Shown here: positions 1 through 64,000 of the stretch, in pieces
Numbering within the stretch: the first letter of the stretch is position 1
Layout: the number at the start of each line of letters is the position of its first letter
From: Squalus acanthias
Taxonomy: Eukaryota
Assembly (NCBI GenBank): GCA_030390025.1
Contig: CM059427.1
Location: 186,806,001-186,870,000 of the forward strand
DNA: 64,000 nucleotides
Direction: 5' to 3'
Made by a program: the position numbers and the translations under genes
Notes under the pieces: model-generated
Told to the model about the DNA's origin: nothing
The model's database searches: none
The model's input: the letters and a program-made list of their open reading frames with translations, nothing else

Positions 1-490
1 AAAAGGGGCGAGGTGGGGTTGGTGTAGTCCTGATAATAAAGGATGGGGCAAAGACAGTAGAGAGAAAGGATCTTAGCTCAGAAAATCAAGATGTAGAATC
101 ACTTTGGGTAGAAACAACAAGGGGCAGAAAACACTGGTGGGAGTAGTTTATAGGCCTCCTAACAGTAATTGTCGTGTTGGGCAGAGTATAAGTCAGGAAA
201 TTAGAGTTGCATATAACAAGGATAATACAGTAATCGTGGGGAACTTTAATCTTCATATCGACAGGACGAAGCAAATTTGTGGTAATAGTGTGGAGGATGA
301 GTTTGTGGAATGTATTCAAGATAGTTTTCTAGATCAGTATGTCGAGGAACTAGATCTAGTATTGTGCTATGAGGAAGGATTAATTAATAACCTTGTAGCA
401 AAGATGTCTCTGGGGAAGAGCGAACATAATGTAATTTTATATTGGGTTTTAGAGTGATTAAGTTAAGTCCGAAACTCGGTTCTTAAATCA
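1..490 (+). mobile_element. CR1 LINE fragment (APE endonuclease)
   Basis: [11 protein letters not shown]...VIVGNFN...LDLVL...SEHN. Confidence 0.85.
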
Positions 491-1780
491 AGTGTGATTG
501 GTCCTTTATTATCTTTTATCTCGATCCACATGGATTATATTTCTATCTTACTGATGGCTGCATCACTTTTTTCTATTGCCGCTAAGTTATCTCTGATAAG
601 TACAGTTATTCCACCTCCCCTTTTTCCCTCGCTATATTTTCTAAATATGTTATACCCTACAATGTTTAATTCTTAGTCCTGATTTTTCTGTAGCCATTTC
701 TTAAAATTCCTACTATATCAGGTTTCTCGCAACATATTGGCTCAGATTTTGCGTTGAGTATGACAGCGTACTCTGAGATTATGCCATCATACCGTCTTTG
801 AAATATGCAGGAAGTTTGGGATTTCCGCATTGCAGTAAATCCCGAACTTGCGATCTGTCAAGATACGCCTAGACAGATGATCCACACCGCCTTTGAAATC
901 CCAATTGCTGGCACAGAGTTAGGCTATTTGCCCACCAACTGCCCAGCAATTACAGACCTTTTTCTTACAGGTTACTGAAAGCAAGCGCAGGAGCCTGTTT
1001 CACATCTTGAAAGAAGATCTATGTCTGTCTATTGTGTACGTTTTGGTGGAGGTAACTTTTTTTGTTGGTCGAGTTTCATTTTAATTACTTGTGAAGTTGA
1101 ATAAGAAAGTTAAATAAAGTGAACATCTATCAAATTTAGTGACCAATTCTGTCCTTTCAACTCAAAAATGAACAACGTAACAAACAATATGCATCTATAA
1201 CAAGGAAAATAGATTTATCTATTACCAGTCTAAATGAGATCTGAATAATATATTTTAATCCTGAAAATTAAGATTGAATATATGGCTGGGAATCTCTTTC
1301 TGAAGTTCAACAACGTTACCTTTCGGAGTGTTAGACCTTTATTGAGTACCAAAACAGAAAGTTGTAAACATCGGGACTAATAAATTGTGAGTTTGGATGA
1401 AAAAATTAAAGCAAAATTATGTATGCTGGTTATTTCCAAAATCTAATAGAAGTTGTACAGTGAGGATGATTGTGAAAATGACCTGCTGACAAATCACTGC
1501 ACTTTTGATGTAACCACAAGCTTTAATTCATATTGAACTTTGGTGTGACACGTAAACCTCTTTAAGATCATTCAGTGTCCTCTTAAAACCTACTCATTAA
1601 ATGGTCGTATGTGTTAGTCGCCCTTTCAGGAAAACATTGAAACACATTTGAGTGCGTCTGAAAGAATTGTTAACCATTCTGGTATCACTTTACAATAAAG
1701 TTCATGTTTTTGAAGTTTTTAGAAGTTTTTAAAACTTTTTGAAATGTAATTTCAATGGAAGAGACTGAAAAAGTTTCTGT

Positions 1781-1931
1781 GGGCGTGGCTTAGTTTTGAC
1801 AGAGTTTGTGAGCGTGTCTTCTCTTACGCATAGGCTGTACGCTGCGCGCCGCCTCCCTGATGTCATACGCTGCGCAGAGCTCTGCAGCGGTGAACAGCAA
1901 GTCTCCGTTCTGGGCCTCGCACGAGGTAAGT
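1781..1931 (+). promoter_or_regulatory. Candidate CpG-rich promoter and non-coding first exon
   Basis: GC box gggcgtggct at 1781-1790, tgcgc motifs, local CpG enrichment, consensus donor GAG|gtaagt at 1926. Confidence 0.4.
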
Positions 1932-1974
1932 TTGTATTCTTTTCGTAGGTTGGCGGCGTACTCCGTAGAGACTG

Positions 1975-2286
1975 GAGGGTCAGTGGTGTTCCCCAGGGGT
2001 CAGTGTTGGGACCACTGCTCTTTTTGATTTATATTAATGACCTGGACTTGGGTATACTGGGCATAATTTCAAAGTTTGCAGATGACACTAAACTCAGAAC
2101 TGTAGTGAACAATGAGGAAGACAGTAACAGACTTCAGGATGGCATAGACAGACTGTTGAAATGGGCAGACGCATGGCAGATGAAATTTAATGCAGAGAAC
2201 TGTGAAGTGATACATTTTGGTAGGAGGAATGAGGAGAGGCAATATAAACAAAATGATACAATTTTAAAAGGGGGTGCAGGAACAGC
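1975..2286 (+). mobile_element. CR1 LINE RT fragment
   Basis: [20 protein letters not shown]...KFADDTKL. Confidence 0.85.
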
Positions 2287-2548
2287 GAAACAGAGATTTC
2301 CACGATGTGAAAAAGTGCTCGATTGCAGTAAAATATGTTTTGCAAATGACGCTTTTTCAGTAGAGGAATTGCTCCATACAGATTTCAGAGAAAAGCCGGG
2401 AGATATGTGGTCGAGAACTCAGCATTGCCATAAATAGAAGACCACATTAGTTCTTTTCAAAGATTGTGAAAGTCTTGGTGCGTTCTGTAACATCAGGATT
2501 GAAGTACAATGGGAATGCAAGAGAAAAGTGGATCTTTTTAAACCTGGT

Positions 2549-3155
2549 GGCCTGGAGTTTCTGCTTCGGGTGCAATCGGCGATCCCAGCGCAAATTGGGC
2601 CCAAAATTGTGCTCGTTTTCAGAAGAGCTTTTTTTCCCCTCAAACTCATTTGCATATCGCCAAATTTAAAATCTGCCATGAACCAGTATTTTAGAACGTA
2701 ACTTTTAAAAAGAAAATTTTTGCTTTCAAAAATATTCCCTGATATAATGAAGAGTGGTAATTGGTGCAGTTTTATTAACACAGATCACAATGGGTTTCTC
2801 ACAAAGAATAAACATTTTTAATCAGTGTTTATCCACCACCAGTGAGTGACCCGATTTTAAAAAGCTGAAAATGACTTTAAAAATCTGTACAGAACCATTT
2901 ACTAGTTACATTGGTGTACAGCAGTCACTTCCATAGTAAATTAAAAAAAACTTACATTCAAAAACTTTTAAAACATGCCTATTAGTGTCCCTGCGCCTAA
3001 AAATCTAGCTTAATAAGAGGCTCCTCGAAGGCCCACAAACAGGCCCAATTACGGAAACTCCCCACGGTGATTAATTCGATCTGGGGGTTTGGCCAAGCTT
3101 CTAGCGCGATTTTTTTTAAACTGTAGTGGAGCTGAGAGCAGAGAATTCTGACCCC
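2549..3155. mobile_element. MITE-like non-autonomous DNA element (related to 9067-9718)
   Basis: Imperfect terminal inverted repeats ggcctggagtttctgct / agcagagaattctgacccc; internal sequence collinear with 9067-9718. Confidence 0.55.
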
Positions 3156-3383
3156 GGCACTTCATGGTATAACACTCCTTTCATTATAAAACAGCAGATT
3201 CTCTGATTTACCATGAGCTCTGCCATTTGAGATCCTCCAGTAACATTTATAATAACAGATCACAAGACTGACCCCTTTGCTACCCATCCCGAAATTATTT
3301 TGAACATGATAGTATCCATTTTGAGCTACCCTGTGTTTCATATTTTGAGCCAATTTTCGATCTCAGCTCAAATGTGCACAACA

Positions 3384-3573
3384 CCAATGACGTCTGAACC
3401 CTGAGCTGAAAGGGAAGAGGAAGCTCGCCTGCCCTGTGGTTTCACAAGAGACAACGTCAATTACTTTGTGCAGAGCAACGACTGAGAACCTCAGTGTGTT
3501 GTGTGTCGCTGTGCTGGGAGCTTTGCTGCTCAGTCTCTGGACTTCTTCACTAGTCTCTTCCCACAAGGTAGGC
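3384..3573 (+). promoter_or_regulatory. Candidate lymphoid-type promoter and non-coding exon
   Basis: CCAAT 3384, TGACGTC 3388, ETS/PU.1-like GAGGAAG 3417, RUNX TGTGGTT 3435, donor AAG|gtaggc at 3568. Confidence 0.4.
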
Positions 3574-4484
3574 AATCTTACTGCAATCATTCTTTTTAAA
3601 GGATTGATTTAAATGTGGTTTGAATAACTGATCACATTTCTCAAAGATGTTGCACCCTTTAGACTAAACAAGGGCATCAAGTGCTTATTTATATGGTTTG
3701 ATCTCCTTTTTCATAAAACTCCAATAAGGAGGTTTCTTACAAATTAATGACTGCCGTCTGCTATTTTACACATTTTAAGCTTTCCTGCTTGTTGCCTGGT
3801 CGATATAAAATTTTGTCTTTAACTGGATTTGTTTTTTTTGGTTTCCCAAGTGATGCTCTGGTTCTGTTTGAGGTTTTCATTGTCCTTCAAAGTTCTGCTG
3901 GCGATTCAGTTCTTTGACTAATCAGTGATGCCCAATTTAGTTGAAAACATCTCACAGAGAAATAGGAAGTAAAAGAGTGAAAAACTAAAATGTGAGAGAA
4001 GAGATGAACCATTACGGGCAAACTTGATTGGCAGCCCTTAGTGTGGGCTTGACGACTGCCCCTACTTTTAGTTCAGCTCCTCCAGTGAATATGATACAGG
4101 GAAAAGCAGAAGCTCTAATTGATCTAAGGATCTGCCTGAAACCCGTTACCTTCTAATTGAGCTCGGAAAGCACAGCAATTACACCTTGCAGTCTGAAATC
4201 GTCACATTGAGTTATCATAGTTTCCCTTTATCGGCACAGTAATACAGTGTGTGTGAGATGTACAATGCTCCTGCCCTTATAAACCAGCCTCTGACCTACT
4301 GTGAGCAGCACCATAGCAGATACACTACCTTTAAAGAATCCTGTTTGGAAATCTATAAACAGAAGGATCATTGTCTATTTACGGTCATTTGGGTCTTTAA
4401 AATGTCTGACCATAATGAAATTGTCATGAGCTTGTGCAACTGGTCCTGACTCAGGTCATGTGAGTAACTCAAAGCAGTAGATGG

Positions 4485-4665
4485 TTCTCTTAGTGTCAAC
4501 ATTTGTTTCTTACCCAAAATCTAAAACAGATGTTCTGGTCATAAATTTCATTACTATTTGTGAAACTTGCTGTGCGCAATTTGACTGCCGCGTTTACTAC
4601 ATTAAAAATGTACTTTATTGATTGTAAAGAGTTTTGGGATGTCCTGAGGTTGTGAAAGGCACTAT
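4485..4665 (+). mobile_element. DeuSINE-like (SacSINE1/AmnSINE1-type) fragment
   Basis: ttgctgtgcgcaatttgactgccgcgttt..ctacatt resembles the Deu core; followed by an L2-type tail ttgggatgtcctgaggttgtgaaaggcactata. Confidence 0.6.
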
Positions 4666-4918
4666 AACTACATGCTACAGGTATCGTTGAGGCAGAGACA
4701 ATTGCATCTTTAAGGGAAAATTGGATAAATATTTAAGGCAGGGTAAGATTTAGGGCTATGAGAGAGAGTGGGGCAGTGGATTAGTTTTGGATTGTTCTAG
4801 CAAAGTGCTGGCACAGACACAACGGGACAAATTCTTCTGTGACGTAATCTTCAATGTCTCTATAGAAAGGAGGGATGGCATTGAAGATTATATTGAGCAA
4901 TTATCTTTGTATCCATCA

Positions 4919-5730
4919 GAATGTGAGGTTATCCACTTTGGTGGTAAAAATAGGGAGGCAGACTATTACCTGAATGGTGGCAGATTAGGGAAAGGGGAGG
5001 TGCAACGAGACCTGGGCGTCATGGTACATCAGTCACTGAAGGTGGGAAGGCAAGTGCAGCAGGCAGTCAAGAAAGCAAATGGCATGATGGCCTTCATAGT
5101 AAGGGGATTTGAGTACAGGAGTAGGGAGGTGATGCTACAGTTGTACAGGGCCTTGGTGAGGCCACACCTGGAGTATTGTGTGCAGTTTTGGTCTCCTAAC
5201 TTGAGGAAGGACATTCTTGCTATTGAGGGAGTGCAACGAAGGTTCACTAGATTGATTCCTGGGATGGCCAGACTGACATATCAAGAAAGACTGGATCAAC
5301 TGAACTTGTATCCTCTGGAGTTCAGAAGAATGAGGGGGGATCTTATAGAGACGTTTAAAATCCTGACTGGTTTAGACAAATTAGATGCGGGCAGAATGTT
5401 TCCAATGTTAGGGAAAACTAAAACAGGGGTCACAGTCTAAGGATAAAGGGGAAGCCATTTAAGACTGAGATGAGGAGGAACTTCTTCACCCAGAGAGTGG
5501 TGAATCTGTGGAATTCTCTACCACAGAAGGTTGTTGAGGCCAGTTCGCTAAATATATTCAAAAGGGAGTTAGATATAATACTCACAACTAGGGGGATCAA
5601 GGGGTATGGCGAGAAAGCAGGAATGTGGTACTGAGGTAGCATGTTCAGCCATGAACGCATTGAATGGCGGTGCAGGCTCAAAGGACCGAATGGTCTATTC
5701 CTGCACCTATTTTCTATGTTTCTATGTTTC
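4919..5730 (+). mobile_element. CR1 LINE 3' fragment
   Basis: [19 protein letters not shown]...RRMRGDLIE; (ttctatgt)n tail. Confidence 0.9.
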
Positions 5731-6212
5731 TAAAGCACCTAATTCTGGAGGTAGTCATTTACTTGTTAAGGTTCTGCCTGAGAATGTACACATGTATGTG
5801 TGTGCACATAGAGAGAAAAAACATGTATTTATAGACTGCGCTTGACATCGAGGCAGCATTTAACCATGTGTGGCACCAAGGAGCCCCAGTAAAACTGAAG
5901 TCAATGGGGATCAGGGGGAAGACTCTCCAGTGTTGGAGTCAAACCTGGCACAAAGGAAGATGGTTGTGGTCGTTGGAGGCCAATCATCCCAAGATGAGGC
6001 CATCACTGCCCATATTTTGGTAGCTCAGGATGGTATTTTGTGCCCTTAAAATGGGGGCTGCGCGTTGGAATTTTTTGGTCTTTCGGTCCCAGCCTCAAGA
6101 TTGACTGCTGCCACCTCTAGGCTGCTGATTTGAATCATATGCAATCTCAATACAAGGAATTTCTTGGCTTAATACAGAGTGCACCAACCTGAGGGAAGAT
6201 TATCAAACAGCT

Positions 6213-6612
6213 CACAACAACAACAACAACAACTTGTATTTATATAGCGCCTTTAACGTAGTAAAATGTCCCAAGGCGCTGCACAGGAGTATTTTAAGAC
6301 CAAAAATTTGACACCGAGCCACATAAGGATAAATTAAGGCAGGTGACCAAAAGCTTGGTCAAAGAGGTAGGTTTTAAGGAGTGTCTTAAAGGAGGAAAGA
6401 GAGGTAGTGAGGTGGCGAGGTTTAGGCAGGGAATTCCAGAGCTTAGGGCCTGGGCAACAGAAGGCACGGCCACCAAAGTTTGAGCGATTATAATCAGGGA
6501 TGCTCAAGAGGGCAGAATTAGAGGAGCGCAGATATCTCGGGGGGTTGTGGGGCTGAAGGAGGTTACAGAGATAGGGAGGGGTGAGGCCATGGAGGGATTT
6601 GAAAACAAGGAT
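6213..6612 (-). mobile_element. L2-like LINE 3' fragment
   Basis: Reverse strand ends ...aaaggcgctatataaatacaagttg(ttg)n. Confidence 0.65.
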
Positions 6613-7109
6613 GAGTTGTCACACAACTGACAAGCAAAATATATTGGTGCACAGGTGTGATGGAACTAAGTTGACTCTGATTTGGCTCAGTGTTAGTGAT
6701 GAACAAACCAAGACTTTCCTTTTGGTAACTATTTCTTTTAACCCTAATCTTGTAATCTTGACCAGTCATTTATATTATTTTATATCAGGTTTTCAATTTT
6801 TTTTAAATTTATTCATTTACAGGATGTGGGCATCGCTGGCAAGGCCAGCATTTAGTGCCCATCCCTAAATGCCCTTGTGAAGGTGGTGTCCTGTAATATC
6901 CTTTCACTGAGATGCAAAACAGCCTTTTAAAGGTTTTTTAAAAATGCACGACAAAGATTTTTTTAAATAAATTATTCTCAAGATATTGGCATCGCTGGTA
7001 ATGCTGGCATTTTTTGCCCATCATCAATTGCCTTTAGAAGGTGTTGGTGGGCCTTATTCTTGAACCTCTGCAGGCCATGTGGTGAAGGCACTCCCACAAT
7101 TCTTTTAGG

Positions 7110-7752
7110 TTGCATGTTGGCCGTTATTGCAAGGAGGTTGGAGTACAAGAGTAAGGAAGTCTTGCTACAATTGTACAGGGCTTTGGTGAGACCACACCTG
7201 GAGTACTGTGCACAGTTTTGTCTCCTTATCTAAGGAAGGATGTACTTGTCTTAGAGGCAGTGCAACAAAGGTTCACTGGATTGATTCCTGGGATGAGAGG
7301 GTTGTCCTATGAGGAGAGATTGAGTAGATTGGTCCTATACACTTTGGAGTTCAGAAGAATGAGAGGTGATCTCATTGAAACATATAAGATTCTGAGTCGG
7401 TTTGACAGGGTAGATGCTGAGAGGTTGTTTCCCCTGGCTGGAGAGTCTAGAACTAGGGGGCATAGTCTCAGGATAAGGGGTCGGCTTTATAAGACAGATG
7501 AGGAGCAATTTCTTCACTCAGAGTGTTGTGAATCTTTGGAATTCTCTACCCCAAAGGGCTGTGGATGCTCAGTTGTTGATTATATGCAAAGTTGAGATAG
7601 ATAGATTTTTGGACTCTAAGGGAATCAAGGGATATGGGGATTGGGCGTTAAAGTGCAGTTGAGGTCAAAGAACAGCCATGATCTTATTGAATGGTGGAAC
7701 AGACTCGAGTGGCCATATGGTCTATTCCTGCTACTAATTCTTAAGTTCTTAA
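7110..7752 (+). mobile_element. CR1 LINE 3' fragment
   Basis: [19 protein letters not shown]...[12 protein letters not shown]. Confidence 0.85.
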
Positions 7753-8230
7753 GTAGGTAGGGAGTTCCAGGATTTTGACGCAGCGACAATGAAGGAATGT
7801 CCAGTTAGGATGGTGTGTGACGTGGAGGGGAACTTGGAGGTGATGGTGTTCCCCTGCACCTTCTGCCCTTGTCCTTCTAGGTGGTGAAGGTCGCAGCTTT
7901 TGGAGTGCTGCCGAAAATGCCTGGCGAGTTGTGCAGAGCGTCCTGTAGAAAGGGCACACTGCAGCCACGGTGCGCAAGTGGTGGAAGGCGGGAATGTTTA
8001 TGGTAGTGGATATGTTGCCAATCAAGCGGACTGCTTGTTCTGAATAGTGTCGAGCTTCTTGCAAGTGGCCAGTATTCCATCACATTCCTGACTTGTGCCT
8101 TGTAGGTGGTGGAGAGGTTTTGGGGAGTCACTTGGTACAGCAAATCCAGCATCTGACCTGTGCTAGTAGCCACAGCATTTATATGGCTTGTACAGTTGAG
8201 TTTCTGTTCAATGGCGATCCCCTGAAAGTT
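7753..8230 (-). mobile_element. Non-LTR retrotransposon 3' fragment (family of 15397-15952)
   Basis: Reverse-strand TTYKAQVRNVMEY...PPRRTRA similarity. Confidence 0.7.
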
Positions 8231-8849
8231 TCTGGTGGAGGAGTTGCTGATAATAATGCCATTGAAAGCATGTTATTATACAGACATTATCAATAAATGG
8301 AGCAGCAGTGAATAAGAAAATGTTAATTGCTTTTAATTCATATCCTCAGTTACGTAAAATTCATAGGCTATCTGATCAGTTTTATTTAACTATGTTGAAG
8401 TGAAAATGATGTTGTAAAAATCTTTGCAAGTGTATTTTTTGTCCATTCTTCCTATAATAGGTAATTACATTTCTCTTTTTTATTTCTATTTCAATTACTT
8501 TATTGTCAGTTGGAAAGTCTATGTGGCTGGTGGATAAGAGGTGGATTTTGCATGGTCCATCGTTTATTAGGATGAGTAACTTTTATTAAACTTCTCACAG
8601 GAAGAGGTGGAGAAGAAGTTTATGAAGAAATTTACTGAAGACGTTTATTGTATATTTTACAGTTCCAAATTAGAATGGGGAAATAATTTGGAAAGCTGTT
8701 TTACTTCATTTCTTTTCTTCACAGTCTGAAGTGTTAAACATATTCAGGAAATGTGCCTCGGTTTTACTTCTGGTGGTTTTCTGGTGCTATATATATATTT
8801 CTATATCTATATGTATATTTCTTACAGGCAAAGAGACGGAATCTGTGAA

Positions 8850-8937
8850 ATGAGGCTACGATTTTTCTGCAACAAAATGCCAGCTGGTTTGATGTTCAGT
8901 TTCTTTGTGTTTCTACTTCCGTCTGTTTTCACACAAA
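8850..8937 (+). CDS. Signal peptide exon [29 protein letters not shown]
   Basis: Acceptor tttcttacag ends 8827; ATG at 8850; hydrophobic core; phase-1 donor gtaagt at 8938. Confidence 0.8.
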
Positions 8938-11900
8938 GTAAGTGCCTTATTTCCACCAATCACAGTCATATTGTTTTACTTTATCATAGTGTTTACTGAA
9001 TTCACCCAGCTAGTATTCAGCAAGCAAGGAAGGTCTTTATTTTCCTGTCCCTGCTCCTTTAAACATGGGGTAGAGTTTCTGCTTTGGGCAAAATCGGCGA
9101 TTCTGGCGCAATTTTTTTTTCTCGAGTTTCCGCTCAAACTCATTTGCATATCGGCAAAGCAAAATCTGCCCTGAAGCAGCGCAATTGGGCAAAGTTTTAA
9201 AACCTCATTTTTTTAAAGTTGCTTTAAAAAGTATTCCTTGATATATTTAAGAGAGGTAACTTGGTGCAGTTTGCTTAATACAGCTGGAAATGGGTTTATC
9301 AAAAAAATAAGCATTTTAAATCACAGTATCGAAGCCACCTGTGAGTAATCCGATTTTAAATTATTAAAATTTGGGGAACAGCAGTGAGTTCGTTATAAAA
9401 AATAATCATTCAAAATCATTCAAAAACATACCTATTAATGTCCTTACGCACAAAATGGAGCCTCCTCAAAGGCCTGCAAATGAGTGCAATTAGTGGAAAC
9501 TCCCAATGTTGATTAATTCATCCTGGGGGCGTGGCCAGTTTTGTGGGCGGGGCCAGCTTCCAGTGCGATGGTTTTAAAATAACGCAAAAGATCGCGGAAA
9601 CTCTAGATCTGTTGAACGCAATTTCCGCTTAAAATTCTGCGATCTTTTGCACCGTTTACGCTGATATTGGGGAAATCGTGCAGAAAAAAGCAGCGTAATC
9701 GAGCGGAAACACCAGGCCGCTGTGTAAGTTCACTTTTCAGAGTCCAACAGTGGAACAACTTAATAAAATGAAAAATGTTAGCAGATTTCTCATTGCTCTT
9801 CAATTCCTTTTCCCGATCTATCTATTAATCTCTCTATCTGTCGATACATCTACTCTTGCATGTAGCAAACGTCCATCAGAGCATTTTCTGTATTCTATGA
9901 TATGTTATATTTGATCATTCAACAGCTTAACAGATTGCATGTGGTATAGAAGTAATAACAATATTAAAATGTTAATAAATGTTAAAATTAGGAATTATTG
10001 AAAATCATTTTTTGTGTTCGAGGCTGTGCAACATATAAAAGTTACAGTTGGGTATAAAGCATCATTTGAAAAGGTTTGAAGGTTTGTCGCTGATCCTCAC
10101 TTCGGGTCACATCTTGGTTTAGTGTCCAAAGGTGTTTAAACATCACTGTGAATACAGTGTGCACAGAACCATTGTGGTTTTGGTAATTGTGATGTGAGCT
10201 GGTATTTAATCAAGACTTACAGACACATGGGATTTACTGCTTTAGATCACTTCCCTTATGACAATTTAGATAAAATAATGGTTACGATGAGGATTAGTTT
10301 ACTGTTACCCTTGAAATGAAGGAAGATAATGATTCAACGGTGGAAATGTAGTCCAGGGAATGATAACGATGAACTATTGACTGAATGATGTGACCACTTT
10401 CACCAGAGGCCACCTGAAAGTATCCAAATGCATGTAGGGAGTGGTGGTTTGTGTCAGCTTTACCTCTGACTTCTGAACGGTTCGAATTGCTCCCACACCC
10501 TTGGTTCTGGACCTTGGACTTATTTGGGGGTTGTGATACAAAGGTGCAGCAGACAACTGAGTTTGATGAAAGAACTTCAATCTTTATTAAAAGGTAAAAC
10601 ACAAATAATAACACTCTTAACACTCTAAAGGTGGGGAACACTTCGGTACAAGCGAGGGAAATGACAGTAGAACAATACTTCACCCCTCCCAACCCCACTT
10701 TACTAGCTAAGTTAGGTTTTGAAGGACCAGGGATAATGCTCACCAATCCTTTGACAGTTGGGCTAAATCGCGGTTTTGGGGTTCGCTGTTTATGGCGGTT
10801 AGTGTCTGCCGTACCCCGTACGCGGTAGAGGACTTCACCTGGGTCTCTGGTCAGTCTTTGCGAGTCTGCTGATGCGGTAGGATGTCGTTATGGATTTATC
10901 TGGTGAGTACCCAATTTCTTTGGTTTAGCAGTAGGGCTTAGAGTCTTTGGGGAAAATCTTACCCAGGGGTAAGTCAGGAGTAGTTTGTAGTGTGGAAACT
11001 TTGCGAATCTTCAGGTTTTCTTCCCTGGAGTTGGTCTTTGTTGGTCGCGATGGCCTGCTATTACCTGGTCAGTTGGGGGTAATGCGTGGTTGTTGGTTTC
11101 GTGAGGCCTTTGGTTTCCGCGATGGCTTTAGGCCTTGTTTAGTGTGTCGGTCGACCTCGTGGAGCCGTCGGTGACTTGTTGCTGCTTGTTGCTCCGGGTG
11201 ACTGTGTTGGGGCCGTTGTTGGAGGTCCGTTGAGGTGGTGTCTTCGCGAGCTGGACTCAGGTGTGTCTGAGTGGTGAGCGATGTCGACTCGCTTCCAGCT
11301 TGGGCCTTCTTCTTCTTGGTCTCTTCTCCTTCTGATGAATACTGGTTGCGACTGACTGCTCGACCCAACGACTTTCGAACTGTGTAACTGCTTGGTGGGC
11401 CTTCAATTATACAAAATTGAAGTGGCCTTATCTACCCGCCAAATCTACTCAGTTCATTGTCTGGTTTTTGGCGGGCTCGTAAATCGGTAATGACTTACTA
11501 GCACGTTAACTGGGTTTTTAACAGGCCTTCAATCTTACCCATTGAACATGGCCTTATCTACCCGCCAAATCTGCTCAGTTCATTGTCTGATTTTGGCGGG
11601 CCTGTTACCAGTAACTGCTCTGTAAGTGTCAAATGGGTTTTGGGATGGTTTGCGTCCTGTCGATCTCCTTGGCTGATCACTGGTGATTGGTTTCGTGTTT
11701 TGGGTTTCTAGGCTGGACTCAGTCTTTTCTATAGAATGGTCCTGAGTGATTTGTATTATGCATGTTTTCTGATGGGCCCTGTAATCGGTTTGATGGGACC
11801 TGTTGTTTTGGGTGGGACTGTTTTCTCCCAGGGTCTATTATCAAAATGTTAATGCTTGCTGGGGCTTGAGTGGGGTCATCCCGGTTCCCCAGACAATGCA

Positions 11901-14900
11901 ATTAACTGCAATAACCAAACTGCTTTTACAGAGGTTGAGCCCACCTTCTTTCACAGCCTTTTCTCCCTTTACAGGCCCAGACATAGCTTTAAAATGCCCA
12001 AACTTGGTTTTTGGTCTTACAGTCTCTTAGGTTAGGCCCAAATGCAATATTTTCACTCTGAGGTAGTTCCAAAAGACAATTTTCCTTAGGTTTTGGGGAT
12101 CTGTAAATTTTGGAAACCTTACAGTATTAACGTTAAATGTCACCGTCACAGCCACAGTTGTCACCTTTCACAGATAAGGCAAAACACCTGGTGGAAAGAG
12201 GCTGCAAGTCAGGTTCCAAGAGCTGGTTTATCTCTGTCACGGCAAGGGGGGAGGATACAGGAACTGGCTGATCGCTGCCCATCTCAGGAAACCCCATCAA
12301 AGGACAAACAGGGTGGAGACCCGACGTAACCGTATCCTGCACCAATTTTTCTCCTCGAGCTCCTGTCCACCTTGATAATGCCCCCTGCAGACCAGGAGTC
12401 GGAGGAGATTTAGAGCCTTTATTTTCTGTAACAAGAAATTTAGCCATGACCTCTCTTTTTATTTTGATTACTTTTTGTAATAATAATGTATGTTACATAG
12501 AATTACACAGTATTTTACAGCACAGAAACATCTCCCTCATGTGCCTACCTATGTTCAGAAAGCTCTGGTAATAGATACACAGAATATCTACTGGAAGTGT
12601 TCTGTTTTTCCCTGTAACACTGCCTGCAGTGAAGGTGACATGATACAGTGCTTTCTCCTCATGTATTACTGCTTCATTGTAACCTTCTCTGGAGTGAACT
12701 CCTCAATGAAGGAGCTTTGCCAGCTTCTTGGGATTGTAATGGGAGAGGATTTCACTCTCCCTTCTTGCCCAATTTTGGATAGATTGTGGTCGGCAGGGGC
12801 AGAAAGTGGGGATGGGGATCCGGCGGGCTGCTCCCTGCAGATTGTCGTCACTTCACTAAATATATGGACCCAAATATGGAGAGATTTATTCAAATTGTGT
12901 GGAGAGGCCAAGTGTTATCAGATGTTACATTCACCATCATTACTGCCATAACAATGCTGGAACATAAGGGACAGCAGCATGTTCCCGGAATCTAGTGTTG
13001 CGTTGGCTGGTGGGAGGGGATTTCAATTTCAAACATCTATCTGAAGCAAAGCAATTGATCATGATCAAAGCAGTTTGATCCCTCCCTCTCCCACGAGTCC
13101 TGCTGGGAGCCCACAATAATTATCGAAATTATGCTGAACTCAGGAAATTCCCCAGGGATCACGGTTTGGGAAGATAGACGGGCACGGAGTCTGTCACACT
13201 GACCTACAGGCAATTGGAAAATCCTGCCTCCCTTTGTTATCGGTAATCCTGTGGGTAGCCTGGTCACTGGTGGTCCAGGAGAACCAACAACGTACTGTGC
13301 ATTGCACAAGAGGAGGGGAGATCACTTTTGGAGATTGCTGACCTGATTTTTGAGCCTGAAGTGATATGACTGCACCAGTACTGTATTCAGTTTTAGGAGA
13401 ATACTGATTATTGTGACGGTATTTCAGATTTCTCAACAATATGGGAGTAACGATTCCCCTTCCACACTCCCAGTAAATGCTGGAAATACGGATTGTGAAA
13501 TTGGACACTGCAGGCCCACGAGGTCAGAGTGCAGTGGCAGAAATTCACCCTCTAATGTCCTAAAGTATCACTGGATTAGGCCAGATTATTCCAGACAGTC
13601 AGCTCTTCACCGGGGTGTGTATGTGTCATTGCTGAATCCGTTGTATATAAAAAATATGACTGTAAATAATGAAGTCCAATATTAATCATTACAAATATGG
13701 GATAAAGTAGTTGTCATTTAAATATTTAAATATTTACATTGTTCCTCTTTCTAACAGGAAACCCAAATCATATTTATTTTTTGGATATGCAAGATGACTT
13801 TCAATTAAACGGACCGGACAATCCTGGGAATGGCCCTGTTGTCTGGGAATGGAAACCACACTCAGGGCAAGAAATCCAGCGGCTGGTTACTTTTCACAAA
13901 AGGAGTTCAGTCTTGTGGGACGCACAATGGAACGATCACTTTAGAAACAGCGACTTGTACCGGATGGTAGAATGGAATTACAGGTCCATTAATCTGAGAA
14001 TTAGAAATGCCACATTTAAATTTGCGGGATCGTTCACCTTGACTCAAACACAGCCGAGTAATAAAATCCTGACACAGCACGAAATATTTGGGATCAAAGG
14101 TGAGTGGGACGAAGTCTAGAAAAGGAACAATAAAATGATTCTCAGTGAATAATTTCATGTGTAATGATGAGAGATTGCCAGGATCACGTGAGATTTATAT
14201 CACCCAGTGCAGAGAGCATCTCTCATTAAAACAACCAGGGGAAAGATTTTGTTCATTGTTTCTCCTGAAATGGTCAACATGAGTAAAAACATTTCGACAA
14301 TTTCACCAGAAATAGCAAACCGAGGAATCTACCCACAGAGAGTATTATGGTCTGTACACTGGAGCAATCTCTGTCAGATGTACTGAATTCTGTTACCAAA
14401 CCAATAGATCCCTTGTAGTAATAATCCTCAGTGCAATGGGACAGGAATAAGATTGGCCAGAGTCACTGCTCCTGATTGCTATCCAGTGAACCTTTTAGAT
14501 GTGTCACTTGGTTGAGGTCCCAGAGGATGTCAAGTGTCCCTGGAACTTGTACTATGACAAGGAGTTAACGCCTTCAGGAAAGCAAGAAGAACATGGCAGA
14601 GAAAAGAGATACATTGGGGGGAATTTTAACCCCAAAAAATGGTTGGCTTGGGGTCGGGTGGGAGGTTACAGAGTTAAAAATCTGAATCCTGGCCCCAACG
14701 CGCCTCCAACCCGCCCACTTCTGGTTTTAACGGAGGTGGGACGGGGGTGGGGGGGCAGTTAACCTGCTCGCAGGAGGTGAGTTCGCACTTTTAATAGTCT
14801 AATGGTGTTGGGTGCCTGATAGTGATCCACCATTTTAAATTTAACTGTGGGCTCGGGGAACCCGCCAGCTAAAGGGTGGCGAGGACTGCTGGATCCAGGG

Positions 14901-17900
14901 TTTCTGCCTCGCTACCCACCCGCAATCGGACCCCTCCTCCCGACCCTTCCGATGTCCCCCCAACCTCACCCTAGGGCTTCCGACACCCCCCCCACGAGAC
15001 CACCGATCTCTGATCGTGCATCTTCCCTTCTGACCTCCCCTCCGGCCTTCCGACCTCCCCCCTCCAGCCTTCCGATCTCTCTCTGATCTCCAATTCCCTC
15101 TCCGGCCTTCCAAACTCCCCACTGCAGCTTTCCAACTGTCCTCTGATCTCCGATACTCCCTCTGGCCTTCCGACCTCCAAACTCTGGCCTTCCAACCTCC
15201 AAACTCTGGCCTTCTGACCTCCCCACTCCGGCGTTCCGACAACCCCACCATTCCCTCTCTGCTCTCTGTGGTCTGGTTCGTCAGGCCTTTACATTCGAGC
15301 CTTTCCTTCTGGCTGTCTGCGGGCGGGAAACAGAGATATTAAATGTTGATCAGGCCCTGTCGCTAAATTCAGTCCTGCCACGCCCTATCTGCCCCCAAAG
15401 CCTTTCCACCATCTACAAGGCACAAGTAAGGACTGTGATGGAATACTCTCCACTTGCCTGGATGAGTGCAGCTCCAACAACACTCAAGAAGCTCGACACC
15501 ATCCAAAATAAAGCAGCCCAATTGATTGACACCCCATCCACCACCTTAAACGTTCACTCCCTGCTCCACCGGCATACTGTGGGTGCAGTGTGTACCATCT
15601 ACAAGATGCATTGCAGCAACTCGCCAAGGCTTCTTCAGCAGCACCTCCCAAACCCACGACCTCTTCCACCTAGAAGGACAAGGGCAGCAGGCGCATGGGA
15701 ACATCACTACCTCAAAGTTCTCCTCCAAGTCACACACCATCCTGACTGAGAAGTATATCGCCGATCCTTCAAAGTCGCTGGGTCAAAATTCTGGAACTTC
15801 CTACCTAACAGCACTGTGGGAGTACCTTCACCACACGGACTGCAGCGGTTCAAGGAGGCGGCTCACCACCACCTTCTCAAGGGCAACTAGGAATGGGCAA
15901 TAAATGCTGGCCTTGCCAGCAACGCCCAGATCCCATAAGCAAATAAAAAAAAATTAAAATTCCGGCCATTGTATCTACGCAAAAATATTTAAAAACCAAA
16001 TCAAAATCTTTAGTTTCTGCCAACTAAGGATGCTGCTCAACAGCTGCACTTTCTGGTTGGTTGATGTGTGTAACATCTGAATGAGGCTGAGGTCACTGTC
16101 AAATGTACTATATATAAAATATAAGCCAATCCTGAAATGTCATAGTGGCCAAAATATGATCTGGGCCTGGACCATTGCTCCTGAGGTGTTGGCCCAAACT
16201 GCACCAGAATGAGTTGACCATAATAGAAAGTCAACTCATTTACATTTGTCAGTGGCACTCATGGCACATAGTGCATGGTACACGAGGAATGTCTCATGGG
16301 TCGGGCACCAGAGTGTTGGGCACCAGCAGCTAATGGATGCCACCATTGGCACAAAAATTCGGCCCTTCCCGGGTGAGTACACAGTCCGTACTCACGCGTA
16401 TTGCTTCCCAAAGTGCTGGTTTCCTGCATTCACGTCGCATGCGCGGGAAACCGGAACTTCCAGTATGGTGAAGGGGGCGGTTCCTAGGTGAACCGCGTGC
16501 GCGCTAGAGGCTGCGCGCATGCAGCACACTTAGATTTTTTTTCAGGTTTCTACGTGAGGGTAAGTATTGAAGATACTACGCTAATGAAAAGGAGGCGTAA
16601 GACCCGTTTTGAACAAGGTAAGTGGTTAATTAAGTATAATTTTAAATATTTTTCAACAGGTTTATCTTTTTTAGATACTTTAAAGAAAGGTAAGTTTATT
16701 TTTATAACTTTTAAAAGGAATTTAAATTTTTTCAAAAATTTAAATTTTTGTTTAATCTGGTTAATTTATTTAACTATAGTTATTTTATAAATGTGATGTT
16801 TTTTTAAATTTATTTTAAGTTTAGCTGTTCTTTTGGGGCCGATTTCAATTCACAGATTTGACAGGTCTCCCAGTCAAATCTATGAATGAAAGATGGTCTG
16901 CTGCCATTGGCTCTCCATGGCCCACGTGATCCCAGGGAACGCATCGCACTAACTGCGCCCCTGGAACACGCAAGCACTGCGCGCCGGCAGTTGGGAGAGG
17001 CCCAGGACCCGAAGTTCCCGTGGGCCCAAAACACAACGGCAGGCGCGGTAGGTAAGAGGGCGCGCGATCCTTACCCCCGCGGCAAGCTGGAGAGGCGAAT
17101 TTCTGGGTCATTGTAATTAAAGTCCCTGTTGAAGATTTGATTCTTACTTGTCATGTTGTAGGTGGGACTGAAAGTCAGGGTGGGCATTTTTAGAACAAGC
17201 CTCTCCTGAAGTGCCATTCCTCATGGACGCTCAATGATTGGAGCCCTGCTCAGGAGCATTTTGGGAAGCCACTAATTTAAATAACGTAATGACTTTTAGC
17301 GTGGATTTTGTGCACAGGCTCCCAGTGCGTGTGTTGGGTGGTCTTACTGAAGTGTGCGAGGCACATTGAGAACAGAGTGGGACTGGAGCCTTCTCCATGT
17401 CTGATAATATGGGCGCTACATTTCCATCACACCCTCCTCTGGTGAGATTCCATCACCTGTCCATTGTGGTGTCGACTTCCACAAATGTCATCCAAACCAT
17501 GTAACCTTAACCTGACCCCGGATACTCCAGCAGGGTCAGGGGTAAAGGTCATCGGCCGCACTCTGGCTCACTTCACGCTGGCAGAGCTGGACTGAGAATT
17601 TTCAGGCTCACTGTGTTATTCTACTGATAAGATGCACTTGTGTGTAATCTGGCCTGAGCCTTTAATGCAGCAAGGTACAAGTGCTGATGATGGGCACATC
17701 CTACAGTCAGTTAGAACCTAATCACTGGATTGTACATGTCACTACTTACACTAAATCTTATTGATCTGTTTTTCACAGTTGAGTCAAGTCCACAGAGTGC
17801 TGTGGTGGGCAGTGAAGTTACACTCAGCTGTACCATCTCCAAACTCTCAGATACAGTCAGTCTTCAGTGGAAACAGAGAGACTCATCTCAGCAGAACAGG

Positions 17901-20900
17901 ATGAACACTGATCAGATCCGACTAAATAACACAGTCTTTCTGATAGTCAAACATGTTGCAGTAGAGGATAAGGAGTTGTACGCGTGTGAAGTGCAGGAAG
18001 ATGGATCCATTATTCTCACAGGAAAAGCAGATTTTTCTGTGGACCAGGGTAAGTGCAGTTACCTCACAGTAGATATTAAAGAGTTACTAATATAAAACTG
18101 TTACATATAAAGTGGAGTCATACATGTCAACCATCAGCACTTCATGCTTACAGTCAGCATGTGGGGGCCCGGTGCACATATCAGCATTGAACAAAAAACT
18201 GGCCTCTCGCCCCTCAATGCCACTTCTAACCGAGTTCTGCTGCTATTTGAAGTGATTCCAGCTGCTGCATACTCTAGGCTTCAAATAAGCATTCAGCTGG
18301 AGCAGGACTGAGGGAAGAGGGAAAGGCAGGGAATCAATGGCCATGAACGGAGAGGGAAGGATGGAAATGATGGCAATGTAGAGGAGAGATGGTGGGCAGA
18401 GGGAAATGACAGAGGCTGGGAGTGGGGCTTTGGGGGAGGAAGAGGGGAAAAGCTGAGAGTGGAACTTTGGAGTAGAAGATAAGAATTTGCATTTGTGTGA
18501 AGTGTAGGAAAAAGACTCTGTTATTAAAATAGCATCAAAACTATTGATGTGGATCAGGGTGAGGCCAGAACTACCTTACAGTAGATATTAAATAGTTACT
18601 GAAATAACACTGTTACACACAAAGTACAGGGAGCACAGAGACAGCATATGCTTTTACTACAGACTGGGACCTTATTTTCTCTTTGGAACATTGGTGTAAA
18701 TATAACATTGCAATACAGTGGGCAAATATCAGTAACAAGGTCTAGATGGATCTGACAATAAATAGCTAAAGAGTTGAAGGTGAACAGCAACATTCTCACA
18801 CAGCTCATCAGTTACCAAAACACAGAGACAATTCTTTTCTAAATATGGTTCACTTTACTCACTGCAAGGGCACAGCATTAAAGTCCATCCCTGAATATCT
18901 ATTCAGTGCTCTTCCAATACACACACATATGGCCGGAGTTTTCCAGAGTGGTAGCGGGGGCGATTGGTGGCGGGTCGAGTGGGAAAGTTATTCATAGAAT
19001 CATAGAATCATAGAAATTTACAGCACAGAATGAGGCCATTCAGCCCATCTTGTCCGTGCCGGCCGACAAAGAGCTATCTACCCTAATCCCACTTTCCAGC
19101 ACTTGGCTCCGTAGCCTTGGAGGTTCCGGCACTTCAAGCGCATATCCAAGTACATTTTAAATGTGGTGAGGGTCTCTACCTCTACCACCCTTTCAGGCAG
19201 TGAGTTCCAGACACCCACCGCCCTCTGGGTGAAAACAATTCTCCACAAATCACCTCCAAACTTCCGACCAATTACTTTAAATCTGTGCCCCCTGGTTATT
19301 GACCCTGCTGCTAAGGGGAATAGGTCCTTCCTATCTACTCTATCTAGGCCTCTCATAATTTTATACAACTCAATTAATTCCCTTCTCAGCCTCCTCTGTT
19401 CCATAGAAAATAACCCCAGCCTATCCAATCTTTCCTCAGAGCTAAAATTCCCGAGCCCAGGGAATATCCTTGAAAATCTCCTCTGCACCCTCTCTAGTGT
19501 AATCACATCCTTCCTGTAATGTGATGACCAGAACTGTACGAAGTATGCTAGCTGCGATTTAACTAGTGTTTTATACAGTTTAAGCATAACCTCCCTGCTC
19601 TTATATTCTATGCCTCAGCTAATAAAGGCAAGTATCCCGGAGGCCTTCTTAACACCTTATCTACCTGTCCTGCTACCTTCAGGGAGCTGTGGACATGCAC
19701 TCCAAGGTGCCTCTGATCTTCTGCACTTCTCAGTGTCCTACCATTTATAATGTATTCCCTTGCCTTGTTAACCCTCCCCAAATGCATTACCTCACACTTC
19801 TCCAGATTGCATTCCAATTGCCACTGTTCTGCCCACCTGAATAATCTTCCTGCAGTCTGCAGCTTTCTTCTTCATTATCAACCACACGGCCAATTGTTGT
19901 ATCATTTGCAAACTTCTTAATCATACTTCCTACATTCAAGTACAAATCATTGCTATTTACTACAAAAAACAAAGGACCCAGTACTGAGCGCTGCGGAACC
20001 CCACTGGAACCAGCCTTCCAGTCACAAAAACACACTTCAACCATTACCCTTTGTTTCCTGCCTCTGAGCCAATTTTGGATCCAACTTGCCACTTTGCCTT
20101 GGATCCCATGGGCTTTTACTTTCATGACCAGTCAGCCATGCGGGACCTTATCAAAAGCCTTGCTAAAATCTATATAGACTACAGCAAATGCAATACTGTC
20201 ATCGACCCTCTTTGTTACCTCCTCAAAAATTTCAATCAAGTTAGTCAGACACAACCTTCCCTTAACAAATCCATGCTGACTGTCCCTGATTAATCCGTGT
20301 CTTTCTAAATGAAGATTTATCCTGTCCCTCAGAATTGTTTCCAATAATTTTCCCACCACTGAGGTTAGGCTGATTGGTCTGCAATTACTTGGTCTATCCC
20401 TTTCTTCCTTTTTAAACAAGGGTACCACGTTAGCAGTCCTCCAGTCCTCCAGTACCACAGCTGTAGCCAGAGAGGATTGGAAAATGATGGTCAGAGCCTC
20501 TGCTATTTCCTCTCTTACTTCTCTTAACAGTCTGGGATACATTTCATCTAGGCCTGGGGATTTATCCACTTTCAAAGATGCTAAACCACTTAATACTTCC
20601 TCTTTCACAATGTTTATTTCATCTAATATTTCACACTCCTCCTCCCTGATTGCAATTTCTGCATCATCCCTCTCTTTTGTGAAAACAGACGCAAAGTATT
20701 CATTAAGAACCATACCCATGTCTTCCGCTTCCACACACAGGTTACCTTTATGGTCCTTAATAGGCACTACTCTTATTTTAGTTATCCTCTTGCTCTTAAT
20801 GGACCAGAAATTCGGCCCTCCACGGGTGAGTACACGCTATGTACTCACCCGTGGACCTAACGAAAGTGCCGGTTTCACGCATGCACTGCGCATGCGCTGG

Positions 20901-23900
20901 AAACCGGAACTTCCGTTCCCCTGAAGGAAGGGGTTCAGAAGTCGAACGCGTGCGCGGTAGAGGCTGTGCGCACGCAGCGAACTTCGGATTTTTTTTCAGG
21001 TTTTTCAATGAGGGTAAGTATGGAGAAGCTGCACATTTTAAAAGGAGGTTCACGGCCTTTTTTTAACAAGGTAAGTGGTTAATTAAGTACAATTAAAAAA
21101 AATTTTCAGCAGGTTTATCTTTTTTTCATACTTTAAAGAAAGGTAAGTTTACTTTTAGTACCGTTAAAAAATATAATTAATTTTTTCAAAAATTAAAATT
21201 TTTCTTTAAAGTCGTTAATTTATGTAACTTATAGTTATTTTAAAAATGTGATTTTTAAAAAAAAATTATTTGAAGTTTAAGTGAGGTTTTGGGGCCGATC
21301 TCTATTCATAGATTTGACAGGTCTTCCTGTCAAATCTATGAATGAAAATGCCCTGCTCCGATTGGCTCTCCATGGCCCACGTGATCCCAGGGGACGCTTC
21401 GAAGTAACTGCGCCCCTGGGATACGCAAGCACTGCGAGCCGGCAGCTGCAGGAGGCCCAGGAGCCGAATTCCTCGTGGGCCCGAAGCACAACGACAGGCG
21501 CGATAGGCAAGTACGCGCGCGATGCTTGCACCCTCGGAAGCCGGAAAGCCGAATTTCTGGCCCAATGTATTTATAAAACATCTTTGGGTTTCTCTTGATT
21601 TTACTTGCCAATATTTTTTCATGCCCTCTGTTTGCTTTCCTAATTTCCTTTTAATTGCACCCCTGCACTTTCTATACTCCTCTAGGGTTTCTGCAGTTTT
21701 GAGCCCTCGGTATCGGTCATAAGCTTCCCTTTGTTTCATTAACCTTCCCTGTATGTCCCTTGACATCCAGGGAGCTCTAGATTTGTTAGTCCCACCCTTT
21801 GCTTTCAGGGAACATACTTGCTCTGAACCCTCACTGTCTCCTCCTTGAATGCCTCCCACTGCTCTGACACTGATTTACCTTCAAGTTTCTGCCTCCAGTC
21901 CACTTTGGCTAAATCACTTCTCAGCAAAATTAGCTTTTCCCCAATTGAGAACTTTTATTCCTGGTCCATCCTTGTCCTTTTCCATAATTACTCTAAATCT
22001 AACTGAATTATGATCACGACCACCAATATGCTCTCCCTTTCCACCTGTCCAGCTTCATTCCCTAAAACTAGGTCCAGAACCACCCCCTCTCTTGTTGGGC
22101 TTGCTATGTACTGGCTACAAAAGTTCTCCTGAATGCATTTTAAGGATTCTGCTCCCTCTATGCCTTTCACACTAATTTTATCCCAGTTAATATTAAGGAA
22201 GATGAAATCTCCTACTATTACTGCCTTATTTTTGCACGTCTCAGAAATTTGCCTACATATTTGCTCTTCTATCTCTCTATGACTGTTCGGAGGTCTATGA
22301 TACACTCCCAGCAGTGTGATTGCCCCTTTTTTGTTTTTCAGTTCAACCCATATGGCTTCATTTGATGATCCTTCTAAGATATCCTCACTCCTCACAGCAG
22401 TAATTGATTATTTAATCAATATTGCGACTCCCCTCCTTTCTTATCCCCCTCTCTATCTCGTCTGAAAACCCTGTAAACAGGAATGTTGAGCTGCATTCCT
22501 GCCTTTCTTTCAGCCATGTCTTATTTTTAGGAGTGGGTTGGGAACCTGCTGTTATCCCCAGGTGCCTCTGTCATCGCGGAGCCGTCCTGACTGGTAGTGG
22601 TGGGCGGCCCAATTGAGATGATTAACAGTTAGTTGTCAGACTATTAACAGGCTTTTTTAACGTTCTTTGTAAATTTAACTGCACGGCTACAGCCACCACA
22701 TTGCTCGGGAAGCACGTCTGTCAACCTGAGGCGGAAGTTCCATGGTCATTGTTCCAGCTGAATTCTTGACAGCATCTAATGTACAGTAAAAGCTCCCACC
22801 TGACAGATGATCACTTTCCTCAGGCAGAAACTGTTGCTCAGTCCATTTCCAGCACAGATTCTGCAGGCTGCAAATGTTTCCAGAAAAGTCTCCATCCAGT
22901 CTCACCTCATTGGAAGAACTCTCTCACCATTGACAGAATGCTTCTGTTATCTGTACTTCACCTGCCATCTATTCCATCAACAGGGGTGCCATTTATACTG
23001 TCTCAACTTGGTCCTCAGAATTGGAACACGATAAGCCCCAACATCAGCAGCACCAGGCACACCAGCAGCACCAACAACAACACCAACCTTCTCCACAATC
23101 ACCTGAAGGTGCACAGGACACCGGGCATCAGCACCCGAGCACATTGCTGCCCGGGAGGCCAGGGATGGGTTCATCATGGCCAGATTTAGTTAGGTTTACG
23201 CTGCACACCTATATGGCAGCCACATGATGCGCCAGGTTGGCACCACCCCACACCAACACCACAAAACATCCCTACAATGACCAAGCCATGATCGTATTGC
23301 ATGGCGGAGCGGGCTCGAGGGGCCTTATGGCCTACTCCTGCTCATATTTCTTATGTTCTTATAAGCCATTCATTTCACACTCATCACCATTGCGGGGGGC
23401 ACCGTTATGTCTCACCATTCACTGCAACTCATTAAGTCACTTCCAAAGGTGCACACAAATCTGTTGAAGAAAGGAAAGTGTTGAAAATGAAGATTTTTAT
23501 GTTTGACATCACACTAACAGAAACTTTCCATAAACATTGGATAAAACACCCAAGTGGTTACCCTTGTGTGTTGTTAGTTGGTATGATTGCACTAGGATGA
23601 GGGTGAGTGTGACGGGTGGCTAGTGAGATGGGGATGTGATAATGTTGATAGATAGAGAGGGATAGGTGGAGGTGCAAAGTATGTTGGTGTGAGTAAGGAT
23701 GTGCAGGTGTAGGTTAGGGAAGGCTGAGTGCTGGGAATTTGATGAGAGACACAGCAGGATGAAGTTGAGTGTGGCCTTGTACTAACATTTCCTGATCTAA
23801 TGAGATCATTGAAATGTTTGCGGCACTGCACCCAGGTCCGCCTGAACACATCCCTGCTTGTGACCTCCTCTGCAATCTGCAACCAGGCTGTTTTGGTCTG

Positions 23901-26900
23901 CTGGGGAGGTCACTTCTGCCCATCGGAAGGGAAGAGGACCTCCCTGTGTGCTGTTATTCCCTCCATAAGCATATGGAGGGAGTCATCAGAGAACCTGGGT
24001 GCAGCCCTGTGCCTCTGTGCAGTCATTGTCAGTGTTTGCAGCTCTCCAATGCTGTAGTGCACTGACAGCATTATGTTAGATTAAACGTCAAATCTAATGT
24101 GGCCGTGGTCCCTTTAAAGATCCCGGCTGAAAATGCGTCATGTATGATGCCACCAGACATGCTCCATTTAATTGGACCGTGTAATGCGCTGAGCGTGTTT
24201 AATAGGCCCCATTAACGTAAGTTTGTTTTCAGTAGCAGGATGGAGTTTGCAGTGGTATCATGACCCGTCATGGCCACCGCCCGCACCTGACCCGCCGAGG
24301 GAGGCAACGTTCTGGCCATAGGGTACGATAATGATTGACTTTGGTTGAACATCATTGGTAGTGCAAAAATTGTACAAGCAGTTATGGTGCTCTGCGATTG
24401 TTAGCATCTGAGATCAATAGATTGGGAGTGGAGGGAGGGCGGATGGTTTTAATGTGGCCTGGTTCTGTACAGGTAACTGAATGGGGAACCATTTCACCAG
24501 CTGTCGAGAGGCAAGTGGGGCAGAGGAACAAGGCTACAGCCAATATTTGTTTTTCTTGTCTAGAATTGTCAAAGTAAATGAAGCAGTTCAACATTGAAAG
24601 GTAGAAAATCTGAATTGCGTAAGTTGTACCGGAGATAAAAGAAAAACGGCAAATGTTTTCAGTAACATAGCATCTTGAAGAAAGAAAAAAATACACTTCA
24701 CTGAGGAAGAATAAAGTGGACATCAATCATCAGTGAGAACGTTAAGAGAGGAGACCGAAAGCTTGGTCAAAGAGATATGTTTTCATTGTGTGTGTGAAGA
24801 CACAGCAAGAGGTGGAGGGGTTTAGGGAGGGAGTTCCAGAGGTTCGGGCTGAGAGAACAGAAGGTTTTGCCACCAATGGAGGGAGGGGACAGTGAGATGA
24901 TGACAGGGAATATGAACGGAGAAATTCTGCCAGAATTTACAGAGGTAAATTGGGGTGAGGCTGTGGAGTGATTTGTAGATGTTGATGAGGATTTTATATT
25001 CGATGGTTGAGGGACAGGGAGCTGGTGTGTGCCATTGAGGATGGGCGAGGAATATTTATCGTGGGAGAGAATGTGGATGGGTAATTTAGACTTTGTGCGA
25101 TGGAAGTCACCTTTGTGAGATATAAACATGCTGCCAATTCGCTGTTACCCATTTTACACTATCGCACAAAGGCAAATTACCCCCATGTTTCTGTAAGAAA
25201 GCATCAGGATTGCTCCCTGGACAATAAGGAAAGGAATCCCAACATTCCAATTTGGTCAGCTTCCAAGCTGTATTGTAGCAGCAATTAAAACACTCTGGCC
25301 GCGATTTTCTCATTGGTGACGGGTTGGGTGCGGGTCAGGTGGTCGGCGGGTTCCGGTCCCGCCGCCGTTTTCAGCCGGTCAGAAATTGAAATTTTGCCTT
25401 AATTGGCCTATTGAGTCCCTGCGTGCGCGCTACCCGGCCCAATTAGTGGTTCCGGGTCTGCTGCTCGCCTCTGCTGACGTCAGTCAGCCAGCTGCATTTA
25501 AGGGGCCCATGCAGCCTTGTTTCATTCTCATTCTTTGATGCTGGATTTCGGGTTGCCAACTGCTCCCATGACTGCTGCAAGAGCCAAGGCCTCACTCCGT
25601 TTTGATGATGACTCCCTCCATGCTCTTGTGCAGGGAGTGAGAGGGCGCAAGAAGGTACTCTTCCCATCCTCTGGACGGAGGAAGCCTCCTCAGCAAAGCA
25701 AAGCAGTCTGGCTGAAAATCGCTGAGGAGGTCCGCTCCAGATCGTTGTGTCCTCGATCCTGGGTCCAGTGAAGGAAAAGGTTTAATGACCTGGTACGCTC
25801 AGGAAAAGTGAGTATAACATCACACTTACCCGCAATCTGCTCCCCATCTCCTCTCATCACCAGCACTCTGCATTGTCAACCTACTCCTGCACATCCCACT
25901 TTACCCTTACATGCCTTGCACCCTTAACCATCATTCTCTCTCCATGTACACAATCACTTCACTATTCGACTATGCTGCCCTCACACTCGCTATCACTGTT
26001 ATGCAATGCCAACAACTAACAACACACAGGGAGGGCCCTTGGTGTTGGCACCTCACTCCATCTTTGTCTCCTTCTAAGCATCTATGCTATGGATTCTCTA
26101 CACTCACTCCATCATTCTCACTCAAACTCGCTTGTGTCCCTCATTGCAGGAAAAGAGAGCCCACAATAAGAGGGAGAGGGCAAGGACAGGTGGAGGGCCA
26201 CCATCCATTGCCCAGCTGACCAACGCTGAGGTGGCAGCATTCGAAATAATCGGAGTTGATGAGGATCTAGAAGTGGGGGACAGTCAAACGGGCGCAGCAG
26301 AGCAAGCTGGTGACAGAATAGAGTCATGGCAACTACCAGGGTACTTTGCGCAAACATGCATAATTTCCTTTCTGTGGTTGCACACCAGCTGGACGTTAAG
26401 GGAGTGGAACCCCTTGCAGTTGACAAAAACAGCTGGGTTGTGATGGGGTGCCCTAATGGTCACATGTGTGCAGTCTACGACACCCTGCACCCTTGGCAAG
26501 CCTGCCATATTTGCAAAGCCAACCACACGCGCGGTTACACTTGCTTCATCCGTGGAGAAGTGGATGTAATTGTGCGCCTATCCAAAAAGGGCATCGGTTA
26601 CCTGCGTGATGCAATTGTGTGCGGCCGACTGAGAGATGCCGCTGATGTCTGCTGATGAGCCCTGGAAGGACCCTGAAGCAAAAAAATTGAGGGCAGTGGT
26701 GACTTTGACAGCCACTAATAAGGGGTGTCCACCAGGTGTTGGTGCAGCATTGCGCAGATGTCAGCGACTACCTCTCGCGAAAGTCTCAGACTCCTTTGGC
26801 ACTGCTGCTCAGTCATGTTGAGGAAGGTCATCCTCGGCCTGTAAACCCTGTGTTGGGGGTATCTCCTGCGGCGAGGTGCAGCCCTGCGCTGACGCCCTCT

Positions 26901-29900
26901 GCCCTGTGCAGCATCAGGTGGGTGAGGAGAAGGTTGGCGCTCCTGTTGTTGCTGCTGCTGTTTTGCCTGGTTCTGCTGCTGCCGCGGCTGCTCTTTCTCC
27001 TAATCTGAGGACCAGGATGACAGGGTATAAATGGTTCCCATGCTGCTGGTAGATATGTCAGTTGAGGAATAGAAGTTATAAGCGCTCAATCAATTTGGGG
27101 AGAGGGTTTTTCCAGGAGGTCACAGTGGAGATGGATCTCAGCTTCACCACTTACAAGATCAGTAGATCTGCAAAAAGTTTTCCAAGACCTGAAAAACAAA
27201 GTTGTGTCATCTGTAAGTGAGCCTTGTTGCGAGCTCTGTTTTGATGCTGGAGCTGCAGCTGTCAAGAAGTCAGCCACTTGGTGAACCCGGTACAATCAGC
27301 TGGAGTGGTTTGGGAACGGCGTGGAACACGCAGAAAATGCGGAAAAATCAAAAACTGCTGTTAAAATAGGCTTATCCAGGCAGTTAACAAACTTGGTGGT
27401 GGGACTGATCTGGACTCTGGGAGCCTGCATTTGGCAAAGTGGCGTGGAGGCGGGTTGACGGCGGGATCGGACCCTGCCATCAATCAAAGCGATTTTACCC
27501 CTGACTCACCTCCAAACCCGCCCTCTGAGCGCCGGCAAAATCGCGGCCTCTGGGCTAGTCTTGCTGAGAAAATGTGAAGGCTTTAGCAGAAAGAGAGAAA
27601 AATAAAGAATGAGTACAGGTATAAAATCTGTGAAAAATGTTAAATACAGAAGAGACAGATGTTCACTGTGAAAAAACTACAGGTTGCCACCAACTGAAAC
27701 AACAGCGACCTTGCTGTTAAAGTGGGCCAGGCCCACGGAGCAGACGCGTGTCGATTTTACATGGGGGAGGTGAGCACTGGAGGTAGAATTTTGCCAAAAC
27801 TCATGAAATTCAGCATGGGATTTTCTTTGAATAATTATTCCATGTAAATAAGGATGGCACTTGCCTGAAGGAACCATATTTAAAACATCGCAAAATTGTA
27901 CAACCTGCAGCCGCCACCAGCAGGACTCCATGTCGCTGGCCCAGCCTCCGAATATTGGGCCTGTGATGTCATGGCGTCATCCATGGGACAAAAAACACAA
28001 CTTGTTAAAAATCATAAAGTTTTAATTTTTTATAAATTTCTGTTTTATTTTGTGATTTGAACTCACCCAAGCTGTACAATTTTTAAACAGTTCATAGCTT
28101 TGACAAATGAAGTTGTGATGATCAAAATACAAAGTATTTTTATATAATTGTGCCTGGTAATTATTCTGGCTTTTCTCTGTTCCTCAGCAACCAGAAAATT
28201 CTAACACGTTGTTCTCTGTCTCTGTATTGCAGATTTATATGGGAAGCGTTACACACTTTATCGATCAGGCACAGATCACAGTGAACTCGACCTGATTTGC
28301 TATTATGCTTCTTCTTACAACACTGCTGCATGGACCTGGAGGTCACGTCATCTTCAAAATCAGGAGAAAGAAATAGCATCTGCTTCGATATCTCAGCTCA
28401 TCAATGTAGACAGGACCTACTTTGGGAGTCGACTGGTGCCCACAGAGACAAAGTTTAATGGCAAGAAGTTCAGTGTGAGGATTGTCCCTGTGCTGTTTGA
28501 AGATGCAGGAGTTTACACATGTTCTCTGGGACCACATAAAATGATGACCATTAAACTAATCACAGTTAAAGGTAGGAGACAGAATGCTGCCGTTGTTTTC
28601 AATGATCAAGTTATTGTTTAAAATCTAAATGATTTTCTTGTTTCCGCAGTCACAGCTGGACCATCTGATGCAATGACTGAGGGAGACACCGTTACCCTGA
28701 CCTGCTCTGTCTCTGATGTCACTGAATCAATGAGAGTTGTTTGGATCAGTCGTGATGGCAAAACTGTTGGAGAAAAAACATTGAATGGACAGAATGGGGA
28801 AGAGAAATCATTGAGACTGATTATTCCGAAAGCTGACAGAGGCAAAGGGAACTGGATATGCGCTTTGTTTCATCAAAACAGGCCGCGGGTTTTAGTCCCA
28901 TACTATCTGGAGCCCAGAGGTAAGTGACTCAGGGTTTGCTCTTTATATTTATAATCTCGATAGAAAATTCTTATCACTTATTGTTCTTGTTGCCAGAAGT
29001 AGCCCCTCCTTTATATCCTGTGTGTGAGGCTCCACAGTGGGGCAGAGCCTCAGAAAATCTACCCTGAGATAAATACTGTGGCTACAAGGGCAGGTCAGAT
29101 GCTGGGGATTCTGCGATGAGTGACTCACCTCCTGACTCCCCAAAGCCTTTCCACCAACTACAAAGCACAAGTCAAGAGTGTAATGGAATCCTCTCCACTT
29201 GCCTGGATGAGTGCAGCTCCAACAGCACTCAAGAAGCAAAGCTTCAAATTCAGAATTCCCATGTGGGCTCCCTGTACACCAACCCTGTCCTGCAACATCA
29301 CCTGCTCTCTACATCCTGTTAAATAAAGTGAATTCTCAACAACACTCAAGAAGCTCAACATCACCCGGGACAAAGCAATCCGCTTTATTGGCAGCCCCTC
29401 CACCAGCTCCACCACCGGCGCAACGTGACTGTAGTGGGGACCATTTACAAGATGCACTGCTGCAAATCACCAAGGCTTCTTCACCAGCACCTCCCAAACA
29501 CCCAAACTCTACCAACTAGAAGGACAAGGGCAGCAGGTGCTTGGGAACACCACCACCTCCAAGTTTCCCTTCAAGTCACACACAATCCTGACTTGGGAAT
29601 ATATCACCATTCCCTCATTGTCGCTGGGTCAAAATCCCGGAACTCCCTACCTAACAACACTGTGGGAATATCTTCACCACACGGACTGCACAGGTTCAAG
29701 AAGGCGGCTCAACACCACCTTCTCAAGGGCAATTAGGGATGGGCAATAAATGCTGGCCCTGCCAGCAACGTCCACATCCCGTGAATGAAAAAAAAAACTC
29801 AGCACAGCCTGGGATTGAGCTCGGAACGTACCTGGTCTGTGTCTCAACTACACTCTTGGTAAACAGTCTGAGACAGGGCATGTTTTTTTTGACAGCAGAG

Positions 29901-32900
29901 TGGTACAGAAGCTGTTTCGATTGGTTTTCTGACCCAGAATCAATCAGAATACTGAGGCAGAATGTTAAAAAGAAATCACAGCAAAAAGTCATTCTCAGCT
30001 GCAAACATTACAATTGAAAGTCTCCACTATTCAGACTCAGAGAAACTCTTCTCTGCCTGTCTCAGCTCATCCTGGAAACATCGGAGCCTCATCACTCTCA
30101 TTCTAACTGAGGGCTCGTGCATTGTGAGCGCAAGAGCAGTAAACTCGAGGCTGCAGAGCCACTGGCCCGTATTATAATATATGTAAATTAGCTCATTTGG
30201 GAACTGCACCGGTAGATCATGGGAAGAGACAAAGGGCTCGATTTTGCCAGGCCCGAGGAGGCGGGAATGGAGGCGTGTGGGGTGTTAAAATTGCAAACAA
30301 TGGTGGGCGGGCCCGACCCCGCCTCCATCCCGCCTCCGAGCAATTTTCCCAAATGCGTGGTTTCTGATCCCGTCTCCGTCCCACCTCCAAGAGGTGGGAT
30401 AGGCCATTAAGGCCCTTAACAACCACTTAATTGCCTCTATAATCCCATTTTGAGAGGCCTTTCTGATTTTAAGACTTTTCCGACGTGATGCACGCCTCCT
30501 CTGAAACACGACGGTGAACCCTGGCGGGAGCACACTTGGATTGCTGACTATCAGCTGCAGGTCCACTATTAAGAAGGAGATTTTATCAATCATCATTCTG
30601 GGGGAACTTTTAGCAGTCATAACCATTGTTGTGGAACTTTGGAGCCTGGAGTAGTAGAACCAGTAGTAGTAGTGGTGGTGGTGGTGGTGGTGGTGAAAAA
30701 TTGTGGGAGCAGACTTCGGTCTCCTGCTGCTCATTTTGCCTCCAGGTCCCTCTCACAGCAAAGGCCAAAAGCTTTCCAGTCTTTGCAGACCTTAAATGCA
30801 GCAGCAAAGATGACATCATCAGAGGCGACTTTCAGACTGAAAAAACTAATTGGGTCATGGGTTCCCACATGCTGGAACTCAATTGCCCAATTAGGGGAAA
30901 ATCGAATAATTCTCCCACAACCAATTGAAGTCGGGTGGCTAACACGAAAAGTGAATGACACGACCCCTGCCCACCCCAATGACAAAATCGAGCCCAAAAT
31001 GTCCCAGGGGATTCAGGAGCATTGATTTTAACGGGAAAAACAAAGGAAACAAGCTTCTTCCCCACTTTGATCTAAAAAAAGTTACACTGCGAGTGCGGAA
31101 TTGCTAAATTTAGTCAGTGAGCACTTGAGGTCCCCCTCAGGAACAAATCATGTGCAGAATTCTGTAAGCTGCAACTGAAAAAAGCAGAGACAATGCCACC
31201 CTGGAGCCAAGCCGAACATCCACATATGTGAGTTTGTGAACATGCAGTGTGCAGATAACTTGTGTTGGCAGCTTGCTCGATGTGCATTTAGATGTGCAAT
31301 GTTAATGGGCATTTGGAAAGTGGGTGAAAAGCTGCCAGATATCTTTGCAATTTCCCACCTTCATGCTCCATCAAGCTTGCAGTGAAGTACTGCATTGTAA
31401 AAGTAAGATTGCAAAAGGAGGCAAAGTGTGAGCAGGTTTATCTTAGCAACGCTTGGGAGATCAGCAAATGTCTCCCTCATCTACTCCTCGATTGCTAAGC
31501 AGTGTGTAAGATGGGGGAGAGGAGGGAGCAGAGGAGGCAGAGGCTGCCTTGATTTTGGACAAAAAAGTCTTTCAGGATTGGAGGCGGGTCGGGAATGAAA
31601 GTTGAAATAACTTGGAGCTGGTTGGGAACCCGCCGTCATCCTGCCTCTACGCACCTTTCCCTCAGCCACGTTTGCCAGCGCGGCAGCGACCCTAACGGCA
31701 GAGGCAGCCCAGCTAATTTAGATGATTATTAGGACTTGTCGAACCCTTAATTGTCTTTTTAACCCGACCTTTCAAATTTCCCTGGATGACCACGGGAATC
31801 ACGCAGCTCAGGAATCACCTCTGTGAACCTGAGCCGGAAGTTCAGTGGCCATTGATCCAGCTCATTAGTGCACAGCATGGAAAGCACAATAATTACTCCC
31901 ACCTGAAACCTGCTTACTTTGCTAAGGCAGGTGCTGTTGCTGACTGCATTGTCAGCACAGATTTAGCTTTCTAGAGGTTGCAAGTGTTTTCAACAAAGTT
32001 GGGATCCACTGTCACCTCATTGGTAGAACCTATCACACCATTGACAGATTGCTTCTGTCATCTCCACTGACCTGCCATCTATTACATAAGCATGGGTGCC
32101 ATTTATACTGTCTCACCTTGGTCCTGAGAATAGGATCACGATGAGCCCCAACACCAGCAGCACCAGGCACACCAGCAGCACCAACAATCACACCAGCAAC
32201 CTTCCCCTCACCAACCTGATGCTGCATAGGACAGAGGGCATCAGAGCTGCAATACGCCGGAGACGATACCCACAACACAGGGTATACAGGCAGAGGATGA
32301 GCTTCCTCAACATAACTGAGCAGCAGTGCCAAAGGAGGCTCAAGCTATGGCGCCAGGTCATCGCAGACATTTGCAGATTGCTGGAGCAAAACCTGCAGCC
32401 CAGAGGACCTGGTGGACACACCTTACCAGTGGCTGTCAAAGTCACCAGCGTCCTCAACTTCTTCACCTCAGGCTCCTTCAGGGATCTGCAGCAGACATTT
32501 GCGGCATCTCACAGTTGGCCGCCCACAGATGCATCACACACATCACCGATGCCCTTTTTACAATTCAGAGAATTATATCAACTTTGCCACTGATGAAGCC
32601 AGTGTTACTGAGTGGGTGCTCGGCTTTGCCACTCTGGCCGGCTTCCCACGGGTGCAGGGCATCATCGACTGCACACATGTGGCCATCAGGGCACCCCATC
32701 AACACCCAGGAATGTTTGTGAACCGCAAGGGCTTCCACTCCCTCAATATGCAGCTCATCTCCAATCATAGGAAGATCATCATGCATGTGTGCGCCAAATT
32801 GCCTGGCAGCTGCCATGACTCTTTTGTCCTGCGCCAGTCCACCCTCCCTCAGCTCTTCGCTGCTCTAAAAAGACTTTCCAGCTGGCTGCTTGGAGACAAG

Positions 32901-35900
32901 GGCTATCCACTGAAGACGTGGCTCATGACACCCTTGAGGAGGCCAAGTTCTGAGGCCCAGGAGAGATATAATGAAAGACACAGTTCCACCAGCTGTGTCA
33001 TAGAGCAGACAATGGGCATGCTGAAAATGCACTTCAGATGCCTTGACAGATCTGGAGGAGCCCTTCCGCATGCACCAGCCAGGGTCTCCCGAATCATCGT
33101 GATCTGCTGCGCCCCGCACAACATAGCGCAGCATGAGGATTAGCGCTGCATGAGGAGTAAGGCACTGAGCGCTCAGCCTCTTCAGAGGAGGAGGAGGAGG
33201 AGGACGTACTTGCAGTCCAGATCCCACCATCACCCGAGCACATTGCTGCTCGGGAGGCCAGGGATAGTCTCATCATTTCCAGATTTACTTAACTTTACAC
33301 AGTACACCCATATGGCTGCCATATGCTGCACCAGGTTCCCAACACCCAACACCAACACCATAAAGCATCCCTACAATGACCAAGCCATTCCTTTCACACT
33401 GACCCCCATTGCTGGAGGTAACGTTATGTCTCACCATTCACTCCAACTCACTAAGCCACTTCCAAAGTTACAGACAGGTTTCGTCATGACCGGAAAGTGG
33501 TGAAAATAATAATTTTTTTCTGTGACATCAGATTAGCGGAAACTTCACACAGTTATTAAAACACCCAAGTGCTTACCCTTGTGAATCTCCTTGTGTGTAA
33601 TCTTTCATTACGCGTGCTTCTATGAGGTGCTACCCCTAAAGCTTCAGCAGAGGTAGAGGCAGGCTGCTCACTTCTCTGCTGTGACTGCACAGACACTTTT
33701 GGCAGATGTCCTCTAGGTCGAGGAGCCTGCGATGGCCCCAGCGAAGTCTGCTCCTCCTGCGACTGTGCAGGGGCAGACTTGGCCATCGCGATCCCAGGAG
33801 GCATGTGGGGCTCTGACTGAGGGGGAGGCAACATGGGAGAAGTACGAGCGCTTTGAGTGGAGCCCCCACTTCCATGTCCCCTCTCACCATCATCCCTCTC
33901 ATGAGCCACCCACACATCCCTGCCAGCAAGGAGATGGACAGCAGGTTGATAAAAGCAGCTGGTTGTATCGAAATATATATTTCCTTCCTCTTCCTTATCT
34001 ATCTTGGTCACATCGTGCGCAGGCACTGGGTTCAACTTCCAGATGTTTGTTGAGGACCCCCAGCTCTCCCTCTCCACCATTTCCCATAACCCCCACGACT
34101 ACCTTTGGTCTTCAGCCTTCAGCCACAGTCTGAAATTACCACTAAATATCTCCACCTCTCCATTTCTCCGCGCCCCTTTAAAAACATTCTCCAAACCCTT
34201 TTTTTTCAATGTTTAGTCATATCTCCTAACTTTCACATCATTGCTTGTTGTCTTTTGATCCTTTTACCTCTTTCCCCCTCTGTGTAAACAGTCATGGAAC
34301 GTGTTCTTCATCAAAAGTGCTAGAAATATAAGCTTTTGTTAAACCTTTGAGGGCTAAGAAACTACCTGAGAAATAATGATCCATTATTGTAAGTGTATCT
34401 ATAGGAAAGTGATTTTTTTCTTTACAACTGGGTGTTTATGTGTTGTGTCACTTCTGAAATGAATTACAACTAACAACTTACTGAAAACAAATTGTCTGCA
34501 GTATTAATAATTACACAGATCGGATTGAGAAGTTGCTGTCTGATTTTAAAATGTTGGTTCTCCTTTCTTGCAGGAAGCCAGAATTGTATTGATTTTTTCC
34601 ATCAGGAAGGCAACTTTGCATTGAAAGGCCCGGACAATCCTGGAAATGGCTCCATTGTCTGGGAATGGAGACCACACTCAGGGCAACAAACTACAAAGCA
34701 ATTGGGAACTTTCCACCGAGAAGATCAGCAGTGGGCCGTACAATGGAGCGAGGAGTACAATAATATACCAGGAATTTCTCAGAGGATACATGAGGACTGG
34801 GGTACCCTTAATCTGAGAATCAGAAACCCCACCTTTGAACTTGCGGGATTGTTCACCTGGACTCAGACACAGCCCAGTAAGAAAATCCTGAAACAGTATG
34901 AAGTATTTGGGATCAAAGGTAAGTAGCACAACAAATGGAAAGGATTCAATCATATGATTTTTTTGTGAGTAAATCCACAAATATTCTGAACAGAATGTTG
35001 GGATGATGTCCTGATCCTCCAGTTCTATCACTCAGCCCAGAATGAATCTCTCATTAAAAGCAGCCAGGTGGGTAAAATTCCTCTGTTCATTAGAACTAGT
35101 GGATGCACTAAGGGCTAGTAATTTTGATAGTTAGCACTAGCATGTTGTTGTAATTTTTGTCCATCCTTCTAAAATTCCTGAGACAATGACCTTGGAGGAG
35201 GATGGAGCGGGTGGCGATGGTGTGGAATTCGTGGCGAGGGCCGAAGACGATGGCTTCAGTCTCCCAAATATTTAACTGGAGGAAATTGTGGCTCATTCTA
35301 GACTAGGTGTTAGACAAGTGATCTGACAGCACAGAGGCAGTGGAGGGATTCATAGAATCATAGGATCATAGAATTTTACAGCACAGAAGGCGGCCATTCA
35401 TCCCATCTTGTCCGTGCCGGACGACAAAGGCTATCCAGCCTAATCCCACTTTCCAGCACTTGGTCCATATCCTTGTAGTTTACAGCACTTCAACTGCACA
35501 TCCAAGTACTTTTTAAATGTGGTGAGGGTTTCTGCCTCTACCACCCTTTCAGGCAGTGAGTTCCGGATCCCACCACCCTCTGGGTGAAAAAATTTCTCCT
35601 CAAATCCCCTCTAAACCTTCCACCAATTACTTTAATTCTCTGGCCCCTGGTTATCGACCCCTCTGCTTAGGGAAATAGGTCCTTCCTATCCACTCTATCT
35701 AGGCCAGTCATAATTTTATACACCTCAATTAGGTCTCCCCTCAGCATCCTCTGTTCCAAAGAAAATAACCCTAGCCTATACAATCTTTCCTCATAGCTAA
35801 AATTCCTCAGCCCAGGCATCATCCTCGTAATTCTCCGCTGCACCCTCTCTACTGCAATCACATATTTTCTGTAATGTGGTGACCAGAACTGTACGCAGTA

Positions 35901-38900
35901 TTCCAGCTGCGGCCTAACCAGTACTTTATACAGTTCAAGCATAACCTATATGCCTCGGCTGATAAAGGCAAGTATCCCGTATGCCTTCTTAACCACCTTA
36001 TCTACCTGTCTTGCTACCTTCAGGGATCTGTGGACATGCACTCCAAGGTCCCTCTGATCTTCTGCACTTCTCAGTGTCCTATCATTTATTGTGTATTTCC
36101 TTGCCTTCTTAGCCCTCCCCAGATGAATTACCTCAAACTTCACTGGATTGAATTCCATTTGCCACTGTTCTGCCCACCTGACCAATCCATTGATATCTTC
36201 CTGCAGTCTACAGCCTTCTTCTTCATTATCAACCACATGGCCAATTTTTGTATCATCTGCAAACTTCTTCATCATACTTCCTACATTCAAGTCCAAATCA
36301 TTGATATATACCACAAACAGCAAAGGACCCAGTACTGAGACATGCGGAACCCTACTGCAAACAGCCTTCCAGTCACAAAAACACCCTTCGACCATTACCC
36401 TTTGTTTCCTACCTCTGAGCCGATTTTGGATCCAACTTGCCACTTAGCCTTAGATCCCATGGGCTTTTACTTCCATGACCAGTCTGCCATGTGGGACCTT
36501 ATCAAAAGCCTTGCTAAAATCCATATAGACTACATCAAATGCACTAACCTCATTGACCCTCCTTGTTACTTCCTCAAAAAATTCAATCAAGTTAGTCAGA
36601 CACGACCTTCCCTTAACAAATCCATGCTGACTGTTCCTGATTAATCCGTGTCTTTCTAAATGAAGATTTATCCTGTCCTTCAGAATTTTTTCAAATAATT
36701 TTCCTACCACTGAGGTTAGGCTAACTGGCCTGTAATAACTCTGTCTATCCCTTTCTCCCTTTTTAAACAACGTACCACATTAGCAGTCCTCCAGTCCTCT
36801 GGCACCACACCTGTAGACAGAGAGGATTGGAAAATGATGGTCAGAGCCTCTGCTATTTCCTCTCTTACTTCTCTTAACAGTCTGGGATACATTTCATCTA
36901 GGACTGGGGATTTATCCAATTTCAAAAATGATAAACCTCTTAATACTTCCTCTTTCACTATGTTTATTTCATCTAATATTTCACACTCCTCCTCCCTGAT
37001 TGCAATTTCTGCATCGACCCTCTCTTTTGTGAAAACAGACACAAAGTATTCATTAAGAATCACACCCTTGTCTTCTGCATCCACACACAGGTTACCTTTA
37101 TGATCCCTTCTTTATGGGAGGGTTTAAACTAAAATGGCAGGGGGTTGGGAACCTGTGCAGGGAGACAGAGGAAAGGGAAGCAAGGATAGAAGCAAAAGAC
37201 AGGAAGGAGAAAAGCAAAAGTGGAAGTCAGAGAAATCAAGGGTGCAAATCAAACATGGCCACAGTAAACAATAATTCTAAAAGATCTAAGAGTGATAAAA
37301 AAACAAGCCTGAAGGCTTTGTGTCTTAATGCGAGGTGCATTCATAATAAGGTGGATGAATTAGCTGTGCAAATAGATGTAAACGGATATGATATAATTGG
37401 GATTACGGAGACATGGCTCCAGGGTGACCAAGGCTGGGAATTCAACATCCAGGTGTATTCAATATTCAGGAAGGACAGGCAAAAAGGAAAAGGAGGTGGG
37501 ATAGCATTGCTGGTTAAAGAGGAGATTAACACAATAGTAAGGAAGGATATTAGCTCTGATGATGTGAAATCTGTATGGGTAGAGCTGAGAAATACCAAGG
37601 AGCAGAAAACGTTAGTGGGAGTTGCATACAGACCCCCAAACAGTAATGCTGAGGCTGGGGATGGCATTAAATGGGAAATTAGAGATGCGTGCAATAAGGG
37701 CTCAGCAGTTATCATGAGTGACTTTAATCTACATATAGATTGGGCTAACCAAATTAGTAACAATACTGTGGAAGAGGAATTCCTAGAGTGTATACGGGAT
37801 GGTTTACTGGACCAATATGTCAGGGAACCAACTAGAGATCAAGTCATCTTGGACTGGGTATTATGTAATGAGAAAGGATTAATTAGCAATCTTGTTGTGC
37901 GAGGCCCCTTGGGGAGGAGCGATCATAATATGCTAGAATTCTTCATTAAGATGGAGTGTGAAATAGTAGTTGACTCAGAGACTAGGATACTGAATTTAAA
38001 TAAAGGAAACTACGATGGTATGAGGCACGAGTTGGCTAGGATGGATTGGGGAATGTTACTTAAAGGGTTGACGGTGGATAGGCAATGGCAAACATTTAAA
38101 GATCGCATGGATGAACTACAGAATTTGTTCATCCCTGTTTGGCATAAAAATAAAACAAAAAAGGTGACTCAACCGTGGCTAACAAGGGAAATTAGGGATA
38201 GCATAAGATCCAAGGAGAGGACATATAAATTGGCCAGAAAAAGCAGCAAACCTGAGGATTGGGAGCAGTTTAGGATTCAGCAAAGGTGGACAAAGGGATT
38301 AATTAAGAGGGGGAAAATAGAGTATAAGAGTAAGCTTTCAGGGAACATAAAAACTGACTGTAAAAGCTTCTATAGATATATGAAGAGAAAAAGATTGGTG
38401 AAGTCAAGTGTAGGTCCCTTGCAGTCAGAATCAGGAGAATTTATAATGGGGAACAAAGAAATGGCTAACCAATTAAATGCATACTTTGGTTCTGTCTTCA
38501 CAAAGGAGATCATCATTAAACTCCCAGAGATGTCGGAGAACATAGGGTCTAATGAGAGGGAGGAACTGAATGAAATCAGTATTTGTAGGGAAATGCTGTT
38601 AGGGAAATTGACGGGATTGAAGGCCGATAAATCCCCAGGGACCTGATAATCTACATCCTAGGGTACTTAAGGAAGTGGCCCTAGAAATAATAGATGCATT
38701 GCTGGTCATCTTCCAAAATTCTATCGACTCTGGAACAGTTCCCATGGATTGGAGGGCAGCTAATGTAACCCCACTATTTAAAAAAGGTAGTAGAGAGAAA
38801 ATGGAGTATTATAGATCGGTAAGCCTAACATCGGTAGTGGGGAAAATGATAGAGTCCATCATAAAAGATGAAATAGCAGAGCACTTGGAAAACAGTGACA

Positions 38901-41900
38901 GGATCGGACAAAGTCAACATGGATTTACAAAAGGTAAATCATGCTTGACTAATCTACTGGAATCTTTTGAGGATGTAACTGGTAGAATAGATAAGGAAGA
39001 ACCAGTGGATGTGGTGTATTTGGACTTTCAGAAGGCTTTCGATAAGGTCCCGCATAAGAGATCAGCGTGCAAAGTTAAAGCACATGGGATTGGGGGTAAG
39101 GTACTGACTTGGATAGAAAACTGTTTGGCAGACAGGAAGCAAAGAGTTGGAATAAATGGGTCTTTTTCCGAGTGGGAGGCAGTGACTAGTGGGGTACTGC
39201 AGGGATCGGTGCTAGGACCCCAGATATTCACAATATATATTATTGATCTAGATGAGGGAACTAGATGTAATATCTCCAAGAGGGGCGAAAAACATTAATA
39301 GGAGTGGTATATAGGCCTCCAAATAGTAAAATAGAGGTTGGGGAGGGCATCACGAGGGAAATTAGAGAAGCGTGCAATAAGAGCACAGCTGTCATCATAG
39401 GTGACTTTAACTTGCATATAGATTGGAATAGCCTAATCAGTAAAAATAATGAGGAGGAGGAATTCCTTGAGTGTTTAAGGGATGGTTATCTGGATCAATA
39501 TGTCGAGGAACCAACTCGGGAACAGGCTATATTGGACTGGGTACTGTGCAATGAGAAGGGACTAATTAGTAATCTTGTTGTACGGGGACCCTTGGGTCAG
39601 AGCGATCATAACATGATCGATTTCTCACTCGAAATGGAGAGCGAAGAAATTGACTCAGATACTAAGGTCCTGAATTTAAACAAGGGGAATTATGATGCCA
39701 TTAGACGGGAACTGAGCAGGTCTGATTGGACAACGTTCCTGGGAGGACTGGAGGTAGATAAACAATGGCAAGCATTTAAAGGTAGAATGACAAAATTGCA
39801 AAAATTGTTTATACCAATCTGGCATAAAAGGAAATCTAAAAAGGTGACTCAACCGTGGATAACAGGGGAAATTAGAGACAGCATAAAATCCAAAGATAGG
39901 GCGTATAAATTAGCCAAAAAAAGCGCCAGAGCGGAAGATTGGGAACAGTTTAAGATAGAGCAAAGGAGGACAAAGGGCTTAATCAAGAGGGGCAAAATAG
40001 CTTACGAAAGCAAGCTGGCGGAAAATATAAAAACTAACTCCAAAAGCTTTTATAAGTATATCAAGAGGAAAAGACTGGTGAAAACCAAAGTTGGCCCATT
40101 GCAGTCAGATACGGGGGAATATATAACGGGAAATAAAGAAATGGCAGACCAACTAAATGCATACTTTGGGTCAGTCTTTACGAAGGAAGACACAAAAAAC
40201 CTCCCTGGGATATCGGGAAAAATAGGGACATTTGCAAAGGAGGAACTGACGCAAGTCAATATCTCTAAGGATATGGTGTTAAGGAAGCTAAAGGGATTGA
40301 AGGCGGACAAATCCCCAGGGCCTGATAACATGCATCCTAGGGTGCTGAAGGAGGTGGCCCTAGAGATAGCGGATGCACTAAGTATGATTTTTCAGAATTC
40401 ATTAGACTCGGGAACAGTGCCCATGGATTGGAGGGTAGCTAACGTTACCCCACTATTCAAAAAGGGGGGTAGGGAAAAAGCAGGTAATTACAGACCTGTA
40501 AGCCTTACATCAGTTGTGGGCAAAATGCTGGAGTCCATCATTAAGGATGAAATAGCGGAGCACTTAGCAAATGGGGACAGGATAGGACAGAGTCAACATG
40601 GATTTACAAAGGGTAAATCGTGCTTGACTAATCTATTGGAATTTTTTGAGGGAGTAACTGGTAAAATAGATGGGGGAGAGCCAGTAGATGTGGTGTACCT
40701 GGACTTCCAAAAGGCCTTCGATAAGGTCCCACATAAAAGATTAGCAGGGAAAATTGAAGCTCATGGGATAAAGGGGAAAGTATTGACGTGGATAGAGAAC
40801 TGGCTGTCAGATAGAAAACAGAGAGTTGGAATAAACGGCTCATTTTCTGAATGGCTGGCAGTAACAAGTGGGGTACCACAGGGATCTGTCCTGGGTCCCC
40901 AGCTGTTCACAATTTACATTAATGACCTGGATCAGGGAGTCGGATGCAGCATTTCCAAATTTGCAGACGACACTAAACTAGGAGGAGGGGTGGGCTCAGA
41001 GGAGGAGACCAGGAAGCTCCAGAGCGATTTGGACAGACTGGGTGATTGGGCGGATAAATGGCAGATGCACTATAATGTGGACAAGTGCGAAGTTATCCAC
41101 CTTGGGTGCAGGAACGGGAGGGCAAATTATTATTTAAATGGCAATAAATTGGGAGAGGGGGAAGTACAGAGAGACCTGGGTGTTCTTGTACACCAGTCAC
41201 TGAAGGCGAGCATGCAGGTGCAACAGGCGATCAAGAAGGCAAACGGTATGCTGGCCTTCATAGCAAAAGGGTTGGAATACAGGAACAGGGATACCTTGCT
41301 GCAGCTGTACAGGGCACTGGTGAGACCACACCTCGAGTACTGTGTACAGTTTTGGTCGCCTCATCTGAGGAAAGATGTTCTTGCCATGGAGGGGGTGCAG
41401 CGGCGATTCACCAGGCTGATACCAGGAATGGCGGGATTGACCTATGAGGAGAGACTATGTAGTTTAGGGATGTACACACTGGAGTTTAGAAGATTGAGAG
41501 GGGACCTCATAGAAGTGTATAAAATTCTGACAGGTCTAGACAGACTCGATGCAGAAGGAATGTTTCCCTTGGCGGGTGAGAACAGAACTAGAGGACATAA
41601 TTTAAGGATAAGGGCTAAACCATTTAGGACAGAAATGAGGGGGAATTTCTTCACTCAGAGGGTGGTGAACCTGTGGAACTCATTGCCACAGAGGGCAGTG
41701 TACGCCAGCTCATTAAATATATTTAAGAGGGAATTAGATATATTTCTACAGGCAAAAGGGGTTAAGGGTTACGGAGAGAAGGCGGGGACGGGATACTGAA
41801 TTGGAGGATCAGCCATGATCTCATTAAATGGCGGAGCAGGCTCGAAGGGCCGGATGGCCTACTCCTGCTCCTATCTTCTATGTATCTATGTATCTATGTT

Positions 41901-44900
41901 TGCAGATGACACAAAGCTTGGTGGGCGTGTGTGCTGTGAGGAAGATGCAGAGAAACTCCAGTATGATTTGGACAGGTTGGGAGATTTGGCAGATGCAGTG
42001 TAATGTGGATAAATGCGAGGTTATCCATTTTAGTGGCAAAAACAAGAAGGCAGATTATGATCTGAACGGCAATAGTTTGGGAAAAGGGAAAGTGCAACGA
42101 GACCTGGGTGTCCTTGTGCACCAGTCGCTGAAGGTAAGCATGCAGGTGCAGCAGGCGGTTAAGAAGGCAAATGGTATGTTGGTCTTTATAGCGAGAGGAT
42201 TCGAGTACAGGAGCAAGAAAGTCTTGCTGCAGTTGTACGGGGCCTTGGTGAGACCACACCTTGAGTATTGTGTGCAATTTTGGTCGCCTTATCTGAGGAA
42301 GGATGTTCTTGCCATGGAGGGAGTGAGCGAAGATTCACCAGACTGATACCTGGGATGGCAGGAATGACGTATGAAGAGAGATTGGGTTGATTAGGCTTAT
42401 ATTCACTAGAGTTTAGAAGAATGAGAGGGGATCTCATTGAAACTTATAAAATTCTAACAGGACTAGACAGACTAGATGCAGGAAGGTTATTCCCGATGGC
42501 AGGGGAGTCCAGAACCAGGGGTCACAGTCTAAGGATAAGGGGTAAGCCATTTAGGACAGAGATGAGGAGGAATTTCTTCACCCAGAGAGTGGTGAACCTG
42601 TGGAATTCTCTACAACAGAAGGCAGTTGAGGCCAATTCATTAAATATGTTCAAGAAGGTGTTAGATATATTTCCTAAGGTAAGGGGATCAAGGGATATGG
42701 GGAGAAAGCAGGGACAGGGTACTGAATTTGGATAATCAGCCATGATCGCATTGAATGGCGGAGCAGGCTCGAGGGGCCGAATGGCCTACTCCTGCTTTAT
42801 CTTCTATGTTCTATGTTTCTATGTTTACTTTAATTATCCTCTTGCTCTTAATGTATTTATAAAACATCTTTGGGTTTTCCTTGATTTTACTTGCCAATAT
42901 GTTTTCATGCCCTCTCTTAGCTTTCCTAATTTCCTTTTTAATTTCACCCCTGCACTCTCTATACTCCTCTAGGTTTTCTGCAGTATTGAGCCCTCGGTAT
43001 CTGTCATAAGCTTCCTTTTTTTTCTTTATCCTAACCTGTATGCCCCTTGACATCCAGGGAGCTCTAGATTTGTTTGTCCCACCCTTTTTCTTTAAGGGAA
43101 CATACTTGCTCTGAATCCTCACTATCTCCTCCTTGAATGCTTCCCACTGCTCTGACACTGATTTACCTTCAAGTTTCTGTCTCCAGTCCACTTTGGATAA
43201 ATCACATCTCAGCTTAGTAAAATGAGCTTTTCCCCAGTTGGGAACTTTTATTCCTGGTCTATCCTTGTCCTTTTCCATATCTATGCTAAATCTAACTGAA
43301 TTATGATCACTACCACCAAAATGCTCTCCTATTGATACCCTTTCCACCTGCCCAGCTTCATTCCCTAAAACTAGGTCCAGAACCATTCCCTAAAACTAGG
43401 TCCAGAACCACCCCCTTCTTGTTGGGCTTGCTACGTACTGACTAATAAAATTCTCCTGAATGCATTTTAAGAATTCTGCTCCCTCTATACCTTTTACACT
43501 AATTTTATCCCAGTTAATATTAGGAAAGTTGAAATCCCCTACTATTACTGCCCTATATTTGCACGTCTCAGAAATTGGCCGACATATTTGCTCTTCTATC
43601 CCTCTCTGACTGTTTGAGGGTCTATAGTACAATCGTAGAAGTGTGATTGCCCCTTTTTTGCTTTTCAGTTACCCATATGGGCTCGTTGGATGATCCTTCT
43701 AAGATATCATCCCTCCTCATAGCTGTAATTGTTTCTTTAATCAATATTACAACCCCCCCTCCTTTTTTATCCGCCTCTCTAACTCGTCTGAATACCCTGT
43801 AACCAGAAATGTTGAGCTGCCATTCCTGCCCTTCTATCAACCATGTCTCAGTAATAGCTATAATATCATACTCCCACGTGTCTATCTGTGCCCTCAGTTA
43901 ATCTGCTTTATTCCCTAGACTCCTTGTGTTGACTTCCTCACTTCTGCCTATTCTTGAAGCAGGTGCTAGGCTATTAACATATTCAAATAAGGGGCCTAAC
44001 ACCTGCTTCTGCTCCCTCTTGCAAATTTGGCTTGCATCTGTGGCAATCAGCACCAGCAATGTTTACTCCCGGGAAAACAAACATTAACCTGTGCCAAATG
44101 AAAAAAAGGTAAGCACTTACCATTAGCATCTCCGACCTCACTACCGACTCCGACCTCCATGTCCTCTCTGATCTCCCCCCAATGAGGCCCCGACCTCCAG
44201 GTCCCCCCGATGGCCCTGACCTCCCCCCGATGTTGTCCCCGAGTCCCGATCACCTCCCACTGATCCTGGCCCCGTCTCCCGACCTACCTCAGAGTCCTTG
44301 CTGGGTGTTCAGACACTCAGCATGTTCAATGCTGGGCTGAATGCCACAATAATGATAATCAGCCGGCAGAAACAAGTCCCGGTGCTGCCTGCGATCTTTT
44401 TACGGGTGTGAGCAAACCTCGCCCCGTGGAGCCACTCCCGTTTACGGCCTTATCGGTTTTCTAGGCCAAAGATTCTATGTTGCCGAGGAGCAGCATGTAG
44501 ATGAGGAAGATGAGGGAGCCAAGGGGGACAAGTGGACATTATCTGTGAAATGTTCATATGAAGGGATAATTACAAGTCCTAGCCCTTTCGGACTACCCCA
44601 GATCAGGCGTATACGCCAGACGTTTACCCTCAACTAAAGTTAGCGGTAGCTGGATCCTATAAGACGCTTAATTGTGTCTAAAGGTCAGACTACCTCTCCC
44701 TAAAGGAAAGAAATGGTCTAAAGATGTTACCGTACTCCAGATAGTATTTTTAATAAGTTTAACTAGACTGTAACCTTCTGGAAATTATAAGGGTCCGGAA
44801 TAGCCCCCAGAATTCTGCAACTCCTTTGAGTGTACAGAATTTGAGTTCGCAAGATGATACAGAAATACTCTTTGAGACTATTCTAAAAATATATAGATTT

Positions 44901-47900
44901 ATTACAGAACCGACATTCAGTTAACATTTATTTTGGCAATCGCAACTTTAATTGTTCAAAATACAAATAGCTTACATTATCTTATCAGAGATCCTTATTC
45001 TCAAATCTTAACTTCGTTACATTTCCACACTTCTACTTAATTCTTAATCCAGAATATCCATCAAAATCAAATAAGAGTACCTTGATCACCCGAGACCCAA
45101 AAGTTGTAAACTTACAGAGAATATCTGTAAAGTTGAGAAATGCTTGCCTTCTCAGCTACTTCTGACTTTTCTGTTTGAAAAGGTCTATTTTTATATCTTT
45201 TTTGGGTGGCTTATCCTTTGAAGTTTTCCTATTTATGTAAGCTGTAGGGGTGGTTGTTTGTGTCAGCTTCACCTCTGACTTCTGAGCAGTTCGAATCGCT
45301 CCCACTCCCTTGGTTCAAGACCTTGGACTTATTTGGGGGTTGTGACAAAAAGTGCAGCAGACAACTGGTTTTGATGCAAGAACTTTGAACTTTATTCAAG
45401 AAAATAAAAACACAACACAAACACTCTTAACACTCTTAACACTCTAAAGTGGAGAACACTTCGGTACAAGCGAGGGAAATAACATTAGAAGAATACTTCG
45501 CCCCTCCCAATCCCACTTCACTAGCTAGGTTGGACTCTGGAGAACCAGGGATAATGCTCACCAAATGAATCCTTGACAGTTGAGAGTTAGGGTTTAGAGT
45601 CTTTTGAGTAAAATGTTTCGTAAGGCCCTTGTTGCCGCGAGGTGTCTGATGGTCACTGAGGCGGTCGCTCTGGTTTCTTCTTACGTGTCGGCCTGCTTGT
45701 TCCTTGCTGCCTGCTTGTTTCGTTGTAACTGTGTACGGTTGTACTCGAGAACTCCTTTCTGTTGTAACTGTGTAACTGCTTGTCTCCTTGAACTGCCGTG
45801 TAACTCTACTGGAGAACTCGAACTCCTGAGAACTGCTGAACTCCTTAACTTGTTGAACTCCCTTCAACAGCTTCTTGCTGAACTCCCTGAACAGCTTCTT
45901 GTTTAACTGCTTGCTGAATTCCTTGCTGCTGTGTAACTCTACTGGAGAACTCGAACTTGAACTGTTGTAACTGCTGAACTGACTTCTTGCATTGTAAGAT
46001 TTTGGAGGGCTCGTCAACAGTAACTGGTTTGTAAATGTGTGAAGTGGTTTTCGGGACGGCGCCATCCTGTTGATCTGTTGCTTAATTGTAGCTGATTATC
46101 CTTATGTTTTGGGTTTCTTGGTTGGGCCTGTAATTTCTATCGGGTAAGCCGAAGTAATTTGAAATATGCATGTTTTGATGGGGCCTGTGTTTTGGGTGGG
46201 ACTGCCTTCTCCCAGGGTCTATTGTCAAAATGTTAATATCTGCTGGGGTTTTGAGTGAGGTCATCCTGGTTCCCCAGACAGTGTAATTAACTGCAATAGC
46301 CAAACTGCTTTTACAGAGGTCGAACCCACCTCCTTGTCCCTTTACAGGCCCAGACATAGTTTTAAAATGCCAAAACTTGGTTTTTGGTCTTAAATTCCTT
46401 ATGTTAGGCCCAAATGCATTTTTATCACTCTGAGGTAGTTCCAAAGTCCTTTTTCCTTAGGTTTTGGGGATCTGTAAATTTTGGAAACCTTACAAAGCCA
46501 ATTGTATCAAGTCATTCTTTGCTGACTTTGTTCTATTCTTTATTGATATCTCTGTTGAATGCTTTTAGACTTGTGTCCTGTTTAGGTGTTTCCAAAACCA
46601 TCATAAACACAATGACAGCAATGGTTTCTGTTTGATGCAATTCTTATCGAAGTCTTTCTATTGAATTTCTAATATTACTTTAACTGGTTATTTTCAGACA
46701 TTGTGACTCCGTGGTATTCCAAGTTCAATACAAGAACAATGTAATTGCTTGGTACATCTATTGAAGTAATATTTTCAAAGTCGTCTTGTTTGTGTACCTT
46801 TTACAATTTGTAAATTAAAAACACTTCTCTGGTATCTTCATGCATTTCTAATTTACTTCAATTGGTTTTTATCAGACCTTAGGACTCCATATTTCAAGCT
46901 TAACATTAAAACTATTTGTTCAGCAGGCATTTCTTTCACTTGATGTCATTTCTTCAATGCTTTCTGTAGGTATCATATTTACAATATGTAAATTGAAAAC
47001 ACTTTAACTCAAGTGTTTACTTGTTTTCTAGCTATCTCTATTGGTTGCATATTTAATCATGTTTCCTTTCTTTAAGTTTAACATAAAACTATTTTACGAT
47101 AGGTATTTCTTACTTGATGTCATTCTTTCAAAGGCACTTGTTTTTTTTAATGTTCTGTGTACCTGTTCGACGTGTTAGATTATAACACTTTACTTGGGTC
47201 ATTCCATTGTTTTGATTCCAATGTCCAGACGCTCTGGAAGCAAACCTTTGCTTTATCAATAGGGCTTGTTTCTTGGTCAATAAACCATTCCCATTTCAAA
47301 GCCTGTGGTGTTTTACAACTTGTTAATAACTGATCTTTATCTCAGAAGCCTGTATTGTGCCTACAGCCTATGTCGCCGAGGCTTTCAGACTTTTAAACCC
47401 AGTATGTCTTTTATTAATAATTTCAGAAATCTGTTCGTAGTATCGTGTATTTTTCTGAATCCTGGCTACTCCTTCACACATAGTCAGCACTAAGCATGGC
47501 TGGTCAGCATTTGCCTGACTGTGTCTGTTTGTAGAAAAATAAAATTCTGAATGCAATAGTTGAGAAAGTTTATGGAAAGCTATACTACATGTCATTGATC
47601 TGTTTTTACAGTTGAGACAGATTCACAGAGGCCTGTAAGGGGCAGTGACATCACCCTCAGTTGTACCATCTCCAGACTCTCAGATACAGTCAGTCTTCAC
47701 TGGAAACCAAGAGACTCATCTCAGCAGAACAGGAGGAACAACACTGATGGGATCCATCTGAATAACACGGTCTATCTGATAGTCAGACACGTTGGAGCAG
47801 AAAATCAGAATTTGTACACATGGGAAGTGCAGGAAAATGACTCCATTGTTCTCACTGGAAACACAAATGTTGATGTGGATCAGAGTAAGTCCAGAGCTAG

Positions 47901-50900
47901 CTTGCAGTAGGTGTTAAATAGTTACTGATATAAAACTGTTACACACAAAGTACAGCGAGCACAGGCACCACTGTGGGCTTTTACTGCAGAATGTGGTCCT
48001 TGTTTTTGCCCTGGAACATGGGTGTAAATATAAAATGGTGACATTAAGAGCTGATGTGAACAACCAGGTGAACTCACTGGATTCATTTCGATTCACATGT
48101 ATGAATCAAAAAGAATAAAATCCATCAATCTATAAAAGCAACTGCCATTCCAGTCTATATTGGAATAGAGAAATACAAACAAATTAAATGAACACAACAC
48201 AGGTGTTACAAGATTCGGGTCTTTCCTGAGACATTCTCTTGGGTACAGTGTGCTGCTCACTCACAAAACTGGTCTGAGTGTCTTACATTTAGGGATGTTC
48301 TCATACTGCCCAATATCTGACTATATGACAGCATAAGCTAAGGGTGTAAGAATAAGCCCCCCTTGTGACCTGAACTGGATATTTGTGTCTATCGCACGTC
48401 TACATCATTAGTCATTTTGAAAGTTTCCAAAAAAACCCTTGGTGAGACAAGGCCAGTAATGAATTGTTAAACTGCTTTATTTCACAGCAAGTGAACATAC
48501 AGAATAACAGTTATGATCAGATTCACTTAGTTCAATCAGTCTCACCTGTCTTTGTGTAGCAGTTCTAAATAATGAACATGCTACACTGCTCCAAACCAAT
48601 GGGTTAAATTCTTGACTTAACCAACTTAACTCCTCACGATGTGGTCTCCTCTTCATTTGGGAGACCAAACGCAGATTGGGTGACCGCTTTGTGGAACACT
48701 TCCGTTCAGTCCGTAAGCGTGACCCTGAGCTTCCGGTCGCCTGTCACTTTAATTCTCCGCTCCACTCCCACTCTGATCTCTCTGTCCTCGGCCTCTTACA
48801 CTGTTCCAACGAAGCTCAACGTAAGCTCGAGGAACAGCACCTCATCTTTCGATTAGGCACTTTACAGCCTTCTGGACTTAACATTGAGTTCAACAATTTC
48901 AGACTATAACCTCGGCCACTATTTTTTTTCCTTTGTTTTCTCACATGGCAGCTGTTGATGATTCTTCCATCGCCATTTACACCTCATCGAGAGTCATCCT
49001 TTGTTTCTTAACTTGTCCCATTACCTCTCCTTTTGCCTTGCACCATCATCCCTTTTGTCTTTTAATCTCTTCCGCCCTCCAGCCTATCACAGACATTCCC
49101 TTTTGTTCTTTCCTCCCTGTCCCTGTCCCTGCTCCACACTTGCTTAAAAATCTGTTACTTCTCTCACATTTTCCAGTTCTAACGAAGGGTCCTCGATGGG
49201 AAACGTTAGTTCTGTTTCTCTCTGTCGATGCTGTCTGAGCTGCTGAGTGTTTCCAGCATTTTCTGTTGTTATTTCAGATTTCCAGCATCCACAGTATTTT
49301 GCTATTAACTCCTAACTACCCCCCTACATGTTAAACCTCTGAGCCTGTCCCAAGCTTGCCCTTGCAACTTTCTGTTTCCAGCCAGACTGACATTGCACCA
49401 TTTGATTGAGCTCCCTGCCTGCCCATGTCTCTCTCTCTATATTACCGTCTTCTGTTAACAACCCGAGGGAACCAAAGATGCCGATCACAATGGGTATGAG
49501 GCATTTATTGATAATCGATTGCTGAGGCAGTTTAACAAATTGATTATCTACAGTCCACGGGGAAACAACATCACTTTGACGGGGGCCATGTTTGGGGCAG
49601 ATGGACTTTGTAGCCCAACCCGGCGTTTAAACAATAGGCAGCCTGGGCCGGCAGCCAGTGTATCCGGGTCCCAGCCGATTTCCCTGTCCCAATGCTGCAC
49701 TCCCAGCTGGCTTATGCCAGGAGGGCGCTGAATGGCCCTGTGGGAATTCAGAACATCTGTATCTCAGCAGCTATATAAATCTAACACCTTGTTTCCTGTC
49801 TCTCTATTTCAGATTTACACAACAAGAGTTACACACTTTATCGGTCAGACACAGATCACAGTGAACTCTCCCTGATTTGTGAAGCTGAATCTGAGATCAT
49901 TAAAACTAAATGGACTTGGAGGTCACGTCATTTTCAGAATCAAGAGAAAGAAATAGCTTCTACTTTCAGATCTAAGCCTATCGATGTAAACAGGACCTAC
50001 TTTGGGAGTCGACTGGTGCCCACAGTGGGAAATCTTAATGGCAAGAACTTCAGTGTGAGGATTGTCCCCGTACTGTTTGAAGATGCCGGAGTTTACACAT
50101 GTTCTCTGGGGTTATTGAATTATGTGACCATTAAACTAATCACAGTTAAAGGTAGGAGACAGAATGCTGCCATTGTTTTCAATGATAAAGTTATTGTTTA
50201 AAATCTAAATGATTTTCTTGTTTCCACAGTCACAGCTGAACCATCTGATGCAGTGACTGAGGGAGACACCGTTACCCTGACCTGCTCTGTCTCTGATGTC
50301 ACTGAATCAATGAGACTTGTTTGGATCAGTAGTGATGGCAAAACTGTTGAAGAGAAAACTTTTAAGGACCAGAAGCAGGAAGAGGATTTGTTACGACTAA
50401 TTATTCAGAAAGCCAATAGAGACAGAAGGAACTGGACATGTGTTTTGTTTCATCAAAACACGCCCAGCGTTTTAATTCCATATTATCTGAAGGTTAACAG
50501 TAAGTGTCTCAGGTTTTTCTCTTTGTAACCTCCATAGAAAGTTCATCATCATAGAATCACAGAAATTTACAGCACAGAAGGAGGCCATACGGCCCATCTT
50601 GTCCGTGCCGACCGACAAAGAGCTATCTACCCTAATACCACTTTCCAGCACTTGGTCCGTAGCCTTGTAGGTTATGGCATTCCAAGTAATTTTTAAACGT
50701 GATGAGGGTCTCTACCTCTACCGCTCTGTCAGGCAGTGAGTTCCAGACCCTCACCACCCTCTGGGTGAAAAGATTTCTCCTCAAATCCCCTCTAAACCTC
50801 TGACCAATTACTTTAAATCTATGCCCCCTGGTTATTGACCCCTCTGCTAAGGGAAATAGGTCCTTCCTATCCACTCTATCTAGGCCCCTCATAATTTTAT

Positions 50901-53900
50901 ACACCTCAATTAGGTCTCCCCTCAGCCTCCTCTGTTCCAAAGAAAACAACCTCAGCCTATCCAATCTTTCCTCATAGCTAAAATTCTCCAGCCAAGCAAC
51001 ATCCTCGTAAATCTCCTCTGCACCCCTTCTCGTGCAATCACATTCTTTCTGTAATGTGGTGACCAGAACTATACACAGTATTCTAGCTGCGGTCTATCTA
51101 GTGTTTTTTTCAGTTCAAGCATAACCTCCCTGCTCTTAATATCTATGCCTTGGCTAATAAAGCAATTATCTCAAATGCCTTCTTAACCACCTTATCTATC
51201 TGTCCTGCTACCTTCAAGGATCTGTGGACATGCACTCCAAGGTCCGACTGACCTTCTGCACTTCTCAGTGTCCTACAATTTAATGTGTATTCCTTTGCCT
51301 TGTTAGCTCTCCCCAAATGCATTACCTCACACTTCTCCAGATTGAATTCGATTTGCCACTGTTCTGCCCACCTAACCAGTCCATTGATATCTTCCTGCAG
51401 TCTGCAGCTTTCTTCTTCATTATCAACCACACGGCTAATTTTTGTATCATCTGCAAACTTCTTCATCATACTTCCTACATTCAAGTCCAAATAGGTGATA
51501 TATACCACAAAAGGCAAATGGCCCAGTACTGAGCCCTGCGGAACCCCACTGGAAACAGCCTGCCAGTCACAAAAACACCCTTCAACCATTACCCTTTGTT
51601 TCCTGCCTCTGAGACAATTTTGGATCCAACTTGCCACTTTGCCTTGGACCCCATGGGCTTTTACTTTCGTGACCAGTCTGCCATGTGGGACCTTATCAAA
51701 AGCCTTGCTAAAATCCATATAGACTACATCAAACACACTACCCTCAAGTTCTTGCTGCTCTTTTGTTATGATAACCTTTTACTTTTCATATTCTATTGCA
51801 CTCCACATTACTCAGAGTTTAATCATAGGTGTTCACATATAAACAGTTTAACATCAAAAGTCAAACTATACAGCTCAAAGCAATGGAAGAAGAAATACAG
51901 TTCAGTGTTCGGTCAGACGCATTGTCAGGCAGATATAGAGGGAATACATCATTCGAGGTACAATTGTGGGGAAGGAGAGAGATGCCCTGACCTGCTCTGT
52001 CTCTGATGTCACTGAATCAATGAGATTTTTTTTGTATCAGAAATTAAAGCAACATTGTTGAATAGAAATCGTTCAATGGATGGAATTGGGAAGGGAAATC
52101 ATTGAGACTGATTATTCAGAAAGCTGACAGAGACAGAGGGAACTGGATATGTGTTTTGTTTTATCAAAACAGCCCCAGGTTTTACCCCTGTACTATCTGG
52201 AGCCCAGTGCTAAATTACTCCGCGTTTGCGCTCAATAGAAAATTATTGTCACTGATTGTTCTTTTTGCCAGAGATGATCACTCATCCTTTGTGTCCTATT
52301 TCTCTCCACTATTGCTAACAGCCTCCACATTCATAATTATTCACACCACAGTTTGAAACCACAAGAAAAGCCACACAGTGAAATTTGCCCCCTTGTCTCA
52401 GACACATTGGGGGTAATTTTGACTTCAGGCGACAGAGTCAAACGAGCGATATCGGATCAGCCGCCCGTTATACATCGCTTCTGATTTTCAGTTCCATTGA
52501 TTTCAAAGTCAAAATTGTATGGGAAGGTTGGAAGGAGCATGCAGTTTGAGATATGGAGGCTGAAGGCATGTGGCCTGGTCAGAGAGTGAGGAGAGGGAAG
52601 AGTATGTTTCCTGTCTCGCCGCCCATGATTTTCTGATCAGCACGGGCTGTGTGTGAGGCTCTGTCACTGGGGAGAGCCTCAGAAAATCTCCCCTCAGATA
52701 ACTCAGCACAGCCTGGGATCGAGTTTGGAACCTTCCCGGTCCGGATGTCTCAGATACGCATTGAGACAAGGCAAGCATTTATTTTTCAGAGCAAAAGGGT
52801 ACAGAAGCCGTTTCCATTGGTTTTCAGACCCCAAATCAATCCGAATCTTTAGGCAGATTGTTAAAAAAGAAATCACAGCAAAAAACAATTCCCAGCTGCA
52901 AAAATTGCAATTGCAAGTCTCCACTCTTCAGGCTCAGAGAAACTCTTCTTCTCTGCCTGTCTCAGCTGATCCTGGAAACATCGGAGCCTCATCACTCTCA
53001 TTCTAACTGAGGGCTCGTGCATTGTGAGCACAAGAGCAGGAAACTCGAGGCTCTGGGTGGCCTCCTGAAACAGGCTTTAGGCGTCTTCCACATGCAATTC
53101 TGGGTCCTAACGCCAACTGGAGGACCCCGATTGAAATTGGTGTACAGATGGGCGGAGCTTATGCCGGGCCAGCTCCAGCTCACTGTACCAGGTTTTGAGT
53201 GGATGAACCACTGGTGTTTAACAGGACCGTTGGAGGCCGCTCAAGAAATGGCCGTAAAACCTTTTAACAGTTACATTTCTGTGGAGCCAGGGGGAGATGG
53301 AGTGCTTCTCCTGGCTCCACAATAATACTGCGGCCTGGGTTCGACCTCCACACAATCCCACGGGTTTGGCTCCCCAAAGGACCTACCTGTGGGCTGGTTC
53401 AGCATCGAAGCTGGCTGGAATTCATCAGGCCCCCACTGGGACACAACGATTGGCGTCTGCGGATCGTCTGTTTCATTCTAATGAGGGCTGATGGTGAATT
53501 TCATCTGGCCCCAGGCCGGCAGGGACCGGCGCTCAAAGCAATCACTTCGCCAACTTGATGCCCATTTTGGGCCCAAGTTCAATTTCTCAGACTTGGAACC
53601 TGCAGATTTAAAAGCAGAGGAATGAAAGGGGACCTTAAAGAGCTTTATAAGATAATGAATGGAACAGAAAATATTGGTCTGGAGGAAAATCTCTGGACTG
53701 GTATAAGAGGCAGTTGGAGACTGTGATGATGAGACTGTAAGATTACATCGAAGGATTAGCTGGAGGAACCGACTATCTTCCCTCATCCCTTGTCTTTATT
53801 TATCCTCATAATAATAAGGTTGAGTCCATGAGGGTGCTGCAGAAAATGAAAACAAAGGTGTAGTGTTAGGAGATTTAAATCAGTCAGGAAATATTAAAAG

Positions 53901-56900
53901 GAGGAAAAAGCATCAATGGTACATGGCTGAAATAAAGAACAGAGGGAAAAGAAACAAAAAGAAGCATCAGCTATACTTGGTTAAAAAACCTCACAGGATT
54001 GAAGGAAAGCAAAAGCCAGTTAGACCGTTAAACTTACTGTGAATGCAGCTCTATCACCAACGTTGTTTGTGCCGGATTCTCACACAGGTCTTGTGATTCA
54101 CTGAGCAGTGGGAATTCCTACAGAGTATCCGTGATAGGCACCAGACAGCAATTCACCACCTCAACAGCACCTGTCCACGCACTGAGTGTTAATAATAGGC
54201 TCAGCAATATTACAAGGCAAGGTTTCACACCGAGCAGCACAGTGCGTGGATCCTGCGTTCGCTCCCACACTAGAAACCCCGCCAGAGGAACTTGGGGTCG
54301 ATGTGAACTATCGGGTGTCTGACCGGCGGAGCGGGAGGGCGATGGACGGCCGCCCGATGGTGCTGACGCAGGCCCGGTCCATGTTGACGGACGGGCCTCA
54401 TTAGCATCACACCGGCAGGCCTTGGGCAGAAATCGATGGGCCAACCGCCTGACTCCACCCGCCCAGCGCTAGGCCCGGGAGAAGATCGCCGCGGCCACAG
54501 TGACTGCAGGAATGGGGGGAAGGGGGGCTGAGCCATTCCCGGCCATTTTCCGGGACATTATCATCCTGATTCCACCAGCCGGGAGGCCTCAAAATTCAAC
54601 CACTCACTCCCTGAACAGTGGGATTATAGGTCATTGAATACAATAGTACATTGAGGCTTGCAAACCAGATATTAGAGAAGACAATGACATTGATATGGAG
54701 AGTAAACTAAAGACAAATGATTGAGGATAACATGGAAGATCACATTCAATGTTCTGTTTAATAGTTTAAAATTAGGTTTGATAATCTTGACCATGATCAA
54801 TGCCATGGGAGATGACCCAGTCGATCATAATTATAACGGAAGTCTGTCTACTGATGAAATTGTCCATTTATATCAAGTACTTACCTCATCTAGTGTTACA
54901 ATATTATATTAATTAAGATTTTGAAATAAATATTAAATTAAATGTACCATAGATAAACATTACAACAACACACAAAACTTTCAAAAACATGCATGGTAGC
55001 ACTGTTAAACATTAATAGTTTCAACAAAATTGCACTTTGTCAAAATAGGTGTTTTTTAAGTGAGTGCCAGTTACAGATCTGAGGCTGTCTCACGCCGAGA
55101 TTGGGAACTCACCACCTGGGGAATCTCAGGAGTGAATCTGTATTCTGCCCCTCTGGTCAGGACAACACTTTCACATCCAGTTTGTCAGTTTAGACAATGA
55201 ATGACCCAATTTTGAGTTTATTCACTCACTTTTCATTCACTCAGAGCTGCTCACTTTAATTCTAAACCATTGCACCCACAAGAATCTGATGAAAATAGTC
55301 AAATCCAGACACATAAAATGTGACAAAAAGAACACAACGTGGACTTGGTCTTGATGGAAATATTTGGTTCTCTGGTTCCCAGTGTTTAAAGCAGAATGTT
55401 TTCACTTTCCACATCTTTTATAGAATGACTGGCAGGAGTATTTAAATATTAAACGAGATGGAGAGTGAAACTAAAATATCAACTTTGTCCTTCACAGTGA
55501 GAGCGAGACCACTTCCGGAGATTTGGATCATCACAGTTTCGGGCTACTTGTTGGTTAAACTGGGCGTTGCTGTTGGACTAATTTGCTGCTTGAAGAGGAT
55601 GACCAGAGTAAGAATTTCTTTAAGCTTTCCAGTAAATCAGGAATTAGTTCCGAGCTGTCACTTGACACTGAGAAAACTGATGTTCGTTGAACTGATATTA
55701 TGTGGTCACAAACTGTATTTTAAAGTTTCATTTAAATATTGTACATTGTATTGAATTTAAAGGAATCATCAGTTAAAGAAAGTAATTGTTCCAAATTTGG
55801 TGAAATCTTAGAGCTTTGAATATTTTTCCTGATTCAAACGGCAATAACTGCCCTGCTCCCACTTTCCATCAGGCTCTGAGAAAGGAATCAGGGCGATCTC
55901 GGAGGGCCATACCTGATTATCAATGAATGGACAATGCTCAAACTAGGAGCCCAATCTTTTAATATTTTTTATTGATTATCACAAATATTCCTCTTTGAAA
56001 TTTGTAACTTGAAAGTTGTCAGAAACCAATATTTGAACAGTTAAAGCACAACCAGTAAAAATTACTGTAAATGGAAGTTACTAATGTATTCTGTGACAAT
56101 TAATGAGTTTGATCATTTTAATGTGTGCTGTTATTCTTGTTGCTGTGGCCTGGTGGCGCAAGAGAGCTGCAGTAGTGTTGGGCCAAAAATGAATTTGTCG
56201 CTCTGTAAACCACTTCCTCTGTGGCAGGTTTGGTTTACCTGATTTACTCATCGTCAAATCTCAGTCGATTCAAAAGCAAAGTTTCTGTTTCGGAGAGCCC
56301 TGTCGGGTTTGTGTTAGAGGAAGAAGTGTTTCAAGGCTGTGTGCTTCTGGGTGAAGCGAGGCGTTGTAGAATGGGAACTATTGGGGTGAGAGGCACAGAA
56401 ATGTGGTAACAAGTGGAAAGTTTGAACTGACATGAAGGATGTGAGGTAATCTGTATTGTTCAGGATGTTTACATAGAATTACATAGAATTTACAGCACAG
56501 AAACAGAACATTCGGCCCAGCAGGTCTGTGTCGGTGTTTATGCTCCACACGAGCCTCCTCCCACCCTACTTCATCTCACCCTATCGACATATCCTTCTAT
56601 TCCTTTCTCCCTCATGTACTTATCCAGCTTCCCCTTAAATCAATCTGTACTATTCGCCTAAAACACTGCATATGGTTGCGAGTTCCAGCGAGGAAGGAAT
56701 AGGGAAATCTCTGAGGGCCAAACCTGATTATCAATGAATGAAATAAAAACAGAAAATGAATGAACTTTGCTCACACTAGGAGCCCAATATTCTAGTTTTA
56801 AAATTTTTCATTGAATTTACTGTCACAAATATTCCTCTTGGAAATTGAAAATTGGTAACTTGCATGTCGTCAGAAACCAATTTTATTTGAACAGTTGTTT

Positions 56901-57579
56901 GAAAAAGCACAACCAGTAAAAATTACAATAAACTGAACAGTACGATTGTATTTAGTGAAAATTAATGATTATTTATTATTTAAAAATTAAAATTAACTTT
57001 ACTTAAGATCACAGCTCAGGGAGGTAACAAGAGAGACAGAATCAGTAGCTTTAGTAGGAGAGCATTGTTCTGTCAGAAGTAGAGTTGTAAGTTCAAGGAG
57101 GTAACTTTACTGGTGAGGTCAGTCAACCACAGGGAGAACCTCTTCGAAATGTGGTCACACTATGGCCATGAACTTCGAGCTCAATGGTGTGACCTTATTT
57201 TACATTCATACATTCATAGTAGGAAAAATCTTCCACAGTATCTTCTATCAGTAACTGGAGTTAGTTTATCATTTTAATCAGGTCTGTTCCTTCCAATTAC
57301 TGAGCCTTTAATTGTTGAAATTATCTCATTAACACTGAGCCAGTGATGTGTGGGTCATGGTCTGTTCTGTTGCCCATTCTGTAAAATTACTCCTCTATTC
57401 GACTTCCTCTTTATCCATCACTTCCAGTCCAGTGTTTATTATTGAAGGATAAGCTCTTTATTTAAAGCACATTTCTTGCCTCTTGTCAGATATCGAACAG
57501 CGGGAATCCACACGAGGCGACAGGAAATGAAACAGATGATTCACAAGGAGCCAGCGCATTTCAGACCCTTGAACTCTGA
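8850..57579 (+). CDS. Spliced gene for a type I membrane IgSF receptor with 8 Ig domains (V*-C2-V-C2)x2, CD4/LAG-3-related, Lys in TM. Exons 8850-8937, 13758-14099, 17779-18048, 28233-28571, 28650-28919, 34574-34918, 47612-47884, 49813-50151, 50230-50499, 55498-55607, then 55873-55926 or 57490-57579
   Basis: All exons have AG/GT boundaries. The eight Ig exons are phase 1-1 with lengths divisible by 3 (342, 270, 339, 270, 345, 273, 339, 270) and no internal stops. The joined frame is open for 882 codons to the end of the TM exon. Hydrophobic leader and TM are present. Confidence 0.85.
9067..9718. mobile_element. MITE-like element (related to 2549-3155)
   Basis: Termini ggggtagagtttctgct / agcggaaacaccaggcc; shared internal ctcaaactcatttgcatatcg. 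Confidence 0.55.
10433..12123 (-). mobile_element. Solo LTR (family of 45243-46494)
   Basis: TGTAGG...CCTTACA ends; both terminal segments are homologous to 45243-46494; no clean TSD. Confidence 0.7.
13758..14099 (+). CDS. Ig domain 1 exon (V-like, no cysteines)
   Basis: ctaacag acceptor, gtgagt donor; VVWEWKP (C strand), [18 protein letters not shown] (E/F strands); paralog of 34574-34918. Confidence 0.85.
14616..15967. mobile_element. Harbinger-like non-autonomous element with internal minisatellite and nested LINE
   Basis: TIR ggggggaattttaa / ttaaaattccggcc (12/14 match); TSD ATT; ccttccgacctcc-type repeats at ~14990-15240. Confidence 0.65.
15397..15952 (+). mobile_element. Non-LTR retrotransposon 3' fragment (CR1/L2 group)
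   Basis: [32 protein letters not shown]; ends aataaatgctggccttgccagc...A-tail. Confidence 0.8.
16348..17109. mobile_element. PIF/Harbinger-type MITE
   Basis: Degenerate TIRs, 3-bp TSD ATT; collinear with 20801-21563. Confidence 0.75.
17779..18048 (+). CDS. Ig domain 2 exon (C2-like)
   Basis: tttcacag acceptor, gtaagt donor; VTLSC...LQWK...DKELYAC. Confidence 0.9.
18467..18710 (+). pseudogene. Partial pseudo-exon copy of the D2/D6 exon 3' end plus adjacent intron
   Basis: ttggagtagaagataagaatttgcatttgtgtgaagtgTAGgaa...gatgtggatcagg|gtgagg aligns to the D2/D6 ends; downstream sequence matches 47885-48040. Confidence 0.7.
18993..22520 (-). mobile_element. CR1 LINE (degenerate ORF2) interrupted by a MITE
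   Basis: Reverse-strand endonuclease and RT fragments ([17 protein letters not shown]..); (atcataga)n tail at the left end. Confidence 0.9.
20801..21563. mobile_element. PIF/Harbinger-type MITE inserted in CR1
   Basis: TIR ggaccagaaattcggc / gccgaatttctggccc (15/16); TSD AAT; the empty site cttaatgtatttataaaac is seen in the related CR1 at ~42847. Confidence 0.85.
22530..24318. mobile_element. Harbinger deletion derivative with Myb/SANT-like gene remnant on the - strand
   Basis: [25 protein letters not shown] at 23790-23882; segments homologous to 31600-33600. Confidence 0.7.
25297..27548. mobile_element. Harbinger transposon, internally deleted: Myb/SANT gene (+, exon from 25568 to 25807 and exon from 26150) and DDE transposase remnant (-)
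   Basis: Perfect 12-bp TIR ggccgcgatttt / aaaatcgcggcc; TSD TCT; [18 protein letters not shown]; [24 protein letters not shown]. Confidence 0.88.
28233..28571 (+). CDS. Ig domain 3 exon (V-set)
   Basis: attgcag acceptor, gtagga donor; LDLIC...WTW...FSVRI...EDAGVYTC. Confidence 0.9.
28650..28919 (+). CDS. Ig domain 4 exon (C2, WxC motif)
   Basis: 78-bp intron upstream; EGDTVTLTC...VVW...GNWIC; gtaagt donor. Confidence 0.9.
29072..29796 (+). mobile_element. Non-LTR retrotransposon 3' fragment
   Basis: Same family as 15397-15952; A-tail; empty site visible at ~52700. Confidence 0.8.
30234..30995. mobile_element. Harbinger-type non-autonomous element
   Basis: Perfect 13-bp TIR gggctcgattttg / caaaatcgagccc; TSD AAA; (GTA)/(GTG) microsatellite at 30663-30695. 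Confidence 0.8.
31546..33945 (+). mobile_element. Harbinger transposon with frameshifted DDE transposase (32096-33143)
   Basis: [51 protein letters not shown]; frameshift near 32480; outer boundaries approximate. Confidence 0.85.
34574..34918 (+). CDS. Ig domain 5 exon (V-like, D1 paralog)
   Basis: cttgcag acceptor, gtaagt donor; [41 protein letters not shown]. Confidence 0.88.
37111..42826 (+). mobile_element. CR1 LINE, middle layer (near-complete ORF2, frameshift near 38640)
   Basis: 510-aa and 207-aa ORFs; ...CNISK at 39280 resumes as FADDTKL at 41899; (ttctatgt)n tail. Confidence 0.9.
39281..41898 (+). mobile_element. CR1 LINE, inner layer, 5'-truncated, uninterrupted 831-aa ORF2
   Basis: ORF 39304-41799 with partial endonuclease and full RT; (tatctatg)n tail. 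Confidence 0.93.
44559..47478. mobile_element. Probable solo LTR-like element hosting a nested solo LTR
   Basis: TGAAGG...CCTTCACA ends flanked by CATA/CATA; degenerate ~180-bp internal repeats at 46660-47200. Confidence 0.5.
45243..46494 (-). mobile_element. Solo LTR
   Basis: TGTAGG...CCTTACA ends; 4-bp TSD AAGC; reverse-strand AATAAA near 45391. Confidence 0.82.
47612..47884 (+). CDS. Ig domain 6 exon (C2-like, D2 paralog, F-strand Cys replaced by Trp)
   Basis: tttttacag acceptor, gtaagt donor; [19 protein letters not shown]...NLYTWEVQE. Not in the ORF track because it has no start codon. Confidence 0.85.
48634..49300 (+). mobile_element. Penelope-like element 3' fragment (GIY-YIG endonuclease)
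   Basis: [45 protein letters not shown]. Confidence 0.85.
49813..50151 (+). CDS. Ig domain 7 exon (V-set, D3 paralog)
   Basis: atttcag acceptor, gtagga donor; LSLIC...WTW...EDAGVYTC. Confidence 0.9.
50230..50499 (+). CDS. Ig domain 8 exon (C2, WxC motif, D4 paralog)
   Basis: 78-bp intron upstream; EGDTVTLTC...LVW...RNWTC; gtaagt donor. Confidence 0.9.
50546..51735 (-). mobile_element. CR1 LINE 3' fragment
   Basis: [30 protein letters not shown] on the reverse strand. Confidence 0.9.
51985..52209 (+). pseudogene. 5'-truncated pseudo-exon copy of D4/D8
   Basis: ccctgacctgctctgtctctgatgtcactgaatcaatgaga is identical to D4/D8; retains [20 protein letters not shown]; has indels, no acceptor, and the donor is changed to ctaaat. 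Confidence 0.8.
55498..55607 (+). CDS. Transmembrane exon [37 protein letters not shown]
   Basis: ccttcacag acceptor in phase 1; ~24-aa hydrophobic stretch with central Lys, juxtamembrane CC and basic stop-transfer KR; phase-0 donor gtaaga. Confidence 0.82.
55873..55926 (+). CDS. Candidate terminal exon A, short tail [17 protein letters not shown]
   Basis: Pyrimidine-rich acceptor ctcccactttccatcag; open in phase 0; a degenerate copy lies at ~56688-56960. Confidence 0.5.
   Translation, partial: ALRKESGRSRRAIPDYQ
56470..56688 (-). mobile_element. Short CR1 3' end
   Basis: acatagaattacatagaatttacagcacag tail in reverse orientation. Confidence 0.65.
57490..57579 (+). CDS. Candidate terminal exon B, tail [29 protein letters not shown]
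   Basis: Strong acceptor atttcttgcctcttgtcag; 29 open codons in phase 0; AATAAA downstream at 58273-58278. Confidence 0.6.
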   Translation: MSNSGNPHEATGNETDDSQGASAFQTLEL

Positions 57580-58272
57580 TACTGATCTGAGATCATAGAG
57601 TGACTGACACAGCACAGAAGGAGGCCATTCAGCCCATCGTGCCTGTGCTCATCGAGATCTGCAGTCTCTGGAAACTAGATCGACCCAACTTGGGAAACTT
57701 TAGAAATAGATTTGTAGTTTTATTCTGGAGTTATTTTGTGGTAATTTTTTTATGTATCTAGTTTAGTTTATATCCCGAAGTGTCCATTTCAATAGTTCCC
57801 AGTCTCAGTATCTGTTATTTTACTTTACAAGTCCTAACTTGCCAGGTCGCTATAAGAAATTCTAATGGGTGGAAAATCGTGCGAACGTTGGGCTGAATTC
57901 CTGATCTCCACTCGTGGCCGGTGAGGCTCCAGGCTGGGGACACAGTTTTATAACTGTAGGGACTGACGGTGACCCAGTGGTACAGCCGTGTGTGGAGCTT
58001 GAAGTGTTGGGACGTGGATTTGTGACTGTGGGTCCCCAGTGAGTGATCTCAGCTGGACTCTCTCTGCAGAGGAGCTGAATGGAGCTGAGCTGCTACAAAT
58101 GAGAAGGAATGAAACTCGGCTCAGTAAATATGGGCGTCTCCCCTGCACCTCCCAGCACCTGTTCACACAACGAGATCGCGGAATCTCCGGAGAAGGTTGT
58201 CTCCATGCTCCCACCCAGGGAATTGTTTGCAGCAGAGCGCGACTAAAAGATTAACAGAAAAGAAACAGCATG

Positions 58273-58278
58273 AATAAA
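58273..58278 (+). terminator. Candidate polyadenylation signal
   Basis: AATAAA about 700 bp after the stop of terminal exon B. Confidence 0.4.
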
Positions 58279-58656
58279 AGTTGTGGAAAAGTAAATCTGC
58301 AAATTAAAGTGGGAATGATTCCAGCTTTGGGAATGTTTTATTAATTTATCCTTAACAATCAATTAAAAGCCCTGATAATCAATTGTTTGCTGATATTTCT
58401 GATAGATTGTGATGAAGAGATTGGTTCGGAATGGAATGGGAAAGTGTTTCCTTTTGTCATTGAATCTCTCCTGCCCTCCACCCTATCACAGACCTTCCCC
58501 TTTGTTCTTTCCTCCCCCTCTTTTCCCAGGCTCTCTAAATGATTAAAAACAGTTAAATCTCTAACATCTGCCAGTTCAGTTGAAAGGTCATCGAGCTGAA
58601 ACATTAACTCTCTTTCTCTCTCGACAGATGCTGCCTGTCCTGCTGAGTGCTTTCCA

Positions 58657-59806
58657 TGTTAGAAACCAGGGGTGTTCAAAATGTATATGGTTTTACGGAT
58701 AAAACTGTGACGCGAGTAATGCTGTATTTACATGATTGTATTAGAACTAGAGACAGAAAGTCTCTCAGACCAGTATTAGAATAATTAGATAGGTGCGTAG
58801 AATCTGCCTGTGTTTTGGTTCCCTGCGGATCTTATAGCATTCTGCAGTGTGACGGTCATCAATAATCTTGTTTTCAAGTTAGGATTTCAACCTTGTTTAT
58901 GTTTCTCTAATTTGACCAACCAAGGTCCAATGTTATATTTCTTCCATTACTGCTAATAACCATATTATAATGCTAAGGTAGGATTTTGACTTTGTTTAAC
59001 AAAACTGCTTTAAAATGCGTAAGTTAACCAGTGTATGAGAATAGAATAGAAGATATCTTTGGGAATTTAATGATTCATTCCATGGTCCAATAGTCTGATA
59101 ATGAGATAGTTAGTTTTGCATAGCTAAAGCTGCATGAACAGCATGAGCATAAATAACTGATAACAAGCAGTTACGAACACCTGATGGTCAAGAATGGCAT
59201 GTCCGACTCCAAACTAGGGAGGATAGAGACAAGAGAGATAAGACACGAATTCCAAAGGAAGAACCTTCAGAAAGATTAAACAATAAGACAAATTGAATGA
59301 GGTAATGAGACCCCCTTTTGGGGAGGGCTTTCATCCAAGAACCAAGACAAAGAACTTGAGCTGTCATTGGTTGATGAGGTTTTAGAGGAACCTCTATAGG
59401 TTAAATGGTCTTGTCAATAACTTGGCTTCAGGCCCACCCCTAAAAAGAGAATAAAAGTGACACCCTGAGTGCTTGTCCACACAGACGGTGGAGGGGAGAG
59501 CCAGACAGAAGCTGGGCTGGTCGAACGCTCTTTTGAGAGTGATCCCACGCTCACCAACTCAAAGGCCCTGGAGGGAGAGAGAGAGAGAGGCCAGAAGCCA
59601 GAGAACTGTTCACGCACGCCAGCCGTCTGTCCGATCGGGACCGGTACCAGCTACTTGTCACAGTCATATGTTTTTGCTGTGTAACTAGCATGTTATATTC
59701 CGTCTTAAACTCTGATTAAACACAATGTACCCACCATATTGGTTTGCAGTCGATCTTGATTATTTGAAAGACTAGAGATAAGCTACAAATTGGCCTAATC
59801 TCTACA
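58657..59806. mobile_element. Solo LTR inserted in a Penelope 3' fragment
   Basis: TGTTAG...CTACA ends; TSD TCCA; the flanks rejoin to tgctgagtg..tttccagcattttctg as seen at ~49240-49265. Confidence 0.8.
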
Positions 59807-59936
59807 TCCAGCATTTTCTGTTTTTATTCCTCTTTAGCCACGTTGCAATAATGGGGAGAGTACATTTCCCTTTCATTTTGATTCCATTCCTTTAACCATT
59901 TATGGGAATGCATCTAAGGTAATGGATCTGAATACC

Positions 59937-60026
59937 TGATAAACCCCTTCGAATCCAGCACAGCTCCAGTCCTGGACATGATAAACCCCTTCGAATCCAG
60001 CACAGCTCCAGTCATGTCCATGATAA
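59937..60026. repeat. 42-bp-period tandem repeat (two copies plus a partial third)
   Basis: tgataaaccccttcgaatccagcacagctccagtc at 59937 and 59979. Confidence 0.85.
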
Positions 60027-60039
60027 TATACAGGATATA

Positions 60040-63000
60040 AAGACCGTGGAAGAGCGAGGTCTGAGAGCGGAGGCAGCGAACCTGAGAACAAATACAAGGA
60101 GTGACGTCACAGGAAAGCAGGGAAGTGATTGGTTGGTCAGTATTTCTCTCTTTATCTTGGGCATTGGTTTAAATTAAGAGCCGGGATTAAAAACTAAACG
60201 TTCAAAAAGAGGGAGCTGATTGGTGAGTATCTGGTAAGTGTTTTTACTTGGCTTTCTTAAAGTTTTCAACTTTATTCCAGCTAGGTTAGAAAATAGTCTG
60301 TTAATTAGAGGTATGGCAGGTCAGCTCACACCCGTGGAATGCACATCCTGTGCCATGTGGGAAGTCCTGGACACCTCCCGTGATCTGGACGACCACATGT
60401 GCGGGAAGTGTCGCCAGCTACAGCAGCTCGAGCACCGGGTTACAGAGCTTGAGCGGCGGCTGCAGTCACTGCTGTGCATCCGCGAGACTGAGAGCTACGT
60501 GGATAGCACGTTTCGGGAGGTGGTCACCCCGCAGCTTAAGAGTGTGCAGGCAGAGAGGGAATGGGTGACCGTCAGACAGAAGAGGAGGACCAGGCAGGTA
60601 GTGCAGGAGTCCCCTGAGCCCATCTTGCTCACCAACCAGTATTCGGTGCTGAGTACTGGTGAGAGCAGATGGTTCCTCTGGGGAGTGCAGCCAGAGCCAA
60701 GTCCACAGTACCATGGAAGGCTCAGCTGCACAGGCGGGGGGGGCGGGGGAAGAGGAGAGGGAGAGCAATAGTGATAGGGGATTCAATAGTTAGGGGAGCA
60801 GACAGGCGTTTCTGCGGCAGCAGACGTGACTCCAGGATGGTATGTTGCCTCCCTGGTTCCAGGGTCAAGGATGCACTGAATGGCTGCAGGGCATTCTGAG
60901 GGGGGAGAGTGAACAGCCAGAGGTCATGGTCCATATCGGTATCAACGACATAGGTAGGAAGAGGGATGAGGTCCTGCAGGCAGAGTTTAGGGAGCGAGGA
61001 AAGAGGTTAAAAAGCAAGACCTCAAAGGTAGCAATCTCCAGATTACAACCAGTGCCACGTGCTAGTGAGTACAGAAATAGGAAGATAGAGCAGATGAATG
61101 CGTGGCTGGAGAGATGATGTAGGAGGGAGGGCTTTAGATTCCTGAGCAATTGGAACTGTTTCTGGGGGAGGTGGGACCTCTACAAGCCAGATGGGTTGCA
61201 CCTCAACAGGAATGGGACCAATATCCTCGCGGGAGGGTTTGCTAGTGCTGTTGGGGAGGATTTAAACTAGCTTGGCAGGGGATGGGAACCTAAGAATAGA
61301 GTCGGTAGGGAGGGAAGAAAAACTGGAATTGGAAAACAAAAACATAGAAAGTAAATTGGAAGGACAGAGGAATCAAAGGCTAGATAGTAGTCAACAAGGA
61401 GGTTTGCCTGTACTAAATGGTATATACTTCAATGCAAGGAGTATAGCGAACAAGGCCGATGAGCTGAGGGCACAGGTAGATACTTGGGACTATGATATTA
61501 TAGCTATTACAGAGACGTGGCTGAAAGAGGGGCAGGTATGGCAGCTCAACATTCCTGGTTACAGGATTTTCAGACGATATAGAAACGGAGGTAAAAAGGG
61601 AGGGGGGGTCACGGTATTGATTAAAGAAAATATTAAAGCTGTGAGGAGGGATGATATGTTGGAGGAATCATCAAATGAGGCCATATGGGTCGAACTGAAA
61701 AACAAAAAAGGGGGCAATCACACTGCTGGGAGTGTACTACAGACCCCCAAACAGTGAGAGGGAGATAGAAGAACAAATATGTCGACAAATTTCTGAGAAG
61801 TGCAAAAACTACAGAGCAGTAATAGTAGGGGATTTCAACTACCCCAATATTAACTGGGATAAAATTAGTGTGAAGGGTATAGAGGGTGCGGAATTCCTAA
61901 AATGCATCCAGGAGAACTTTTTTAGCCAGTGTGTAGCAAGCCCAACAAGGGAGGCGGCGGTTCTGGACTTAGTTTTAGGGAATGAAGCTGGGCAGGTAGA
62001 AGGCGTATCAGTGGGGAAGCATTTTGGTGCTAGTGACCATAATTCTGTTAGATTTAAGGTAGTTATGGAAAAGGACAAGGATAGACCAGGAATAAAAATT
62101 CTAAATTGGGGAAAAGCAAATTTTGCTAAGCAGAGAGGGGATTTAGCCATAGTGGACTGGAAACAGCTACTTGAAGGTAAATCAGTGTCAGAGCAGTGGG
62201 AGGCATTCAAGGAGGAGATCCGGAGGGTTCAGACCAAATATGTGCCCTTAAAGAAAAAAGGTGGCACTAACAAATCTAGAGCCCCTTGGATGTCTAGAGG
62301 CATACAGGGTAGGATAATGAAAAAAAGGGAGGCGTATGACAGATACCGAGGGCTAAATACTCCAGAATCTTTAGAGGAGTACAGAAAGTGCAGGGGTGCA
62401 ATTAAAAAGTATATTAGGAAAGCAAAGAGAGAGCATGACAAATTCTTGGCAAGTAAAATCAAGGAAAACCCAAAGATGTTTTATAAATATATTAAGAGTA
62501 AGAGGATAACTAAAGAAAGGCTAGGGCCTATTAGAGATCATGAGGGTAATCTGTGTGTGGAGGCGGGAGACGTCGGTAGGGTTATTAATGAATACTTTGC
62601 GTCTGTTTTCACAAAGGAGAGGGGTGAAGCAGACATTGCTATCAGGGAGGAGGAGTGTGAAATATTAGATGAAATAAACATAGTGAGAGAGGAAGTATTA
62701 AGGGGTTTAGCAGCTTTAAAAGTGGATAAATCCCCAGGCCCGGATGAAATGTATCCCAGGCTGTTAAGCGAAGCAAAAGAGGAAATAGCAGAGACCCTGA
62801 CCATCATTTTTCAATCCTCTCTGGCTTCAGGTGTGGTGCCGGAGGACCAGAGGACTGCTAATGTGGTACCCTTGTTTAAAAAGGGTGAAAAGGATAGACC
62901 GAGTAATTACACGTCAGTCAGCCTAACCTTGGTGGTGGGAAAATTATTGGAAAGAATTCTGAAGGACAATAAATCTTCATTTAGAAAGACACGGATTAAT

Positions 63001-64000
63001 CAAGGATAGTCAGCACGGATTTGTTAAGGGAAGGTCGTGTCTGACAAACTTGATTGAATTTTTTGAGGAGGTAACAAGGAGGGTGGATGAGGGTAGTGCA
63101 TTTGATGTAGTGTATATGGACTTTAGCAAAGCTTTTGATAAGGTTCCACATGGCAGACTTGTCACGAAGTTAAAAGCCCATGGGATCCAGGGTAATGTTT
63201 CAACCTGGATTCAAAACTGGCTCAGAGACAGGAAGCAGAGGGTAATGGTTGATGGGTGTTTTTGTGACTGGAAGGCTGTCTCCAGTGGGGTTCCGCCGGG
63301 CTCAGTTCTAGCTCCCTTGCTTTTTGTGGTATATATCAATGATCTAGACTTGAATATAGGGGGTATGATTAAGAAGTTTGCAGATGATACTAAAATCGGC
63401 TGTGTGGTTGATACTGAAGAAGGAAGCTGTAGACTGCAGGACGATATCAATAAATTGGTCAGGTGGGCAGAACAGTGGCAAATGGAATTCAATCCGGAGA
63501 AGTGTGAGGTAATGCATTTGGGGAGGGCTAACAAGGAAAGGGAATACACATTAAATGGTAGGACACTGAGTAGTGTAGAGGAACAGAGGGACCTTGGAGT
63601 GCATGTCCACAGATCCCTGAAGGTAGCAGGCCAGGTAGATAAGGTGGTTAAGAAGGCATACGGAATGCTTGCCTTTATTAGCCGTGGCGTAGAATACAAG
63701 AGCAGGGGGGTTATGCTTCAACTATATAAACACTAATTAGGCCTCAGCTAGAGTACTGCGTGCAGTTCTGGTCACCACATTACAGGAAAGATGTGATTGC
63801 ACTAGAGAGGGTACAGTGGAGATTTACAAGGATGTTGCCAGGAGTAGAGAATCTTAGCTATGAGGAAAGACTGGATAGGCTGGGTCTGTTTCCCTTGGAA
63901 CAGAGGAGGCTGAGGGGAGACCGTATTGAGGTGTATAAAATTATGAGGGGCATAGATAAAGTGGATAGAAAGGACCTATTTCCCTTAGCAGTGGGGTCAA
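60040..64000 (+). mobile_element. Near full-length CR1 LINE: ORF1 (Zn finger/zipper plus SGNH esterase) and ORF2, both frameshifted
   Basis: CTSCAMW..CGKC..heptad Leu; IVIGDSIVRG, VHIGIND; ORF2 endonuclease and RT fragments run off the window end. Confidence 0.92.

Follow-up and report, generated by a model that had tools for sequence, protein, structure and literature searches.

An eight-Ig-domain receptor gene of Squalus acanthias, probably the activating partner in a paired receptor system

Clusters of paired activating and inhibitory immunoglobulin (Ig) receptors are known from mammals, where KIR and LILR are the examples, and from bony fish, which carry LITR, NITR and DICP. In these clusters, related ectodomains are joined either to a tail with ITIMs or to a basic transmembrane (TM) segment followed by a short tail. 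To my knowledge, no paired Ig receptor cluster has been named in sharks or rays, and literature and database searches found no named counterpart in these fishes. A second point of reference is CD4 and LAG-3, a family whose characteristic feature, according to sections 3.1 and 3.6 of Takizawa (2023), is WxC in both C2 domains, and whose shark members are described in section 3.2 of the same paper as having no intron inside D1. In this article I describe a gene of Squalus acanthias that an earlier note, made from the letters alone, had placed as a divergent branch of the CD4/LAG-3 family, and I argue that it is probably an intact type I membrane glycoprotein gene encoding the activating partner in a paired receptor system.

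The window, that is, the whole stretch of 64,000 nucleotides analysed, contains no N and holds one eight-Ig receptor gene and otherwise only transposons. The gene lies on the + strand at 8850-57579 and is made up of a leader, eight Ig exons, a TM exon and tail exons, given here in coordinate order together with two relic exons:

8850..8937, + strand: leader exon, ATG at 8850, second in-frame ATG at 8877, phase 1 donor
13758..14099, + strand: D1 exon, type A, a family-specific Ig-like domain without a Cys pair
17779..18048, + strand: D2 exon, type B, C2/I-type, with the ordinary C..W..YxC pattern
18464..18708, + strand: D2/D6-type relic, 3' half of the exon, with a stop codon
28233..28571, + strand: D3 exon, type C, V-type Ig domain with a Cys pair
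28650..28919, + strand: D4 exon, type D, C2-type with WxC (GNWIC)
34574..34918, + strand: D5 exon, type A, paralogue of D1
47612..47884, + strand: D6 exon, type B, Trp in place of the second Cys (YTWEV)
49813..50151, + strand: D7 exon, type C, paralogue of D3
50230..50499, + strand: D8 exon, type D, paralogue of D4 (RNWTC)
about 51984..52223, + strand: third D4/D8-type relic, frameshifted, outside the coding model
55498..55607, + strand: TM exon, central lysine, phase 0 donor
55873..55926, + strand: short candidate terminal exon, 17 codons and a stop, weakly supported
57490..57579, + strand: terminal exon with homologue support, 29 codons and a stop, shortened by one extra base

All eight Ig exons are open, lie between a pyrimidine-rich acceptor ending in cag and a gta or gtg donor, and are in phase 1 at both ends, with an intron of just 78 nt between D3 and D4. 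Every one of the 19 splice sites follows the consensus, the leader, Ig and TM exons (about 2.7 kb of coding sequence) are free of stops and frameshifts, and the summed exon lengths give about 899 or 911 codons according to which terminal exon is used. The earlier note's description of a leader, eight in-phase Ig exons, a TM segment and a tail, about 900 residues in all and hidden among transposons, thus holds in full at its coordinates on the + strand, the introns containing a LINE, with ORFs for endonuclease and reverse transcriptase, as well as a Harbinger DDE ORF. As for the relics, 18464-18708 matches 47789-48036 at 78% (blastn), while 51984-52223 is matched in two frames by tblastn and at 80% to D4 by blastn, the likeness to D4 extending into the downstream flanks (blastn).

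Each exon, translated alone, has RefSeq/UniRef matches with E from 1e-35 to 1e-76, and consecutive exons align to contiguous residues of those same homologues, so that the exon set is not a product of chance. The highest identities found are to two Pristiophorus japonicus proteins, UPI00398F80FE (P0056, eight Ig domains) and UPI00398F1307 (P0086), and the exon junctions of the window agree with both. Along P0056 the exons follow one another from the leader (residues 1-29) and D1 (31-143) to D8 (762-850), and the junctions leave a single residue unaligned, the split codon, or, at D4-D5, two; on P0086, exon-by-exon mapping places D5-D8 first, then TM on residues 471-506 and the tail on 508-533, and the codon split between D8 and TM encodes Met in both genes (...KVN-M-RARPLP...). 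The 29-residue leader translation aligns with residues 1-29 of P0056 at 76% identity and with 1-28 of P0006 and P0059, by which the upstream ATG at 8850 is supported.

The eight domains form the order A-B-C-D twice, and the two paralogous four-domain units that had been claimed are borne out for all four pairs, both by amino-acid identity in tblastn (D1/D5 51%, D2/D6 65%, D3/D7 72%, D4/D8 73%) and by hhalign on family alignments, which gives each pair a probability of 100%. D1 and D5 carry the type A motif GPDNPGNG...VWEW.PHSGQ and have no Cys pair; they have no Pfam match, and their profile finds no PDB match at E<=10. In a family profile search the 3' half of D1 together with D2 aligns to NCAM Ig1-Ig2, and it is on this partial alignment and on length that D1 and D5 are here called V-like. 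D2 matches the Pfam models Ig_2 (2.9e-08), Ig_3 and I-set, D2, D4, D6 and D8 all match C2/I-type models, and D3 and D7 reach V-set scores of 25.9 and 20.7 bits against a cut-off of 26. The change of the second Cys to Trp in D6 is nearly invariant in a 20-protein family alignment, and is therefore a family trait and not decay.

The doubling is no peculiarity of this gene. The order ABCDABCD is found in 30 of 110 fetched relatives (ABCD in 31), in 27 of which each position has as its best match the window domain of the same number, and in the trees sharks and rays occur together both in the starred clade of D1-position domains (96) and in that of D4-position domains (99); the four-domain duplication is thus old and shared, and predates the shark-ray split. 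D5 is 89-91% identical to the position-5 domains of Pristiophorus and Heptranchias proteins. D1 evolves faster than D5, with end branches of 0.06-0.68 for D1-position rows (window D1 0.25) as against 0.01-0.19 for D5-position rows, and with identities to P0056 of 69% for D1, 89% for D5 and 96% for D6.

A profile of D1/D5 retrieved 37 representatives at E<=1e-3 among 1,835,955,588 proteins (26 at E<=1e-10), all confined to the receptor family with this ABCD cassette and coming from sharks, rays, chimaera, sturgeon and eel, almost all as "uncharacterized protein". Names were looked up for 23 of the 37 and for seven other family proteins; 22 of the 23, from chondrichthyans, sturgeons, an eel and one cod relative, are called "uncharacterized", "hypothetical" or "Ig-like domain-containing", and one is an unnamed Logan entry. 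The ABCD receptors are a multigene family of sharks, rays and chimaera, to which sturgeon, paddlefish, bichir and eel add more distant members, and the cassette is present in it twice or in as many as about 15-20 repeats. The window gene belongs to it, having the type A domain, the A-B-C-D order and the Cys-to-Trp change in D6. The literature searched contained no paper describing this lineage, which upholds the "possibly undescribed" of the earlier note in that respect; its proteins, however, already stand in RefSeq/UniRef as "uncharacterized protein" and, in one nurse shark GenBank entry, as "obscurin-like protein".

Among these entries, Pristis pectinata XP_051869512.1 (LOC127569165, P0060, 875 aa, "uncharacterized protein") is like the window gene in having D1 to D8, a lysine TM and a very short tail, with per-domain identities of 63-81% and 74% in TM. 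It differs in coming from a ray, in ending a few residues past TM and in having no counterpart of the 57490 tail exon, and, as a computed model, it has no study to back it. P0056 differs in its uncharged TM and ITIM tail, both absent from the window, whereas P0086 shares the lysine TM (86%) and tail (81%), but is a partial model whose tail is about eight residues longer. The nurse shark protein AGQ17915.1 (V9NJF3, P0075, 916 aa) has eight domains in the same order at 51-78% identity per domain, but an uncharged TM, and its "obscurin-like" name is a similarity label; from its GenBank accession it is a laboratory submission and presumably transcript-derived. No paper mentioning it was found in the literature searched, and its source may lie in supplements outside that search.

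The sole TM exon found in the window has a lysine at its centre, as the earlier note had said of a charged TM, and no ITIM-type TM or tail exon was found there. This segment is 74-86% identical to those of P0086, P0006 and P0060, and the lysine-TM module is also present in proteins of Pristiophorus, Pristis, Hypanus and Chiloscyllium, nine fetched proteins of four genera having it (P0006, P0040, P0086, P0121, P0008, P0022, P0060, P0025 and P0082). They are the minority: in most relatives that share this ectodomain, an uncharged TM is combined with a long tail bearing two ITIM-like motifs, and the 20-protein consensus likewise shows an uncharged TM and the ITIM-like IHYGSI and VIYAQI. The paired-receptor pattern is therefore found in the family, of which the window holds the lysine-TM form only, and the genes may be clustered with ITIM-bearing neighbours, to judge from RefSeq proteins that share a chromosome-sized contig.

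Of the two candidate terminal exons, 57490-57579 maps directly after TM on P0086 (81%) and P0006 (67%), and 55873-55926 has a single match, at 47% identity and E 0.005, to the end of P0064. Relative to P0006, P0040 and P0086 of Pristiophorus the former carries a one-base insertion: after ...QTL the homologues read NSD(T/P)DL..., which the window has in the +1 frame. The insertion, which may reflect either incipient decay or a mistake in the assembly, costs no more than about eight residues at the C-terminus, and the tail has no known motifs. An apparent LAG-3 motif, (F/Y)xxL(D/E), was rejected, because its FQTLE is a product of the insertion and the three homologues read LQTLNSD. Cx(C/H) occurs in neither tail, in agreement with the earlier statement that the CD4 CxC/CxH Lck motif is absent.

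How, then, does the gene stand to CD4 and LAG-3? It shares with them a V-C2-V-C2 unit to which domain lengths and patterns fit, here present twice, the WxC of the last C2 domain and, as far as the cited section of Takizawa (2023) describes sharks, the lack of an intron in D1; the intron-split D1 that the earlier note had listed as a contrast to CD4/LAG-3 consequently fails in these animals. The WxC named in that note is present in D4 (NWIC) and D8 (NWTC), but not in D2 (YAC) and D6 (YTW), and the family consensus is the same. The window gene further differs in its doubled cassette and in a D1-type domain with no detectable relative, and the ABCD family in having ITIM tails or a lysine TM instead of Cx(C/H) or the LAG-3 motif, neither of which is conserved, and in being a multigene cluster where CD4 and LAG-3 are single genes. 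Kinship is suggested by three PDB profile searches (8-Ig, 4-Ig and D4-type), which are not mutually independent and each of which ranks CD4 and LAG-3 among its first 16. LAG-3 ranks 4th (1.7e-06) and CD4 6th (4.6e-06) with the 8-Ig profile, whose alignment spans the V E-G strands and the whole C2 with WxC on WxC; CD4 ranks 3rd (2.1e-12) and LAG-3 8th (2.4e-10) with the 4-Ig profile; and with the D4-type profile CD4 takes ranks 2 to 8 among 968 sequences at E<=1, while LAG-3 D2 aligns end to end (1-87 on 150-236, E 9e-05). All 18 rows of the D4-type alignment have the F-strand Cys, and nearly all have a Trp two positions ahead of it; Atlas look-alikes of P0006 include two CD4 clusters at 0.96, as a lead only. 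Against this, PD-L1 (4.5e-08), B7-H3, CEA (4.3e-13), pIgR (2e-12) and SYG-2 (1.3e-06) score equally well or better, each CD4 score adds up partial matches that are non-significant alone, searches with single exons show no preference for CD4/LAG-3, nothing named CD4 or LAG-3 is among the 37, 64 and 12 hits of three homology searches, and the CD4-specific Pfam model PF05790 matches 2 of 27 family members (best E 0.0051). By these results, membership in the CD4/LAG-3 family as had been proposed is suggestive at most. That the ABCD family is nonetheless a true branch, its C-D module and the CD4/LAG-3 V-C2 sharing a more recent ancestor with each other than with other Ig domains, I regard as possible but doubtful; at this deeper level it would be compatible with the paired-receptor explanation. 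Alternatively, the cassette may be closer to B7/butyrophilin, CEACAM, pIgR-like or G6f-like proteins and its WxC convergent. In the PDB the 8-Ig profile matches PD-L1 and the four-Ig B7-H3 best, CEA and pIgR head the 4-Ig search, D3 alone matches pIgR and MXRA8 first, NCBI labels one isoform "CEACAM5-like", and Atlas places G6f-like clusters at 0.97, above CD4. Yet the PD-L1 score comes partly from an aligned TM region, long multi-domain chains accumulate score by addition, none of these proteins matches the D4-type domain end to end as LAG-3 D2 does, and the feature-based Atlas scores are leads only; teleost G6f-like, described in PMC3528668 as an ITAM-bearing thrombocyte collagen receptor, also differs in having that ITAM of its own. 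I consider this alternative unlikely.

Two further readings concern the window copy itself. In RNA-like data a D4-D5-type splice is used: the joint 28917->34573 has a single intervening letter, agrees with the splice predicted for D4|D5 apart from one substitution, and is found in one contig each of runs X1 and X10, the shorter side having only 27 letters. D4 and D5 are covered by RNA-like contigs, and the unique intron bins 31140-31539 and 34340-34539 have zero depth in all four runs. This evidence covers one of ten junctions, and the RNA nature of the runs is a guess of the tool. The transcripts joining D4 to D5 that the earlier note had set as a check are thus seen in part, although the exon contigs differ by 2-5% from the window and may stem from a close paralogue, another individual or another species. 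Such divergence, the substituted joint, the tail insertion, nearby relic exons and transposon-filled introns would all fit a decaying or silent paralogue, with the contigs coming from a close relative in the cluster; the long open coding sequence with its intact splice sites, the familial nature of the D6 Trp and the slight cost of the insertion make this improbable. Still less probable is that the locus mostly yields four-Ig products (D1-D4, or D5-D8 with TM) by exon skipping, or is two genes. The common phase 1 would let any cassette be skipped in frame, RefSeq has isoforms without single domains (e.g., P0042, P0080 and P0083), and four-Ig lysine-TM proteins exist (P0006 and P0022), but no second leader or second TM exon was found in the window, the D4-D5 joint is present in two runs, and the 30 eight-domain models in other species include one with a lysine TM.

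The reading that I prefer, an intact activating receptor, would work as follows. A signal peptide would direct to the membrane a protein with the cassette twice, a lysine-bearing TM helix and a short tail without signalling motifs; the fast-evolving, membrane-distal part of the ectodomain, D1 foremost, may bind ligand; the lysine would pair with an acidic TM residue of an ITAM adaptor, DAP12-like or FcR-gamma-like, and the adaptor would deliver the signal, presumably in immune cells. The adaptor pairing is proposed from a single residue, by likeness to KIR, LILR and teleost LITR. The ABCD family differs from these and from NITR and DICP in having no sequence relation to them past the Ig fold, in a cassette that mixes V-like and C2 domains, and in adaptor use that is putative.

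For the window alone the meaning is the more modest one of a single intact activating-type eight-Ig member, a similar protein being already predicted in sawfish. The family is of wider interest, as it is large, nameless in databases, built on an unusual four-domain cassette and conserved over sharks, rays and chimaera, lineages that split some 400 million years ago or more. Its type A domain has no detectable relative outside the family, and its WxC C2 domain, being weakly but repeatedly linked to CD4/LAG-3, bears on the origin of the CD4/LAG-3 cassette. It is conceivable, if rather unlikely, that the ABCD receptors are a surviving sister lineage of CD4/LAG-3 from early jawed vertebrates, an ancient family with a V-C2 (WxC) cassette that cartilaginous fishes and basal ray-finned fishes kept as a large activating and inhibitory cluster, whereas teleosts and tetrapods lost it. 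In that case MHC-like ligands might be bound by its members, and the family would show CD4/LAG-3-type roles before or beside MHC class II co-reception.

The receptor gene at 8850-57579 is a model supported by homologous proteins and, at the D4-D5 junction alone, by reads. Its exons, and two relics of them, lie in sequence that has an N count of zero and abounds in LINE and DNA-transposon open reading frames; domain types A, B, C and D denote D1/D5, D2/D6, D3/D7 and D4/D8.

Exons and relics of the eight-Ig receptor gene
8850-8937, +, leader exon
13758-14099, +, D1 Ig exon
17779-18048, +, D2 Ig exon
18464-18708, relic, half of a D2-type exon
28233-28571, +, D3 Ig exon
28650-28919, +, D4 Ig exon
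34574-34918, +, D5 Ig exon
47612-47884, +, D6 Ig exon
49813-50151, +, D7 Ig exon
50230-50499, +, D8 Ig exon
about 51984-52223, frameshifted relic of a third D4/D8-type exon (D8x)
55498-55607, +, transmembrane (TM) exon
55873-55926, +, short candidate terminal exon
57490-57579, +, candidate terminal exon

All eight Ig exons have an open frame, a pyrimidine tract and cag before them, gta or gtg after them and phase 1 at both ends, and these borders bear out the leader, eight in-phase Ig exons and TM exon proposed in the earlier note; the 3' end of the TM exon is in phase 0, and the summed exon lengths predict about 899 or 911 codons, depending on the terminal exon. The window was searched exon by exon, and full-length comparisons used natural database proteins. 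Aligned in this way to the eight-Ig, ITIM-tailed Pristiophorus japonicus protein UPI00398F80FE (P0056), the separately translated exons run contiguously through leader (1-29), D1 (31-143), D2 (145-233), D3 (235-351) and D4 (353-440), and continue with D5 (443-556), D6 (558-647), D7 (649-760) and D8 (762-850). On a partial model from the same species with a lysine TM and tail, UPI00398F1307 (P0086), D5-D8 map in order, followed by the TM exon (471-506) and then, at 507-533, by the 57490 exon, whose alignment starts with its second residue (508), and the codon split between D8 and TM encodes Met as predicted, the same residue as in P0086. Cysteine loss in D6 was considered as a sign of decay and ruled out, this being a family trait.

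Reads bear on the D4-D5 junction through a run search with D7-D8 as the query, where four small runs from one study, labelled 'RNA?' by the tool's guess, hold 0.52-0.58 of the sampled words. In each of two of these runs, X1 and X10, a single contig (region 28740-34739) jumps from 28917 to 34573 with one intervening letter, its shorter side being 27 letters long; apart from A>T at 28918, this is the predicted splice 28919|34574 to the base. None of the four runs has any depth in the unique intron bins 31140-31539 and 34340-34539, and D4 and D5 are covered by contigs. A D4-D5 joint of the kind that the earlier note wanted checked is present in X1 and X10, with the reservations that the RNA label is guessed and that the exon contigs, 2-5% divergent from the window, may come from a close paralogue, another individual or another species. 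A Harbinger/PIF-type transposase ORF in the same intron (32412-33143, +; DDE_Tnp_4, 1.6e-35) is also covered by contigs from the RNA-like runs (95-99% likeness), and transcription of copies of the element is therefore possible; just 3' of D4, at 28940-29939, summed contig depth in all four runs is in the thousands, which points to an abundant repeat with copies in transcripts.

That the receptor consists of two paralogous units (D1~D5, D2~D6, D3~D7, D4~D8), as claimed from the sequence earlier, is confirmed by tblastn searches of the window with the individual exons, with identities of 51% for D1/D5, 65% for D2/D6, 72% for D3/D7 and 73% for D4/D8, and by hhalign run on segments of a family alignment of 20 proteins, which gives 100% probability for each of these pairs, 72-87% for the two C2 types against each other and only 10-14% for the two V-like types. 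In nucleotide sequence, D3-D4 and D7-D8 align as blocks over 799 bases with 83% identity, and the 78-base intron falls within the alignment. The doubling predates the shark-ray split, as judged from type A and type D domain trees (52 or 53 rows each, quick method, SH-aLRT, rooted on four distant four-Ig proteins), where D1-position domains of sharks, rays and the window form a single starred clade (96), as do D4-position domains (99); D5-position domains cluster at support 80 and D8-position domains are not one clade, and two labels in these trees are off, belonging to one N-terminally truncated protein and one Pristiophorus protein with a D4-like last domain. Terminal branches range over 0.06-0.68 for D1-position domains (0.25 for the window's D1) and are much shorter, 0.01-0.19, at the D5 position. 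Across species, the membrane-proximal D5-D8 are better conserved than D1-D4, with identities to P0056 of 79-96% versus 69-85% and shorter branches.

The second unit has a more complex history than a single clean doubling, since the D8x relic retains the downstream flank of D4 (29018-30152 matches 52647-53052 at 84-88%), which D8 does not have, and a LINE fragment (50548-51741) sits between D8 and this relic; its frameshift rules out D8x as a ninth domain. The D5-D6 intron contains a near-complete LINE in the gene's own orientation (37114-41799, +), with ORFs of 510, 207 and 831 aa and endonuclease (Exo_endo_phos) and reverse transcriptase (RVT_1, 1.8e-31) domains. Two stretches, 84% and 77% identical, recur between 10433-12123 in the leader-D1 intron and 45243-46494 in the D5-D6 intron and are probably a shared repeat outside the duplication.

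How widely such receptors occur was gauged with a D1 + D5 profile against 1,835,955,588 representative proteins, giving 37 representatives at E<=1e-3, 26 at E<=1e-10 and 8 at E<=1e-30. Names were looked up for 23 of the 37, together with seven other family proteins; 22 of the 23 are 'uncharacterized', 'hypothetical' or 'Ig-like domain-containing' and one is an unnamed Logan entry. The named proteins come from sharks (Scyliorhinus, Heterodontus, Hemiscyllium, Pristiophorus, Heptranchias, Chiloscyllium), rays (Narcine, Mobula, Hemitrygon, Pristis, Rhinoraja, Amblyraja), the chimaera Callorhinchus, sturgeons, the eel Anguilla and, as a weak match, one cod relative. With a 974-aa Mobula protein as the query there are 64 matches, about half of them 850-1030 aa long, from more than 15 elasmobranch species, including a nurse-shark GenBank entry labelled 'obscurin-like protein' (AGQ17915.1); the word 'obscurin' is absent from the main text of Venkatesh 2014 (PMC3964593). 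Mapping the window domains onto 110 fetched proteins placed at least one domain in 109, with the order ABCDABCD in 30 and ABCD in 31, and in 27 of the 30 the best match at every position is the same-numbered window domain. The cassette can also be repeated well past two copies, as in a catshark protein with 15 domains, one from Heptranchias with 12 and a 2139-aa eel protein with about 20 (P0001, P0041 and P0018), some of which may be fused gene models. A profile of distant four-Ig members, scored on only the 8000 candidates sharing most words, found only 'uncharacterized' proteins of sturgeon, paddlefish and bichir and 'CD22-like' proteins of cyprinids. Literature searches found no paper on this family, which the supplements to Takizawa 2023 and Venkatesh 2014 might mention. 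The family itself seems undescribed; the eight-Ig architecture, even with a lysine TM, is already in public databases as computed models, so the window gene is an additional member and not a new kind.

Kinship of this family to CD4 and LAG-3, as the earlier note proposed, I consider possible but rather doubtful. In its favour are the V-like/C2/V/C2 order of the window unit and the WxC motif of the D4-type domains, whose F-strand Cys never varies in an alignment of 18 rows and whose Trp, two positions ahead of it, hardly does. Against PDB, in three profile searches that are not independent of each other, the eight-Ig profile (A4) matched PD-L1 (4.5e-08, a score partly from an aligned TM region), B7-H3 (3.8e-07), LAG-3 (1.7e-06, rank 4; B-strand Cys, Trp and WxC all in register) and CD4 (4.6e-06, rank 6); the four-Ig profile (A6) matched CEA (4.3e-13), pIgR (2e-12), CD4 (2.1e-12, rank 3), NCAM (2.9e-11) and LAG-3 (2.4e-10, rank 8); and the D4-type profile (A7) matched SYG-2 (1.3e-06), CD4 (6.6e-06, ranks 2-8, as sums of partial matches) and LAG-3 (9e-05, rank 16), the last end to end on its D2 (1-87 on 150-236). 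For the four-Ig, lysine-TM Pristiophorus homologue P0006, Atlas placed CD4 clusters at 0.96, below contactin-2 and G6f-like at 0.97. On the other side, WxC is absent from window D2 and D6, and the gene is without CD4 or LAG-3 tail motifs. The D1/D5 profile has zero PDB matches at E<=10 for the type A domain, single exons show no CD4/LAG-3 preference in PDB (D1 matches to designed TPR proteins being spurious) and hit only generic Ig models in Pfam, with none for D1/D5, and PF05790, the Pfam model marking CD4, matches 2 of 27 family members (best E 0.0051). No match named CD4 or LAG-3 came from the D1/D5 profile, Mobula-protein or distant four-Ig profile searches. An intron-split D1, previously set out as a contrast to CD4/LAG-3, does not discriminate, since shark CD4 and LAG-3 are also described as lacking a D1 intron in section 3.2 of Takizawa 2023 (PMC10768021).

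The TM exon carries a lysine near the centre of the hydrophobic stretch, a module also present in nine fetched proteins (four Pristiophorus, three Pristis, one Chiloscyllium, one Hypanus), among which the Pristis protein XP_051869512.1 is an eight-Ig member; the P0086 TM and tail as a query returned only three Pristiophorus proteins among 29 candidates and should therefore not be taken as a count of lysine-TM forms. A consensus built from 20 eight-Ig proteins instead shows a TM free of charged residues, followed by a long tail in which the motifs IHYGSI and VIYAQI occur. The possibility that the window offers an ITIM-type ending as an alternative was dropped, since a tblastn query with nine C-terminal ends of that kind turned up no matching TM/tail exons there. 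In Pristiophorus models the lysine TM is followed by the tail that the 57490 exon encodes. These tails continue after ...QTL as NSD(T/P)DL..., which the window reads in the +1 frame, so that the window has one extra base and a stop about eight residues early; a LAG-3-like FxxLE inhibitory tail is ruled out, its motif being created by this insertion and not conserved. The 55873 exon has a weak match only, and a degenerate second copy of it with its 3' flank (55873-55960) was seen by eye about 800 bases downstream, at 56690-56745.

Paired inhibitory and activating immune receptors such as KIR, LILR and LITR combine related ectodomains with one of two endings, an ITIM tail or a short tail preceded by a basic residue in the TM. 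Closely related ectodomains in the present family divide in this way, and on the strength of that split the window gene can be read as the activating form, which by analogy would be the adaptor-coupled member of a paired system. Its TM lysine would pair with the adaptor, expression would be expected in immune cells, and the fast-evolving outer domains may bind the ligand.

What the first reader, a model, noticed from the sequence alone, without database searches (positions are those of the whole stretch)
28233..50229. Paralogous V domains D3/D7 diverge mainly in CDR-like loops while the adjacent intron is ~96% identical
By hand alignment D3 and D7 differ at 33 of 113 residues, and 25 of these fall in four patches: [20 protein letters not shown] (after B-strand Cys), [28 protein letters not shown] and PHKMM/LLNYV (after F-strand Cys). 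The framework [21 protein letters not shown] is identical. The 78-bp introns 28572-28649 and 50152-50229 differ at only 3 positions. Inference: diversifying selection on a ligand-binding face, patchy gene conversion, or both, as in germline-encoded variable immune receptors.
Basis: partly seen in the sequence, partly recalled or inferred. Interest (0 to 1): 0.78.

Follow-up and report, generated by a model that had tools for sequence, protein, structure and literature searches.

The report
Shark CD4/LAG-3-like paired immune receptor gene
The two look-alike domains belong to an intact shark gene for an eight-domain cell-surface receptor, one of a little-noticed family of CD4/LAG-3-like activating and inhibitory receptors; the domains split before sharks and rays did, and the near-identical intron is a footprint of later gene conversion.

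Summary
The counts hold: 33 of 113 residues differ, 25 in four patches; the introns differ at 3 of 78 bases. D3 and D7 lie in one intact 911-aa gene: leader, (V-C2-V-C2)x2, a transmembrane helix with lysine, short tail. The duplication is ancient: D1/D5, D2/D6 and most of D4/D8 sort by position across sharks and rays. The conserved stretch is a 218-bp tract (7 mismatches; 0 of 24 four-fold sites against 11 of 44 outside), best read as gene conversion. Positive selection between D3 and D7 is not shown (pN/pS 1.9, p=0.065, patches chosen afterwards). Patch 1 is an old class difference: D7 loops are 10 residues in 24 of 24 proteins, D3 loops 10-15 and tyrosine-rich. D1 varies most. Homologs carry ITIM-like tails (55 of 125) or a membrane lysine (16 of 125), never both. 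Relatives reach chimaera, bony fish and frogs, and form a branch apart from CD4 and LAG-3, their closest named relatives. Ligand unknown.

The parts
8850..8937 (+). Leader exon (ATG, signal peptide)
   Evidence: tblastn with homologs; GT donor, open frame
13758..14099 (+). D1 exon: V-type domain without the Cys pair; the most variable domain of the family (C'-C''-D region)
   Evidence: entropy 2.04 against 0.72 bits in D5, columns 46-80
17779..18048 (+). D2 exon: C2 domain, YxC in the F strand
28233..28571 (+). D3 exon: V domain, first-unit class
28301..28330 (+). Patch 1 (BC loop) of D3; counterpart 49881-49910 in D7; class-diagnostic, length-variable in D3 only
28382..28411 (+). Patch 2 (end of C', C'-C''); counterpart 49962-49991; first two positions class-diagnostic
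28445..28456 (+). Patch 3 (DE loop); counterpart 50025-50036; variable in both classes
28532..28546 (+). Patch 4 (FG turn and start of G); counterpart 50112-50126; variable in both classes
28546..28763 (+). Low-divergence (gene conversion) tract, first copy: D3 G strand, 78-bp intron 28572-28649, first 38 codons of D4
   Evidence: 7 of 218 mismatches; 0 of 24 four-fold sites
28650..28919 (+). D4 exon: C2 domain with WxC
34574..34918 (+). D5 exon: Cys-less V domain, conserved class
47612..47884 (+). D6 exon: C2 domain that lacks the F-strand Cys
49813..50151 (+). D7 exon: V domain, last-unit class
50126..50343 (+). Low-divergence tract, second copy, with intron 50152-50229
50230..50499 (+). D8 exon: C2 domain with WxC
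51985..52272 (+). Decayed D4-type exon fragment (frameshifted) with copied downstream intron
   Evidence: 84% to D4, 75% to D8
55498..55607 (+). Transmembrane exon with a lysine in the helix (activating type)
57490..57579 (+). Last coding exon: short cytoplasmic tail without tyrosine, stop codon

Best explanation
The window holds one intact shark gene for the activating member of a paired-receptor family built on the CD4/LAG-3 plan. Shown: eight Ig exons (V-C2-V-C2 twice), a lysine in the membrane helix, a tail without tyrosine; sister genes with ITIM-like tails; a four-domain duplication older than the shark-ray split; a 218-bp tract with almost no silent change. Inferred: after the duplication the units specialised, the outer unit (D1-D4) as the variable recognition part and the inner unit (D5-D8) as a more conserved stalk. 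Repeated ectopic gene conversion re-homogenises the D3/D7 framework and the V-C2 junction with its short intron, while the class-specific BC loop is kept apart by selection on each class or because its indels block conversion. The receptor most likely signals through a DAP12- or FcR-gamma-type adaptor on leukocytes (established knowledge of charged-TM receptors; not tested) as counterpart of ITIM-bearing paralogs that see the same or a similar ligand, probably a fast-changing self or microbial surface molecule bound mainly by D1, with the tyrosine-rich D3 BC loop as a second contact or a hinge modulator.
For: Intact 911-aa frame, all internal splice sites AG/GT. Two-unit ectodomains in 29 proteins of sharks and batoids, the window's included. 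Position label changes once on trees of D1/D5 (42 rows), D2/D6 (48) and D4/D8 residues 39-89 (48), each class holding sharks and rays; twice on the D3/D7 framework; 13 times on the tract. Window pS: 0.415 for D1/D5, 0.455 for the rest of D4/D8, 0 of 28.5 sites in the first 38 codons of D4/D8. Tract identity within one protein (0.80) exceeds shark-ray identity at the same position (0.75, 0.74); for patch 1 it is the reverse (0.055 against 0.23, 0.44). Private motifs shared by both units: one F-strand variant occurs only in the two domains of horn shark P0010; a proline variant in 4 of 4 horn shark D4/D8 domains; sawshark P0008 D8 is a D4/D8 mosaic. ITIM-like tails 55 of 125, TM lysine 16 of 125, both 0. 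A contig of run X5 (RNA by guess) skips exactly the 78-nt intron. CD4 ranks 1-4 in the structural second look (Z 15.9-17.9, rmsd 12-22 over 300-329 residues); LAG-3 and CD4 head Foldseek; profile match to CD4/LAG-3 over 432 columns, E=3.4e-27.
Against: No ligand, adaptor or cell type was tested. The tract edges were chosen after seeing the data; D2/D6 and the D3/D7 framework also have low pS (0.22, 0.20), so the neutral baseline is uncertain. The tract tree has only 46 conserved columns and many unsupported branches, and the shuffles ignore relatedness. The window's D3/D7 framework identity (68 of 75) is only slightly above that to the same position in other sharks (up to 66 of 75). Class switches are not enriched at the V-C2 junction (6 of 130 against 8 of 255, p=0.57). 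The homolog proteins are mostly automatic gene models. PD-L1 and JAML outrank LAG-3 in the sequence search of solved structures. The spliced contigs may come from paralogs or a related species.
Confidence: 0.7

Rival explanations
1. Recent internal duplication followed by positive selection on the D3/D7 loops; the intron is similar because the copies are young.
For: pN exceeds pS in the patches (0.538 against 0.281), clustering is significant, and the patches are loops.
Against: The position classes each hold sharks and rays; other intron flanks are 62-83% identical and the large introns share only repeats; pS is 0.4-0.46 in D1/D5 and most of D4/D8; D7 patch 1 has a fixed length in 24 of 24 proteins; the excess of pN is not significant (p=0.065).
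Confidence: 0.05
2. The patches are not a ligand site. They are the interface with the preceding C2 domain (D2 or D6) and tolerant surface loops; the class differences are structural adjustment to different neighbours, and D3 loop variability is relaxed constraint.
For: The BC, C'-C'', DE and FG loops lie at the N-terminal pole of a V domain (established knowledge), which in D3 and D7 faces D2 and D6; D6 lacks its F-strand Cys whereas D2 keeps it; D2 and D3 classes go together in 138 of 144 junctions; patches 3 and 4 vary about equally in both classes.
Against: 6 of 144 junctions mix classes, and linkage alone explains the coupling. A loop rich in tyrosine (mean 3.4 against 0.4) with in-frame length changes only fits a binding surface better than a packed interface. 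The D2-D3 joint of CD4 and LAG-3 is a flexible hinge (PMC10768021 section 3.6).
Confidence: 0.3
3. The tract is conserved by purifying selection (splicing of a 78-bp intron, continuous G-A strand), not by conversion.
For: The tract encodes the strand that runs through from D3 to D4 (E336-349 in the model) and is conserved in protein between sharks and rays (0.74-0.75).
Against: Protein constraint does not explain 0 of 24 four-fold sites and 2 of 58 intron-core sites. In run X1 one contig carries the intron with several indels, and X1 and X7 have loose ends inside it, so some copies tolerate change there.
Confidence: 0.12

Closest known systems
CD4 / LAG-3 family (PMC10768021)
   Same: V-C2-V-C2 ectodomain with one exon per domain, WxC in D4 and D8, strands running through from V to C2, best structural matches, best named hits of the profile search (7 of the 10 distant hits looked up).
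   Different: Multigene and paired rather than one CD4 plus one LAG-3; unit repeated up to 16 and more domains; D1 lacks both cysteines, D2 has YxC; no Cx(C/H) tail; ITIM-like tails or a TM lysine instead; a separate branch (100/97) on the D3-D4 tree.
DICPs of ray-finned fish (bioRxiv 10.1101/2021.06.11.448072, passages)
   Same: Clustered paired receptors with ITIM or charged-TM forms; D1-D2 and D1a-D2a-D1b-D2b ectodomains that arise by tandem repetition.
   Different: Reported from teleosts, holosteans and coelacanth, not sharks, in the passages seen; none of the 30 proteins looked up was named DICP; the repeat unit here has four distinct domains.
Paired receptors under gene conversion (KLRC, Ly49, PIR: PMC3210942 abstract; Siglec-11/16 and CEACAM: search listing)
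   Same: Activating and inhibitory partners with similar ectodomains; partial homogenisation by conversion.
   Different: There the ligand-binding domains of two genes are homogenised; here the evidence is for conversion between two units of one gene, at the framework and V-C2 junction, with the loops left out.
Nurse shark 'obscurin-like protein' AGQ17915.1 / V9NJF3 (P0027)
   Same: Same eight-domain family; 63% identity to D3.
   Different: The name is a source label; the protein has a signal peptide and membrane helix and is no obscurin.

Membership tests
CD4/LAG-3 family | V-C2-V-C2 ectodomain | tested here: met
   Twice over; model of homolog P0045 and matches to CD4 and LAG-3
CD4/LAG-3 family | WxC in strand F of both D2 and D4 | tested here: not met
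   Met in D4 and D8; D2 has YxC and D6 has no F-strand Cys
CD4/LAG-3 family | Continuous strand from V strand G into C2 strand A | tested here: met
   E132-147 and E336-349 in the model of P0045; a prediction, not a solved structure
CD4/LAG-3 family | Sequence kinship over all four domains | tested here: met
   hhalign 99.75%, E=3.4e-27, 432 columns, 17% identity; no unrelated Ig profile was run as control
CD4 | Cytoplasmic Cx(C/H) Lck motif | tested here: not met
   Tail has only a membrane-proximal CC
LAG-3 | Single tail exon with conserved (F/Y)xxL(D/E) | tested here: not met
   An FxxLE string ends the window's tail, but homologs lack the F and the LE comes from a one-base frame difference; the D3-D4 tree puts the family apart from LAG-3
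CD4/LAG-3 family | Location in the LAG3-CD4 genomic region | not testable with these tools
   No genome held; no other host gene was recognised in the window
CD4/LAG-3 family | Binding of MHC class II | not testable with these tools
   Needs a binding assay
Paired activating/inhibitory IgSF receptors | Similar ectodomains with either ITIM tails or a charged TM residue and short tail | tested here: met
   55 and 16 of 125 homologs, none with both; window gene of the lysine type
Paired activating/inhibitory IgSF receptors | Adaptor coupling, phosphatase recruitment, leukocyte expression | not testable with these tools
   Only spliced contigs of unknown tissue
DICP | D1/D2 domain types with DICP-typical cysteines; MHC linkage | tested here: inconclusive
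   No DICP sequence was on hand; figures not seen; none of 30 looked-up proteins so named
Antigen-receptor V gene segments | V exon split from J, rearranging | tested here: not met
   Each V exon includes its G strand and splices straight to C2; contig skips the intron

The most novel reading that the evidence does not exclude
Jawed vertebrates had a third CD4/LAG-3-related lineage: a polygenic, paired (ITIM versus adaptor-coupled) receptor system, kept in chimaeras, sharks, rays, many bony fish and frogs, that reads polymorphic MHC class II or its microbial mimics through a hypervariable D1 C'-C'' face (the MHC II face of CD4) and a length-variable tyrosine-rich D3 loop, in effect KIR/LILR-like surveillance of class II built on the CD4 scaffold.
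Probability: 0.2. Interest if true: 0.88.

Novelty: new variant of a known kind. Interest (0 to 1): 0.6.

Why it matters
The recent survey of CD4 and LAG-3 treats one gene of each as the default in jawed vertebrates (PMC10768021). A sister-like family that is polygenic and paired, present from chimaera to frogs and labelled 'uncharacterized' in the databases, would widen the CD4/LAG-3 family and supply candidate NK or myeloid receptors for sharks. It also bears on the 2014 dispute over the 'several CD4/LAG3-like molecules' of sharks. The loop-versus-framework pattern itself is a known kind of evolution (conversion in paired receptors); the new detail is conversion between units of one gene that has left class-specific loops intact since before the shark-ray split.

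Tried and rejected
No whole genome is held, so synteny and copy number in this species were not examined. Single-sequence folding of D3 failed (pLDDT 37.4) and was not used. Site models and GENECONV across paralogs were not possible: DNA was on hand only for the window. The idea that the tract is a hot spot for unequal crossover was tested and not supported (6 of 130 against 8 of 255 junctions, p=0.57), though both reciprocal products exist. No RNA holder listed on record. Contig depth was not used as copy number. The Atlas search gave only generic Ig clusters. Pfam found no family for D1 and D5. Earlier findings of this scan: none. Ten paper searches showed no paper describing this family. 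Term searches of the supplements of PMC10768021 (10 files) and PMC3964593 (1 file) found nothing; the main supplementary PDF of PMC3964593 could not be read and may bear on novelty. Rows dropped: 3 isoforms, then 5 of 29 two-unit proteins with incomplete domains before (21 proteins for D1/D5); 24 ambiguous junctions; 6 of 126 hits and 233 of 383 hits were not listed.
Full report
Observation. D3 (28233-28571) and D7 (49813-50151) are 339-nt exons with 63 nucleotide differences; the introns behind them differ at 3 of 78 bases. Of 112 whole codons 32 differ, 25 within the four patches (29 codons) and 7 in the other 83; the split first codon adds the 33rd. In 20,000 shuffles the best four windows never held more than 22 differences.

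The gene. Homolog-guided mapping gives eleven coding exons with AG/GT ends and one open frame of 911 residues: leader, D1-D8, a membrane helix with a lysine, and a short tail without tyrosine (one search was the same with off-by-one limits). The order is Cys-less V, C2, V, C2 with WxC, twice. D3 and D7 are thus two positions in one protein, not two genes. In one search (four runs laid on 28100-29060) the two runs that are RNA by guess cover mostly exons, and one X5 contig skips exactly 78 nt GT..AG; these contigs may belong to paralogs or a related species.

The family. All 68 hits and all 120 listed hits (126 found) are from cartilaginous fish, one from a chimaera; nearly all are labelled uncharacterized. 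Among these 125 distinct proteins 55 have ITIM-like tail motifs and 16 a TM lysine, none both: the signature of paired receptors, as defined in the passages of bioRxiv 10.1101/2021.06.11.448072. Ectodomains have 4, 8, 12 or about 16 domains. A profile search of 1.84 billion representatives gave 383 hits, 150 listed. Of 19 closer ones looked up, 2 are chondrichthyan, 13 are from bichir, sturgeon, bowfin, eels, tarpon, a mormyrid and otophysans, 3 from frogs, 1 unnamed; frogs and several teleosts have a three-domain C2-V-C2 form. Of 10 more distant hits, 7 are named CD4, CD4-like or LAG-3.

Age of the duplication. In 24 two-unit proteins (23 homologs plus the window; 21 for D1/D5) the position label changes once on trees of D1/D5, D2/D6 and D4/D8 residues 39-89, each class holding sharks and batoids; twice on the D3/D7 framework; 13 times on the stretch around the short intron (46 columns, weakly resolved). 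The large introns of the two units share only repeats, and six alignable flanks are 62-83% identical. The copies are old, so a 96% identical intron needs its own cause.

Conversion tract. The conserved stretch is 28546-28763 (7 of 218 mismatches) against 63 of 313 upstream in D3 and 41 of 156 downstream in D4. No 218-bp window fell below 15 mismatches in 20,000 shuffles. Four-fold sites differ at 0 of 24 inside and 11 of 44 outside (p=0.006); with the intron core, 2 of 82 against 11 of 44 (p=1.6e-4). The edges were chosen after the fact. Across species, tract identity within one protein (0.80) exceeds shark-ray identity at the same position (0.75, 0.74), unlike D4/D8 39-89, D2/D6, D1/D5 and patch 1. 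Private variants shared by both units of a gene or species (horn shark, sawshark) and a mosaic D8 in sawshark P0008 point to repeated conversion. The window's own D3/D7 framework is 68 of 75 identical, against 51-59 of 75 within 8 other proteins and at most 66 of 75 to the same position elsewhere: a modest sign of an older, wider conversion. Against this, D2/D6 also has low pS (0.22), and class switches are not enriched at this junction.

Selection. pN/pS is 1.91 in the patches (p=0.065, and biased upward by how they were chosen), 0.26 in the framework, 0.83 overall. Across the family, patch 1 is class-diagnostic: after the B-strand Cys, Y in 20 of 24 D3 and E in 23 of 24 D7; two residues before the Trp, A in 21 of 24 and T in 23 of 24. 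The D7 loop has 10 residues in 24 of 24; the D3 loop has 10-15, with a mean of 3.4 tyrosines against 0.4. Contigs show 3-nt and 15-nt length variants at or around this place. Patches 3 and 4 vary about equally in both classes. The strongest contrast is D1 against D5: 2.04 against 0.72 bits in the C'-C''-D region. Variation is therefore concentrated in the outer unit, among paralogs and species, not between D3 and D7 as such.

Structure. The four-domain sawshark homolog P0045 was folded with a 19-sequence alignment (pLDDT 76.3, pTM 0.69). The patches fall in the BC loop, the C'-C'' region, the DE loop and the FG turn. These loops share the N-terminal pole of a V domain (established knowledge), so they can form one surface, but in D3 and D7 that pole faces the preceding C2 domain, and FG is a tight turn, unlike CDR3. 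Strands run through the D1-D2 and D3-D4 junctions, a CD4/LAG-3 trait (PMC10768021 section 3.6). LAG-3 and CD4 head Foldseek; CD4 takes ranks 1-4 in the second look, Z 15.9-17.9 with rmsd 12-22, next unrelated chain 13.9. By sequence alone PD-L1 and JAML rank above LAG-3 among solved structures.

Kinship. The family profile matches a CD4/LAG-3 profile over 432 columns (E=3.4e-27, 17% identity). On a D3-D4 tree of 47 rows the 33 family rows are one side of a branch (100/97) against CD4, LAG-3 and a repeated V-C2 protein whose species name was cut off (P0170). There is no outgroup, so sisterhood is not shown; group labels of rows not looked up are mine. The gene is neither CD4 (no Cx(C/H)) nor LAG-3, and fails the WxC test in D2. 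It is built like CD4/LAG-3 and works, by its motifs, like KIR-, LILR- or DICP-type paired receptors (the KIR and LILR comparison is recalled).

Mechanism, with odds. Old duplication, specialisation of an outer variable and an inner conserved unit, and recurrent conversion of framework and junction, in an activating paired receptor: 0.7. That the D3 patches are mainly a hinge interface or relaxed loops rather than a ligand site: 0.3 (not exclusive of the history above). Constraint instead of conversion: 0.12. Young copies under positive selection: 0.05. Adaptor use, cell type and ligand are inferred, not shown.

Novelty. Ten searches showed no description of this family; the library lacks most subscription papers. 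PMC10768021 (parts 2-3 of the text, sections 3.2 and 3.6, term searches of text and supplements) does not mention it in what I read. Two papers (PMC6795676 and PMC6238376, passages) say Venkatesh et al. 2014 found several CD4/LAG3-like molecules in sharks; a nurse shark member is deposited as 'obscurin-like', and the supplementary PDF that may discuss it could not be read (passages of the main text). Single members may thus have been seen. Conversion in paired receptors is known (PMC3210942, abstract). PMC8813856 and PMC4690019 (passages) added nothing. Verdict: a real feature, partly misread, that leads to a seemingly undescribed paired-receptor branch near CD4/LAG-3; interest 0.6.

Noticed in passing
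window 51985-53052: A frameshifted D4-type exon fragment with pieces of the D4 downstream intron lies between D8 and the TM exon (84% to D4, 75% to D8). It suggests that the lysine-TM exon once followed a D4-type domain, as in four-domain activating homologs, and that the present gene is a rearranged product.
   Followed up: partly
window 18464-18708: Decayed copy of the 3' half of a D6-like exon with its downstream intron inside intron D2-D3 (79% identity).
   Followed up: partly
window 57560-57600: The tail ends about eight codons earlier than in catshark P0060; the catshark-like ending lies in another frame, a one-base difference that by chance gives a LAG-3-like FxxLE string. Real variant or assembly error not decided.
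   Followed up: partly
window 28633-28721: In run X7 a single 89-bp contig over the intron end and D4 start has depth 1096, against 18-40 for neighbouring contigs; X1 shows a like pattern. A hint that many copies share this stretch; depth is not copy number.
   Followed up: no
P0170, P0180: Proteins with tandem V-C2(WxC) repeats and several tail tyrosines score E=1.6e-33 and 2.2e-28 against the family profile; P0170 groups on the CD4/LAG-3 side. Species name cut off in the output. Possible relatives of the ancestral V-C2 unit.
   Followed up: partly
P0126, P0132: Relatives of 2139 and 766 aa, close to eel member P0148, with repeated units: unit multiplication seems to have happened again in bony fish (or gene models are fused).
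   Followed up: no
P0107, P0133, P0135: A second, divergent chondrichthyan subfamily with four domains (horn shark, sevengill shark, chimaera).
   Followed up: partly
window 37057-41796, 61699-63999 and others: LINE retrotransposon copies in the introns and downstream; 39271-41796 is an 842-codon open frame with endonuclease and reverse transcriptase domains.
   Followed up: partly
window 25502-26999, 32090-33269: A Myb/SANT-like frame beside short frames that resemble Harbinger-type transposases (recalled; Pfam gave no family for three of them).
   Followed up: no

Follow-up and report, generated by a model that had tools for sequence, protein, structure and literature searches.

We describe here a shark gene that is probably the on-switch in a family of paired on/off receptors, which is apparently unnamed and extends from sharks to frogs. 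The gene lies within a stretch of 64,000 nucleotides of Squalus acanthias DNA (the window). Judged from its sequence and from those of its relatives, its product is most likely the activating member within a paired immunoglobulin (Ig) superfamily family of jawed vertebrates, built of CD4/LAG-3-like modules and coupled to ITAM adaptors.

Paired activating and inhibitory receptors are central to the control of NK and myeloid cells, and to our knowledge few of them are known in cartilaginous fish. The paired wiring is already known from skate MDIRs and ray-finned fish DICPs, and the wiring principle is textbook. Activating receptors that couple to adaptors are recognised by a charged transmembrane (TM) residue together with a short tail (PMC3031540, PMC4701786). 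Our searches of the open literature yielded neither an account of the family nor a mention of shark DAP12, and term searches in two supplements (PMC3964593, PMC10768021) were likewise without a match. The family gives multi-copy candidates with opposing wiring in sharks, rays, chimaera, bony fishes, coelacanth and frogs. Its kinship with CD4 and LAG-3 opens two testable questions, that of the ITAM adaptors of sharks and that of CD4-type ectodomains as innate sensors of self or MHC.

Gene model and Ig domain architecture

The gene comprises eleven exons on the + strand, which join into one open frame of 911 codons (911 amino acids in the gene model). All internal splice sites are canonical (GT-AG), and every Ig exon is in phase 1 and has a length that is a multiple of three. 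The leader exon encoding the signal peptide (8850..8937) has a phase 1 donor and matches ortholog N-termini. The ectodomain consists of eight Ig domains, arranged as two V-C2-V-C2 modules (a and b). Module a is composed of D1a (13758..14099), a cysteine-less V-like domain which is a hallmark of the family, the C2-type D2a with YxC in strand F (17779..18048), the V-type D3a (28233..28571) and the C2-type D4a with WxC (28650..28919). Module b is composed of the likewise cysteine-less, V-like D1b (34574..34918), the C2-type D2b (47612..47884), the V-type D3b (49813..50151) and the C2-type D4b with WxC (50230..50499). A stalk and transmembrane exon with a central Lys (55498..55607) and a cytoplasmic tail exon of 29 codons to the stop (57490..57579) complete the gene. 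D1a and D1b contain no cysteine at all and D2b contains a single one; since Trp replaces the strand-F Cys, D2b is predicted to lack the canonical disulphide. The same Cys to Trp change recurs in the b-type modules of further shark and ray species.

A division into two separate four-domain genes was rejected, as no TM exon follows D4a, no convincing leader precedes D1b, and the protein aligns end to end with 8-domain orthologs. Given the missing TM exon after D4a, the D4a exon is taken to splice on to D1b. The closest proteins, from sawshark and sevengill shark, match at 77-80% over the whole length. The number of modules is variable within the family: shark relatives of 1300-1700 amino acids and a protein of 2139 amino acids in American eel (P0001-P0004, P0127) imply, by their length, three or more tandem four-domain modules.

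D1a and D1b gave zero Pfam matches. In the AlphaFold model of an ortholog, D1 is an Ig-like beta-sandwich (pLDDT about 80-90), and we call it V-like from this model and a weak profile match only. D1 is recognisable in bony-fish relatives and absent from several cyprinid, characin and frog members.

The introns are rich in LINE-type reverse transcriptase/endonuclease copies (e.g. 18990-20800, 35348-43932, 50548-51746, 61266-64000). Transposase-like reading frames near 32316-33140 are, like these copies, ordinary repeats. Just downstream of D2a, a broken partial duplicate of the end of the D2 exon and its intron is located at 18464-18708. No flanking gene was found in the 64-kb window.

Transmembrane exon and cytoplasmic tail

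The TM exon is flanked by a pyrimidine-rich canonical AG and by GT. Its phase is 1 on entry, which continues the frame of the D4 exon before it, and 0 on exit. Its codons specify a stalk and a hydrophobic segment of 24 residues, then Cys-Cys and a basic stop-transfer. The initial annotation had seen here a mid-membrane Lys followed by juxtamembrane cysteines, and the gene model bears this out with an in-frame exon at exactly 55498-55607, the Lys codon at 55557..55559 (TM position 13 of 24) and the Cys-Cys at 55584..55589. For the analysis of its conservation, Lys was masked in the TM query to avoid selecting on this residue. A search of 293 collected proteins gave 31 matches at E<1e-4; every one of them carries Lys in this column, and the next matches are neutral TMs at E>0.02. 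The residue from which coupling to an activating adaptor had been proposed is thus no chance occurrence and is conserved in homologous TM segments. The Lys is invariant across homologous TMs although neighbouring residues differ. The juxtamembrane cysteines are unconserved across the Lys-type group, with CC in 8/26, one Cys in 5/26 and none in 13/26 Lys-type relatives. A conserved palmitoylation site was ruled out on these counts, and the earlier suggestion that the receptor is possibly palmitoylated is weakly supported.

The tail is encoded by a single exon that matches the tails of Lys-type orthologs (tblastn E about 1e-10 to 1e-13). It contains no Tyr, no ITIM or ITAM and no CxC/CxH, and this confirms for the favoured exon the absence of CxC/CxH that the initial annotation had reported for its candidate tails. 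A tail starting at the candidate acceptor 55873 and one arising by read-through were rejected, and the exon at 57490 was favoured. Acceptor 55873 is located in a locally duplicated element with no protein match: the TM-tail intron contains a duplicated non-coding element (55878-56121 and 56690-56984, 72% identical), which holds this tempting, unsupported acceptor.

Near the tail end (57560-57598), a one-base shift relative to the orthologs leads to the loss of the last few ortholog residues; the ortholog-type stop would fall at 57596-57598. The shift is either a real allele or an assembly error. The shifted tail end reads F-x-x-L-E and thereby resembles the LAG-3 motif (F/Y)xxL(D/E). As the orthologs have no such motif, we regard it as a by-product of the frameshift and not as a feature of the family.

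The frameshift, together with pseudo-exon fragments and the many intronic LINE insertions, might indicate that the locus is a decaying or mis-assembled copy which makes no functional receptor, a reading that would leave the interpretation of the family intact. We consider this improbable, since each of the 11 exons has canonical splice sites and keeps the frame open through 911 codons, the sawfish protein P0021 is an 8-domain, Lys-type counterpart with 70% identity, and the shift alters only the last few, motif-free residues.

Lys-type and ITIM-type relatives

A first homolog search with D3b as query retrieved 73 proteins, all from elasmobranchs. A profile search retrieved 104 proteins, i.e. 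102 chondrichthyan family members and two weak, unrelated loach matches. For classification, 123 chondrichthyan proteins from 23 species were used, the rows of which include isoforms and are thus non-independent. A Lys-type TM is present in 26/123 proteins, none of which has an ITIM (0/26). Neutral TMs are present in 61/123, and 56 of these 61 proteins carry ITIMs. An Arg-type TM was scored in 7/123; five of the seven share one ITIM-free ray TM, one has ITIMs and one is an edge artefact. The other 29/123 proteins, many of them partial models, are without detectable TM.

All 14 species having the Lys type have the ITIM type as well, the ITIM row of S. torazame being probably a fused model. ITIM sisters carry two or three ITIMs on a neutral TM. 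For 9/25 Lys types, a same-species ITIM partner exists with 88-99% ectodomain identity, and some of the near-identical Lys/ITIM pairs may come from gene models spliced across a single locus. For 12/25 Lys types, the same-species ITIM partner is nearer than any Lys type of another genus, and for the other 13/25 a Lys type of another genus is nearer than the same-species ITIM type. As the Lys types are ITIM-free, the ITIM types occur in the same species and the ectodomains of some pairs are near-identical, we conclude that the proteins form a paired-receptor family. The paired family foreseen in the initial annotation was thus found, with ITIM-bearing, neutral-TM paralogs of similar or near-identical ectodomain in the same species; within the 64-kb window, tblastn with two ITIM tails detected no ITIM sister. 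The adaptor-dependent activating receptor proposed there likewise gains good comparative support from the invariant Lys, the ITIM-free tails and the ITIM paralogs.

The occurrence of five neutral-TM forms without ITIM and of the 29 forms without detected TM, many partial, suggests that non-signalling members exist. It would also fit a Lys without adaptor role, serving instead in ER retention, in homo- or heterodimerisation with ITIM sisters or in snorkelling, in a protein acting as decoy or adhesion form. We give this little credence: at 13/24 the Lys is central and too deep for snorkelling, it is invariant beside varying neighbours and always paired with an ITIM-free tail, and no acidic TM residue was seen in the TM segments of the ITIM sisters.

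A second TM is found in rays (Mobula, Hemitrygon; P0005, P0034-P0036, P0109), which bears Arg and is followed by an ITIM-free tail. By its sequence, this form is possibly an independent activating form that uses another adaptor.

Proposed mechanism of signalling

A central Lys as against an outer Arg separates DAP12 partners from those of FcR-gamma and zeta, the latter usually carrying Arg near the outer leaflet. Following this positional rule, a DAP12-type adaptor would be the most likely partner, the Lys being central and the protein of type I. From established immunoreceptor biology, we infer that the TM Lys would form an Asp-Asp-Lys triad with a dimeric ITAM adaptor, the arrangement through which such receptors are described to assemble (bioRxiv 10.1101/2020.12.22.424036). 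Adaptor pairing would be needed for surface delivery, and ligand binding would lead to Syk/ZAP-70 signalling in leukocytes; ITIM sisters, binding the same ligand or one like it, would bring in SHP phosphatases. As ligand we would guess at a cell-surface protein of the host itself, or at a pathogen decoy of such a protein, with MHC as a candidate on account of the kinship with CD4 and LAG-3. It counts against the scheme that, according to PMC4016189, the FcR-gamma chain was not found in the shark genomes of 2014, and that the literature searches yielded no record of DAP12 or DAP10 in sharks.

A related, rather unlikely alternative is that the Lys couples to a TCR-type module (CD3-zeta or CD3 dimers) and not to DAP12, in which case the protein would be a lymphocyte co-receptor or NCR-like, still activating. 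The expression of CD3Z in sharks (PMC10768021, Table 1) and the kinship with the T-cell co-receptor CD4 speak for such a module, and so does the outcome of the literature searches on DAP12 and DAP10. It is opposed by the family's separate Arg-type TM (rays, five proteins), the ITIM-paired multigene layout, which resembles that of innate receptors, and the usual preference of zeta and FcR-gamma partners for an outer-leaflet Arg.

Taxonomic reach and relation to CD4 and LAG-3

In a full HMM scan, 376 matches were obtained at E<=0.001, the best 150 of the 376 being listed and 30 looked up by name. Members are present in chimaera, bichir, sturgeons, bowfin, eels, tarpon, elephantfish, pike, cyprinids, characins, coelacanth and frogs; no amniote member is among the 30 matches named, which is no evidence of absence. 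The members looked up by name are annotated as uncharacterized, hypothetical or generic look-alike proteins, and many non-chondrichthyan members have ITIMs. Named CD4 and LAG-3 proteins are found in the scan with E 1e-19 to 1e-10 among the matches listed.

A tree built from 55 V-C2 units has a 99/99 branch which splits 33 family units, which span sharks, bony fish, coelacanth and frogs, from 14 CD4/LAG-3 and 8 DICP-like units; the rows were picked by the family's own profile, leave out shark CD4, shark LAG-3 and G6F-like proteins, and include two LAG-3 labels assigned in this analysis. A grouping of the window units with LAG-3 D3-D4 is rejected by the AU test (p 2.6e-5). WxC is present in D4 only; D2 has YxC or YxW in 13/13 aligned rows. 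With the AlphaFold model of an ortholog, LAG-3 and CD4 occupy the top six ranks in Foldseek (TM about 0.25-0.3). This model is mediocre (mean pLDDT 59.8, D3 poorly modelled), and the ranking is accordingly taken as a lead only. In ESM feature space, clusters of CD4 and of g6f-like proteins lie nearby. A sequence search of the PDB gave 26 weak generic Ig matches, with PD-L1 as best and LAG-3 at E 2e-5.

Takizawa et al. (PMC10768021) take Cx(C/H) as the defining motif of CD4 and (F/Y)xxL(D/E) as that of LAG-3, with WxC in D2 and D4 as a further definition of either. The protein described here shares with them the type I topology, the V-C2-V-C2 module (present twice), WxC in D4 and the top structural matches, and they are the nearest named proteins among the matches listed. 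It differs in having eight domains, a Cys-less D1, YxC/YxW in D2 and the TM Lys, and in belonging to a multigene paired family, whereas CD4 and LAG-3 are single-copy. CD4 has a multi-exon tail with the LCK-binding motif Cx(C/H), in contrast to the single tail exon without Cx(C/H) found here. LAG-3 shares the single-exon tail, but carries in it the (F/Y)xxL(D/E) motif that the tails of the orthologs do not have.

The modules with their WxC in D4, the Foldseek top six and the nearness of CD4 and g6f-like clusters in ESM features would also suit a divergent CD4 or LAG-3 duplicate within the CD4/LAG-3 family proper, the tail of which had been swapped. Such an origin is very improbable in view of the 99/99 branch and the AU result, of D2 without WxC and D1 without Cys, and of the fact that sharks are reported to possess their own CD4 and LAG-3 with visibly different sequences and tails (PMC10768021). 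The CD4/LAG-3-like ectodomain of the initial annotation hence holds as an architecture and as distant kinship and not as membership, as the protein belongs to a separate clade, has WxC in D4 only and a Cys-less D1, and carries no Cx(C/H) in its tail, while the tails of its orthologs are without (F/Y)xxL(D/E). By sequence, the family is a separate lineage related to CD4 and LAG-3, membership in which is unsupported.

Comparison with other receptor families

The DICPs of ray-finned fish resemble the family in being multigene, with ITIM, charged-TM, secreted and ambiguous forms, and in V-C2 units which can be tandemly doubled with one exon per domain; they differ in that their domains keep C23/C104 and usually have extra cysteines, where D1 here has none, and in that bowfin activating DICPs use Arg instead of Lys (bioRxiv 10.1101/2021.06.11.448072). 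The skate MDIRs provide a cartilaginous-fish precedent for a charged TM with short tail versus an ITIM tail (PMC3031540). Teleost G6F-like proteins have four Ig domains, are near in ESM feature space and share YxN motifs with some family members; they signal via a cytoplasmic ITAM of their own, unlike the tyrosine-free tail here (PMC3528668). No G6F-like name was found among the 30 profile matches looked up.

Percomorph proteins, which we take to be DICP-like and which are annotated as uncharacterized in their sources, gave blastp E values of 0.02 and 3.5 and form a separate clade in the tree (8 units, with named DICPs not among the rows). The mammalian DAP12-paired families (KIR2DS/2DL, SIRP-beta/alpha, CD300, TREM) follow equal wiring logic with similar paired ectodomains. 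The MDIRs differ from the family in resembling CD300/TREM/pIgR V domains. Since no such names occur among the close relatives, the likeness to MDIR, CD300 and TREM is regarded as functional and not orthologous.

Origin and age of the Lys-TM/tail cassette

Just upstream of the TM exon, a broken D4a-type pseudo-exon (51985..52272, +) and intron stretches at 52647-53052 match D4a and its downstream intron. Because this D4a-type relic precedes the TM exon, we infer a rearrangement between ectodomain and Lys-TM; the relic suggests that an 8-domain ectodomain may have been recombined onto a former 4-domain Lys-type gene. From the genomes compared, the Lys-TM/tail exon pair would be an old cassette that was repeatedly recombined with, or homogenised against, the ectodomains of inhibitory paralogs. 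Homogenisation would be patchy, as 13/25 Lys types are nearer to another genus's Lys type.

A GYLxVK register is common to the shark TM and those of bowfin, three sturgeon species and paddlefish, with a gapless TM alignment and ITIM-free tails. The bowfin TM match is by itself non-significant (E 2.0), and the bowfin, sturgeon and paddlefish ectodomains form a long separate branch at a node that the tree does not resolve. A word-index search with the bowfin/sturgeon alignment gave five proteins, all from bowfin, sturgeon or paddlefish, and tells little about absence elsewhere. The Lys motif of these fish and that of sharks likely represent one ancient cassette, as far as sequences tell; alternatively, the shared motif may reflect convergence.

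On a more speculative reading, which we consider doubtful, the family is a third branch of the CD4/LAG-3 superfamily and an ancestral gnathostome paired system, the Lys cassette of which predates the split between sharks and bony fish and which reads MHC or MHC-like ligands. If this were true, the family would contain candidate KIR-equivalent NK/myeloid receptors of cartilaginous fish, and it would give a view of the ancestral stock behind CD4 and LAG-3.

Basic TM residues are also present in members from eel, pike, sturgeon and coelacanth. The sturgeon and bichir proteins P0141 and P0147 have a neutral TM and carry YxN motifs where others have ITIMs, which recalls the Grb2 site in G6F-like proteins.
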